NCBI RefSeq assembly: GCF_030028105.1 | Contig: NC_092399.1 | Coordinates: forward strand, 14,404,881-14,468,880 | Reading direction: 5' to 3' | Source of the DNA: Mobula birostris | Taxonomy: Eukaryota | Length of the DNA stretch: 64,000 bases | Shown here: piece by piece, positions 1 through 64,000 of the stretch | How positions within the stretch are numbered: position 1 is the stretch's first letter | Layout: each line of letters starts with the position of its first letter | Notes under the pieces: model-generated | Told to the model about the DNA's origin: nothing | Databases searched by the model: none | Seen by the model: the letters and a program-made list of their open reading frames with translations, nothing else | Position numbers and translations under genes: made by a program

Positions 1-975
1 TGTAAGAATATTGTACTCAGTCCATTCTTGTAACAAAAGAAATTACCTTTTTTTCTTTGTTATAATGTATATGTATTTGCCAGTTGGCTTGTTGGATTTT
101 GTTGTCTGTATACAGTCTGATCCAAAGTTTTGTGTACCTGGGCAGACATTTTGATTGTCTCTATGAAAAGGAGCAATCATTTTCAGCACTGAAATAATTT
201 TGGCTTTCAAGGTATTCACCATCTCCATTTACATTCAGGTAAATTGAATTCTCCTGCCACATTATATATTCAATTAAAATTCCCATTAATAAATATGCAA
301 AAGAAATTGATTATGTGATTGGGTACAGATGTTTTCCTGTACTAGACTTTTATGAATGACTACCTGATGAAAATTCTGTAAAAATATATATATATATTTG
401 GATCATTTTGACCTTATCTCATGAAATGTTAAGGGATTTATTTGTTCTTTTTTTTCCCAACTGAAGAATTCAGTGATCCCAAAATTATACAGGACAATGG
501 ATTTTTCAAACTGCACACAAGGAATCATCTGTGCTTTACGTTGCCCATGTATTTAAGTAAAAATATTTTCTTTTTTTTTAAATGGTAAAAGACATTACCA
601 TTGCACATTTTTATGCTCAAAATATTTTTGGAATGTTATCCAAAAGAGAACTTGTGTTACTTTTGCTACAAGAATGCCCCATTGTTACTAAAACAGTTTG
701 CGCTTTCAAGCCAAGTAATAGGGGATCCAGAAGGATCTCTCAACAAGCAGTTTAAATATTGTCATCCTGACATCTTGTGGTTTGTCCCACACTGCCATCC
801 AGTGGGATATTTCCCAGTCTTGATTATGTATTGAAAATCAAATCAACCATATAGCAAAAAAGATTCGATACCAAAATCCTATAGGTTCCTTGACTAAATC
901 TATTGTAATTTTTTGTAACTTTTTGTTCAGTGTTACTGTCCTCTCAATAAAAATTTATTTCAATTACATTAAGTT
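1..975 (+). other. Probable distal 3' UTR and poly(A) site of an upstream gene
   Basis: AT/U-rich, repeat-free and non-coding; AATAAA at 946-951 is followed by a GU/U-rich stretch at ~997-1020. The gene cannot be identified from the window (in mammals AGO3 precedes TEKT2, from memory). Confidence 0.45.
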
Positions 976-1314
976 TCAGGCAAGTTTAATTTTGCAGTTG
1001 TGTCTGTTTCTTCTCTTTTACTTTAAGTTTGTGTATACAAATTTGTTGGTGGATTTTAATTGAATACTAAATTCTGAGTTGAATGAAGGTTTGATGGTGA
1101 CATTTTACTTCCAGTCCTGTGATGAATCCAGTTGAGACTGCTGGGCTAAAAGACACTTTGATTTTGTGTCAAAACAGACCATGTGTTTGATGGTTCTCAC
1201 TCCACCACTCTCTAAGCCTGAGCACAGTTCAGTAAAGACGACAATTGCAACTTAATATAATGTCTTTAATATAATCTATTAAAAATATTCACAATATGAA
1301 TACATATTTGCAGA

Positions 1315-1890
1315 TTCAAGATTGTTTGTCATTCTTAAGTACACGCGTGTAAAGAGCAACAAAGTTATTTTTGTTCCAGATCTGATGCAGTGTAAAAAAA
1401 AAGCACAATAAGCATAAAACAATAAATATAAAAGCAATCTTGTAAAACACAATGTACAAGTAACTGTTGAGTGTGGCCTTATATACTTAAGATTAGCTTG
1501 TATACATATGTACATAAAGTATTGCTAGATTTAAGAATATCTGAACATAAGGTAACTGACAGGAAATGATAGTGACAGAGTGACTCTTGGCAAAAGGAAC
1601 TCTTCAAGGTAACAGCAGGGGACATGAAGTCACAGTACAAACAGTGACTCAGTGTAGTTATGAGGTGTGGGGTGGAAGCTCAAAGTGTCAATGTATGGGG
1701 CGGGGATGAAGGGTGCTGAGGGGCAGGGCAGAGCAGACGAGTGATGACTGATGTGGATGTAGTGCTGGTGGGATGAGTTAATGTGGGGAGGTGTTGATCA
1801 GCCTGGTGGCTTGGGGGAAGTAACTTTTTTTGAGTCTGGTGGTCCTGGTGTAGATGCTGCATAGCCTCTTCCCTGATGGGAGATGAGACC
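1315..1890 (-). mobile_element. Degenerate Rex1/Babar-like LINE 3' fragment
   Basis: Minus-strand ORF 1778-2023 contains LPSGKRLCSIYTRTTRLKKSYFPQATRL, the typical C-terminal motif of this LINE group. Confidence 0.6.
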
Positions 1891-3189
1891 CAAGAGTAAA
1901 ATTATGTGAGGATCTACATGTAAGAAGATTTTGAAGGGGCAGAGCAGAAGAAAGATGAATGATGAAAATTCTGTTCAAAATCACCGAACTGAAACTTCCC
2001 TTCTGCATTGTTGTTTTGTTCACTGTTGAGCATTACCATTACTTTTCCAGGTCTAAAACATTTGGAATATTTTGAGTGTTTCTCAAGATGATTGAGGATT
2101 ATGCCACCAGTTATAGAGTTAATTCAATCAACCACAGCCAGAAACATGTGGTTGTAATCTAGCAGCACCGTGCGGTGAGTTTTGTGGATCGAAATAAGGA
2201 ATTTGAAATCAATAGCAAGAAACAAGAAACTACTAGACAGGTATATGGAGGAATCTAAGGTGGGGGCTTATATGGGAGGCAGGGTTTGAGGGTCGGCACA
2301 ACATTGTGGGCCAAAGGGCCTGTACTGTGCTGTACTGTTCTATGTTCTATATAATACAACCTGTTGGAGGAACCTAGTGGGCCAAGCAGCATCTGTGGAG
2401 GCAAAGAGATGGCCAACATTTTTGTTTAGAACCCTGAAATCAGAGTGGTCTCCATCCAAGTGTTGCTCATCCCTCTGCCAACGTAGATGCTTGACACAGT
2501 GAGTTTCTCCAGCAGAGTACTGCTCCAAATTCTGGTATCTGCGGTTGCTGTGTCTCTGCAGTCCTAAAAGCCAGGACCTGGGACTGTGACATGGACCCAC
2601 TTGAAATGGAGCTTTGAGAGATTTCACCTTAAGATGTGCACTATGAATCTCAATTTTTAATGCACGCTGTTTGGTTTAGTAGGAACAGTACATGCTCCAG
2701 GATGGCAAACAAAGTGTCACTGACCATCTTAAATCATTGCCTCTCATATTCAGCCAGCATTACCCAAAGTATTCATAAATGGTGTCAATAAGCAGAACGT
2801 GGGCCTGCTTAATGGTTTTAATGATATCTGACCGCTTAAAGGATGGGTCCATGCTGGTTGCAGGCAAAGAGCTTATAAAAGAAAAAGGGCAATTTGAAGC
2901 AAAGTATAAAGTAGCAAGGAAAAAGAGAGTGACCCAGGCTTCCGTGACAGTTTTGAATAACCCTCTGGGGGGGGGGGGGGGTCATTATTTGCTGTAACTA
3001 CCAGCTTGGCATCGTACTATCAGACATTTAAGAGTAGGCTTTTGGATGTATCACTGTTTCAGTGTGCAGGAGTCGGGATATCAGGATAGATTGTCACAGG
3101 TTGGTTCCCTGATAATTGTAAGATTTGAGTGAATTGAGCTACCTACCTGATCTCTGGTCTAGAAGTACGTGGAGCTCTCCCACTTTTTA

Positions 3190-3430
3190 AAATTTTTATT
3201 GAGATACAGCGTGGATAAGGCCTTTCACTCTACACTGCCCTCCTACCCCGATCACGGGACAATTTACAGTGACCAATTAAGCTACCAACCATTGGGTCTT
3301 TGGATTGTAGGAGGAAACCGGGAGCACCTAGAGGAAACCCACGCGGTCACGGAGAGAATGCCTCACAGGTGGCGGCAGGTGTCGAACCACGGTCACCGGT
3401 ACTGTAAAGCGTGCTAACCACAGTGCTACT
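3190..3430 (-). mobile_element. tRNA-derived SINE
   Basis: Reverse complement of the SINE family seen at 3700 and 10897 (ggaaaccggagcacc...gaggaaaccc; tRNA-like head). Confidence 0.65.
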
Positions 3431-3699
3431 CTGTGCAATGGACGCTCAGGAATAAATTGCAGCTATACCACTTAGTTTTAAAATAGATTAACATTGATTT
3501 AACAGTAGTGTTATTACAAATTTACAATTACCGTGGGAGAAGTAAAGTCTGACTTTATGCAAAATGTATTATTTTGAAAAAAAAATGGAACGACGATTTT
3601 CTCACCTTCAGCGGATCACCCTTGACTGATTTATCCTATGCGTGGAAATTGCAACAATTATACTCTGAACTTGATGTTTTGTGGCAGAAATGCCCAATT

Positions 3700-3977
3700 C
3701 ACAGTAGTGTCGAGGTTAGCGCGACGCTATTACAGCTCGGGGCGTCGGCGTTCAATCCCGGCGACCTCTGTTAGGAGACTCTGCTTCTCCCTGTGACCGC
3801 CTAGGTTTTATCCAGGTCCTCCGGTTTCCTTCCGCAGTCCAAAGACCTACGGGTAGGGTAATTGTCCATTGTAAATAGTCCCGTGATTAGATCAGGGTTA
3901 AATTGATTTGTCTGAGGTGCCTAGGCGGTGCGACTCGGACGGCCGGTAGGGCTGTTATCTCTAAATAAATGAATAAA
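3700..3977 (+). mobile_element. tRNA-derived SINE
   Basis: A/B-box-like head (gttcaatccc), conserved core ccggtttcct...cagtccaaagac, and (taaa)n tail. Confidence 0.7.
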
Positions 3978-4359
3978 ATTCACTATCACATGATTGCCAA
4001 ATCCAAATAAAATATTCAGCAAGAGTAGGCCTAAAGACCCATTGCACTTCCTTTGACATTCAATATGCTCGGCACTGATCTTGTGCCTTGAATGCACTTT
4101 CCTGTCCAGATATTTTCACACATCATTGAATACAACCAAAATTCAATCTGACCCTTGAGTATATACCACGGTTGAAAACTCACACCCCTCTCAGCATCTC
4201 CCTCATCATCATCTGGCTGGTCCCTTAGCCTGAGGTGGTGCCTGTTGGTTCCGGACCCATCGGCTGGAAGAAACAGCCTCCTCGTCTATTTTATCAGCCA
4301 CGTATACTGTACATCAATTAAATCACCTGTTCTTTCAAATTCTATTGAACGTAGGGCGA

Positions 4360-4780
4360 TCACTCTCTTCAGGGGAAACCTCATCCACAGAATCTTTAGG
4401 GAGCGGTGTCTTAAAGGCAGCGTCCATTATTAAGGACCTCCAGCACCCAGGGCATGCCCTTTTCTCACTGTTACCATCAGGTAGGAGGTACAGGAGCCTG
4501 AAGTCACACACTCAGCGATTCAGGAACAGCTTCTTCCCCTCTGCCATCCGATTGCTAAATGGACATTGAAGCTTTGAACACTACCTCACTTTTTTAATAT
4601 ACAGTATTTCTGTTCTTGCACATTTTTTAAAAATCTATTCAATATACGTAATTGATTTGTTTAATATGTTTTATTTTATTTTTTTCTCTCTCTGCTAGAT
4701 TCTGTATTGCATTGAACTGCTGCTGCTAAGCTAACAAATTTCACGTCACATGCCGGTGATAATAAACCTGATTCTGATCT
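4360..4780 (+). mobile_element. Rex1/Babar-like LINE 3' end
   Basis: ORF 4345-4569 ends HPGHALFSLLPSGRRYRSLKSHTQRFRNSFFPSAIRLLN; tail aataaacctgattctgat. Confidence 0.75.
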
Positions 4781-5248
4781 AAGGACACTCCTCCCACTGA
4801 CCACCAGTTGTCCATCCGTCAAAGAGTTTGTAGGTGTCACATTGACTGTATTAGCCAAGAACCCATAAAATCGGAGGGAAGTAAGTTATCCTCGATCCAG
4901 AGGGAAAATACAATCAGCCTACATGTGTCAGAAAGGACCAATATTTTCACCTCACCTATTTTTTTTCGATTTCAGCGCTACCTGTTTCTAATCCTAACGT
5001 TTCCACAACTATTTTACTCACTTTATGTATCTGCTTCGTGTTGCTCAGTGGCCCGTAATTTTAGATTAGTTTATTCCGAATTTTAAACCTCTCCGTCGTG
5101 GGGCTGGGTGGGGTAACCTCGCCGGGACAGCAGGCGAATCTATCGCGGATCCCGAGAGTAAATTCTATCATAATGTCACACTTTAACGCACACAAATGAA
5201 TTATTGATAAAGGACCACGTGTCCTGCGGTCTTGTTGTTGCCCTTTCA

Positions 5249-5346
5249 GTTGTCATGGTTATTTTGTACCAGCGGTGCTGTTCTGATTGGAGAAGGACGC
5301 CGTCTCCCAGCAACGTGCCGGTGTTTGGAAAGGACGGGGTGGGGCG
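5249..5346 (+). promoter_or_regulatory. TEKT2: TEKT2 promoter: two RFX X-box-like motifs, an inverted CCAAT box and a GC box in a CpG-rich patch
   Basis: gttgtcatggttat 5249-5262 and gtctcccagcaac 5302-5314 resemble GTNRCC(N0-3)RGYAAC; attgg at 5286-5290; ggggtggggcg at ~5336-5346. Confidence 0.6.
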
Positions 5347-5349
5347 CTC

Positions 5350-5418
5350 GGGAGAATCCAGTGGCTGCTTCACGGAGTCGCTGTTTGAAGGCTGAAAGTA
5401 ACAAACACGAACCTGTGG
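5350..5418 (+). other. TEKT2: Probable non-coding exon 1 of TEKT2 (start approximate)
   Basis: Consensus donor TGG|GTAAGT at 5418/5419 just downstream of the promoter motifs; the ATG exon has its own acceptor at 8019. Confidence 0.6.
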
Positions 5419-6569
5419 GTAAGTCCCTGGTTTTTTGCTGATGTTTGATGTTTGAATTCACTGGAGCGCAGCAACTTTTATTTACGTGTTACATCCTCCA
5501 ACCATCGAATGATGGGTTAAGTACTTTCATTTACTGGACGACCTTTTCTTCACATGTTAGTGATTTAAGTAATGCCCACTGATCGTTCCGAAGCCGAACA
5601 CAAAAAGTAGAAAACTTAGCCCCTCAGCAAAGGCCTGACAATGGCGCACGAAAGCAAAGAGGCTAGCTAAGTTCCTGGTTGCTACACGAGTCTGGTCAGG
5701 AAATGTGGGAAGAGCAATTTTAATTAACTTTTTTAACGCTGATGGTTAATGTGCGGGATCAGGACTGAGACTGCAAGTCTGCAAAAAAATTCTGTTATTC
5801 AGGATTCTGAGTATCCGGATTGTAGAAGATATCTTTGATATGAGAGTTCATATCTTTTATCTCCAGCCAACCTCTCTTCTCACTGCATCAAAATGGAATC
5901 TTCATCAGACTCAACACTGTACTCTGTAATTCGCTTCCTGATTTAGATGTTACTGCTCCTCGTCCTTCCTTCAGAGATATCCTTGTACATCTCCTCAAAT
6001 CACTTAACTGATTTCTTTTTTAACTGTATATCAACTTATTTCATTGCTCATTTGCTGTTCAATACGTTAGGGAAACTTGTTTTATTGCTAACTTTCCTCT
6101 CCACAGATGCAGCCTGACTTGGTGAGTACAGCATTTTGTTTCTTTCTGAGGAATACTTGTGGGTCCACCCCTTCCTTCTCTCTTTCAACTTTTCCCACCA
6201 TCTACTTAACAATAGAATAAAGTGCCAAGACATGTTTTATGTCAATGCCATCTCAATATAAACCGTTGGTTAGGAGGGACATTAAACTTCCTAATTTTAA
6301 GATAATTAAAAAGGAAGAGCATTTTCTAATTTAAATTCTATGTGGATTGAGAACATGAAAGATCATGTTTTACATATTAGTGGGAAAGTTCAGGACTGCC
6401 TGTAGTGTAGATACTTGAGGGGTAAAACCAACTAAAAGATTAGAAACTCAAGTGGGAAGTTGAAAACAGAATTATCCCTTTGTTAACTCCAGTTAGCATA
6501 CTGGGTGCTGTACTTTAAATCTTGCAAAAATACACCCAGTATTAATTAATTAATTAGAGATTAATACAA

Positions 6570-7085
6570 ATCTCTAATCAGCCAATCATGGGGCCACAAC
6601 TCGATGCATAAAAGCATGCAGACATGGTCAAGAGGTTCAATTATTGTTCAGACTGAACATCAGAATGGAGAAGAAATGTGATCTAAGTGACTGACTGTGG
6701 AATGATTGTTGGTGCCGGACAGTAGTTTGAGTATCTCAGAAACTGCCGATTTCTAGGGATTTTCACACACAACAGTCGCTAGAGCTTACGGAGAATGGTG
6801 CAAAAAAAAAATCTGGTGAGCTGCAGCTTTCTGGGTGAAAGTACCTTGTTAATGAGAGGGGTCGGAGGAGAATGGCCAGACTGCTTCAAGTTGACAGGAA
6901 GGCGACAGTAACTCAAATATTATCACATGTTACAACAGTGGCGGGCAGAAGAGCATCTCTGAGTGCTCAAAACATCAAACCTTGAAGTGGGGTAAGCTAC
7001 GGCAGCAGAAGACCACGAACATATACTCAGTGCCCACTTTATTAAGTACAGGAGGTACCAAATAAAGTGGCCAACTGCATGTATA
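6570..7085 (+). mobile_element. Tc1/mariner deletion derivative
   Basis: Decayed Tc1 transposase N-terminus (…CDLSD..CGMIVGA..SLSISETADFLGFSHTTVARAYGEW); TIR-like inverted pair cagtgcccactttattaagtac / gtaccaaataaagtggccaactg at ~7029-7077. Confidence 0.7.
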
Positions 7086-7432
7086 TATTATTGAACATTG
7101 TAAAACCTTAAGAAAGATGTAGCAATAGAGAGGACATGAGATCTGTTTGTGATCAGAGGAGGTAATGAAACCCTTATCTGATAAAGCAGAACTGAGGATG
7201 ATGCCATCACTGGTGGGAGGCTGTAATTACAGATTGGATTTAAGTGTTAGCAGAAGAGAGACAATCGCACTGATAGTTTCAGAGTTCTGAATATATCTAT
7301 TCACCATTTATCTTTCTGCCAAAAAAAAAATGGGAAGTGCTGAGGTGCTCAAATGGTCAGGCAGCGCTTGTGGAGAGAGAAGCAGTTAATTTTTCAGGAC
7401 AATGACTCTTCCTCAGAACTAGAAGAGATGTT

Positions 7433-7843
7433 CAGACCCTTGGCATGAACATGGAATTCTCTAACTTCCGGTAATTCCCTCCCCCTCCCTTCCTCTATCC
7501 CTATTTCACTCTGCCCCCTCCCCCAGCTGCCTATCACCTCCCTCATGGTTCCGCCTCCTTCTACTACCCATTGTGCTTATTTTCTTCTTCACCTTTCCTG
7601 CCTATCACCTCCCTGCCTCCTCTCCCCCACCCCCTTGTCTTTCCCCTTATTGGCTTTTCACCCGGAACCTACCAGCCTTCTCCTTCCCACCCTCCCCCAC
7701 CTTCTTCCCCCTACAGTCCTGACGAAGGGTTCCAGCCCGAAACGTTGACTGATCATTTCCACGGATGCTGCCCAACCTGCTGAGTTCCTCCAGTGTGTTG
7801 TGAGTGTTACTTTGACCCCAGCATCTGCAGAGTATTTTGTGTT
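7433..7843 (+). mobile_element. Penelope-like element 3' fragment with hammerhead motif and 9-bp TSD
   Basis: Encodes QTLGMNMEFSNF (the end of the PLE ORF), followed by a pyrimidine-rich UTR and pLTR tail; agagatgtt is repeated at 7424-7432 and 7844-7852. Confidence 0.7.
7714..7751 (+). ncRNA. Minimal type I hammerhead ribozyme motif (GUU triplet)
   Basis: CAGTC CTGACGA A GGG ttccag CCC GAAA CGTT GACTG: stem I CAGTC/GACTG, core CUGANGA and GAAA, stem II GGG/CCC. Confidence 0.7.
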
Positions 7844-8038
7844 AGAGATGTTGTGCATGTCATTTGGATTTTCTTTTGAATTATCTGGGGTTCCCTGTTA
7901 ATATCCTCTCCTTTCTTCACATGAAGCAGGCTGAGGATAAACATATCACTGTCACAGAGAGAGAAAATAGTAATCAACCGTAGTATATTCTTCTAACAAC
8001 TCTGAATTTTATTTTTCAGTTGATTTCACAAAGGCAAA

Positions 8039-8194
8039 ATGGAAACTCTGAGTTTAAAATCAGCTCAGAGATATTCTGTCCCAGACTGGTTTGCCAGTAA
8101 TAACCAGGTTTCAACCAATTCAGAAAGACAACGTTATACGTCCCACCAGATTCGGCAGGAAAGCAGGAGCCTGCGAAATGAAACCAACAATCAG
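8039..8194 (+). CDS. TEKT2: TEKT2 coding exon 1
   Basis: METLSLKSAQRYSVPDWFASNNQVSTNSERQRYTSHQIRQESRSLRNETNNQ; acceptor ttttcag ends 8019, donor gtatga at 8195. Confidence 0.93.
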
Positions 8195-11100
8195 GTATGA
8201 ATCCAAGCCACGGCATTTATGAAAGAGGTCGTGAATGCATACAGAGAACAGTACCACACAGGAACAGGCCCTTCGGCCCATCATAACCATGCTGAACATT
8301 AAATTGCACATCTGCCTGCACATGGCCCATATCCCTGTGTGTCCACAGTAAATGGTGGCCCTGCTTGTAACAGTCACATACTTCGAACAAACAGATTATG
8401 TCCTGAGTTCTTTAGTGGAACTAAACTAAAAGAGCTCAATTCAAGGCCGTTTTGGGTAATTTTGAGTGAGTTGTAGCATTTTGAAGTACAATTTTAAGTA
8501 AAGGTGAACTTCATTACAGCAGTGAGGAAGACGACTGGAATCTATTTCAGGATTCAACATTTTTGATAAGTAATGGAATCTGTAGCGGCAAAACTAATCC
8601 AAGATCAGAACAAAACAATTACCGGTAGCCTGCGACCCTGCGGAGTTGTTACACTTGCGTGAGGCGCCCTCAGCTCCGATGAAATGATCCTTCCCAAGAG
8701 TTGAATCCTTTATTCAACCCTTTACTAGCAATTAGCAAACATAACAAAGTGTTATTGAGCGTTTACTCAACGCTCAGCAAAGATATGACCTCCACGGTCC
8801 CAAGCTACAAACTACCACAAAATGAGCAAGAGTACGTAACTTATTCCCGTTACCTTTACCGCGCCCCCACTCGTGACTAGTTACCGTAATAAATGTAATA
8901 AATGCACAGCACAGAATAGAAAGCAAATAGAGAACAGATGCATGGCTCCTACAGTATCAGTGACTTGCTAGCTCATTTGAGAGGGCGTTAAGACTCACAT
9001 TAAGTTTCTCCCTGATAAACATTAGGGAACTAGAAGGGTTTTTTTTTACAACAATCAGTAGTTCTGTGACTGTTACTGCACTAGGATGAAGCCAGGTCTT
9101 TTCTGTGAGGTGGGACTATTAAAAACACTTCAGTTTCTTGGCTACAAAGCATTTTGTATGACCAAAGGGCTTGAGAGTCTTTCAATGTTAACTTTCTGAT
9201 TTGCGTGCCCTTTCCCAGTCTAATCAGTCAAGCAGATATGCGGAACGCAAGAGATTCTGCAGATGTTGGAAATCTGGAGCAGCACACGCAAGGTGCAGGA
9301 GGAACTCAGCAGGTCAGGTGGCTTTCTAGTTGGGAAATGACCAGTCAACGTTTTGTGCCAAAACCCTTCGTCAGGATGGGAAGGAAAAGACAGAAGTCAG
9401 AATGAAAGGGCGGGGGAGCACAAGCTGGTGGGTGACTGGTGACACCAGATGAGGAGGAGAAGATGGGAAGGTGGAAGATGGGATGAAGAGAGAAGCAGGG
9501 AGGTGATAGGTAGAAGAGGCAAAGGGCTGAAGAATCTGACAGGAGAGGAGAGTAAACCATGGAATTAAGGGGAGGAGGTGGGAAACCAAAGGCAAGGTGT
9601 GTGTAAGGGCAAGGAGGAGATGGAGAAGGACCAGTGGGATTCATGAAGACGAAGAGGAGTAGGGGATGGAACAGAGGCGAGTGGTTCTAGAAGACAGAGA
9701 AATCGATGTCGGTGACATCAGGTTGGAGACTTCCAAGATGGAATATGAGGTGCTGTTCCTCTAACTTGCGAGTATTCTCAACTTGACAGCAGAGGAGGCC
9801 ACGGGCAGACATGTGAGTGTGGGATTGGAAAGTAGAATTACAAGGGCTACTTTGAGGCATTTGAGTGAGTAGTGGAGTTAAAATAACCGCGCCATGGATG
9901 GTCCCCAAGCCCAGCTGTGAAAGGTGGAGGGTTGGGCATGGGGCTAGCAACCCTGCCTCATAAAAACCCAGAGCTGCAGTAACTCCAAAGGCCTCGTCCC
10001 TGGAGGAGGAAGGGTACACCAGGAAGGCGAGCTACACCTGGAACCAATGTGAAAGACTGGCCCAGAACAGAGGACTCTGGCCAGTTACCTTCGACGGCCT
10101 ACGCCTAGTAAGGATGATGAGCCGCAGTGAGTGAGGAGTTAAAGCAGCTGGCCATCTGAAGGTAGATATGGATGTCCAGCTTATGTAGGCCCTAGATCTC
10201 CCGAGGAAAGCTCAGTAATGAGCAGACGTTCCAATGAAAATCCCACAGGAAGCCCACGGGTGGGTGCAAGTGGCGCCTGAGTCTCGTGGTAGAGACACGA
10301 GAGACCACAGACGCAGGAATCTGGAGCAACACACAATTCGCTGGAGGAACCCTGTGGGTCGAGCAGCACCCCTGGGAGGGGAAAAAATCCCACATCAGGA
10401 CCCTGAGTTTCTTGATGTTCACGTGTAGAAGACACACGTCAGGGTTGTATACTGCAGACATACTTCGATAATAAATGAACCTCTGGACTGGTCAATTTAA
10501 TAAAGCCTTGATGACACAAATACACGTTATTCAGCTTCCCATGAAATATAAAATAGATGACCACATTGTAGAATCTTGCTCATTTTCACCTGTATAAATG
10601 TAATTTTGCCTTCCTTTGTAAGTTACTATTCTGGGAAGGCAAGATCCCCAGTGTCTCAGCTCGCTGTTGAGAGACCAATATCTAATTACACTTCTAGATC
10701 ATTATGTATGAACAAGAACTTCTGTTCTCATTGTATTTTCACTTCCAGCCTCATTCTTTACTCTCTCAATTCATTTCTGTCTCAGTATGGACTTGCCAGT
10801 AAATGTGGTGACCAGTATGAAGACTTACTGTCATCATATGTACACAGAGGTGATGAAACCAGGTTATTTAGTCCATTTGTTGAAAACAGACGCGGAGGCA
10901 CAGGCAGACAGTAAGGTAGTGGTGAGCATGATGCTTTACGGTACAGGGGGACCCCAGTTCAACTCCCACCACTGTCGGTAAGGAGTTTGTACGTTCTCCC
11001 TGTGACCGTGTGAGTTTCCTCCGGGTGCTCTGGTTTCCGCCCACAGTCTAAAGACACACACCGGCTGGTAGGTTAATTGGTCATAGTAAGTTGTCCTGTG

Positions 11101-14100
11101 TTTAGGCTCGGGTTAAATCGGGGGATTGCTGGGCAGCGCGGCTCAAAGGGCTGTCTCTCAATAAATAAATAAATCAGCTAGGTCGCTCAGCCATCTGAGG
11201 GTGCTTGCGTTCAGTATGCCCGAGGTTCAGTTCCTTGGATCTGTGAGGGACTTTGCGTACAAGTGTTTCCCAACATTTGGCTGAAAAGCAGCAGTTATGG
11301 TTGTGACACCTCAAAGGCAAAACCTGCGACTATGAAGTAATTTAATACTCCATCACTTGTGAAAGGCATTAGATAAACGCACATGAGAAAACTGCAGATG
11401 CTGGAAAACTCACACTGCCTGGCTTGCTGCGTTCCTCCAGCATTTTGTGTGTGTTGCGTTTATCCTTCAATCCATTTATACCCATTTTCATTTAAAGGTG
11501 ACAGCAAATTTTAAACTTAGCGTTTGGAAAACCTACCAGGAAAGTATCACCAGACCTATGAAACACAACTGACTTTACTCAGACTTACCAGGAGAGTATC
11601 GCCAGACAAATTAAACACAACTGACTTTACTCTGACTTACCAGTGTCTGAGATGGAAAATGAGAAATAACCACAAAACCTTCTGAACACACCACCGGTCA
11701 CATTTGCCATTCTTGGGCTACCTTGCCTGAAACAAGCAGTCACTGTTACATTTTATGGAGAGACATATAATGTCTTCTCTATCTCTTCCTTTTCAATTTT
11801 TCCAATGATCTTGTTTAGCGTGTATATGCAGCCGCAGTACAGTATTGGTTTGACATCCAGTGCCTGTTCCCAAAGAACCTGATCCATTCGTACAGCTGAG
11901 GGCAAATTGCATAGCTGTAAAAATTGTGTTTCGGAATGAATCCCGGGGAATTAGAAAATATATTCTGATGTAGTCTTGCAACTAGTGTAAATCAAGCATT
12001 ACAATTACAGAGCAACAGACACAAATTGTAGGTGGAACTCAGAAGGTCAGGCAGCATCTCAGGAAATTAATAAACAGACGATGTTTCAGGCTGAGGGCCT
12101 TCTTCAGGACTGGAAAGAATGGGGGGGGTGCGGGGTGTGACACCAGAATGAAAAGGGAGGGGAGGGGAGGGGAGGGGAAGGAGGATGACAGGTGAAGCCG
12201 GGTGGGTGGGAAAGGTCAAGGGCTGGAGAAGAAGCAATCTGACTGGAGAGAAGAGAGGACCACAGGAAGAGGGTCCGGGGGAGGTGAGACGAGGTAAGAG
12301 GCCAGAGTGGGGAATAGAAGAAGAGGGGAGGGGGAAGTAGTTTTTTTACTGGAAGGAGAAATTGATATTCACGCCATTGGGTTGGAGGCTACCCAGATGG
12401 AATATATGGTGTTGCTGCTTTACCCTGAGAGTGGCCTCATCTTAGCACAGGAGGAGGCCATGGACTGACATGTCAGAATGGGAGTGTGAATTGGAATTAG
12501 AATGTTTGGTCACTGGGAAGTTCCACTTTTGGTGGATAGAGCAGAGGTACTCGACAAAGCGGTCCCCCAATTTATGACGGCTCTCACCAATGGTAGAGGA
12601 GGCTGCATCGGGAGCACCGGACACAATAGACAGCCCTAGAAGATTCGCAAGGGAGGTGTTGCCTCGCCAGGGAGGACTGTTTGGGGCCCTGAATGGAGGC
12701 AAATGGAGGTAGCACTTGGGACACTCGCAGGGATAAGTGCTGGGAGGGAGATTAGTGCGGAGGGATGAATGGGCAAGGGAATCACAGAGGGAGCGATCCC
12801 GATGGAAAGCGGTAGGAGGGGCAGGTAAAGATTTGTTTATCAATTACAGGTTTGTCAGTTGTTAACCTATATAATAGGAATAGTATCTCCAAAAGATCAC
12901 AATCTTTAGTAACCACTGTGCACGTTCTGACATGTGTATAAGAAAAATGAGGATGAATAATGTCCCGGCAGTGATATTGACAAGCTTAGTAACCTGGTAA
13001 ACTAAACAAAATTTGTTCTTTCGACCTGTAATTTAATCAATCTTTTCATTCTAATGTCTTCTGTTCTCATCGCTATTTATTTCTGACCTTTAAGAAATTT
13101 GTATTCGGAACTGTGTTGTAAAGGTTATTAGACTGGAAATATTTGGGGGGGGGGAGGAGGGGTTGGGAAGCTGACTTAGAATGTACAACTTAGAATGATG
13201 CTATTTCCAACCAGCTGGTGGAAGCTGACCTTCGTGATCCAATTGAGTTTATTGATCTGTGGAACTGTATGATCTACTACTCATTGCAGACTAAATGGGA
13301 CCAAGAGGATAACAGCACCCGACTCGCTGACCGTATGGACGATGTGGAGCGATGGAAGGAACTTCTGGAGATTGCTCTTTGCGATATTAATGCTGAAATA
13401 GATGGTTTAACCAAAGTAAGTTTAACTATACTGTGTAGTTCCTCCTGATCTCAGAATTATTACATTTTGAAAGCATTGCATTGCGCAAACATGAAGGTAC
13501 AAACCTTGGATTCAGGTTATTGTATTTGAGGGTTTTCACTGATAATATTTGAACAATGAGGATGGAGGAAAAGTGAGGAAACTTCGTAAAGTCGGACAAC
13601 AAATCGTCTTACTTAATCTGGGTGAATGTCAGGCGGAACTTTCTAAACTAGCCTGAAAAAAAATGTCCTGCCTTAGCTGAGCCTCAGAGATACAAGCTTT
13701 GTTGCTTCTTCACTTACCCTGGGTCCCTCGTATTTTCCAACCTTCCCACTTACTTTCTAACAACATCCATTTCCCTTGTCGCACCTCCACGGTACGGTAA
13801 AGACCCAGGCACTGAAATCAAATGCAAACTTCACACCACAGCGAAAATTAGAGTGATCCTTCTATCTGTGTAGTTTAAGGATTTAATCAATGTTTTCTTT
13901 ATCCAGAGAACACCTAATAGGTTTAAGATTACTTAATGTCACCTCCAGTACACAAGTGTAATGGAGAATGAAGTAATTGCTACTTCAGATCTGGTGCAGC
14001 ACAAAAAAAAACCACGCAATAAGATAAAGAACACAATAATAAAACACATTAAATATAAATACATAAGATAGTTTATATACATTGATTGATTGTATATCCA

Positions 14101-17100
14101 TAGGTACAGGATTGTCAGAGCACAAGGTGACTGACAGGAAATGATAAAGTAGTGGTGGTGGGGGGTGTGGAGGTGGAGGTGTTGATCAGCCTTACTGCTT
14201 CGGGAAAGTAATACTTCTAAATTATTCAACCTGATCAAAGTTAATATATATTTTTACGTGGAGGGAGGTATATTTTCATACAGTTGAGTAGTTTTAATTG
14301 ACCCCTTCCAGACTAAGGAAGAAGCAGAACGTGCTTTAGAAGCCAAGAACCTAAATCTGGATGTTGCCATCGAGTCTCTAACTTTACGGGAAGGTCGGCA
14401 GGACATTGATCTTGTGACAGACCAAGTGCATGAACAGCTGCTTAAGGAGGTTGAGGTGATTGATGGTTCAAAGAAAGCACTTCAGCAAAAAGTCAGTGAA
14501 GCCTTTGAACAACTCAGGTATGTGCAAACATCTGCCTGTAACTTATTAGTATCTCTGATCACTTGTGACATCTTGCGTTACTCATATCCAGTATATTTTG
14601 AAATCTACTAAGTTATCCAAAAGTGTAGTGCGACCAGAACTAGAGGACAATGGTTAAGGCTGAAAGGTGAAATATTTAAGGCGAACCAGAGGGGAATCTT
14701 CTTTATTTATTTAGAGAAGTACAGCAGATACTTGCACCTCACTGAGCCGCACTGCCTGGCATCCCTCAACTTAGCCCTAGCCTCATCACAGGACAACTTG
14801 CAATGACCAATGAACCTACTAACCGATAGGTTTTTGGACTGTGGGAGGAAACAGGAGCACCCGGAGGTAACCCATGCATGCACAGGAAGAACGTACAGAC
14901 TTGCTTACAGAGGTGCGCAGGAATTGAACTCCCAGCACCCAGACTGCAATAGCGACACTACGCTGCCACAGCGCAGAGGGTAGTGCGAGTGTGGAACTAT
15001 CTGCCAGTGGAAGTGGTGGATGCAGGTTCAATTGCAACATGGATAGGAGTATGAAGGGCTATGGTCCAGGCACGGCTCAAAAGGACTAGACAGAATAATA
15101 GTTCAGCTTGGTCAAGATGGGCTGAAGGGTCTGTTTCTTTACTATCGTGCTCTATAACTTTCCACTTTCATTTAGAACTCTACAAATGCAGTCCCTGAAC
15201 CAACTACTGTGAAATGATTTGGTTCCCTTCTCAATCCTCTTGTGGAGGAACAATGATCTTGCCTTTGGATTATCCATAGACATACAATATCTAGATTTCA
15301 ACTGCCCTGAACTTCAATTAATCTCCATAGTTCAATATGCACTTAAACTCTTCCAAAGCTCTGCACTCACATCTTACTGGCTCAAAGTCCTGTTATGTAT
15401 CACTCTTGTTCTAACCAAATTATCTAAGTCCCAGTTCTCCCGGTTGTGTTGAACTAACATGCAAGGAAAAGGTCCATTGTTGAAATGTTATCCGTTTTCA
15501 AAATTTTTCCTTCTAACTTTAGTTTCTCTTCCATCTTCCCTCTCCGTCTTCCAAGATTGAAGCTTTAAGGCGTTGGAATCTACATGGAAAAACTCTAAAC
15601 TTGGTAGGGTAGTGGTTAGCACAAGGCTTTGCAGAGTGCCAGGAGTAAGATCAGGTTCAATCCCACCACTGTAAAGGAGTTTGTATGCTCTCACCGTGAC
15701 CATGTGGGGCTCTGATTCCAAAGACATATATTTACAACTGGTGAGTTTTTATTGCAACATTCAAAATGATTGTCCATGCCTTCATAGCTCCTAATTTGTT
15801 GAAGTAGTGAAGTGTTTTATTTTCACTCCAGGCCATTTTTGACATCTCCAAGTCCGAATTCTTGAAACCACAGTAAGCAAAATCATTCTGAATTGTTATA
15901 AATTGAGAGTTTATTACTCGCCAAATATCAGTGACAAAAATCTCTTTTTTTTTTAACACAGTAAGTGACGTTATTTAAAAACTGTTCACTCTAAGCACAG
16001 TGTAGTGTCTAATGGCCACACGACATGCCCATGGCTAATGCCGGTTAGAAAATGTTCGGCAATAATGCCCTGCCCCAATTAAGCCGCTTAGGATCTCAAA
16101 TAAATGAAGGGAATCCCATCTTTTTTATCAATTTGTTTTTGTTCTTTTAGCCTCATCTCAAATAAGCAACTGTCCCAATTAACCAGAATCCACTGTTTTG
16201 GAAAATCCTATTGTTACGTACCCCGTAACTGGGTTGCCCAACCAGCAGAAATGGATCACTCAGTTGGAGTCTGGATTACTAGAACTAAGAAAGTTTTATT
16301 AAAGAAACAAGCAACACAGTAATCGAAAGGATAATAAATGCAACAGTTCAGCAATGATAACCACATGTGCACAGAATTAAGATAACAGCATCAATCAAGC
16401 TCTATCGTTGTCTAGGGATAAATGACCAATTTCAAAGTGACACAAAGTTCAGTCTGATTTAGTAGTTCAGTTCGCAGTAATCGTTGCCATGGCGATGGAC
16501 AACGTGGGGGGGGGGAGACAGAGAGAGAGAACGGGAACGACTGATCATTCAGACACGTCTTCCACTCACAGACCAGCGATATGGCTCACAAGCAGCTTTT
16601 GGGCAGGTCCTTGGTGATGTCACCTGAGGTCACCGACTGCGACCCCTCCTCCAGATGCGGTCGATCCTCTGCAGTGAACTCGGCACCCAAGCAAGGGCGG
16701 ACACACACCAGGTTCCCGCTGATCGTACCTTTCCACCCTGTGCGTTGTCCGGTACTTCCCACCGACTCGTGAGAGGCGCACCGCTTCCAGGGTCTCGTTA
16801 CCTCGGGTGTCATGTGTGTGTCCTGCCTTAGCGAACCTGTCCCTTTTTATCCCCCTGCTGGGGTATCGCCTGTCCATCACTTCAAACAGTTCAGGGTTCA
16901 AAGGGGGAGCCGCTCCAGACAGCTCTCTCTCTCTCCCGTCCCTTCATTACACATCTCCAGACGCTGCTCCATTGTTCCTTATCTCTCCTTCCCCTGAGGA
17001 CAGGTGGCAAACCAACTGCTGACCTCACAGGACAGCTAACATCTATGTGTATTCTCGCCACACTATATAGATTCCAGACAACATCTTTAGAAGACACATT

Positions 17101-20100
17101 TTTCTTTCCCCATCAACATTCTAGAAGTACTGTTCCCTCCCTTAATGTGTTAATTTGCTCTTCCGTTTCCACCACCAGCCAGTATTTGCGGGAAGTCATC
17201 TGCCCTTCTCACCGTCTCCAGACCCAGGTTCTTTCTGATAAAGCAGTGATTGACCTGCATTTTTTTTTGCATTTAGTGTTCTGCTCCATGGTTGGGGGGA
17301 CCAAAAGTGGAATGGGTGGCTTCTTTGCACACTACCCCCAGTCAGTCCTCAAGGGTAACCCTGTGCTCCTTACTGCCTGCCACCTTAACTCTCCGTCCCA
17401 CTTCTACAATATGCCTTCTGGTCTATTGCTGCCCTTGGGATTTAAGATTAAAAAAAAACAACGGCAGAAAATCTACATTTTTGGTTGGTTTCAGAACAAA
17501 CCAGTTGGAATGCAAGGTCATCGTCTTGCAACACTTACCTCTCTTTCTTCAGTGCTGTTCCCCAACCTGAATACTGCCAGCAATCTGTTTTCACTTCAGA
17601 TTTTTAACACTACTTCCCAGAATATCTCCAGTCCACTGGGTTAACCCCAACTTTCCTTTTGCCTGTCACATTATGTTCCACCTCACTCCCTCAGGCCAGT
17701 TCTGATGAGAAGAAGTCAATCTCCATCAGTAACTGCTTCTCTCTCCGCAGATGCTGCCTGGCCTGTGAAGAACTTTGAGTATTCCCTGTTTTTGTTCTCC
17801 AGCCTGTTGATACATTAGGGACATTGAAGAGACTCTTATATGGTCACATGGTGATTGAAAAATGGAGGGCTATGTGGGAAGGAAGGGTTAGATTGATCTT
17901 AGAATAGGTTAAAACTTTGAGACAATGCCATCGTCTGAAGGGCCAGTAATGTGCTGTATTATTCTATGTTCTGATCCCCAACACTTATCCTCTCCCCTCC
18001 TGTTTTTACTCTTTTCATTCTATTCATACCTTCTACAAATAGACCTATCTGCAAGTAACCAGCTTTCTCAGCTGGAATTTGTCTCCTCGTCCTATCACAG
18101 ACATTCCTTTCATCCTTTCCACCAAGTTTCTCTGCAAGTTACCTGATTTTGAGATTTTTCCCATTTCTGAAACGGTCTAGGTATTTGTGCAGAGCCCTGG
18201 AGTAGGACCTGCATCCACAACCTTATTGACTCGAGGTGAGATTGCGTTCTCAGCTGGCCCAATTGATTGACTGGACGGACGTCCTGTTGTTTTCTTTTCT
18301 TCATGCAGCTTGTTAATGGAAGCACGCCAGCAGCTGATCTTTGACATCAAGAATAAAAGGGAAGCTCTGAATACTGATGGAGTGGCCCTGTCTCTCAACA
18401 ATAATTCCCCAAATATTTCACTCAAACCCAACCCACTGCGTATCCCTCCTGGGTAAGAAAATCTTTTTTGTCCGATGTGGATTGTTCTCAGTGCTTCGTT
18501 TCAGTTCTGTACTCTTCCACCCGTCACTCCAAAGACAAACAGGTTTCCCCCTTTTGATTATGATGAACTATGGCTATAATTTCGGCAGCATATTGACCAA
18601 TTAACTCCTCTTCTAGGCATCCATGTTATTAGGCTGAGGTTGACTAAGTGATCACAAACTAGAAGCTTGAATGAGATTAACCTATCTAGTGGTCAATTTA
18701 CCCACTGAGCCAATGCAGTTTGACCTTTGTACTGAAAAAGGTCTTGGATTGAGGCCAGGCAGCAACTCTCAGACACCTTCTGCACCCTCACCAACCCCAT
18801 CAGCTCTGGAGATCTCCCAACCACTGCCACTAACCTCATTACTCTGCCTGCTCTTTTCTACCTCCTGCCCAAGATCCACAAACCTGACTGTCCAGGTAGG
18901 CCCATTATTTCTGTCCTCAACTGTTACCTGTGGCAGAGAACTCCACAGATTCACCACTCTCTGTGTGAAGAAGTTTTTCCTCATCTCGGTCCTAAAAGGC
19001 TTCCCCTTTATCCTCAAACTGTGACCCCTCCTTCTGGACTTCCCCAACATCAGGAACAATCTTCCTGCATCTAGCCTGTCCAATCCCTTTAGAATTTTAT
19101 ACGTTTCAATCAGATCCCCCCTCAATCTTCTAAATTCCAGAGAGTATAAGCCTAGTCGATCCAGTGAAAGCTTAGTTATGTTGAGTATCAAGAAAACACC
19201 CTGTGAATATGACAGTCGTTCTGAGCTATTGTTAAATCAATCTTCAGCACACCGACTTGGAATTGGTTTATTGTTCCACGATACAGTGAAAAGCGCTTTT
19301 TGCATACTGTTGATACAGATCAAATCATTATACAGTGCATTAAGGTATCGCAAGGATAAAATTAGCTGTCATAGAAACTAGCCTCCGTAGTATCCAAGGC
19401 ATCTTCAAGGAGCGATGCCTCAGAAAGGCAGCATCCATCATTAAGGGCCCCCACCACCCAGGACATGCCTTCTTCTCATTGTTACCATCAGGTAGGAGGT
19501 ACAGGAGCCTGAAGGCACATACTCAGTGATTCAGGAACAGCTTCTTCCCCTCTGCCATCTGATTCCTAAATGGACATTGAACGTGAACACTACCTCGCTT
19601 CTTTTTTATTTCTGTTTTTGCACTATTTATTGAATTTAACTATTTAATATACATTGTATTTGCATTTGATTTGTATGTTTTTCTTTCTCTTGCGCATCGA
19701 GTGTTGGTCTTTTATTTTTAATTTTATTTTTTAATTGGGTTCTTTCGGGTTTATTGCTTGGTGGCTACCAGTGGGCAAACAAATCTCAAGGTTGTATAAT
19801 TTATACATTCTTTGATAATAAATGTACTTGAATCTTGAATATGCATACTTACAGTAATTCTGTCTTTTTCTCTATATTTATCTTGCATTGCTTGTACTGC
19901 TGCTGCTAAGACAAATTTCATGATATATGCCGGCGAGATTCTGATTTTGAAAAGTAAATCAGAAATGAGTACGTTTATGAGTACACTCAATTTCCCCCGA
20001 GATCAATAAAGTATATCTATCTACCTATCTATATTGTGGCCAATTGTAGCTTCTCAACTGCTGTCTTAGCTGAATACCTAATTCAGTTTGGCCACGTCAG

Positions 20101-23100
20101 CAATGATGTCCTCTAGCTTAGTACCACACAATTTATCATCATTCAGTAACCAAATAAATAGACCTAGGATATTCTCCAATGAGATGGTCACCTAAATTCA
20201 GGAAGCAGAAAAGACTAAACTAAAAATGATGAGGGTGGGGAAGAATGAGTTCACCTCTGTTTTTGTTGTTGCCTGCTTTGGGTAGATTAACCACTGTTCA
20301 GCAGTGGGATATGTTCAGCCGTTACAACAAGGACCGTGCAGAGGCAGAGATGAAAGCTTCAACTAGTCTTCGTGAGGCGATTCAAGCCACCATTAAACAC
20401 GTAAGTCTTAATGAGAACTTCTAATCACCTCCTTATAGGACCTGCAAAAGCTGAAATCTGTGTCAAGGAGATTTATGTTAGACCATAAGATAATAAGACA
20501 TAGGAGCAGAATTAGGCTATCTGGCCCATTGAGTCTGCTCCACCATTCAATCATGGCTGATCCTTTTTTTCTATCTCCTCCTCAACCCCGTTTCCCGGCC
20601 TTCTCCCCGTAGCCTTTGATGCCATGTCCAATCCAGAACCCATCAACCTCTGCCTTAAATACAGCCAACAACCTGGCCTCCACAGATGCACGTGGCAACA
20701 AATTCCACAAATTCACCACCCTTTGGCTAAAGAAATTTCTCCACGTCTCTGTTTCGAAAGGGCGCCTCTTTATCCCGAGGCTGTGCCCTCTTGTCCTAGA
20801 CTCCCCCACCACGGGAAACATCCTTTCTACATCTACTCTGTCTAGGCCTTTTGACATTCGAAAGGTTTCAATCAGATCCCCCTCATCCTCCTGAATTCCA
20901 GCAAGTACAGACCCAGAGCCATCAAATGTTTCTCATATGATAACCCTTTCATTCCTGGAATCATCCTTGTGAACCTCCTCTGGATCCTCTCCAATGCCAG
21001 CACATCTTTTGGAAGATGAGAGGCCCAAAACTGTTTACAATACTCAAGGTGAGTCTCACCAGTGCCTTAGAAAGCCTCAGTATCACATCCTTACTCTTGT
21101 ATTCTAGGCCTCTTGAAATGAATGCTAACATGACATTTGTCTTCCTCATCACTGACTCAGCCTGCAAGTTAACCTTCAGGGTGTTCTGCACAAGAACTCC
21201 CAAGTCCTTCTGCATCTCAGATTCCTGGATTTCCTCTGTTTATAAAATAGTCTACACATTTATTTCTACTACCAAAATGCAAGACCATGCATTTTCCAAC
21301 ATTGTATTTCATTTGCCACTTTCTTGCCCATTCTGCTAATCTGTTTAAGTCCTTCTGCAGCCTATCCGTTTCCTCAACATTAACTGCCCCTGCACCAATC
21401 TTCATATCATCTGCAAACTTGGCAACGAAACCATCTATTCCATCATCTAAATCATTTACATACAGCATAAAAAGAAGTGGTCCCAACACTGACCCCTGTG
21501 GAACACCACAAGTCACTGGCAGCCAACCAGAAAAGGATCCTTTTATTCCCACTCACTGCCTCCTGCCAATCAGCCAATGCTCTAAACATGTCAGTAACTT
21601 TCCTGTAATACCATGGGCTCTTAACTTAGTAAGCAGCCTCATGTGTGGCACCTTGTCAAAGGATTTCTGAAAGTCCAAATATACAACCTCTACTACATCC
21701 CCTTTATCTATCCTATTTGTAATCTCCACAGGGAATTCCAACTGGTTCACCAGGCAGGATTTTCCCTGAAAGAAACCATGCTGACTTTGTACTATCTTGT
21801 CCTGTGTCACCTAGTACTCCATCACCTCATCCTTAACAATTGATTCTAACATCTTCCCAATCACTGAGATTGCATTATTGTTAATCTTAAGCAAAGTAGA
21901 TGCAAGATCAAAACTGCCTGTTGTGTAATTAATATTTCAGTAATATTTGAGTAATCTTGTCAATCTATTGTTTGCTTAAGCATTCTTGTTTGTTTATATA
22001 ATTCATTATGGATTATACATTAAAATACATGCTAATTGCATAGGTCATCACACTACCATGTAATATGTGCACGCTTCACTTAAAGTAAATTCAAATTTAG
22101 ACCACATTTTCAGACTCCCTTGTCTTCCTTTGAATTTACTTAATGTTTTGAAGTTACAAAACATAAGACTGCCTTGCTCCAGTATCTGATACGGCTACTC
22201 CAAAATAATTATTATATTTATAATAGTGATTATAAAGGGAAGGTTCTAAGATGAGGAGTTAAAAAAATTCACAATGTCAATAAAAAGTTTAGTAAATTGT
22301 CCTCCAGTCAGCAAGTTCTTGAGATATGTGTGTCACATGGGATGTGAAGGGGAAAGAGTGAGACCTTTTGAAAAAGGATAAGGATGAACAGACAAGAGGT
22401 ATTTTGGAAAATGAAATGACCCATAACTCAATTCCTGATTTTTGTCCTTGCAGACCGATAATGAAATGGGGGCACAGCGAGTTGCCACAGACTTTGCCTT
22501 CAGGAAGAGAATTCATGAGTTTGAACAGGCCCTTAATGAACTAAAGTGGCAGGAGGAAAATGTAATGGACTTCATTCTATTTGGACACCGTTTTTGTTTG
22601 ATTATATCTAAAGCTTGTTGAAACATGTATATTTCTAATTTATAGAATGATCAAGTCAGAACGACAGAATATTTATTTACCTTTAATTACTGCCCATTAT
22701 GCCAGTGGTGTTTAAGGCAGCAATGAAGGTCCTCTATCTCTGTCTGTCCTTGGCCATCTTCTCTTGTGTGCCCCAGGTGTGGTTCAGGGTCCTCATTTCT
22801 GCCTCTTTGGTACGGCGCCAAGTTGTCTTTGGTCTCCTGTGTTTCCTCCACATTTCAGGGGTCCATCCCAGCTTGCTCTTTCCTCAAGCACCCATCGATA
22901 GCATCTGTAATTCATTGGACAATGACTCTGGCAAGAATCTCGCTGGCTGCTGACGAAAGTGTGATGCCACGCCAGTTGTTGCAATCACTTAGCGCTCCTT
23001 TCTTAGGGATCCTAACAATGACTCTCTTTGTCCAGTACTTGTCCCCTTTCCCAGATTATTGTGAACAGTGGCTGCTGCGGCCTCTGGTTCAGCTTTGAAC

Positions 23101-26100
23101 AGTTCGGCATTCTAAAGGTTGTGTCTTCTTTACCTGTGCTGGTACTCAAATTAGATATCAATGTTGAGCCTCGAACAGCAGATTGAAATCTCTGTGCATT
23201 ATATACAGTGTAAGATAGATAGATACTTTATTGATCCCAAAGGAAATTACTGTGTCACAGTAGCATTACAAGTGCACAGAGATACAAATATTAGAAGAAA
23301 AGTAAGGGGAATAAACCCTCAAACAGTCTAACAGGAGGGGGTCATCACTTACCCAGCTATAGGTTGACACATTATAGAGCCTAACGGCCAAGAGTAAGAA
23401 TGACCTCATATAGCACTCTTTGGAGCAGTGCAGTTGTCTCAGTCTATTACTAAGAGTGTTCCTTTGTTCAACCAAGTTGAGTAACATTGTCCAGAGTTGC
23501 CAGGATTTTCTGCAGGGTCCTTCGTTCTACCGCAGTCTTCAGTGTGTCCAGCTTGACTTCTATAGCACAGCCAGCCTTTCTAATCAGTTTGTTGAGCCTG
23601 TTGGCATCACCCGTGTTGGCCACCACCTCATAGAAGATCGTACTGGCCACATAGATTGACAATTGAGTCTTGAGATAAGCGAAATGTAACCAAAGCCAGG
23701 CGCAATAATACCATTGTTTAGTTTCTTAAAGAAGAGTACAATGAGTATTATTGCACCTGGCTTTCTTCAGGAAAGGATGAGATGTTTACTTCATAGCTTT
23801 GGATCAACTTATCCAAACAAGCCAATTTCACAAATTGTATCCTCTGGTCTAGAACTTTAATATTGAGAAAGTTGACCATTATGTTGAAAAAATTGAGTCT
23901 GACTTGTTCTAAAAATTGTGTTGATTTTTTTTACTACAAAATAAACTCCATATCACTGAAAAATTAATTTTGTTCATTTAATTACTAATTACTTTAATAT
24001 TTTCTCCTTTTGTATTTCACACTCAGACAATTTCTTAGTCATTTTGATTTCTGTACACGATTAACATTGAATTGAATACTTTACTTTCCAGTTTTTTTGC
24101 TTCAGTAAGGATTATTTAGCAAGATTAATCAAAGAAACACATTGTTGCCAGCCAGTTAATATATTCAGCAACGTTGTGATTTCTGCATCAAACTGCATGT
24201 GTTTAGACGGCTGTCTGATTTTGTCCTTAATGGGAAGTGTATGCAGAAGCCTTTGTTATTCCTCACTGGTAGCCACTCAAGGTTCCAGTCTTTGTGTTGG
24301 AGGATGTAACTTGCACTTTTGTCCGATATTCTGCACTTTCTCTTTTTGTGAAGCTACCTGTCCTGTTTTTTTTCTGTTGTAACAAATATTTTAGTTTCCT
24401 GTGTCATTGTTCTCACTCAGATCTTGGAGGAGATTGCAGATCTGGAAGAAGAAATTCGACACCTTGAAGCAGATCTTCGAGCTAAGACTGCGCCTTTGAA
24501 GGTGGCCCACACGAGACTTGAAACTCGTACCTACAGACCCAATGTTGATCTCACTAGAGATGAAGTAAGAATGAAAGCTTATTACATCATAGTGGTTCTA
24601 CCTCAGTTAGGACTTTTGACACTGTTTTGGTTTCTGGCTGAGCCAACAAGTGAGCAACAAACTAAACCCTCTCTCCCGGGGTGGAAATTTCCTCCTTTTA
24701 TCTCTTCAATTTCCTGTTCCTGCTGCTGCTGAATTCTTCATATGTACCTTTAGAGGGTTCAAAGGGGGTTCACAGAAATGATTCTGGGATTGAAAGGCTT
24801 GTCACATGAGGAGCATTTGATGGCTCTGGGACTGTACTCACTGGAATTCAGAAGAATGAGGGGTGACCTCATTGAAACCTATCGAATGGTGAAAGGCCTT
24901 GATAGAGTGGATGTGGAGAGGATGTTTCCTATGGTGAGAGAGTCTAAGACCAGAGGACACGGCCTCAGAATAGAGGGCTGTCCTTTTAGAATGGAGATGA
25001 GGAGGAATTTCTTAAGCCAAAGAGTGGTGCATCTGTGGAATCGGTTGCCACAGGAGGCTGTGGAGGCCAAGTCATTGGGTATATTTAAGGCAGAGGTTGA
25101 TAGATCCTTGATTAGTCGGGGCATGAAGGGATACAGGGAGAAGGCAGGAGATTGGGGCTGAGAGGGAAAATGGATCAGCCATGTTGAAATGGTGGAGCAG
25201 ACTCAATGGGCCAAATGGCCAAATTCTGCTCCGATATCTCATGGTCTTGTGGTCTAAATATTGCCATTGTATAGTACTGATGGGAGGATATGCCTAATGA
25301 AATTATATTGTATGATTACAACTTTCCCATACCACATACAATGCAGAGGATGCGAATTACTGATTAATAAAATAGAGGGAGAACTATCTTCATTCGCCGT
25401 AATGTGATTTGTTGAAGATGGAATGATGACCACTGTCAGTAGCAAATGTTTTGTTTCTGCAGGCACAGTATGGATTGATAGATGAGGTACACCAGTTGGA
25501 GGGGACCATCGCTGCCCTCAAAGAGAAACTTGGTCAATCTCAGTAAGTTGTATGTACTCAACTCACACATTAGCTTTCACACAGAAAACAACTTCTCCAA
25601 TGTAGGTGCCAAAAGCACTCATTATATTAATTTCAGATTTTGAAACGATATAGTTTTGTCTAGAGACTGCATTGTAGAAGTTTCAGAACTATTGGCCTGC
25701 CATTTCCTTTCTCAAAATATGGTCCACTCAAACCCTTATCATCATGAATCTTAGTGGATTTTTGTTCATTAAACAATGTGAATGTTTTCCACTTGAACAA
25801 AATTAGATCTACGGTACATTCCTAATATTCCGTCAAGGAAAATCAAGGCAATTTTCCTCTGTTAATGATTGCAACTCTGGCAGTCATTTCCTTGTGGGAA
25901 AGACCTACCTCCACATGGTGGCGCTGTTGAGATAAGTAGGAGGTACTTGCAAAGTTCTGCTGTAAATGACTTCAATGCAATCGCTGACAGAGGAAACAGT
26001 CATTGTGGAAATTGTGTGAAACCTCAAAAGGCCCCAAAATTGTGAGGCTGATTGTGAATTGCAGAGTTTACTGGACTGTGATAAATGTTACATTATTCTG

Positions 26101-26382
26101 GGGGGTGGGGTGGAAGAAACACAGTTTAGAGATGAGGAATATTTATATCCTTTATGATTCTACTCCAGGGATGCCTTAACCTTGCTCTACAAACAACTGG
26201 CACGAGTACAAGAAGACATCAGTTTAAAGACCCATTCCCTCTGCCTTGATAACAAGAGCATGGATATAAGGAGAAAACTGACAACACCACCCGAGAAATA
26301 TGTGTCGAAGATGGATAGTTTCAACCGTACACCCAACCGGGAACTTTCAGAAGTTAAATGCAGACAGCTTGATTTATTATGA
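8039..26382 (+). CDS. TEKT2: Tektin-2, full gene: join(8039-8194,13290-13415,14312-14517,18309-18452,20286-20400,22454-22561,24421-24564,25463-25542,26169-26382)
   Basis: All introns are GT-AG with consistent phases; 1293 nt = 430 aa plus stop. Contains the tektin signature region RTYRPNVDLTRD and is colinear with vertebrate TEKT2 from METLSLK to CRQLDLL. Confidence 0.95.
8581..8953 (-). mobile_element. Solo LTR (373 bp)
   Basis: Termini TGTAG...CTACA; flanks gaatc/gtatc (5-bp TSD with one mismatch); minus-strand AATAAA at ~8709-8714. Confidence 0.6.
9240..9845 (-). mobile_element. Penelope-like element fragment with decayed hammerhead (~9342-9380)
   Basis: Minus ORF 9687-10019 ends RKLEEQHLIFHLGSLQPDVTDIDF; pLTR tail present; the hammerhead GAAA has mutated to AAAA. 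Confidence 0.7.
10897..11175 (+). mobile_element. tRNA-derived SINE
   Basis: Same family as 3700-3977; (aaat)n tail. Confidence 0.75.
11534..11643. repeat. 52-bp tandem duplication (~2.1 copies)
   Basis: taccag starts recur at 11534, 11586 and 11638; both full copies share aaacacaactgactttactc. Confidence 0.8.
12010..12830 (-). mobile_element. Penelope-like element fragment (GIY-YIG endonuclease end plus pLTR with hammerhead at 12075-12112)
   Basis: Minus ORF 12442-12843 contains IGESRHKLGDRFVEYL...FPVTKHSNSNSHSHSD; the reverse strand reads CAGTC CTGAAGA AGGC..CCT GAAA CATC GTCTG. Confidence 0.75.
13290..13415 (+). CDS. TEKT2: TEKT2 coding exon 2
   Basis: TKWDQEDNSTRLADRMDDVERWKELLEIALCDINAEIDGLTK; ttgcag / gtaagt. 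Confidence 0.93.
14312..14517 (+). CDS. TEKT2: TEKT2 coding exon 3
   Basis: TKEEAERALEAKNLNLDVAIESLTLREGRQDIDLV...AFEQL; ttccag / gtatgt. Confidence 0.93.
15735..16190 (-). mobile_element. Decayed Tigger/pogo-like DNA transposon fragment
   Basis: Minus ORF 15732-15959 FVTDIWRVINSQFITIQNDFAYCGF resembles the W..V...TI.NCF...GF end of pogo/Tigger DDE domains. Confidence 0.5.
16212..17062 (-). mobile_element. Solo LTR, Gypsy-like (851 bp), with exact 4-bp TSD
   Basis: TG...CA termini; CTAT at 16208-16211 and 17063-17066; minus-strand TATA-like motif (~16842-16850) and AATAAA (~16295-16300); CpGs are still intact. Confidence 0.8.
18309..18452 (+). CDS. TEKT2: TEKT2 coding exon 4
   Basis: (S)LLMEARQQLIFDIKNKREALNTDGVALSLNNNSPNISLKPNPLRIPP(G); atgcag / gtaaga. 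Confidence 0.93.
18912..19165 (-). mobile_element. CR1 LINE fragment
   Basis: LGLYSLEFRRLRGDLIETYKIL...RGHSLRI...RKNFFTQRVVNLW. Confidence 0.85.
19380..19950 (+). mobile_element. Rex1/Babar-like LINE 3' end (with nested repeat)
   Basis: Near-identical to 4405-4590 (ttcaggaacagcttcttcccctctgccatc). Confidence 0.7.
20286..20400 (+). CDS. TEKT2: TEKT2 coding exon 5
   Basis: LTTVQQWDMFSRYNKDRAEAEMKASTSLREAIQATIKH; ggtag / gtaagt. Confidence 0.93.
20483..21870 (-). mobile_element. 5'-truncated CR1 LINE (RT domain disrupted)
   Basis: Minus ORFs contain QHGF..GKSCL, VVYLDFQKSFDKVPH and GVPQGSVLGPLLF..YVNDL..KFADD, with frameshifts and stops between them. Confidence 0.9.
22454..22561 (+). CDS. TEKT2: TEKT2 coding exon 6
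   Basis: TDNEMGAQRVATDFAFRKRIHEFEQALNELKWQEEN; ttgcag / gtaatg. Confidence 0.93.
23215..23660 (-). mobile_element. Rex1/L2-like LINE 3' fragment
   Basis: Minus ORFs contain NRLNKLIRKAG and RLRQLHCSKECYMRSFLLLAVRLYN; (tatc)n tail. Confidence 0.65.
24421..24564 (+). CDS. TEKT2: TEKT2 coding exon 7
   Basis: ILEEIADLEEEIRHLEADLRAKTAPLKVAHTRLETRTYRPNVDLTRDE; actcag / gtaaga. Confidence 0.95.
24752..25255 (+). mobile_element. CR1 LINE 3' end
   Basis: ORF 24778-25161 is the CR1 ORF2 C-terminus, followed by the 3' UTR hairpin and tail. Confidence 0.9.
25463..25542 (+). CDS. TEKT2: TEKT2 coding exon 8
   Basis: AQYGLIDEVHQLEGTIAALKEKLGQS(Q); ctgcag / gtaagt. Confidence 0.93.
26169..26382 (+). CDS. 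TEKT2: TEKT2 last coding exon
   Basis: DALTLLYKQLARVQEDISLKTHSLCLDNKSMDIRRKL...CRQLDLL*; ctccag acceptor. Confidence 0.93.
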
Positions 26383-26480
26383 TGATATTGGATTGAGTTC
26401 ATAGAGGAGAATACATTTTATAATGTGATGATGCACCTGCAGCAGTGAACATGTATTACACATGCAGTAGTCGTCAAGGA

Positions 26481-26490
26481 AATAAATAAA
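26481..26490 (+). terminator. TEKT2: TEKT2 polyadenylation signal
   Basis: Overlapping AATAAA hexamers (aataaataaa) ~100 nt after the stop codon. Confidence 0.75.
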
Positions 26491-26516
26491 AGTGCCTCAT
26501 CTCTCTCAGCGAGTGT

Positions 26517-26880
26517 ATAGAGTCATAAAGCACCGTGCCCTTCGGCCCATCTAGTCCATGCTAAACTGTTGTTCTGTCTAGTTCCATGAACCCACACCTG
26601 CACCATAGCCCTCTGTACCCCTCCCATCTGCTTACTTAATCCAAACTGCACTTAAATGTTGAAATTAAACCCACATCCCACCACTTTCGTTGGCAGCTCA
26701 TTTCACACTCTCACCACCTTCTGAGTGAGGAAGATTCCTCTCAGGTCCCCCTTAAACCTTTCTCCTTTCAACCTTAGCCCATGACCTCTAGTTCTAGTTT
26801 CGCCCAATCTCAGTGGAAAAAACCTGCTTGTATTTACCCTGTCTACACCCCTCATAATTTCATGCATTTCAATCAATTTC
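26517..26880 (-). mobile_element. CR1 LINE 3' fragment
   Basis: Minus ORF 26703-26891 contains TRTRGHGLRLKGERFKGDLRG. Confidence 0.8.
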
Positions 26881-27004
26881 TTCAGAGTCAAAAGTCAAAA
26901 CCATATAAGTTTTTCTTTACAATTACTTGTCATTTTCTATAAAAATTATAAAGATTATTATTCTAATCATCTTGTATATTCCTTACTGAACAGCCTGAAG
27001 CTTA

Positions 27005-27470
27005 ATGGTAGTTCCCAACCTGATGGCATGAACATTGATTTCTCTTACTTCCAGTAACTGGCCCGCCCCTTCCCCATTCCTGTTTCCTTCTCTCACCTTC
27101 TCTCCTTGCCTGCCCATCACCTCCCTCTGGTGCTCCTCCCCCTTCCCTTTCTTCCATGGCCTTCTGTCCTCTCCTATCAGATTCCCCCTTCTCCAGCCCT
27201 TTATCTCTTTCACCAATCAACTTACCAGGTCTTTACTTCACACCCTCCCCCCTCTCCCAGTCTCACCCATCACCTACCTCCTCGTACCTCTTCTTCCCCT
27301 CCCGACCTTCTTCTCTGAGTTCTCCACTTTCTTTCCAGTCCCGAAGAAGGGTCTCGGCCCGAAATGTCGACTGTTTACTCTTTTCCACAAATGCTGCCTG
27401 ACCTGCTGAGTTCCTCCAGCATTTTGTGTGCGTTGCTTTGGATTTCCAGCAGCTGCAGATTTCCTCGTGA
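27005..27470 (+). mobile_element. Penelope-like element 3' fragment; hammerhead at 27336-27373 with mutated core
   Basis: CAGTC CCGAAGA AGGGTCTCGGCCC GAAA TGTC GACTG (CUG>CCG); same pLTR tail as 7433-7843. Confidence 0.72.
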
Positions 27471-27799
27471 TTGTTAACCTTAATGATGCCTGTTGTGGAA
27501 ATGTTTTTTTTTGTTGTTGGCATTTGTCGCAAGTTTATTTTGCAAAGGTACATGGGTGAAAAGAATGGTGGTTAATCTTATACCTTCATTTTAAAATGTG
27601 TGAGGCTGTCAGCGAATGGACACACACTGAAGGTTTATGCTTTGCTCACACGAAGTGGCTGGGCAGGCGTCATGGGGAATTAGCAATAGAATTCATCCAA
27701 AAATTCTGACTGTTATTCCCTTTGTTTCATTGCACCACACAGTTAATACGAAAAGATTACAAATACAAAAATCCATAAACAAAATTGTGTGTGTGTGTG

Positions 27800-28250
27800 T
27801 AATTACCTGGCGTGAGCAGGTGCCTCACACTGAAATACTTGTAAAGACCAACTGCAGGAGTATTGAGGCCATGATCACCCAGCATCAGCTGCAGCGGCTG
27901 GGGCACGTGATAAGGATGCCCCCATGTCGGCTACCCCTCAGAGTGTTATACAGCCAGCTACAAGAAATGCAAGATCAGACCCGAGGACCTGGAGGAGGTT
28001 GCTGCTGACCGTACCACTTGGCGACAGCTGTGTAGGGACGGGATTCGTATCCTGGAGATGGAAAGAACAACCAGAAGACAGCAGAAGAGAGCCAGGAGAA
28101 ATGCAGCCATGGTTGCTGCCACTACCACATATACATGAACCACCTGCAATAGAGCTTGTGGGTCCAGGAAAGGACTGTATAGTCATCAAAGATCTCACCG
28201 TTAAAGGAGTGGATGTCGTCATCGGATTTCGATGGACAACCAAAGAAGTA
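27800..28250 (+). mobile_element. RTE-clade LINE 3' fragment
   Basis: ITWREQVPHTEILVKTNCRSIEAMITQHQLQRLGHVIRMPPCRLPLRVLYSQL is an RTE C-terminal motif. Confidence 0.75.
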
Positions 28251-28320
28251 AGTGTGTGTGTGTGTGAGAGAGAGAGTGAGAGTGAGATACTCAATGTTGC
28301 CTTTCAACCTATTCCTAGAG

Positions 28321-28399
28321 CAGGGGTTCCCAAACCTGGGTCCACAGACCCCTCCGTTAAAGGTAAGGGTTCTTGGCATAAAAAAGTAGGGAACTCCTG
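28321..28399. mobile_element. hAT-type MITE
   Basis: TIRs caggggttccc / gggaactcctg; flanks tcctagag / atctagag; an inverted second copy lies at 53206-53285. Confidence 0.75.
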
Positions 28400-29299
28400 A
28401 TCTAGAGGATAGTTAATAGCAATTACCCCTAGTTTTGCTTTGTCTTTTGTTGAAATCTACTTACTTCTGCTGAAGCCTCAGATAAACTGAGGAGTAAGCA
28501 GAGAACCTGCCACGGATATAATCTTTAAAACTATAAGATAAGGTAGATAACTCACTTTGTCATTATGAACTTTGAAAGACCGCAATTTAAAAAAAATATT
28601 AGCTTAAGATCCATGAAAAATCATTCAATTTGTTATGATAGGACTTTGATTTGCCCTGTGTAGCTTTATATGAATTAGTTCCCAAAGTCTGAAACTGAAG
28701 AATATAAATCTATAATTAAACCAAAGCAGCTTGTTGAATTTGTTTCGTTCTACCAACACAGAGTAATAACATTTATTTCAAATAGCTATGTATTAAATTG
28801 GGTAAAGCAATATTCAGATGTCATGGACCACATGACCAAAAATACACTTTGTTGCAAAGTTACAATGAGAAACATATAAAGAGGAACACCAACAACTGAA
28901 TCAATTTCATAAGCAAAAGAAAACTATCATTTTTAAAATAATATAACAGGAGGTGGCATTAGGAATGTGCTCAGTCCCATTTCATTGCTGATACACTGCC
29001 TTGGTTACACCGTCACCTCTGTAAGTTGCACTAGTCATAATTACTAACTAGTTGACTTTCTCCACTTAGTTTCACGTTGTTTCACAAAATTGAAACAATC
29101 CAATGAAACTCTTTGTTTGCCTGCAAATTCGCATTCAGGAGTCTAAATCGTGGTCTCTCCCCTCATTGTTCTGTAAACTTCCATAGCTTTACAATCCCTG
29201 AAGACCCTGTTTCACTGACTCTGATGACTATAGAATAACCCTTGCTTTTGCCCACCATGAGAGTTCATGCTTCAGCTAATCAGCCCTGCGATTTAAAAT

Positions 29300-29775
29300 T
29301 CATCACTGTCGGTCTCTCTTCTCGCCATTACAGACATTTACCACACGCTGCATCCGTAAAGCAAACAGCATTATGAAGGACTCCACGCACCCCTCATACA
29401 AACTCTTCTCCCTCCTGCCATCTGGCAAAAGGCACCGAAGCATTCGGGCTGTCACAACCAGACTGTGTAACAGTTCCTTCCCCCAAGTCATCAGACTCCT
29501 CAATACCCAGAGCCTGGACAGACACCAACCTACTGCCCTCTACTGTGCCTATTGTCTTGTTTATTATTTATTGTAATACCTGCACTGTTTTGTGCACTTT
29601 ATGCAGTCCTGGGTAGGTCTGTAGTCTAGTGTAGTTTTTGTGTTGTTTTACGTAGTTCCGTGTACCTTTTGTATTGTTCATATAGCACCATGGTCCTGAA
29701 AAACGTCTCGTTTTTACTGTGTACGGTACCAGCAGTTATGGTCGAAATGACAATAAAAAGTGACGACTTGACTTG
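29300..29775 (+). mobile_element. Rex1/Babar-like LINE 3' end
   Basis: HPSYKLFSLLPSGKRHRSIRAVTTRLCNSSFPQVIRLLN; (gactt)n tail. Confidence 0.75.
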
Positions 29776-29939
29776 AATATCACTGGTAGATGTACTAAAC
29801 TTTGTTGTTTTGTGGCAGCAGTACATTGCAATACATGATAAGTAAAAACCTATATATTTTATTGTGATTTGTAGGGCTTTTCATCATGCACTGTACTACA
29901 AAAAATTCACAACATATGCCAGTGATATTAAACCTGATT

Positions 29940-30215
29940 CTTTACACTTTATTGTCGCCAAACAATTGATACTAGAATGTACAATCATCACAGCGATATT
30001 TGATTCTGTGCTTCCTGTTCCCTGGATTACAAATCAATAGTAAATATTAAAAATTTAAATTATAAATCATAAATAGAAAATAGAAAAATGGAAAGTAAGG
30101 TAGTGCAAAAAAACTGAGATGCAGGTCCGGATATTTGGAGGATACGGCCCAGATCTGGGTCAGGATCCGTTCAGCAGTCTTATCACAGTTGGAAAGAAGC
30201 TGTTCCCAATTCTGG
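29940..30215 (-). mobile_element. Young retroposon 3' end, near-identical to 38530-38742
   Basis: About 200 bp shared with few differences (…aaacaattgatactagaatgtacaatcatcacagcgatatttgattctgtgctt…). Confidence 0.7.
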
Positions 30216-30239
30216 CTGTAATAGTAAGTAGTGTAAAAA

Positions 30240-31450
30240 AGAAAGCCAAAGAAGAGGGGAAAAATAGTGAGGTAGTGTATGTGGGTTCATTGTTCATTCA
30301 TAAATCTGAGGGAAAGAAGTTGTTGCTGAAACGTTGAGTGTGTGTCTCCATTCTCCGTACCTCCTACTTGGTGGTAGCACTGCGAAGAGGGCACGTCCTG
30401 GGTGATGGGGCCCTTAATGATGGATGCTGCCCTTTTTTGAGGCATTGCCATTTGAAGGTGTCCTGGATGCAGGGGAGGCTGGTGCTCACGATGGAGGTGG
30501 CCGAGTTTACAACTTTCTGTGGCTTTTTCTGATTTTGTACAATGGCCCCTGTGTGCTAGACGGTGATACAACCAGCCAGAGTGCTGTCCGTGGTACACCT
30601 CTAGAAATTTGTGAGAGTTGTCGGTGGCACGCCAACTCTCCTCAAGCTCCTAATGATATAGAACCCCTGTCGTGCCTTCTTTGTAATTGCATCAATATGG
30701 CGGGCCCGGGATAGAACCAAAGGACCTGAAACTGCTCACCATTCCCGCTGCTGTCTTTCAGTGAGGACTGGTGTGTGTTCCCCCGACTTCTCCCTCATGA
30801 AATCCACAATCAATTCTTTGGTCTTACCGACTCCGGGTGCAAGGCTGGTGCAGTGACATCACTCAGACAAATGGTCTGTCTCGCTCCCGTGTGCACCCCC
30901 CCCGTCACCATCTGAAATTCCGCCGCCAGTGGCTGTGGTATTGAAAAATTTGTTTGAGCTGTGCCTAGCCACACAGTCCTGGGTGTCGAAAGAGTTCAGC
31001 AGTGGGATGTGCGCCAGGGTCAACTGTCAGCGAGGAGGAGATGTCACTTCCGCGGTCCATGCAGACCGTGGCCTCGCGGTGAGGAAGTCGAGGATCCATT
31101 TGCGGAGGGAGGTACAGAGGCCCAGGTTTTGGAACTTGCTGCTCAGAACTGACAGTACATTTGTGTTCAACGCTGAGTTGTAATCAATAAATAGCCGTCT
31201 GCTGTAGGTATTGCTCTTGTCCAGGTGATCTAAGGCTGAGAGAAGAGTCTGCGAGTTTGCGTCCACCGCAGACCTGTTGCGGCCATAGACAAAATGCAGT
31301 GGGGCCGGGTCCCTGCCTAGACGGGTCTTGATTCTAGCCATGACCAAACTCTCAAAGGACTTCATCACAGTGGATGTGAGTGCCACTGGGTGATGGTCAC
31401 TGAGGCAGCTCCCTCTGCTCCTCTTGGGCACTGGTATAATTGTTGCCCTT
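30240..31450 (-). mobile_element. Rex1/Babar-like LINE, decayed RT
   Basis: Minus ORF 31027-31431 HPVALTSTVMKSFESLV...NRSAVDA...LFIDYNSALNT corresponds to RT domains 1-3. Confidence 0.8.
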
Positions 31451-31464
31451 TACTTTGATATGCG

Positions 31465-31705
31465 TGGGCACGTGGCCAAGTGGTTAAGGCATTTGACTAG
31501 TGACCTGGAGGTTGTGAGTTTGAGCCCCAGCCGAGGCAACGTGTTGTGTCCTTGAGCAAGGCACTTAATCACACAGTGCTCTGCGACGACACTGGTGCCA
31601 AGCTGTATTGGCCCTTGCCCTTCCCTTGGACAACATTGGTGTCATGGAGAGGGGAGACTTGCAACATGGGCAACTGCTGGTCTTCCATACAACCTTGCCC
31701 AGGAG
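31465..31705 (+). mobile_element. tRNA-head SINE (second family)
   Basis: gtggccaagtggttaagg...gtgagtttgagcccc A/B boxes; related to 41680-41975. Confidence 0.7.
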
Positions 31706-34189
31706 AGTGAAGACTTTCCAGGCACAGATCCATGGTCTCGCAAGACTAACAGATGCCTTTATTACCTTGATGTCTATCTCTTCAGTGAAACTTCTGGTTC
31801 TCCTTTCTAAAAATATTATTTTTATATCTTAAGCAATCATTTTTGGCTGAAATGCTGAAGGATTTACTTTCATTAAAAAACACTGAAGAGGACAATTTCC
31901 TTATGCGAATGACAAAAACTCTTAATTGATTAGAACATCAATATTTCCAGTGTAGATTGAACATTTGCGGGTGCCCTGAAGGTGTCTTTTAGCTTCAAAG
32001 TCTCTGATAAGTCATCACCTTCATCGTGTGCCGTGTCGTATGACGTAGGTGATCATGGTCTATGACCACGATTGTTCTCAGCAAACTTTTCTACAGAAGT
32101 GGTTTGCCATTGTCTTCTTCTGGGCAGTGTCTTTTACAAGATGGGTGACCCCAGCCATTATCAATACTCTTCAGAGACTGCCTGGCATCAGTGGTCACAT
32201 AACCAGGACTTGTGATATGCACCAGCTGCCCATACGACCATCCACCACCTGTTCCCATGGACTCACGTGACCCTGATCGGGGAAGGGCGCAGCTAAGCAC
32301 CTTGCCCAAGGGTGACCTGCAGGCTGGCGGAGGGAAGGAACACCTTCCTCCTTTGGTAGAGACCGCCTGCCTCCCTGCTACCCGAATTTAGGAAGTAAAT
32401 ACCTCAGAAAAAGGAAAACTAATTTCTGTGGGGAAAAACATGCTCTTGGACAAGGTCTGAATGATTTTATTTACATAAATAGCTTAAGATGGATTCTCAC
32501 AAGGCAGCTGTAGTCTCAACTACCAGCCAGAGACATGAAAAACACATGAGCAAGGAATATAAAAGATCTGTGATCTTTATTATGATAATCACCAGCAAAA
32601 TATTTGTTTCCCACGCTGCGCTGAACTGCTCTTGCCAGAGAGACCATGATCTGCTACGTTGCCTCTCTGCTCTCCACGTAATCGAAGTATTCAAAGAGCT
32701 GCTCGGCGAGGAATTCCAGGATTTTGACCCGGTGACAAAGGAGTGCATTGTCGTGGGGAATATAACCATGGTGGTTTCCTTGCATTTCCTGCCCTTGTCC
32801 TTACAGGTGGTCGAAGCTGCAGATTGACCGTGACCTCTGGTGAGTTGTTGTAGATGGTGGGAGTGGGATGTTGCGAGGATAGGGTGGGATTCTGCTTAAG
32901 TGGGCAACTTCATCTTGGAAGATAAGTTTCCTGATTGCTGCAGAGAATTTCTCATTGCATTTCTGACTCACACTCTGCAGGTAGTGGAACTCCAGTCACG
33001 TGCTGCAGAATGCCAGGGCTGCTTTTGTAGGCGTGTTATTTACGGGGCTGGTTCGTTTGTGATAATTCAGCAAGAGGATGGGAAACTTCGTATCATCTTA
33101 CACTGCACAACCTCCAAGAGGACCATAAACCTTTCATGGGCCTCAATGACCCAGATAGCTACATTGGCTCTAGTCAGGGCTTTATGCTTTGGCTCTTGGT
33201 AGCGTCACCCATGCCAAACAGGTCAAAGGGGAGAGGTCAAACTAATACTGGTCCACCGGTCCTCCAGGTTCGGGGTTTCAGCATGGGGCTAACAACCCCG
33301 ACTGGTCAAGCACAACTGTAACAGATACAACAATGAAGAACCTTTCTACGTCAGTGTGCAACTGTGTGATGGCCAAGGACAGACAGAAATGGAGGCCCTT
33401 TTAATGGTGAGCCATTAGTTTTTGTTGGACTGCCGACCATGGTCTCTCTTCAGAGGCTTTGCTATTGCTGCTTGCTTGGTGGGTGCTGATGCTTCCTGCC
33501 GGAATAAGTGAAGGAGGGGGAGAGTTGATGCTTGTGTGTGGGAGAGGGGCGCTTTCTGGTTCTGACTTTTTACTGTCATTCATTATTTAGGGTTCTCCTC
33601 TGTTTCGTGGCTGTCTGTGAAGAATAAGAATTTCAGATTGTATACTATATACATTCTCTGATATTAAATGTAAGCATTGGTGCCCGAAATGCCAGCGGGC
33701 ATAACCAGTATGCCCGCACTGAACATAATGCCTACAATTTGTAATTGTCCTTAGTCACTTTTCACTCCAGGAATGATTATTATTCGGGTTGTTTCACATG
33801 TACTTTATGGATTTTTTTTTAAAAAAGAGAGGATGGAAGATTGCGGATTTAGGTTTGAACCCTAATCCATGTTGAATTTGCTGATCTCGGCAAAATGTAG
33901 CTCCCTAACCCGGGACTGTCAGTCAAGTACTGTTAGTATTCATCGCCCCCAGTTGGCAGAGGCAGGATTCACAATTAAATAACCCGCTCAAACTGGGGGG
34001 CGGGCTCGGCAGAAACAGGGACTTCAAATTAACACCCCAAGTTTAGAGCTGGGCAGAAAAATGAGAGAGATAACCAAAATAATCAACTTTAAATTCTCCA
34101 GAATACCGAAACTACGAGACAATGTGATTCCAGTGACCCCTGTCTCCACCAGACGGCGGCAGCGGTCTCCCATTACCCTCTCTCTACAC

Positions 34190-34816
34190 ATGCTCATACC
34201 AATGGCGGGGGGATGTAGGTATAAAGTTAATCTTATCCTGCAGTTACACAATATATAACCAGGATCAACAAGCAACTGTTATTGTTTGATCGATGTTAGG
34301 TGGGTGACCTTAAATCGTATTTGGTTGCTGTGAATTGATTGCCGATAAAAGGAAGTAGCGCCGGGCCGATGATCGACAGGTGTGGCAGCCAATTGAGAAG
34401 CAGGTAATTTTGAGAGGGCGGGCACCCGCGACAAGATGTCCAATAAGGTAGCGAGGGGGCGTGTCCCCAGGTCCCATGTGGCTACATTGCGAGTTACAAA
34501 GAAACAAAAGCAACTGTTTTAGAAGATCCGAGTGGCGAGACAAAGAGTGGGTGAATCGGGCAGCGAGCGGACGCGTGTTCTCCCCGGCAGTGAGTGGCGA
34601 CACAGACCTTTATTTAAAGTGTGTCTACTGCAAATCCAGTTCATTGCAAAAAAAATCTTTCTCTTCCCCTCCGTGGTGTTAATTACAATAATGAGTTAAT
34701 TACAGACAATCATCTCACAGTTCTTGTGGGGTATTTTTTTTAATGTATTTGTTTCATTATATGTTCTTGTGCCTCTTATTCCTTCCTCCCCCACCCACCC
34801 GCCCGCCGGCCGCCAG
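34190..34816 (+). promoter_or_regulatory. CpG-rich promoter/5' region of the RBM24/38-like gene, with a possible 5' UTR intron at 34590-34816
   Basis: CpG enrichment; CCAAT boxes at ~34199, ~34389 and ~34440; donor GTGAGT at 34590; pyrimidine tract plus CAG ending 34816, two nt before the ATG. Confidence 0.55.
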
Positions 34817-34818
34817 TT

Positions 34819-34977
34819 ATGAATAAGGACAGGTTATTTCGGAAGCTCTTTGTGGGTGGGTTACCGTATCACAGCAATGAAGGGTCTCTCACGCGGCACT
34901 TCCAGCGGTTCGGCGAGATTGAGGAAGCGGCGGTGATAACCGACAAGCTGACCGGCCGATCACGAGGATACGGCTTT
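34819..34977 (+). CDS. RBM24/38-like coding exon 1
   Basis: [53 protein letters not shown]; donor gtgagt. Confidence 0.92.
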
Positions 34978-35130
34978 GTGAGTATCGAATTCGTTGCAAG
35001 TCGAAGGTTCTTGGTGGCGAAATCTGCTTTCGGGTCGGGTGCTACCCGGTGGAGGTTGCTGATTAGCAAAGGCACTTTGCATTTAGCGTTTCAACGAGCG
35101 GGAAAAGCCTATCAGACGAGGCAGTCACCC

Positions 35131-35163
<33 letters not shown>

Positions 35164-38100
35164 TCTCTCTCTCTTTGCGTCTTCTCTCCCCCAGTCCAGA
35201 CTTAAATAGACGGAGGACCAGGGAGGCAACACAAGTATTGAGATCACGTGGCCCAGAGTACGTCGAATGCTAAAATACTGAAATAAAAACTAGAAATGTG
35301 AAGACTGACTGCGGGGATGGGGGGAAACAGACCTTGAGTCTGCCTGACCACCGCGTAGCCACATACACAAATCCCATTGTGTTCCCATTAATCCCCATTC
35401 GGATTCTACCACTGGCAAACAAGTGACAACTTCTAGCCTCCTCACCTTGTAGGTCCCAGATGCGAGGGCAAATGCACGGTGTTCCATTTTTTTTTGGAAA
35501 CGTAGTTGAAGCTGCTTCCTGTTATAAATGCTGCCTGACAAGGTTTCTCCAGGTGCCAGCATCTGCAGCCCCTTGTATGCCTCCTACTGTGTAAAACTGA
35601 ACTGGTGCCTATTGGGGGTCAGTGGGCTGGTCTTCAAAAAGCTAAACCATGTATAGAAAGACAGTGAGATGATATGCCCTGTTGGAGCACGTTGGACAGA
35701 GAGGTGAGTGAAGGAAGTGGCGAGAAATCTGTGGATTTAATTTTAGAAATGAAAGCGGGTAAAATTAGAAATAGGTTTTACACTTCTAAGAAATAATAAG
35801 GGAAGATTTGCAATGGGATGATATTCAAGAGAAATTAAATAAGGGATGATGCTAGGCAAAACAGGGCTAATGATGTAGGTTTTGAAAATGAAGTTCAAAG
35901 TAAATTTATTATCAAAGTATGTTTGTGTCATCATGTACTACCCTGAGCTTGCTTATTTATTGGGACACAGGATGGAATACGCTCTCCCAGCCCTTCGAGC
36001 CTTGCTGCCCAGCAACTGCTAGCCTAACTACGACCAATTAACCTACCAATGTGGGTGGGGAACTCCTGCGCAGTCACAGGGAGATCGTACAAGCTCCTTG
36101 CAGTCAGCAGCGGGGAATTGAACCTGGGTCGCTGGTACCGTGAGCTGTTGTGCTGACCGCTGTGTCGCCCTACACCGGGGGTGGGGGGGGGGACTGTGGG
36201 CATCGATCCTGCTGCCTCTCGTACGCTGAGCAAGTGTGCCGCCATTTGCAGGCAGCCACAATAGAACAAAGAAAGACAAATAGGATCAAAGAAAAACTGG
36301 ATGCAAGGACTGACAACCAACCAATGTGCAAAAGAAGTCTAATTTTGCGAATGAATAATCACATGTAGAGTCCTTGTAAGTGAATCCATTGGCTGTGGAA
36401 TCAGTTCAGTGTTGAGGCGGTGAAATTATCCACTCTGATTCAGCAGCCTGGTGGTGGATGTCCCTGAACCTGCTGATGTGGGACCCAAGGTTCCTCTACC
36501 TCCTTCCAGATGGCAGCAGCAAGAAGCGATGTCATTTGGAGGAAGTACAAGTGATGAAATGGTTACCAGGATGGCCTGGTTGAAAGTTGAGATGTTGGCC
36601 TTTGAGTATATATTCGCTGGAGAATTAATATGAAACATAACTGGGACAGAACGCAGATGTAAACCTGTTTCTTAAAGTCTGTTACCCAAACTGGGTAGGC
36701 TCGAGGAAGGTTGGAAATGTGTAGCTCCCAGTGGTTGATGGTTGGGCTGAGTAGTACTCAGATCTTGGTGATTTACTTGCAAACGTTTCATCACCGTCTG
36801 AGGAGACATCGTCAGCGCACTGATGGTGTCTCCTCGAATGGTGATGAAATGTTTGCAAATTGATTGCCAAGATTGCAGAAGGATAATGTGAAGTTGAGGG
36901 AAGATTATGGATTGGCAGCAATTTTTCCAGTTCAAGAGAGCGAGAACCAGAACTGGCACAATCATTGGTGAACTGTGGGGATGGGTGGGGAGAGTTGAAG
37001 GAGAAGACCTGAGTGTGAATGAAACAAAAAAATAATTTTGCCTTAGTGTCAGGAAGAATGAGGCATGGTGGATTTCCTTTGGAATTCTTTATTAGGGGTG
37101 AGGGAAAGGAGAGTTGGTAGAGGTGGACTGATCTACCCTGTGTCCGGAGAAGGTGGAATCTGCAAGGTGTAAATGAGGCTGGGAAGAGATCATTGTTAAA
37201 GTGATGGAAATTCACAGGAGCTGTTGAGGATGTATCTGGGAAAGGAATTGGAGAAAAGATGAGAAATGAATTGATGTAGAAATAAGCTTGGTGCAGCGAG
37301 GAAGTCTGAATGAATAAGCACCCCGTGCAGTTCGGTTGTGAACCCAGGGGAGGAGCAGAAACAAAGCATGCTGGGAATGTCTTGACTCAGAAAACTCTCT
37401 ACGGACATAAAGTCAGTGATCGTGTGGTTAGTGGTCAGGTGATGGTCTACAGAGAGATGGGTGGAAATCTTGCCTGATGCACAGTGGCTTCTCCCAGACC
37501 TTCAGACACTTGCCTCCAAATTTGTCTTCAGGCCAGTCTCCAAAAATCTTACATTTAATGGCCCTCCCTCTCCTGGCAAGCTATTGATCTGCCTCCAACC
37601 TCTTTCCCCTGAAACCCTTGAACACAGGTATCTCCTAAACCTGTGCGTTTCTTCCAGAACTCCATGCTTATTTCCCCCCCCCCACCCAAAGTCAGGCTTT
37701 CACCCTGCTTCAGTGTAGATGATCAACTCAATTTTGTGAGGCAAGAACTCCCAGCAGGCAAATCGAATGGCAGTGAGCCAGTATTTTGTGTCTGTAGTAC
37801 AGGGTCCAAAAAGTCCTGGAACCCTTCCAGGATTCAAACAACAAAATTTCAACTTGCTGTTCAAAATAATAATTGAGTTGTATTATGCATAATTATTTGC
37901 TTTGTCAAACCTCCAAGCATTTTTTTAGCTACTGTATATTCTAATCTTTCTGTGCAGACTATTCCTTAGCCATTTCAACCGGTTTTATTTTTTATCCAAT
38001 TCACAGATGCTTTTTGCTGGTAAAATACTGTGTTTCAACAGTTCATGCTGTGATATTTTTCGTAACTTTAAATTCAATGCTCTCTAATTATAAAGTGCAT

Positions 38101-39251
38101 ATCTACCCCTAATAATCCTCGAAGATGGCAAGGGATTTATTTTTTTCTCTTGTTATTTTCCTTCATTAGTTAAAGTTTATTGTTGTCATGGGAATACATA
38201 CCCAGCGGGGTATACGTGCCATGAAAATTAGCTTTTTGCAGCAGCACAATATGTTTCAAATCAGGGCAAACATTGATTAACAAACTAAAATTAACAAATT
38301 ATACATAACTTGCATGTTCAGAAAATAACAACATATGCTATGGAGAAGCAAAGAGCAAGGAAGGAGTCATTAAATGTTAAATTGGACTTCCTGGCGGGAA
38401 CCACAATGATTATTGACAATATGGTAACTTGTGCATTCAATAAAATTTTGCAATTTAACTAAAATCTTCCATTAGTTCAAATTTGCATGTTTATCTCACA
38501 CCTCTATTATTTAATGTACAGCATTGTACTTTATACTTTATTGTCACCAAAACAATTGATACTAGAATGTACAATCATCACAGCGATATTTGATTCTGTG
38601 CTTCGCGCTCCCTGGAGTACAAATCAATAGTAAATATTAAAAATTTAAATTATAAATCATAAATAAAAAATGGAAAGTAAGGTAGTGCAAAAATACCGAG
38701 AGGCAGGTCTGGATATTTGGAGGGTACGGCCCAGATCTGGGTCATTGTACAAAATACACACACACCTATACCTGTAGCTCGGGTGCCTAAAACTTTTGCA
38801 CAGTGCCGTACTTATCAATGTGGGCGGAGAGCGAGTTTGTAAATCTGCCGGGGGTAAAGGAAATTGGGAGTGGTGAGGGTGGAACGCTGCAGGACAGGTG
38901 ACAGAGAAGGAATGCTGGGGTGGGGGGTGGTGTGGCACAGGTGCAGACACACCCAGCCCTGAGACACCAGGCAAGGTAATTTAATCTCAAACAATTGGTT
39001 TATTGATCATTACAGAATGTCTCTCTGGTGCTTCCCGCTCCCTTGCCTCTCCCTTCCCCTTTTCCCAGCCATGATTTCCCTCTCCCTGACCCTTCCCACT
39101 GTCAGTGCACAATGGATACCCATATCAAAATCAAGTTTGTCATCACTCACGTACGTAATGAAATTAGTTTTTTTTGTGGCAGCAGTACAGTGCGATACAT
39201 AAAATTACTACAGCACTGCACTATGCAAGAAGCTTAGGCACCCTAGCTCTA

Positions 39252-39307
<56 letters not shown>

Positions 39308-42300
39308 CACACACCTAAGACTTTTGCACAATACTGTGATTGTAACAACATGCTAAATGGCTGGTGCCTCTACCACGTGTGCTTGGAAATCTTCTTCTTA
39401 TCCTTATTTCAAAATTTCATCTGAAATTTCTTGCACTGAATTGTATCTGTTTATCCTGTTTGGTATCAGATAATTTCAATATCCCTTCAGTGCTACAGAG
39501 ATCAAGAGTTATAGGTTCTCTTGTGAATTGTTTGTTAGTTTTAAAGTTTAACAAGATGCACTTCAGATGCAATAGAAGAATGGGGTGAATTGGAACCAGC
39601 AAGGTTTTCAGTTGCTACAAGTTTCACAATCGGTTTTCATTTGACGTTATTGAACTGCCAGCCTTCATGGTGATATGGAAATCTTCAATGATCAGCTCAG
39701 TGGCCCAGAAATAGTCACAGTCATACATTATTGATCCCGAGGGAAATTGGTTAATTCCAGTTGATTGGAAATCATTCTAGTGGTATTAAGACAGGCTATT
39801 TCAAGCAAAAGGGGGTGCCATAGCATAATTGTTTAACTACGTGTGGGATGTTCCTGTGAGGAGCTGGTATGGACATGAGTCAAATCTCCTGCATCCTTAA
39901 GCCCTCACAGGTCAGAATGTGATGAGCCAATCTTCAATCCATGGTTTGAAGTGGCTAGAAATCTCCAAATGGTTGTCATAATTGGGCTCTACAAGGTAAA
40001 TAACCAGATCTCCTGTTCTCCCTGGGCCTAGGTGCATATGGTTGTAAGGGAAATGGGCCAGGTTGTGCAAGGTTGAACCTTCTACCTGTGATTGTCGTTT
40101 TCCTGCCACCTCTTCCAACACTGACCTCTCACAGCCATGAGGCTCCAAACAACATTGACCTTGGTTCTCTGGCCGTCCTTTAGGCTGATCCTGCACCGCC
40201 GTCTTGAGAGCCTGTGCTGTAAAAGTCTGTTTCACATCTTAGTTGTCTCTGATATTCAGCACCGTTTTAAAACTACTTAAATGAAATGTTTTTAATTTTG
40301 TTTAAATGAAACAAAGAAAAGTAATTGTTTATCTACAACAACAAATTTCATGACATATGTCAGTGTTAGTAAACCTGATTCTGAACTTAACTTTTTAATG
40401 GAAGTTCATGACCTGTTGGATTAATGAGGCAGTGATCGATGGTGTCAAGTGTGTCCTGACCTTCCCTTTCCTAACAATGAGAAGCACTTGGACTTGAAGG
40501 AGAGTCGGGGGTGGACTGAGCTCAGGTGCAGTGGTGTAATGGTGTTGCTGCCTCTCTGCTCCAGGAGCCTGACCCACATGTCGAACACGGTCTGCTGCAT
40601 GACTTGTGTAGGGTGGGTTTCCTCCAGGTGCTCCCAATTTTCTCCCACACCCAAAAGGAACGCTAGTAGGTTAACTGAATGTTGTAGGCATCCCTGTGGA
40701 ATAGCTTAATGGCAAAAGGAACCTAAAGGCAGTTAGGCGTGTCTGAGAGAGACCGAGTTGCAAGAGTATAGGGAAAACGGGAATGGGGCTATGGGGTTAT
40801 TACTCGGAGAATCACGCGGAGCCAATGGGTTGAATGATCTCCTGTATTATTGTAAGATGCAGCCACGAGCATATTTTGTACTTTTGCATTGCATGTCACA
40901 GGCACGAACATCCGGAATGCACTGCAGCTAGTTAGTGGCCCTTGGTGTGATCTGGTCAAGTACACCTGACCTGGCTGAATAGGTCACTGATGCCTCTGCC
41001 CAGGTTTGCATGTGAATGAACACTTGGCTGAAGTATTGGATGACAGCTGCCTTTTGTTGGAAGTCTTACTTGTGCAAGGATTGCCTGTATTGAAAAGCCA
41101 AATACAGAGAACTTTTAAGTTTGATCCTTTTGACCTGATGAGGTGGGGGTCAAACCTGAGACTGGAGAACTGTGTCCCTGAGCTACATCTCCTCTAATTT
41201 TATTGGTTGTATTACAGGTCACCATGGCAGATTGGGCTGCAGCTGAGAGGGCATGTAAAGATCCCAATCCCATCATTGATGGAAGGAAAACTAACGTAAA
41301 TCTTGCTTACCTTGGGGCCAAACAGCGCACTGTACCTTCAGGTACTGTATGTTTAACAGTCTTTGGGATGTCATTGGGAACACAGTTTTGACTTGAGTTT
41401 GAATGTGGTTGGTTAGGTCACTTAACCTGGTATGGTTTCTCCTTTAATAAGCAAAGTTCAAGGTAAATTTATTATCAAACTATGTACATGTCACCATATA
41501 CGACCCTGAAATTTCATTTTTGTTGCGGGCATACTCAATAGAACAACAACCGTAATAGGATCAATGGAAGACCACACTAACTAGGGTCTTCTGCAACTGG
41601 GGTGTCCAAGAGACAACAAACTGTTCAATACGATAAAGAAAGAAATGATAATGTATAGATAAATAAACAAATATATGTGTGGCGCGTGGCCAAGTGGTTA
41701 GGGTGTTGGACTAGCAATCTGAAGGTTGTGGGTTCGAGCCCCAGCCGAGGCAGCGTGTTGTGTCTTTGAGCAGGACACTTAATCACACAGTGCTCCAGTC
41801 CACCCAGCTGAAAATGGGTACTGGCAAATGCTGGGGTTAACCTCGCGATAGACTGGCGTCCTATCCGGGGGAGGGGAAGGAGTCTCGTACTCTGTCGCTT
41901 CACGCCACAGAAACCAGCATAAGCACCGGCCTGATGAGCCTATAAAGGCTCGGGACAGACTTTAACTTAACTTTAAATAAGCAATAAATATCGAGAACAT
42001 GAGATAGAGTCCTTGAAATGAGTACGTAGGCTGTGGACTCTTCATCTTATATTCTTGATTATTTGTGTTTTTTTTTTTGTTTTCCCCAATTAGTTGTCTA
42101 CCCTCTTAAAGCAAACTGTAATGTTTTCCATCAATAATGACAACTTCCTGAATTTATGCAGTGCCAAGTTCTTGTGTTATTTCTCAACATAATATGGTTC
42201 TATTGTTCAGTTGCATCCTGACCTGTCAACATAAATTCAGTTCTTGGATACTGTTTGGGAACTGGTCTGTCTGATCTTGACATCCATTAAAATTTACTTC

Positions 42301-45300
42301 CCAGTAGAAAATTACTACTCCCTCTGTTTCTGGAAATCTACTCTCGCTATTATGAGCATGGCCAACAGTTTAAACTTAGTTTGCTCAAAGTAAATTTATT
42401 ATCAAAGTGCATAGGTGTCACCATATACAACACTGAGATTCATTTTCTTACAGGCTTACACAGTAAATCCAAGAACCATAATAGAATCGACGAAAGTCTG
42501 CACCCAACAGGGCGGACAAACAGCCAGTGTGCAAAAGACAACAACCTGTACAAATACAAAAGAAAAAAAAAGCAATAAATATCAAGAACATGAGATGAAG
42601 GGTCCTTGAACTGAGTCCATAGGTTATGGGAACAGTTCAGTGAATGGGCAAGTGAAATTGATCCCCACTGGTTCGAGAGCATGATGGTTGAGGGGTAGTG
42701 ACTGTTACTGAACGTGGTGGTGTGTGTCTTGAGGCTCCAGTACTACCTTCCTGATGGAAGCAGCAGGAAGAGAGCATGACCTGTATCCTGCGAGAGCATT
42801 CTGTGTAGGTGTGTTCGATGGCAGGGAGGACTTTGCTCAGGATGGACTGGGCCGTATCCACTTTTTTTTTTGTAAGATTTTCCATTCAGGAGCATTGGTG
42901 TTTCCATACCAGGCTGTGATGCAGCTGTTCAATATACTCTTTGTTACAAATCTATAGAAGTTTGTCAAAGTTTTAGATCTTCACAAATTTTAAAGGAATT
43001 GGATTTACTGTCGTGCTTTCTTTGTAAGTGCACTTGCATGCAGGGCCCAGGACAGGTCCTGAGGAACTTTTGAGTTCTTCCAGGTGCAGATCCATGGTCT
43101 TGCGAGACTAATAGATGCCACCCATATAATAATATATGTGTTTAACTTGATCAAGTGTAACAGATAGTAAAACAGGGTCTATTTTCAAATATATATGATT
43201 AATTAAAATAATGACTGGGAATTTACTGCTTTAAAAAGAGTAATGCATGCAGAGCATTTATTTGAGTGCAAATTGGACAATTGATTATGTACAGTTATTT
43301 AAAAACAAAAAACATGTTGTCTGAGATGCACAGAAAATGGATTAACCTACCCCCAAAATAGTAACTTATGTCTGGTTCCTCATTTGAATGTATTGTTCCT
43401 GTACTTGCAAATCAGGTTTGGAGCAGAAAATATGGACATTTCAGTCTCTTTTTTTAATTATTGGTAAGACAAAACCACTGTCAGCAACCCAATTTTCACT
43501 GAAAATTATTTTCTCTAAGTGAGGTAACCCCTGCTTCAAATTTTAATAATTTCAACATAAATAACCTTCATTTTATTTCATTTTGAGATTTTACTTGTAC
43601 TTCCTGGTTCTAAAATGAAATTGCAATCTGATACACAGTACTGTTCAAATAAATCCCAGAAACCCTGAGACCTCACTGGATCATCTTGATCTCTAACTTG
43701 TGTTAGTTTTGAATATAAAAGGTCATACCAGCCCTTATTCATGTAGTTTGTAATAAATACTACAGTAAATTCTGGTTGCTTTATTTTAAACAAGGCAAGG
43801 ATGATGCCAGCTAGACAACATTCATTGATGGAATCACTGATGATTGAACATTTACTCTGATGATGTTCCCTCATAATGCTGGACAAATATTCCCAAATTA
43901 CTGTCATTTATCCTGTTTGAACAAATAGTTATTTTGGGTAGTAAAACAAGTAATTTATATATAGAAAAATCAACTTGAAATTGTCCAACTTGTTCATTAA
44001 GTTTGTTGCGTTTTCAGAATCACTCCTAGAGTACCTGCTTTTTAATATCTCAATCAGGAATATTGGCAGGCTGAATTATCTAAAACATGGGTCCATTAAT
44101 AACTGATCATGGCTATAAGCTTGGGTTATGCGGTATGTATCAATTACTTTAAGTAGATGAAAGTATACTTGTGGATTGTGTGGTGGCACAGCTGTATACT
44201 GTTTCTGTTCTAGTGACCCAGCTTTGATTCTGATCCCAGGCGTAGTATGTGTGGTGTTTGAGTTTCCTCCGAATGCTTCCGTTTTTTCCCACATTCCCAA
44301 GGTGTGCTGGTTGGTAGGTTAATTGCCTACTGTAAATTGTATATCGTATAGGTAGGAGAATCGGGTGAATTAATGCACACGGAGAAATTGGGACGATCGT
44401 CGCTGACATAGCTTCATTGAGTAAGAAGTGTGTGGAAGAAAGGCAAGTTTTTAAAAAAAATCTCTTGCCTTTTACTTAAAATTGCTGTTCAAGTAGACTC
44501 TGTGTTCCCTGAAGCTCTTCCCATTTTTCTTCATGTCCTACATTGTATCTGGATGAATTTTAGGCTGCTTATTAGAAAATCTATCCTCTCTCTTTTTATG
44601 GCTTACTGAGGTACCGTCATCGAGAGATTTACAGCCCACCAAGACCACGATGATCTGCCGTCATTAACACTATTCAAATATTATTCCCACTTTTTTAATT
44701 AATCCTCACCCCATTCTCATCAGATCCCACCTTATTCTGTCACCAGCCTACATACCAGGGGCAATTAATGTACCAGTCCACACATCTTTGGGATATGGGA
44801 GGCAACCAGAGCACCTGGAGGAAAGCTGTTCCATTATAGAGAACATGGTCTCCATACAGATGACTGAACCTGGATGTCTGGCACCGTGAGGCAATATATT
44901 TCTGCTGAGTGTGCTAAGGTTCTGCCCTTGATACATGGTTTAACAATGGCAATTTAATACCTTGGGCAAGTGACCCAGGTGGCAATGAGCTACCTGATCA
45001 TAGTGCACGGGGCATCACTATTCGGTTCAATTCCATTACCACTGCTGGTGTTCATAGGTCAGTGAATAAAGGTCAGGAAACCCAATGCATTGAAGTACCA
45101 AAAAACTAACAGAATCCAATTGAGATGTTTGTTTGTACTTTGGACCTACTATGGCCTAAATTTGATCTCTACACAGGTTAACAAAGAACTGGTTTATTAA
45201 TACACTTTTCTCCTTTTTTTTAAAAAAAACTTAAATCAGGAAGTCTTGGTCTACAAGTTCACTCAGCTCTGATGCAGAGACCTTATGGGTAAGCATTTTA

Positions 45301-46542
45301 CTTGTTGTGAGCCAATCTGAAATACAAAACCTGTTAAGAGAAGAGAGCTTTTATTTAGCTTGCTTTAAAAATCTGGTGCTATGAGAGAAGATTCATACAG
45401 CAGTGCCAGAAATGGATGGGTAACCATTATCAATACACGTGCAGATTTGGTGAAGCTGATTAGAATTGGGCTATTTCAACTATTGACAGGACCACAAATG
45501 CATTGGAATGATGCTGATTTTGAAGAGAGTTTATAAGTTTGCCCTAATGTGAGTACTTCTCCCCCTGAAGAAATGAAAAATTATCCTTTTATATATTTTC
45601 TGAAACTGAATTGGAGAAGATCCTCCGTACACATGTTAAGCAAAAGCAAACTTTTTGATTTCAAAAAGGCGGAGTTAAATATATCAATGAAGCATGGTTA
45701 GATGTTTTATTTTCCCATCACTTATTTCTCAGTGTATACTGAGGTTGACTTGAACTTCTATGATCTCCTCTTCCATCTGGTTCTGTAAGTTTATTATATG
45801 CAGTGTTCTAAGATGCCTAATATAAAATGGAAACGGATGTAAATTCCAGGAATCAATCCTGATACTCTCTCAAGTCTAGCAGGTTTCACAGGATAAAAGA
45901 GGTATATACTTCTTTCCAACTTTAACACACTTCCAGAAAAGCTTAATTTAAATTGGTGTCTTTTGCATTAGTGTTGTGTTCCATAGCACATGGGGTGAAG
46001 TTTGAACCCATAACTCAAAGATTCCAGTACTATCAGTGAGCAAGCTGACAGTGTACGAAAGTGATTAGCAAGTTAAGACACAAATTTGTGCAATAATTTA
46101 ATAATGCCATAGCATCACTTTGCTGTACAACTTTGAAATAATTCCCAGGAGTACACTGATCTTGGTAAAAGCCTTTAAATGGGAGATTTCTCATCTTGGA
46201 TTTTATGTTATCTGCATGTTCTTTTTTTTTCTCTCTGTCTCCAATAAGATTATTAATACTCTTAACCTTTTATCAACCTATTCCAGAGTTGGACCATACC
46301 TGATCCCACAGACCATCATTCAACCTGGCTTGGTTCTACCCTCCACCTCGTACCTGGAATCCAGTGTAGCCTTGTATGCACAGTATCCTGCGTATGAACA
46401 ACTCTACCCAGTTTCTTCTCATTATCCCAATCCTGGTTACACCTACACAGTACAACTTCCATTACAGACTGGAATTCCAAACTTAAGCCAAGTTCAGCAC
46501 GAGCCAACAATACTGCACACGGCTGGTCTTCAGAGACGATAA
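34819..46542 (+). CDS. RBM24/RBM38-family single-RRM RNA-binding protein, full gene: join(34819-34977,41218-41341,45240-45288,46287-46542), 195 aa
   Basis: RNP2 LFVGGL, RNP1 RGYGFVTM and family signature [26 protein letters not shown]; GT-AG introns with consistent phases (0,1,2); 588 nt including stop. Too divergent to call RBM24 or RBM38. Confidence 0.9.
35137..35176. repeat. (CA)n(CT)n microsatellite
   Basis: Directly visible. Confidence 0.9.
36762..36873. repeat. 112-bp inverted repeat made of two head-to-head hammerhead-like PLE termini
   Basis: Arms 36762-36815 and 36820-36873 match at 43/54 by hand count; each arm carries CTGAYGR...GAAAYGTT. Confidence 0.8.
38530..38742 (-). mobile_element. 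Young retroposon 3' end with 8-bp TSD
   Basis: cattgtac at 38522-38529 and 38743-38750; homologous to 29940-30215. Confidence 0.72.
39211..39338. mobile_element. Tc1/mariner-type MITE with an internal (TA)n microsatellite
   Basis: Imperfect TIRs (…tgcaagaagcttaggcac / cctaagacttttgcacaatactg) around (TA)n at ~39256-39301. Confidence 0.6.
41218..41341 (+). CDS. RBM24/38-like coding exon 2
   Basis: [41 protein letters not shown]; ttacag / gtactg; 124 nt. Confidence 0.93.
41680..41975 (+). mobile_element. tRNA-head SINE (second family)
   Basis: ggcgcgtggccaagtggttaggg...gggttcgagcccc head; (ttaac)n tail; nested in an older LINE tail. Confidence 0.75.
42385..43040 (-). mobile_element. Decayed Rex1/Babar-like LINE 3' part
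   Basis: Same family features as 30240-31450; tail tcaaagtaaatttattatcaaag. Confidence 0.6.
45240..45288 (+). CDS. RBM24/38-like coding exon 3 (49 nt)
   Basis: (G)[15 protein letters not shown](G) aligns to RBM24 GFAFGVQQLHPALIQRPFG; aatcag / gtaagc; phases fit both neighbouring exons. Confidence 0.85.
46287..46542 (+). CDS. RBM24/38-like last coding exon
   Basis: [18 protein letters not shown]...[12 protein letters not shown]...GYTYTVQ...LQRR*; ttccag acceptor. Confidence 0.85.
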
Positions 46543-47335
46543 AATTGTGGTTGCTTTTCATGTATCGTTTACCTGTCTTCAGAGGAACTTTTAATATTGC
46601 TGGTTTCCATGTATGCTGTACCAGTTGGACCTGCTGCCGTTGCATTGGTATTGAGAATAGTACTTTTTTAAAGTTTTTAAAGAAAAAAAAAACATCCAAA
46701 ATAGAGGAAAGTCCAAGAAATTGTTATACCTACTGGTTCAATTTCCTCTTTCTTATTCTCCCTCCTTCCAGGAATCCTGGAAGTAAAACCTTTTGTGTAT
46801 TTCTGATCATTGTTGTCTTTCCCATCTGAAGGGTAAAAGTCAGCACCGAAGGGTCTTGTATTGGAAATGTATTTATTATGTGGCACAGAGGGGGAAGAAA
46901 AGCCAGAAGGCTATGGGGATTTAGTGGGTAGCTAGCCAGCCAGCCCCCCCCCCCCCCCCACTCGACCAGTGTCAGCTAATATCAGCTAAATGTTTAAAGG
47001 AATTTGATGTCACTCAAACTGTAACAATCAGTGACAAAGGGGGGGGGGGAATGTAATATTTCTACCATTGTAATCTTACATTAAAAAAAATTTGTAGAAA
47101 CCTTTCAAATGCTTACATGGCAGACACAGACCTCAATATTAGGGATTGTTGTGTTGCAATTCCATAATTAACTCAGGATTTTTGTAGAATTGGAACTTTT
47201 ATACTTCCGGAATTTCTGTGTCCTGCATGGAAAGATTTTTGGGAGTTCTTTTGCTTGGATCTGCCATGCATCTAGCCAGTCCACGGTATCTGGTAAAATG
47301 AAGCTGAGGTAATTTATGAATTGAAGCAATGGATC

Positions 47336-47341
47336 AATAAA
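47336..47341 (+). terminator. Candidate poly(A) signal of the RBM24/38-like gene
   Basis: AATAAA ~800 nt after the stop, followed by a GU/U-rich run at ~47354-47372. Confidence 0.6.
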
Positions 47342-48464
47342 TCACTGCTTGAAGGTTGTTTTTTTTTTTTTGCTCTCTATGAGTAACAAATTACCCAGTA
47401 AATATTTATGAACCAAATCTAGTTAACCTGTCATTTGGTAGGAATGTACAAAATGTAGTCTATTTCCCATATGTAACTGTATAAATTTGTTTAGCGTATA
47501 TTATTAGAGATAAACTAATGCAAAATGCCGCCAGTGCAGATATCTATCAACATAATCCCTGATGCCAATAGAACATGACTTTGTGCCAACCATATCTGAG
47601 GTATGTTGTTGGGAACAGGTACTATGAGGGTGCTTACTCTAAACAGAAAATTGGTACATCATTTTGTAATGCTGAACCATCAGACTGTTAAATATCATTA
47701 CATTCTGAACTAATTTCTGACCAGATCTTTGTACCATGGAATATTAAAAATATCATTATGGCAAAAAAGGAGTTGTACAGTGTGTTTACTGGAACTTTAC
47801 AAGAGCCACAGGGTCCAGATTAACTTGACTGATTTTTGCTCGGTTCTCAAACAAACAAATGGGGCTTCCAACACTCTTCTTTAACTTTCAACATCGGGAG
47901 TGATTTTGTGTGTAAAAATAACTGAGGGGTAATTGAAGATACACTTAGCAGTACAAATTGTAAGCCTCAGCAAACCAGTGTCTTTGCTTAATCAGTCACT
48001 GGCTCTGGGTGGAAATGTGGAGAAAGGGACAAAAGCTATATATTATTGGGGGGGGGAAGAATTCTCCTGTCTACAATTCCTGTTTGTAGTTAAATTGTAG
48101 GTGAAAAATATATACACTACAATTCACAGTTAACTACTACCACAAAGTAACGACGATAACCCTTTAGAAGTACATCTTCAGTCTTAAGATTCTTTTGGTT
48201 CTGCATGCTTCATGTATCCCCAAACAGCTTCATTTTTTTGATCTTTTATTTCCCTTATGAGTTAGTTGACTTTCTCCAGTCTGGTTTGTAGGTAGTCGGG
48301 AATGTTTTACCTTGTATGTTAGTAACATATTATTCAAGAACTGCTACTTCACTTGCAGTGGAGCCTCTGTCTCCGTTCCAGTAACTAGAATTCAGTCCTG
48401 ACCATCTCCAATGTAGTGTGGAGGTTTTCCACATTGGATTTCCTCCAGATGTTCCAGTTTCTGC

Positions 48465-48700
48465 CAGTGGTTAGCACAATGGTTTACAGTGCAGGTGACC
48501 TGGGATCAATTCCCACCGCTGCCTCTAAGGAGTTTGCCTGTGACCATGTAGGTTTCCTCTCACAGCCCAGACGTACCAGTTGGTAGATTAATTGGTCATT
48601 GTAAATTGTCTCATCATTAGGCCACGATTAAGTCCAGGGATTGCTGGCTGGCATAGCTCGAAGTGCCTGCTCTGCTGTATCTTAATAATAAAAATAAATC
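48465..48700 (+). mobile_element. tRNA-derived SINE
   Basis: Same family as 10897-11175. Confidence 0.65.
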
Positions 48701-51423
48701 CCAAATGTTTGGCTGCTTTAAGGAAATGAAAAGGTCCTTTAATGGAGGTTCATTCATAAAAGAAAACACTTAAGAAATGATTAGAGCAATATGGCTTGCT
48801 GGTAAATCGTAAGTGGGAATTTTTCAAAAAAGGAAGAAATAATATTGGGAGGACTCAGCCTGCAAACAGCTGCTGTGAGAAGGGAAACTGGTTAATGCTT
48901 TGTGTCAAAGACCCTACCTCAAAACCAGGGTCACACTGGGACTTTTGTTTACAAAACCACCAAAGTGGCAATCTCGTTGAAGAGGAATTACAACTGTGGC
49001 AATGTGTTTCACGGAGTAAACCGAAGACTGATGATACAAACTAAAGCATCAAGGCCACAGTTTGGGACATCTGCAGGAACTGCCCCGAGAGTGATGTGAT
49101 ACAAGTATAAGATCATGGGAGACACAGACAGAGTAGAGATCTCTTTCCTAGGTAGGGTGTCAAAACAACAGGGCAAAGACTTAAGATGAGAAGCAGGTGT
49201 TTTGAGGGAGATCTGAGAGGTAACTTTTAAGTTCATATCTGGAATATGCTGACTGGAGCAGTGCTTATTTATTCTGTCTGTATGCTTAATTTGAAGTAGC
49301 TAATGGGATTGCCCTCTCAAGTTCTCCTGATCTAATGAGGAACAGTTCAAGTAAAGACAGCCCTTCATGTAAGCAATTTTCTTCTGTAACCATGATCAGA
49401 TTTTAACATGTTTCCTCAACTGTGGTTCTCAGAAACAGTCACATTACTTCAGTTGTGGCTGAAGCAATGTGTTCACAAGATTCACCATGACTTCTCTTCC
49501 CCTGTACTCCCTTCCCTTCCCAATACTTCTGCTTATAAAGTCTGAACTGCTATTTTTGAAAACGGCTCTCATGTTTATAAAGCCTTCAATCTGGAATGCT
49601 ATTTTTGAAAACTGTTCTCCATCTGCCTCGATAATCCATGCAAATATACCCCAGCTCTCTCTGTCCCTGTGCATTCTGAATTTTGAAAATATGTGGAAAT
49701 AGTCAATTCCACAATATTACATCTCAGCTACAGAGTACTCCTCCCCCTCCCCCCCCCACCCCAGCAGTTCAGGTCAAGGAAATTCACCCTTGCAGAACTC
49801 ACAAATCACTAACAAAAATTTGAAGCACAGAATAACAATTTGCCCTCATGGTAATTATGTGAGAAAAAAAATAACTGGGGACATATGGTGAAAGAAAAAC
49901 AAGGTAACATGAATTTTTGCCAGAGAGGTAGAGTTTTCTAGGAAAGCAACCCCTCCATAATGCAGAGGTGTACTATACAACTTTTGGGTCCAGGCCAGTT
50001 ATATTGGTACACTATCTCCCACTTTGTATAATACCCAGTCCAGAAAGGGGAGGAGGAAGAGATGGGACCGTGTTTCCCCCATCCTGGGTATGAGAGGGAA
50101 ATGAACTTACCTGCTTACATTGCTACCTTCAGTAGCAATGGCTGCTGCGAGATTCCTCGTACTCTTTGAAAGACAATGACTGAGGAAACACATCAGCTGG
50201 TTTCTCAACAGGCACCAAAAACATTAGATTTTATTTAAAGTATAAAGGATGTTTTGTAATTTTGCTGTTACCATAACATGCCCAATATGATTATTTTTTT
50301 TACAGTTTTTGCTATTACTGTTCCACTATTTTTTTGACTGCCTTGTACATAACTTAGCCATGAGTGTTTGGTTCTGATGGTCTTAACCCTTCAGCTTACA
50401 TCATCTCTCCACATACTTCCTAGTTAATTACTCCACAGTTCCTGCACTACATTTTTTTGTCTTATTTCCATCCACTTCACCAGCTAGTCTAGATCTCGAG
50501 AGATTTTAAATGCTCCTCACAGTTTGTATGTTTTAAAATTTTGTGCTATCTGCAAAATTGGAAATTATGCCCTGTGCACCCAGACCTAAGTCACTAACAT
50601 ATAAGAAAACTAGTGGTAGTTGCAACCTCAAACATCCCACTAGGCACTTCACTAGTCCTCATGAGGCTCTCCGGTGGTCAGGGCTGACCATGGATGTTGT
50701 GTCCTAGTTGCCTTCATGATACACAAGCCAGGGAAATACGATATGGAGAGCAGCCCCCCATGCAGCTGATGAATCCAAAGCAACGGCAGAGATCAATACA
50801 GTTTGGCACCTGCAGCGTCACAGGAGTTGCCAGTCAGTGATGAATTCAACGTAGGACTGCCTTGGAGACTCCAGTCCTCTCACACACTGCCACATCTATA
50901 GATGTATTAAAAACTAGCCCTTTCTTTCCCTATTCAATCCAGAATGTGTTCTATCCCTCTGTTATTTGCTTCATTTGACCCAGCTCATTCCCCATTAAAC
51001 AGCCATGCCTCACTTCTTGTTGAAATGGAGAAGCACTGGTTTCCCAGAAGCACCACGAAACATCTTCCCTCATTAGAATATTAGGAAAATTAAATCCCCC
51101 CACATACCATCATTTCTTCAATGGCATAATCAAGATCCCGGGAATATCACTAACAGCACTGTAACACAACTTCACCACAAGCTATTAATTACTAACCCTG
51201 CCCTAGTCTATGATCTGCTAAATAGTTTAACAGACTATGCAAGTTTATCATGCAACAACACAAATAAAATGTACTATTGAAGCAAGGTAAAAAAAAATGA
51301 GAACTATCTTATAGAATGGTCCCTGCTACTTCTAAACCTTATAATTTTCTCTAGAACTGAGTCATCTGAATCCTAAAACTGCTGTGTCCCAGTCATCCGC
51401 CAAATCTTTTGGGAGATTTTAAC

Positions 51424-51555
51424 CAACACACATAAAAGTTGCTGGTGAATGCAGCAGGCCAGGCAGCATCTCTAGGAAGAGGTACAGTCGACGTTTCGGG
51501 CCGAGACCCTTCATCAGGACTAAAAAAAAATCCAGCATCTGCAGATTTCCTCGTG
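51424..51555 (-). mobile_element. 132-bp mini Penelope-like insertion with inverted terminal piece and TSD
   Basis: tttgggagattttaac repeated at 51408-51423 and 51556-51571; two pLTR pieces in opposite orientation joined by an A-run. Confidence 0.8.
51485..51521 (-). ncRNA. Intact minimal type I hammerhead ribozyme motif (GUC triplet)
   Basis: The reverse strand reads AGTC CTGATGA A GGG tctcgg CCC GAAA CGTC GACT(G); all core nucleotides are present. Confidence 0.8.
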
Positions 51556-52049
51556 TTTGGGAGATTTTAACGTTGTGAAAAGCCGTATATAAACGAAACT
51601 GCCTTTAAAGTACACATATTTTAGATTTCCATGGTTTTCATTGTGGAATTGGGTGAGCATGGTCATCAATCGGAAATGTTTTAGCTTGTTCCTCACTGCA
51701 GATTCTGTATTCTAATTTTATGTACATAAAAGGTGTGAACAATCAACAGTTCACAGAGCAGTCTTCACCAGTCAAGACGGTAGCAATTCCGCTACTGCAT
51801 TTAGCTCTTGGCAACAGAGAATGCTGAAACAAAAAAAAACAGGAATCACTGATTCTGTCATCGGTTTGAGATCTGAGGCCGCAATGAGGCCAAGTTCCAA
51901 GCCCAAAACATTTACAAATATCCTTCAGAATCTACATAGGTGGCTGTCCACGGTGCATGTTTTAGCTCCTGGACCTCTCTCTCTGGGACACACTTCCCGA
52001 GCGGTAACTATGAGAGTATTCACACAGGTTCCCTCCCCTCTGTGCAATG

Positions 52050-52560
52050 GTGGGACGGAGGGCTCGAACCACCTCCCCTCAGCTCTGGACCTCCGAGGCC
52101 GCCGGCCCTCACAGCCCCGTGTGCGTGTGTGTGCAAGCTCAGGGAGTTTGATTTCGCAGAAACACCGCCTGCTGAAAATCTTTTCTTTTTTAAAATAATA
52201 GATGCAAGTGGAGGTGGGGAGACAGAAGCAGATCGGCCCTTCCCTTCCTCAGAACGATCCTTCCTCTCACTTCCGACCCGAGACGGCCTTCGCAAGAAAA
52301 ATCTCCTCTCCCTCCGCGCCGCAGGGCCGTTTCTTCCATATTAGGAGATAGCGGAAGCGGCCCGCGCCGCGCGGGGGGTTCTGGGGCCGGCGGCTGGAGG
52401 CACTTCCGGGGCGGATTCCGGCAGCGGGGGAGCGACTCCTCGGTGACGGTGAGAGACTCGGCTTCGGCGGCGCTCGGTGCTATTTGCTCAAAAGTCTATT
52501 TAAGCAGGATCTGTGGGGTTCTCCGCCGCCGCTCGGCGTGCTGGGGGTATTATTCAGGGG
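52050..52560 (+). promoter_or_regulatory. CAP1: CpG-island promoter and non-coding exon 1 of the CAP gene
   Basis: High GC/CpG; CArG CCATATTAGG at 52336-52345; ETS motifs cggaag 52352-52357 and cacttccgg 52401-52409; GC box ggggcgg 52408-52414; donor ACG|GTGAGA at 52448/52449. Confidence 0.7.
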
Positions 52561-53205
52561 GTGGGGTGGGCGTATGCGTGTGTGTATAAATGTTTTGATT
52601 TCTTCCCCCTGCCTCCCTCAGGTGAGGAGGTGCGAGCAGCAGAGGACTGAGGAGGTGCCCGAGTTTCTATTGTGGAGGGAAAAGGAGGGTGGGGGGCAGA
52701 AGGAGCTTCTGTGCTCAAGCATTAAACTTGTCTGCAAAAGAATCGCTGCTTGTTTGACTTCCTGTTTGTGTATAGGGCGGGTCCGCCAGGAGGCTTTGTA
52801 CTTGTATGGTACATCTCTCACGGAGGACTAGTCTTCCTAAAAAGTGCATATGGTTGTTCAGGGGATTTGTAGCTCAGAGGTCAAGGCTGGATACTTCTTG
52901 ACAAGTATTGCAGAGATCTCAGTGATCTCTGGTGACGGCAGAAGCAAAACATCCAACTGAGCCGCGAAACAGAATGAAAAATCGGCTTTGATTCAATGAA
53001 CTTAAAGATGCAGCTAATTTACCAGGAAGTTCGCCTTTTGGATTTGAAAACTTCTGAGCGTCAGTGATCTTGGTCGGCCATCTAAACCTGTTAGATGTAT
53101 TAAGAGAATCGTGGACTTAGAATGAAGTGTCAGAACCAGCGCTGGAGGTTTGTAAGTTGATTAAGTCCCAAAGAATCCTGAGTTTGGAAAGGGGTGCCTG
53201 TACAG

Positions 53206-53285
53206 CAGGGGTTCCCAATCCTTGTTACACCATGGAACCTTCCCTTTAACCGAGGGATCAGTAGACCCCAGGTTGGGAACCACTG
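53206..53285. mobile_element. hAT-type MITE (inverted copy of 28321-28399)
   Basis: caggggttccc...gggaaccactg termini and shared internal sequence. Confidence 0.72.
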
Positions 53286-53519
53286 TGCTAGGTGCTTTGG
53301 TTATCATCTTCCAGAATTCTACAAGTTTTGGTGTCCTTGTGGTTTGGAGGATGAGGGATAAAATGGAGAATTTCCAGGCTGTCAGCAAAAGGAAAATTGC
53401 TAGAATCTACAGGATGAAATGTGATAGCAGAGAATCTTGAAAAGCTAACATAAGTTTTTGAGAAGAAGATCTTGTTTGATTAATCTGCTGGAATACTTTG
53501 AGGACATAACCCGTATTGG

Positions 53520-54045
53520 GTTTTTTTTTGTTACATGTACCAAGAAACAGTGAAAAGCTTGTCTTTCATATTGTTCATACAGATCCAACCATCACATAGT
53601 GCACTGAGGTAGAACAATGCACTATAAAGTTTCAAAGCTGCAGGGAAAGAAGTGTGGAGCGGGTAACGATACGTAAGGTGGGTGGGATGTGAGGTCAAGG
53701 GGCCATCTTATCTTACAAGAGGTCTAAGAGCAGGATAGAAGCTGTCCTTGAGCCTGATGGTAGATGCTTTTGTATCTTTTAGAGGGCAGAAGAGAAAATT
53801 TTCTGGGTGGGCAGGATCTTTGATTACGTTGACTGCTTTACAGGGGCAGCGAGGTTTAGACAGTCCGTATAGGGGAGGCTCTCTTCCGTGATTTGCTGAG
53901 CTATGCACAGATCTGGAGTTTCTTGTGGTCACGTGTGAGCAGCTGCCATCCCAAACCATAATGCATCCTAATAGAATGCTTCCTATAGTGCATCGATAAA
54001 AATTGGTAAAGGTCGACTGGGACATGCCAAATTTCTTTAGTCTCC
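53520..54045 (-). mobile_element. Decayed Rex1/Babar-like LINE fragment
   Basis: Minus ORF 53708-54025 contains TNFYRCTIGSILLGCIMVW...TIRLKDSFYP. Confidence 0.7.
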
Positions 54046-57000
54046 CCTCCCTCAGTGGCAGGAGTGATACCCCTTTCTCCCTTGTTAGCGTGAGAAAGAG
54101 CCTGTAGGACGTTAAACTGTTGGGATGGACTGGAGATCGTGGTCTCTTTGGGGCTTTGCTATTGCTTGCATGGGCGGTGGTGGGGGGGGTTGATGCTTTT
54201 GCTGAGGGAGGAGGGGAAAGATTGATACTTTGCTGCCGCTTGTGTGTGGGAGGGGCTTCTGGGTGCTAAAGTTTTTCTGTCATTCATTCTTCGGGGTTTT
54301 CTTCTGTTTCGTGGATGTCTGTGAAGAGTAAGAATTTCAGGTTGTATACTGTGTACATCCTCTGATGTTAAGTGAAATCACTGACAGTGGAGGCATGGGT
54401 GAGATTAACTTGGCTGGACCAGGACAGGCTTTTCATGATGCTTACTGTTAGGAGCTTCTAGCTCTCAACATCAGTGATGCATACTGGAGCAAGAGGGCAA
54501 TCATTAGATTTGATAAATTTGCACATCAGGAGAGGTGATCAACCATGTTCGAACACTTGGCACTGGGGGAAATGTACTGATGTGAGTTGAAAATTGGTTA
54601 TTGGATAGAAAACAGGAACAAAGATATCTCATCAAAATGTACAAAATTCTTAAAAGGATTTAATGCAAGAGGGATGTGGAGGAATAAAAAAATGTATTGT
54701 GGATTTTGAACCTTTGGGCATTCTCTTCTGAGGACTGTGGAGACCCGGTCATTGAGTTGATTCAAAACTGCTATTTCTTGTGGTCTGCTTCAGTGTTTTT
54801 TTTATTTCTTTACCTCAATTAACAAAAGCCTAATTAATGATTTGAAGGGAATACAAAAGCATTTGTTGATTAAGAGTACATTTAGCTGCATTTAGGATAG
54901 CAACAAAGTAATAAGGGGTTAAAATTCCTATTCCTTATATTAGTCATGATTAGCATCTTTGCATGCTTGTCTTAACTGGCCACTGTTGGAAATTGACCAA
55001 CTAGGGCTGAACCGTTGGTTTATTTTTTTTTAATAGTATATTATAAATAAGTGGTTTCCCAAGATGTTTTCCTTTTTTTAAATTTTTAATCAAAATTTAA
55101 GTTGCTTTCTGTTTTGGTGATTTGGGTGTTGGGGATGTTCAGTGGGTTTTAAGTCATTAAGTTTTGACAAATAAACTTCTTATTTTATTCCTTTTCTGTT
55201 TCTTTAAACCTGATTCAGAATGTATTGATTTTAGAGGAGCTTTCTTATTTGAACTTGGGATTGTGTTGTTGGTTCGACCATCATTTATTCTTGAATGAGC
55301 TCTTTCAGCCAGTGGTACAGTTAGAGTGGGATTGACGGTTGTCAAAGAAGTCCGCAGCGAATCACCTTCCTGAGCCAGTCTCTGTGGTGAAGGTATTACC
55401 ACAGTGCCGTTGGAAAACAGGTGATTTGAACTCTACAGCAGGGAAGCATTCCCAGGTCTGCGTGGTGTGCAACTCTGAAGCAAACATGGTGTTGCTGTGC
55501 AGTTGAAACCTTGTCCTCAGCAAATGAGGTTGTGAGTTTGGGTTTTATGCAAAAAAAAATTTTAACAAATTTTTAAAAGGATTGGGAAACCAAACACTTA
55601 TTCGTGTCATTGTGCCATTTTGCATGTCTGCTATTCAATTAACAAAGTCTTCCTGATGAGGTGGTCATAACTAAGTAATGTTTTGCTCCTCAAGTAAGTT
55701 GTAAATACTGGCTGTTGAGTGGTCAAACTCCTCTTCATCATCTGGGTTACATCTTTTTTTAGCTTGTGGCTGGATGATGCTAAATGCTATTTTTAAGAGA
55801 GGGAAAGAAATATAGCTTTAGATCCAATATTACTTTGTTGTTTTTTCCTTTTATCTAGGTAAGATAATGGAATATTGGTGCAATTCTGTAAATCATGTCT
55901 ACAAATCATAAGACAACTTGCTCAATAAATTGAGTGAATACGTAGTTCTTTTTCCAAAAATAGCAAAAAGATCCGAGAACAGAAGCCACACTACTTAAGT
56001 ATTGGTTGTGAATAGACATATGGCAGACAGGAAATGCTTGTGTTGCAAAATTTATGACTAAAAGCTGTTCATTATACTTTGGAATTTTTCTCTTAAATGT
56101 AGCTGGGAATATGTAATTACTTGTTCCAAGGAAGAATACTTTTAATGGTTGAATCATCACAGAAACTTAGGTGAAATGTTCATGTTCAGTCTGCAAGTGC
56201 CCTATAAATAAACCTTTTTTTCCATTGGGTCATAAAACAAGTTTGGCTAATGTCCTTATTGACACACCATTTTCTAAAGTGTTGGGTAACATGCAGAACT
56301 TCCCTCTGCATCTAAGCAGATGCGGAAGCTGGTAGATTGGAGAAGTGCATTTTCATCCTGTAGAAGTGTTTGACTTTAAATTGGCAGTCTAGGTGATAAA
56401 AATTCATGACAGTTGTTATTTTAAGAACATGAATTACACATCACTGCAGTTACAGGATGCACATAATTTTCCTGTCCTCTCTTAACTGAAGTTTGTTTGA
56501 CCATGATTGGTAAGTGGCTGTGTTCTGAAATGTTAGCTTTCTTTTTCACAGATGTGGGTGCTTTCCCATTTTCACTTGTTTTTATTTCTGATTTCAAACA
56601 TCTTGCAGTTTGATTTGATTTTCAGTGCAGAGATTTGAGAACTGAAGATGAATGCCAATTATATTTAGAAGATACTGTCCCAGACCAATAAATAGCAATG
56701 TTTTCTGAATGCCAGTGAAATACAGCTCAGGAGTGTGTGTAATAATAAATTACTCCAGTGAATTAGATAATATTTATCTGAACACTACTGTATTTAAAAA
56801 GAAAATGGGCATCTTGCATTGTCACTCTTTTCCTGGGAGCCTGCTGGCACATTGTTGCCTTGTACTTGATTTGTACTTCAAAATATACTTGATTGTAAAG
56901 CAGTTTATGATGTACTGAAATTGTGAAGGCTCTTTTTCACATTATCATGTTTATGTAGTTTTGCCAATATGTGACTCATCAGCTTTCGGCCTCAACCCCA

Positions 57001-57339
57001 CCCCTGCACAACCCTCTTTTGCAGAGTTTCTCCAGCAAATTGATCAGCCAGTTTGAGGTCCCAACCTGAGCCCCTTAGTCTAAACCGTGCACGTCTGTAG
57101 AAGTATCAGGAATTCAGTTAGCGCCAGTCTCTTGGTTTGGAAAATGTGAATCGGCTGTGGATGCCTCTGATGACTGTATAAGAGTATATGGGCCTCTGTG
57201 GCAAAGGCCCATATTTAAGTACACAATAACTTCCTGAGGTACAGGAATGCATACTTGCCCAAGGGTCAATGTGTGTTTTTAGAATGTGTATCTTCCCGGT
57301 TCATAGAACTTTATGTTGGTTATACAAGCATACACACAA

Positions 57340-58230
57340 ACGCGTGAATTAGGAGAAAGTATGCAACTCGATTCTCAAACTTGCTCCTCTATTATCATGG
57401 CTAATCAGATTGAAGCATTAGCACAATATTCCAGTCTACCTGTTGTAATATTACGACATTTTGTTTATGAAGAACCTGTCTACCCTTAAAAATATTCGGA
57501 GCCCTTTTCCACTAGTCTTTGCAAATAAGAGTTCCAGAACCTATAGAGAAACACGTCATCTGTTAAAGTGAGCGACCACAATTCTAGATGCTTCTGCAAA
57601 AGGAAACAGCCTCTCCACACAAATCTTGTCGGCTGCCTCAGAATCTTCTACACTCCAACAGATCCAATGCTAGCCTATCTAACCTCTCTCTCCTCAGAAT
57701 GTAGCCTGCCAATTCCAGTATTGGTTTCTGAACTGCTTTCAACGCATTAAATAAAACAACAGTACTCTTTGCGAGGTCTTGCCAAAGCATTACACAACCA
57801 AAACATAGTCTGCTTTTGTATTTAAGTGCCCTTGCCATTAATAGTAGTATTTCAGCGTTCCGAATAAATGAATCTGCGCCTTTACCTTTTGCAAATCACA
57901 CTGGATAGGTAAGGCCCTGTACATCATCTAAATAATATTTTTTAGCTTTTTGTACCAAAATTGAAATTTCATCTTTTCCTGCACTATACTCTATTTGATA
58001 TAGCTACTGCATTTACTTAATCTGCCCATGTAGGTTTCTAGCCTTAGTGCATCCTGTTATAAATAGGATGTGATTTTGAGCAACCATGGCTTCAGTACCT
58101 CCATACAAGTTTTATAAATTGTAAAAAAAAAGAGACCCGACATTAGTCCCTGTGGCACAACATTTGTTGGTCTTGCCACTCAAAATAAGATTTGTTTGCC
58201 TTTTTTTCCTGATAACCAGCCAGTACTCCA
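57340..58230 (-). mobile_element. Highly decayed CR1 LINE
   Basis: Residual motifs (ARALKYKS, RERLDRLALDLLECRR; the reverse strand has gtgccacagggac). Confidence 0.5.
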
Positions 58231-58455
58231 TTTACACCGGTCTGTAGCATTCAATGGTATGCAGAATTACTTTCTACTTTAATGTTTAATGTGGTATGCT
58301 TTCAAAGGCATTTTGGAAATTGGAAGTATTTGGTAGTCTCAGTGTTTCCCTTTACTTCAAACAGCACAGGGATGCTTGTGTGTCAGTTAGGGGTCCACTA
58401 TGAGGTAGACTTAAAAAACCCATATCTGTTCAGTGCATCTTGTTTTGAATCATTC

Positions 58456-58668
58456 GTTCATTCATTTACAGTTGTGGCATTAGTTTCAGTTATTTGAAAT
58501 GAGAGATTTGTTCATTCATTTACAGTTGTGGCATTAGTTTCAGTTATTTGAAATGAGAGATTTGTTCATTCATTTACAGTTGTGGCATTAGTTTCAGTTA
58601 TTTGAAATGAGAGATTTGTTCATTCATTTACAGTTGTGGCATTAGTTTCAGTTATTTGAGATGAGAGA
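58456..58668. repeat. 54-bp minisatellite, ~3.9 almost identical copies
   Basis: Unit gttcattcatttacagttgtggcattagtttcagttatttgaaatgagagattt starts at 58456, 58510, 58564 and 58618. Confidence 0.95.
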
Positions 58669-58829
58669 CAGTTTTTGACTTGAAAGCTCACTGGTATCGA
58701 GTCCATTCTTAAGTGAGCCATTTCCTGTAATGTGTACTTTGTGCTGATTAGGGTTTATTGGTTGTTACACTGGTCTTTGAACAGTAATCCTAAAAAGTTG
58801 AAGTTGATCGCTCTCAAAATGGATTACAC

Positions 58830-59490
58830 TTAGATTAGATTATGAGGACACGCAGTCCTCTTTTATTGTCATTTAGTAATGCATGCATTAAGAAATGATA
58901 CAATGTTTCTCCGATATGATATCACAGAAACACAAGACAAACCAAGACTCAAAAAACTGACAAAACCCACAAAATTATGACGTAGTTGCAACAGTGCAAA
59001 GCAATACCATAATTTGATGAAGGACAGACCATGGGCACGGTAAAAAAAAGTCTCAAAGTCTCTCGAAAGTCCCATCATCTCACGCAGACGGTAGAAGGAA
59101 GAAACTCTCTTCCTGCCATGAGCTTCCAGCGCCGCAAACTTGCCGATGCAGCACCCTGGAAGCACCCAACCACAGCCGACTCTTGAGTCCATCTGAAAAC
59201 TTCGAGCCTCTGACACCGAGCACCATCTCTGCCAAGCACTTCGACCCCGGCCCTGGCAACAGGCAATAGGCAAAGCCAAGGATTTGGGGCCTTCCCCTCC
59301 AGAGATTCTCGATCGCACAGTAGCAGCGGCAGCGAAGTGGACATTTCAGAAGTTTCTCCAGATGTTCCTCCGTGCTTTTCACAGCTATCTCCATCAAATC
59401 AGAATTGTGCACGGCATCCTACTTCACAAATATGATATCATTTTGGAGCGACCGCGCACGCTGCGTTGCGCCATCATCTTCTCCTCTCCT
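58830..59490 (-). mobile_element. Non-autonomous retroposon (~660 bp)
   Basis: The minus strand starts GC-rich (agaagatgatggcgc) and ends with AATAAA and an (aatct)n tail; CpG-rich relative to the flanks. Confidence 0.55.
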
Positions 59491-61440
59491 CCGTTTATCA
59501 CTTCCTACTAATAACCACATAGTTTCCAGTATCTGAAAAATTTTCCCTTGTTTATACGTTGTTTTAATTGCTGTGTTTATGTTCATTGACTAAAATGGTA
59601 CAAAGTATGATGTTTTCTCTGTTAAACAATTATTCTGTAATGGAAATGTTTTGAGGGAACTCTGAGGTTGGAGCTTCACTTGTAGAAAGCTTCTGGTAGG
59701 AATCCAAGTCTCACAAGTGTTAAAAGTGATATTAATTTAGTCCTTTGGGAGGCAGCATGAACCCAGGGGAGCAATTTAATAGGAAGTGTCTAGAGGGAAC
59801 CCTGTACAGGTTTTCTCCAGGCTGCAGCAGGTTTTGTTCCTTTGAACTGTGCTTAATCAGTTTACTAAAACACAGCACAAATGTAGTGCCCAGACAGCAG
59901 AAGATGCCTGCAACAGATGACAAATCCATGCCTTTCTCCCAAATGTTCATTCATACGTACAGGTGTTCATTACTCGGCAAGGACCTGTAACCTAGTCTCT
60001 TGCCCATAACTCACCCCCTAATCTTTTGCCACACTGAGGACATTTTATAGTCACCAGTTAAGATATCAGCATATCTTTAAGATGTGAGAGAAAACTAGAG
60101 CACCCGGAGAAAACCCGTAATGAAGGAGAGAGTTTGTCACTCTGCACAGGTGTCATGGGTCACTAGAACTGTGAGGCAGTGGCGCTAACTGTTACATCAC
60201 TGTCTTCCTTTTACGTGATTAAATTTCAAAGCCAAGTAGCCAGATCCTACATATTTGAGTGATGGATAATTGTTTTTTGATTTTTGAAATAAGTGTAGGT
60301 GTGAGATCAATAAGTTTGCAGATGACGCCACAATTGGAGGTGTAGTGGATAGTGCAGAATGATGTTTAAAGTTACAGAGAATCTAGATCGTGCGGGAAAG
60401 TGTACAAGGGAATGGCTGATGGAGTTTAACTTGGACGGTGCAAATTGGTGTGCTTTGGGAAGTTAAAGCAGGACAGGATGTGCACGGCTGGGCGAGGAAG
60501 TGTTGATGAGCATTGAGATCTTTGGAGTATAAGTTCCCAAAATGTGCTAACAGAAGGGGGTGAGGTGAGGCCCTGCCACTCAAGGACTTGGGCTGTATAT
60601 TTTTTGTGTCTGTTTTTCTGTTATCATAACCATATGCGTTATGTGCAGTGTGCTGTTGGTAATTTACTTTGCACCTTGGCCCTGGAGGGACGGTGTTTTG
60701 TGTGGCTGTGTTCATGTATGGTTGAATTATTATTAAACTTGAAAAGAGCATGTGATAATGACCTTCAGCTGAGGCGATGAGTAGTGGCTTTGCCACAAAT
60801 CATTAGACTGTACTTGAAGTATTTTTTGTCATTCTGGCTGCTGTGTGATAGAAAGGATGTGATTAAACCAGAGGGAGTGGAAAACATTCACAGTTACATT
60901 GCTGGATCAGACAGCTTGAGTTATAAGTAAAGAATGGACAGGCTGGGACTGTTTTCTCTGCAGCATAAGAGCTTGAAGAGTGACTCAGATCTTTGCCTAT
61001 GTTTTTCTACTTGAAAGATGCAACTTTCGATCAAACTCCGGGATATGCAACACTTAGGCTTATTCCTGAGAGAGATTTTTATGTGGCTTTGATACTAAAA
61101 TATCTAAAGGAGGCTGGAAAATGTACCTCATCAAAAATTGCCTCAATAAACTTTGGAACATGGTTTCTGTATAAACTAGTACATTAGTGAAAATAAAGGG
61201 ACACCTGGCCTGCAGTGTTTCATATGTTAGTAATGTGTAGGGTGTACATCTTTGTGTCATTTATTTGGGGGGGGGAGAGAGAGGGAATATCAGCTGTACA
61301 ACAATTGTATAAATTGAAATGTTATACCTCACGGTGGATGAGAAAAGCATAACATTTGAATAAGCAATGTGTGTGTATTTTAAATAACATTTGCTTACTG
61401 CATTGTTGAACTTGTTGATCCTTCCTTTCAGGTTTGAACA

Positions 61441-61540
61441 ATGGCAAATATGGAAGCTCTTGTACAAAGGCTGGAGAAAGCTGTGCTGCGGTTGGAGACA
61501 ATAGGGTCATCTGCTGGAAGTGAAGTTGGTTTTTCTGATG
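61441..61540 (+). CDS. CAP1: Adenylyl cyclase-associated protein, first coding exon (gene continues beyond the window)
   Basis: MANMEALVQRLEKAVLRLETIGSSAGSEVGFSD has the CAP/Srv2 N-terminal RLE..V.RLE motif; acceptor ends 61431, donor gtaatg at 61541. CAP1 rather than CAP2 is inferred from GFSD~GYAD, the CpG-island promoter and TEKT2 linkage. Confidence 0.82.
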
Positions 61541-61689
61541 GTAATGGAAAAACCAGTTGTTTGAACATTATAAAGGATTAAGTTCTTGCCTGCACTTTAT
61601 TCTGCCCCATTGAATGATCTGTGTTAATATCTAAATCCACTTTATGGATGCTTTGAGATTGTTGGATTATCTGACTATCGCCGGATCAC

Positions 61690-63050
61690 TCATAGCTGAT
61701 CCATTTCCCTTTCAACCCCATTCTCCCGCCTTCTCTCCGTAACCTTACACACCCTGACTAATCAAGAACCTTAAATGCACCTAATGACTTGGCCTCCATG
61801 GTCGCCTGAAGCAACAAGTTCCCCAGATTCACCACCGTCTGGCTGAAAAAATTCCTCCTCATCTCCATTTTAAATGGATGCCCCTCTATTCTGAGGCTGT
61901 GCCATCTGGTTTTAGATTCCCCCACCATAGAAAACATCTCCACATTCCCTCTATCTCGGCCTTTCAACATTGGATAGATTTCAATGAGACTCCCTCTCAT
62001 TCTTCTAAATTTGAGCAGGTAAAGGCTCAGAGCCATCAATTGCTCTCTTCATGCGATCAGCCTTTCATTCTCGTGAATCTGCTCTGAACCCACTCCTATG
62101 TCAGTGTGTTCCTTCTTAAATAAGGGGCCCAAAACTGCTCTCAGTACTCCCAACTGAGGCCTCACAGTGTCTGATAAAGCCTTAGCATTACATCCTGCTT
62201 TTATATTCTAGTCCCTTCAAAGGGAATGCTAACATTGCACTTGCCTTCTCACCACCAAATCAACCTGAAAATTAACCTTTATGGAATACTGCACGAGAAC
62301 TCCCAAGACCCTTTGCGCCTCAGTTTTTTGTATTTTCTGCCCATTTAGAAAATAGTCTACACTTCTGCCGAAGTACATGACCATACATATACTTACCGAT
62401 ACTGTTTCCCATTTGACCTATCTGTCTTCTTTGACCTATCTGTCTTAGGCCTGGTGCAGCCTCCATACTTCCTCAACACTACCTGCTCCATCTATCTTCA
62501 TATCATCTGAAAACTTAGCCACAAAGCCATCAATTCCGTCACCAAGTCATTGACATTCAACGTGAAAAGAAGCTGTCCCAGCACTGACCCCTGCAGGACA
62601 CCACAGGTCACCAGCAGCCAATAAGAAAAGGCTCCCTTCAGTGTCGCACTTTGCCTCCTACCAATCAGCTAATGCTCTATCCATGCTAGTATCTTTCCTG
62701 TAATACCATGGGCTCTTACCGTGCTAAGCAGTCTCATGTGTGGCACCTTGTCAAAAGCTTTCTGAAAATCCAAATACACAACATCCACCAATTCTCCTTT
62801 GTCTATCCTGCTTGTTATTTCCACAAAGAATTCGAACAGATTTGTTAGGCAAGATTTTTCCTTAAGAAAGCCACGATAACTTTGGCCGATTTTACCATTT
62901 ACCTCCAAGTACCATGGAACCACATCCTTAATAATCGACTCCAACATCTTCCCAACTACTGAGGTCAAACTATCTGGCTTATAGTTTCCTTCCTTCTGCC
63001 TGTCTCCCTTTTCGAAGAGTGGAGTGACATTTGCAATTTTCCAGTGCTCA
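61690..63050 (-). mobile_element. 5'-truncated CR1 LINE
   Basis: WKIANVTPLFEKGDRQKEGNYKPDSLTSVVGKMLE...VVYLDFQKAFDKVPH; C-terminal ORF at 61758-62039. Confidence 0.9.
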
Positions 63051-63974
63051 AGTTTAAAGATAGCAAAATAAGAAATCACCACAACAAAAGTGATAACATG
63101 CGGCTGGACAGTATTTCCATCATTAGAAGTACTGCGAGTAGATGGGAAAATCCTGAGTAAATGTATCATTACTTTCATGTTTTCTGAGCTATCAGTGCAG
63201 CACTTTTGGTTTGTAAAGTATCTGCTTTAACAGTCCACATCCTTTGTACTAGGTTTTCTCTAAATCGATTCCTCTGTGAATTCAAATCTAATATGCATGA
63301 AGAAACGTAACCCGGTTCAAAATCATACAATGATAGAACATGATGACTGAAAAGCTTTCTCCTTTGGGAGCCACATGATTCTTTATACGAAAGAATCCTT
63401 GTAGATTAATGAGCAGTTGTTTAATCTAACTTGAAATTTGTACCGTATGCATTTGTTTTATTTATTTTACACCGAAAGAATTAAGCCTGGGTTTATTTGT
63501 TAGTGGAAACAAGCAATTCAAAAATCCCGGGGCTGTTTCAAGCACAGAGGGTTTATTATATCAGCATATATTTTATATATCACTTTTCAAAAGAGTCACT
63601 AAAGTATCTTAGGCAACCAACTCTATGGGACAAAAGAGAGAAATACCTTTTCCTATAATATCAATAGCTGATTACATACACCATAGTCATACCCAAACAC
63701 ATGTTTAACAAATGAATACAAGAGAATGGTTCCACCACTTCATTGGCAGCTGATGGATAACTCTTCAATCTCTCCCTAATGGGAACCAGACACTCTGTTC
63801 TGTCCATGAACAAGAATAAAAACTGTATTCCATGATTTTGTGTATCCAGCTCCAACTGCTTCAATGCTAATAAGGGAAGCTGAGCTAGAGTTCATGATTT
63901 TTTTTCCCTGAGAAGAAACAGAATATGGTTAAGACCCACAATACTTATTCTGTTCTCCATTTTGTAACATAATA

Positions 63975-64000
63975 TTTGATTATCCTTTATTTTGTAGCGT
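63975..64000 (+). other. CAP1: Probable splice acceptor for the next CAP exon (exon would start at 63998)
   Basis: ttgattatcctttattttgtag|cgt; the phase-1 join would give G|CG (Ala). Only 3 exonic nt are visible. Confidence 0.4.

Follow-up and report, generated by a model that had tools for sequence, protein, structure and literature searches.

Results

Gene organization at the locus

The window analyzed here is a 64,000-nucleotide stretch of the Mobula birostris genome (contig NC_092399.1, forward strand), in which a third paralogue of the RBM24/RBM38 family is flanked upstream by TEKT2 and downstream by the CAP1 first coding exon, with the three genes on the + strand (Table 1). The gene comprises four coding exons, all with GT-AG splice sites (intron phases 0, 1, and 2), and its spliced frame of 588 nt encodes 195 aa plus a stop codon, which bears out the intact four-exon, 195-aa RRM gene described in the first-pass annotation. 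The exon 1 product is 89-98% identical to six cartilaginous-fish proteins, and the surrounding region reaches a CpG observed/expected ratio of 0.89-1.04 (500-bp windows) vs about 0.2-0.5 across most of the window, with a TATA-like AT-rich box near 34610. A pseudogene or retrocopy was ruled out by the intact frame, introns, conservation, and expression (see below).

Table 1. Coordinates of the third RBM24/RBM38 paralogue and its neighbors, numbered from the first nucleotide of the window.
Feature	Position	Strand	Basis or content
TEKT2 coding span, upstream neighbor	8039..26382	+	ATG 8039, stop 26382; splice sites read
CpG-rich promoter/first-exon region, third paralogue	34250..35250	+	Putative promoter role
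Coding exon 1	34819..34977	+	Residues 1-53; RNP2, helix 1, strand 2, most of RNP1
Coding exon 2	41218..41341	+	Remainder of RRM up to AKQR; aligned to RBM38 and SUP-12 structures
Coding exon 3	45240..45288	+	49 nt; agrees with orthologue proteins
Coding exon 4	46287..46542	+	Low-complexity tail and stop; tail disordered by prediction
Eroded eIF4E-binding (Pep8-like) motif, L150-H156	46402..46422	+	Alignment; motif residues from PMC9095979
Candidate poly(A) signals	47336..48698	+	Sequence motif; AATAAA at 47336, 48687, 48693
CpG island, probably the promoter and untranslated exon 1 of CAP1	51950..52700	+	Putative role
CAP1 first coding exon	61433..61540	+	ATG 61441, 33 codons

For TEKT2, each of the three exons tested (14315-14518, 24418-24564, and 26164-26355) had Tektin-2 as its best match. 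CAP1 is represented in the window by its first coding exon only, whose 33 aa are 100% identical to Mobula birostris "CAP1" and 74-79% identical to CAP1 of Pristis, Amblyraja, and Chiloscyllium; furthermore, a CAP1 cluster ranked first for the downstream neighbor in the Atlas (0.99). These exon matches agree with the first-pass annotation, which had placed the gene downstream of TEKT2 and upstream of a co-oriented CAP gene, namely CAP1. Its wording "directly upstream" corresponds to a stop codon 5.5-6 kb from the CAP1 CpG island (GC 0.60-0.62; CpG observed/expected 0.84-0.86) and 15 kb from the CAP1 ATG. Between TEKT2, the third paralogue, and CAP1, 0/94 reading frames (at least 55 aa) matched Pfam. 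The contigs bearing the orthologue and CAP1 are of equal length in Pristis (38,352,228 bases) and in Chiloscyllium (51,668,882 bases). Rfam returned a single weak tRNA-like match.

Orthologues and RRM conservation

Orthologues were found in six named cartilaginous-fish records, belonging to three batoids, two sharks, and one chimaera (Callorhinchus), and with an orthologue present in a chimaera the third paralogue is old. Across this clade the RRM is identical at 80-87 of 88 positions, and at 81/88 between Mobula and the chimaera, whose 160-aa record loses similarity in its last part. The retention first ascribed to "this lineage" is real, although its scope is the cartilaginous fishes broadly. 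RefSeq ray, shark, and elephant shark records call these orthologues "RBM24-like" or "RBM38-like" and the skate gene is "Rbm38-2" (LE28106); these labels are automatic and differ between species, and none of the records examined recognizes a separate paralogue.

When 31 RRM rows were compared, seven from the third clade (the window plus six orthologues) and 24 canonical RBM24/RBM38-type, 61 of the 88 positions were invariant, including F11, Y17, R49, Y51, F53, R76, N79, and N81, which we take to be RNA contacts. Thirteen positions carried residues fixed in 7/7 third-clade rows and absent from 24/24 canonical rows; by this distribution, they became fixed before sharks and chimaeras diverged and have been retained since. 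The two helices contain or border six of these changes. R59W is a radical replacement, and V38A, Q44L, and K47R map to strand 2 and to the loop joining it to strand 3 in a predicted structure of modest quality (mean pLDDT 51; 51 residues at 70-90). Net RRM charge is +5 to +6 in the third clade vs +3 in canonical rows. All five substitutions quoted in the first-pass annotation are present and clade-wide or nearly so, except T25, found in the window only, and L6 and Q89 (AKQR), shared only with Hypanus among the seven rows.

The RRM is equidistant from RBM24 and RBM38 (66/88 and 67/88 identical), and platypus RBM24 and opossum RBM38 are identical to each other at 86/88. RBM38 and SUP-12 supplied the top five PDB sequence matches (E 1e-43 to 1e-39; next family 1e-26), among them 2CQD, 6JVX, and 6JVY, as well as the top six structural matches in a fold search with the predicted RRM. 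Since the RNA-binding core is intact, the third paralogue probably binds GU-rich RNA as its paralogues do.

C-terminal tail and the eIF4E/GSK3 motif

The Tyr/Pro/Gln-rich tail is homologous along its length to the RBM24 and RBM38 tails, with 42-43 of 98-103 aligned positions identical. In the alignment, the third clade retains Tyr3 and Ser6 of the vertebrate YPYAASPA motif and has lost Pro2, whereas Pro7 (Ser-Pro GSK3 site) is present in 2/2 shark rows and lost in 4/4 batoid rows; in Mobula, Tyr and Ser154 are retained and the Pro after Ser154 is replaced by Ser. Peptide assays showed a requirement for both Pep8 prolines, Pro2 and Pro7 (PMC9095979). To judge from the motif change, the third paralogue probably exerts weaker translational control through eIF4E and GSK3, with batoids the most affected.

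Skate paralogues, chromosomes, and expression

In the little skate tables, the third paralogue is "Rbm38-2", with its promoter bin at 17.72-17.73 Mb of Leri_26C (chromosome 26), adjoining the Cap1 bin (17.71-17.72 Mb) and near that of Ppt1-2 (17.65-17.66 Mb) (PMC10115646); Leri_26C has 32,980,643 bases, equal to the contig bearing the orthologue P0010. Rbm38-1 is located on Leri_21C (chromosome 21), and Rbm24 and Cap2 are separate genes (PMC10115646), whose adjacency is suggested by neighboring gene numbers. Separate RBM24 and RBM38 loci are thereby confirmed in a batoid, and the third paralogue is neither the true RBM24 under another name, its neighbor being CAP1 and skate having separate Rbm24 and Cap2, nor the true RBM38, whose place is the GGA20-equivalent chromosome and which in skate occupies Leri_21C, vs Leri_26C for the third paralogue. 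The skate supplement labels LER21 as 1-beta and LER26, with a question mark, as 2-beta, beta segments showing more loss and faster evolution (PMC10115646).

Skate fin expresses the gene (baseMean 654 vs 445 for Rbm24 and 353 for Rbm38-1), its level there moving in the same direction as that of both paralogues, and it is listed with promoter-anchored chromatin loops (PMC10115646). Of the refuting conditions set in the first-pass annotation, the one requiring a CAP2 neighbor with no other RBM24 and the one requiring a lack of expression therefore fail. Its behavior in fin is nearer RBM38 than the strongly muscle-linked RBM24.

Phylogeny and searches outside cartilaginous fishes

The careful trees, built like the quick one without cartilaginous-fish RBM24/RBM38, named cyclostome/amphioxus, and CAP2 sequences, recovered a third clade with support of 100/100 and a stem of 0.81, which, together with the separate skate Rbm24 and Rbm38-1, bears out a distinct third paralogue. 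"Fast-evolving" fits the stem branch (0.81-0.89 changes per column) but not the crown, where elasmobranch tips measure 0-0.08. The clade falls within the vertebrate group (97/99 and 75/99); it joined RBM38 in the quick tree of 43 rows (SH-aLRT 97), and the two careful trees (22 and 20 rows) placed it inside a poorly supported RBM24 (57/81 and 49/73). None of these trees showed the anticipated ((RBM24,RBM38),third) topology, all arrangements survived the AU tests (p 0.25-0.44), and three trees with six topology checks gave no placement. A recent duplicate nested in the RBM24 or RBM38 clade is without support.

No bony-vertebrate orthologue was present among the matches listed (best 120 of 187, 120 of 3,943, and 150 of 29,149). 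From 149 representative rows screened, 63 belonged to other RRM families and 46 were dropped (RRM at least 90% mammal-like); none of the 40 kept was nearer the third clade than the canonical RRM. Tail scoring of 33 further family rows (21 others left out) gave no strong third-clade match, the best score being 141 in a row scoring 558 to RBM24, and a single row tied weakly at 61. In a further set of 114 rows, made up of P0032 and 113 new ones, the third/canonical ratio of tail scores reached 0.30 at most. Scleropages "RBM24-like" was ruled out as a bony-fish orthologue, as it groups with RBM24 and has a canonical tail. The loss first attributed to mammals appears to extend to the bony vertebrates covered, judging from absence among the listed matches.

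Discussion

Synteny indicates that the third conserved RBM24/RBM38 copy beside CAP1 most probably survives from the genome doublings of early vertebrates, an origin already proposed in the first-pass annotation and neither supported nor rejected by the protein trees. Human RBM24 presumably adjoins CAP2, and the pattern of a paralogous block is seen in the CAP1 neighbor and in host chromosomes labeled 1-beta and tentatively 2-beta. An ancestral RBM-CAP pair would have been copied in these duplications, yielding RBM24-CAP2, RBM38 with its partner CAP lost, and the third paralogue with CAP1, the last on a small beta-type chromosome prone to gene loss. A burst of changes on the stem before the chimaera/elasmobranch split would have been followed by purifying selection, which appears from the alignments, and indirectly from skate expression, to have held the gene since, and the CAP1-linked copy would have been lost in bony vertebrates. 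By homology, the single N-terminal RRM is expected to bind GU-rich single-stranded RNA via its unchanged RNP1/RNP2 surface and the disordered Tyr/Pro/Gln-rich tail may recruit partners, so that the protein would control splicing or mRNA stability of targets overlapping those of RBM24 and RBM38. Taken as a whole, this reading, that of a SUP-12/RBM24/RBM38 ohnologue with a stem burst, later constraint, bony-vertebrate loss, and paralogue-like RNA regulation, is in our judgment probable.

It is unlikely, though conceivable, that an ohnologue of the same origin was re-purposed on the cartilaginous-fish stem for a different job, acquiring other RNA targets or partners, or acting as a competitor at RBM24/RBM38 sites, a natural antagonist without the eIF4E/GSK3 switch, with batoids going further by losing the phospho-switch. 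The 13 fixed changes, six of them in or at the helices of a domain that scarcely varies between nematode and human, the more basic RRM, the strand 2/loop changes, R59W, and the loss of Pep8 Pro2, and of Pro7 in batoids, would suit such a change, but the RNP1/RNP2 aromatics, Y17, R76, N79, and N81 are invariant, Ser154 is retained with Ser-Pro present in both shark rows, and the skate-fin shift matches the direction of both paralogues. If true, it would provide a natural variant in which the role of the family in RNA processing is uncoupled from translational switching.

Regarding origin, a segmental copy or transposition of RBM38 or RBM24 on the cartilaginous-fish stem seems to us improbable: it accords with a distribution restricted to cartilaginous fishes among the matches listed, with trees that attach the clade to RBM38 or within RBM24 and reject neither, and with the absence of long alanine runs, as in RBM38, but it needs a chance landing immediately 5' of a co-oriented CAP gene, in the arrangement presumed for RBM24-CAP2; moreover, the four-exon structure excludes a retrocopy, and tree placement is unreliable because of the long stem. 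We give slightly less credence to an ohnologue whose real sister is RBM38, either because the first duplication resolved late or because homoeologues exchanged sequence, a reading that the SH-aLRT of 97, the AU values of 0.35 and 0.44, and the beta labels of both host chromosomes (LER26 tentatively) would favor; that grouping disappeared once five fast RBM38-like rows and 16 others were omitted, a behavior fitting long-branch attraction. Many substitutions, a shortened tail, and the dissimilar end of the Callorhinchus record could suggest decay, but a non-functional duplicate is largely refuted, and highly improbable, given the intact frame and splice sites, the RRM conserved to the chimaera, and skate expression and chromatin loops.

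The genome-doubling remnant that we favor shares with RBM38 (RNPC1), RBM24 (SEB4), and C. elegans SUP-12 the N-terminal RRM, and with the vertebrate genes four coding exons with, presumably, equal junctions. It differs in its 13 fixed RRM changes, more basic RRM, short N-terminus, absence of alanine runs, eroded YPYAASPA, a terminal QxDRMQ turned into a divergent motif with two extra Arg, and a location beside CAP1, in skate on another chromosome than RBM38. Teleost rbm24a/rbm24b and the divergent Scleropages "RBM24-like" are likewise extra family copies in fishes, probably from the teleost duplication, and the Scleropages protein has A38 and R47 in common with the third clade, but unlike it these copies group with RBM24 and keep the YPYAASP and terminal motifs. 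Differentially retained ohnologues comprise 68 cases, 19 of them chondrichthyan-only, with wnt6b and cspg5 named (PMC10115646), and those retained by cartilaginous fishes but lost in bony fishes resemble the third paralogue as duplicates that persist on a small, conserved chromosome; the RBM24/RBM38 family is not named in the main text of that study. No paper describing the third paralogue was found.

Nothing is overturned, since differential ohnologue retention in cartilaginous fishes is already well described, and the third paralogue is an added member rather than a new mechanism. In brief, the literature examined describes a pair of vertebrate genes with additional copies in teleosts; one more conserved paralogue alters the number of family members in the jawed-vertebrate ancestor, corrects inconsistent shark and ray annotations, and offers natural, directly testable substitutions both in an RRM that hardly varies elsewhere and in the eIF4E motif.

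Gene Structure and Genomic Neighborhood

As claimed by the first-pass annotation, the window contains an intact RRM gene of the RBM24/RBM38 type, whose four exons splice into a frame of 195 aa plus stop (intron phases 0, 1, and 2), with a CpG-rich region around its start. Tektin-2 was the best match for each of the three TEKT2 exons tested and, since human TEKT2 lies several megabases away from CAP1, the local gene order is unlike that of mammals. Between TEKT2, the third paralogue, and the CAP gene, 94 open frames of at least 55 aa yielded no Pfam match. A weak tRNA-like Rfam match in intron 2 probably represents the tRNA-derived head of a SINE, and many LINE-like retroelement fragments, presumably CR1/L2-type by their motifs, are scattered through introns and intergenic DNA.

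Features of the Mobula birostris window (window coordinates)
Feature	Position	Strand	Remark
TEKT2 coding exons, upstream of third paralogue	8039-26382	+	All inside window; exon matches
Third-paralogue coding exons	34819-34977, 41218-41341, 45240-45288, 46287-46542	+	Canonical splice sites
tRNA-like match, intron 2	41685-41747	+	29.3 bits
CpG island at start of CAP gene, downstream of third paralogue	about 52.0-52.7 kb	+	
CAP coding exon	61433-61540	+	Only one in window
LINE-like fragments	18736-19236, 20561-21670, 24754-25202, 61758-63226		

Regarding the downstream neighbor, the CAP exon search returned six proteins from 16 candidates, the best being from Mobula birostris itself (100% identity across 33 aa), and all four named matches, from rays and one shark, were "adenylyl cyclase-associated protein 1". 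Moreover, the full Mobula CAP protein aligned end to end with mammalian CAP1, and its nearest Atlas cluster bears that name. The earlier identification of this gene as CAP1 agrees with these names, and we retain it as an assignment by database names rather than by tree, in a comparison that included no CAP2.

Three Family Members in Skate, and Third-Paralogue Orthologues

In the little skate genome data, Rbm24, Rbm38-1, and Rbm38-2 are listed as separate expressed genes, as are Cap1 and Cap2 (PMC10115646); the separate canonical RBM24 and RBM38 loci that the first-pass annotation wished to see confirmed are both present in this species. The Rbm38-2 promoter bin on skate chromosome 26 (Leri_26C, 17.72-17.73 Mb) adjoins the Cap1 bin (17.71-17.72 Mb), Ppt1-2 lies at 17.65 Mb on the same chromosome, and Rbm38-1 is on another, Leri_21C (PMC10115646). 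At 32,980,643 bases, the size recorded for Leri_26C is exactly that of the sequence carrying the Leucoraja orthologue, and thus skate Rbm38-2 corresponds to the third paralogue. Within Pristis and within Chiloscyllium, the orthologue and CAP1 were also on host sequences of equal size. In human, RBM24 lies directly upstream of CAP2, and CAP1 adjoins PPT1. Furthermore, skate Fam8a1 is on Leri_2C, and the Rbm24 and Cap2 gene numbers fall in the same range (PMC10115646), which suggests Rbm24-Cap2 linkage in skate.

In the single skate-fin tissue comparison available from this source, log2 shifts were -2.2 for Rbm38-2, -1.9 for Rbm38-1, -6.6 for Rbm24, and -8.3 for Myod1, so that Rbm38-2 followed the myogenic genes in direction, weakly; Cap1 shifted in the opposite sense (+2.7), indicating that the neighbors are not co-regulated in this comparison (PMC10115646).

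The exon-1 search recovered, among the best 120 of 187 matches, six named orthologues with 89-98% identity (Hypanus, Pristis, Leucoraja, Heterodontus, Chiloscyllium, and the chimaera Callorhinchus), labeled "RBM24-like" or "RBM38-like"; the Hypanus protein differs from ours at two of 195 positions. The best 120 of 3,943 profile-search matches comprised these six, a Scleropages protein that was itself part of the search profile, and 113 rows at 50-66% identity, of which the named ones were bony-vertebrate proteins, either RBM24, RBM38, or unlabeled. Likewise, in a search of 1.84 billion representatives, the Leucoraja protein was the sole third-clade member among the best 150 of 29,149 matches. 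No orthologue beyond cartilaginous fishes was seen among the matches listed by the three ranked searches, where a bony-fish copy without the stem changes could be hidden among canonical-looking rows.

Several individual records deserve mention. The Callorhinchus protein (P0012) has 160 aa and loses similarity past QPGLVLP, reflecting either a frameshift in assembly or annotation or a true truncation, and Pristis isoform X2 (P0008) has a C-terminus that is both different and shorter, as would result from alternative splicing close to where exon 4 ends. The Scleropages protein (P0032) is a strongly divergent RBM24 copy whose A38 and R47, also present in the third clade, appear to be convergent. 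Five fast-evolving RBM38-like proteins, probably teleost (P0259, P0287, P0327, P0334, and P0335), join RBM38 in the quick tree.

Among the papers listed in searches of literature outside subscription journals, none described a third RBM24/RBM38 paralogue, and none treated rbm24, rbm38, and shark together. The main text of the skate genome paper is silent on the family; this gene may be among the 68 ohnologues listed there as differentially retained (PMC10115646). No mention was found in the text of PMC7471279, in the consulted text and one supplement of an ohnologue database paper (PMC13450315), or in 12 of the 24 whale shark supplementary files (PMC8455134).

Tempo of Change and Origin

Over the 88-residue RRM, our protein shares 66 identities with platypus RBM24 and 67 with opossum RBM38, vs. 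86 between these two. Thirteen RRM positions are fixed in all seven third-clade rows and absent in all 24 canonical rows, and 10 vary inside the clade. The RRM of the chimaera orthologue, from a lineage whose split is dated to about 420 million years ago (PMC6238376), is identical to ours at 81/88 positions. For the third-clade stem the trees gave 0.81-0.89 changes per alignment column, vs. 0-0.08 for the tips leading to elasmobranchs; this long stem, the short tips, and the RRM conservation indicate that the gene changed early and was thereafter kept. Accordingly, the description "fast-evolving" holds for the stem but not for the living gene.

The third clade itself received 100/100 support. 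It grouped with RBM38 in a quick 43-row tree and fell within an unresolved RBM24 group in two more careful trees, one of 22 rows and one of 20; AU tests rejected neither an RBM24+RBM38 grouping (p 0.25, 0.40) nor an RBM38+third grouping (p 0.35, 0.44), in trees having unnamed invertebrate-like outgroups, mostly amniote RBM38, and no chondrichthyan RBM24 or RBM38. Since its tree position is unsupported, the ohnologue reading rests on synteny, namely the CAP neighbor in the same orientation and the labels given to the host chromosomes. In the skate supplement, chromosome 21 (LER21) is labeled 1-beta and chromosome 26 (LER26), tentatively, 2-beta, with beta segments showing greater loss and faster evolution (PMC10115646), and biased loss from one subgenome has likewise been described in PMC8302630. 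The pattern of the third paralogue fits such segments, and we consider its origin as an ohnologue probable.

RNA Binding and Proposed Mechanism

A structure model built from 17 sequences (mean pLDDT 51) predicts that residues 8-85 fold as an RRM with a disordered tail, and its top six structural matches were RBM38 and SUP-12. The RNP1 and RNP2 aromatics, Y17, R76, N79, and N81 are invariant across third-clade and canonical rows; Y17, Y51, and R76 are presumably the counterparts of SUP-12 RNA-contact residues. Among the 13 fixed changes, six lie in or at helices, which in the general RRM layout face away from RNA, and three in strand 2 or the loop after it, while RRM net charge is +5 or +6 vs. 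+3 in canonical proteins.

RBM24 and RBM38 are described as binding preferentially to GU-rich RNA and as having an eIF4E-binding motif in which GSK3 targets the serine (PMC7463526; PMC5558909), Ser6, Tyr3, and both prolines being important in motif peptides (PMC9095979). In the window this motif is encoded at 46402-46422. The third clade keeps Tyr3 and Ser6 and has lost Pro2; Pro7, of the Ser-Pro pair, persists in two shark rows (P0009 and P0011) and is missing from four batoid rows, and the phosphorylation site may have been lost in batoids specifically. A re-purposed protein, with different RNA targets or partners or acting as an RBM24/RBM38 antagonist, seems unlikely. We propose instead that the third paralogue would be a GU-rich RNA regulator, with targets overlapping those of RBM24/RBM38 and a weakened translational switch; ohnologue origin taken together with this mechanism is likely, somewhat less so than the origin alone. 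In brief, cartilaginous fishes have a real, conserved, and expressed third RBM24/RBM38 paralogue.
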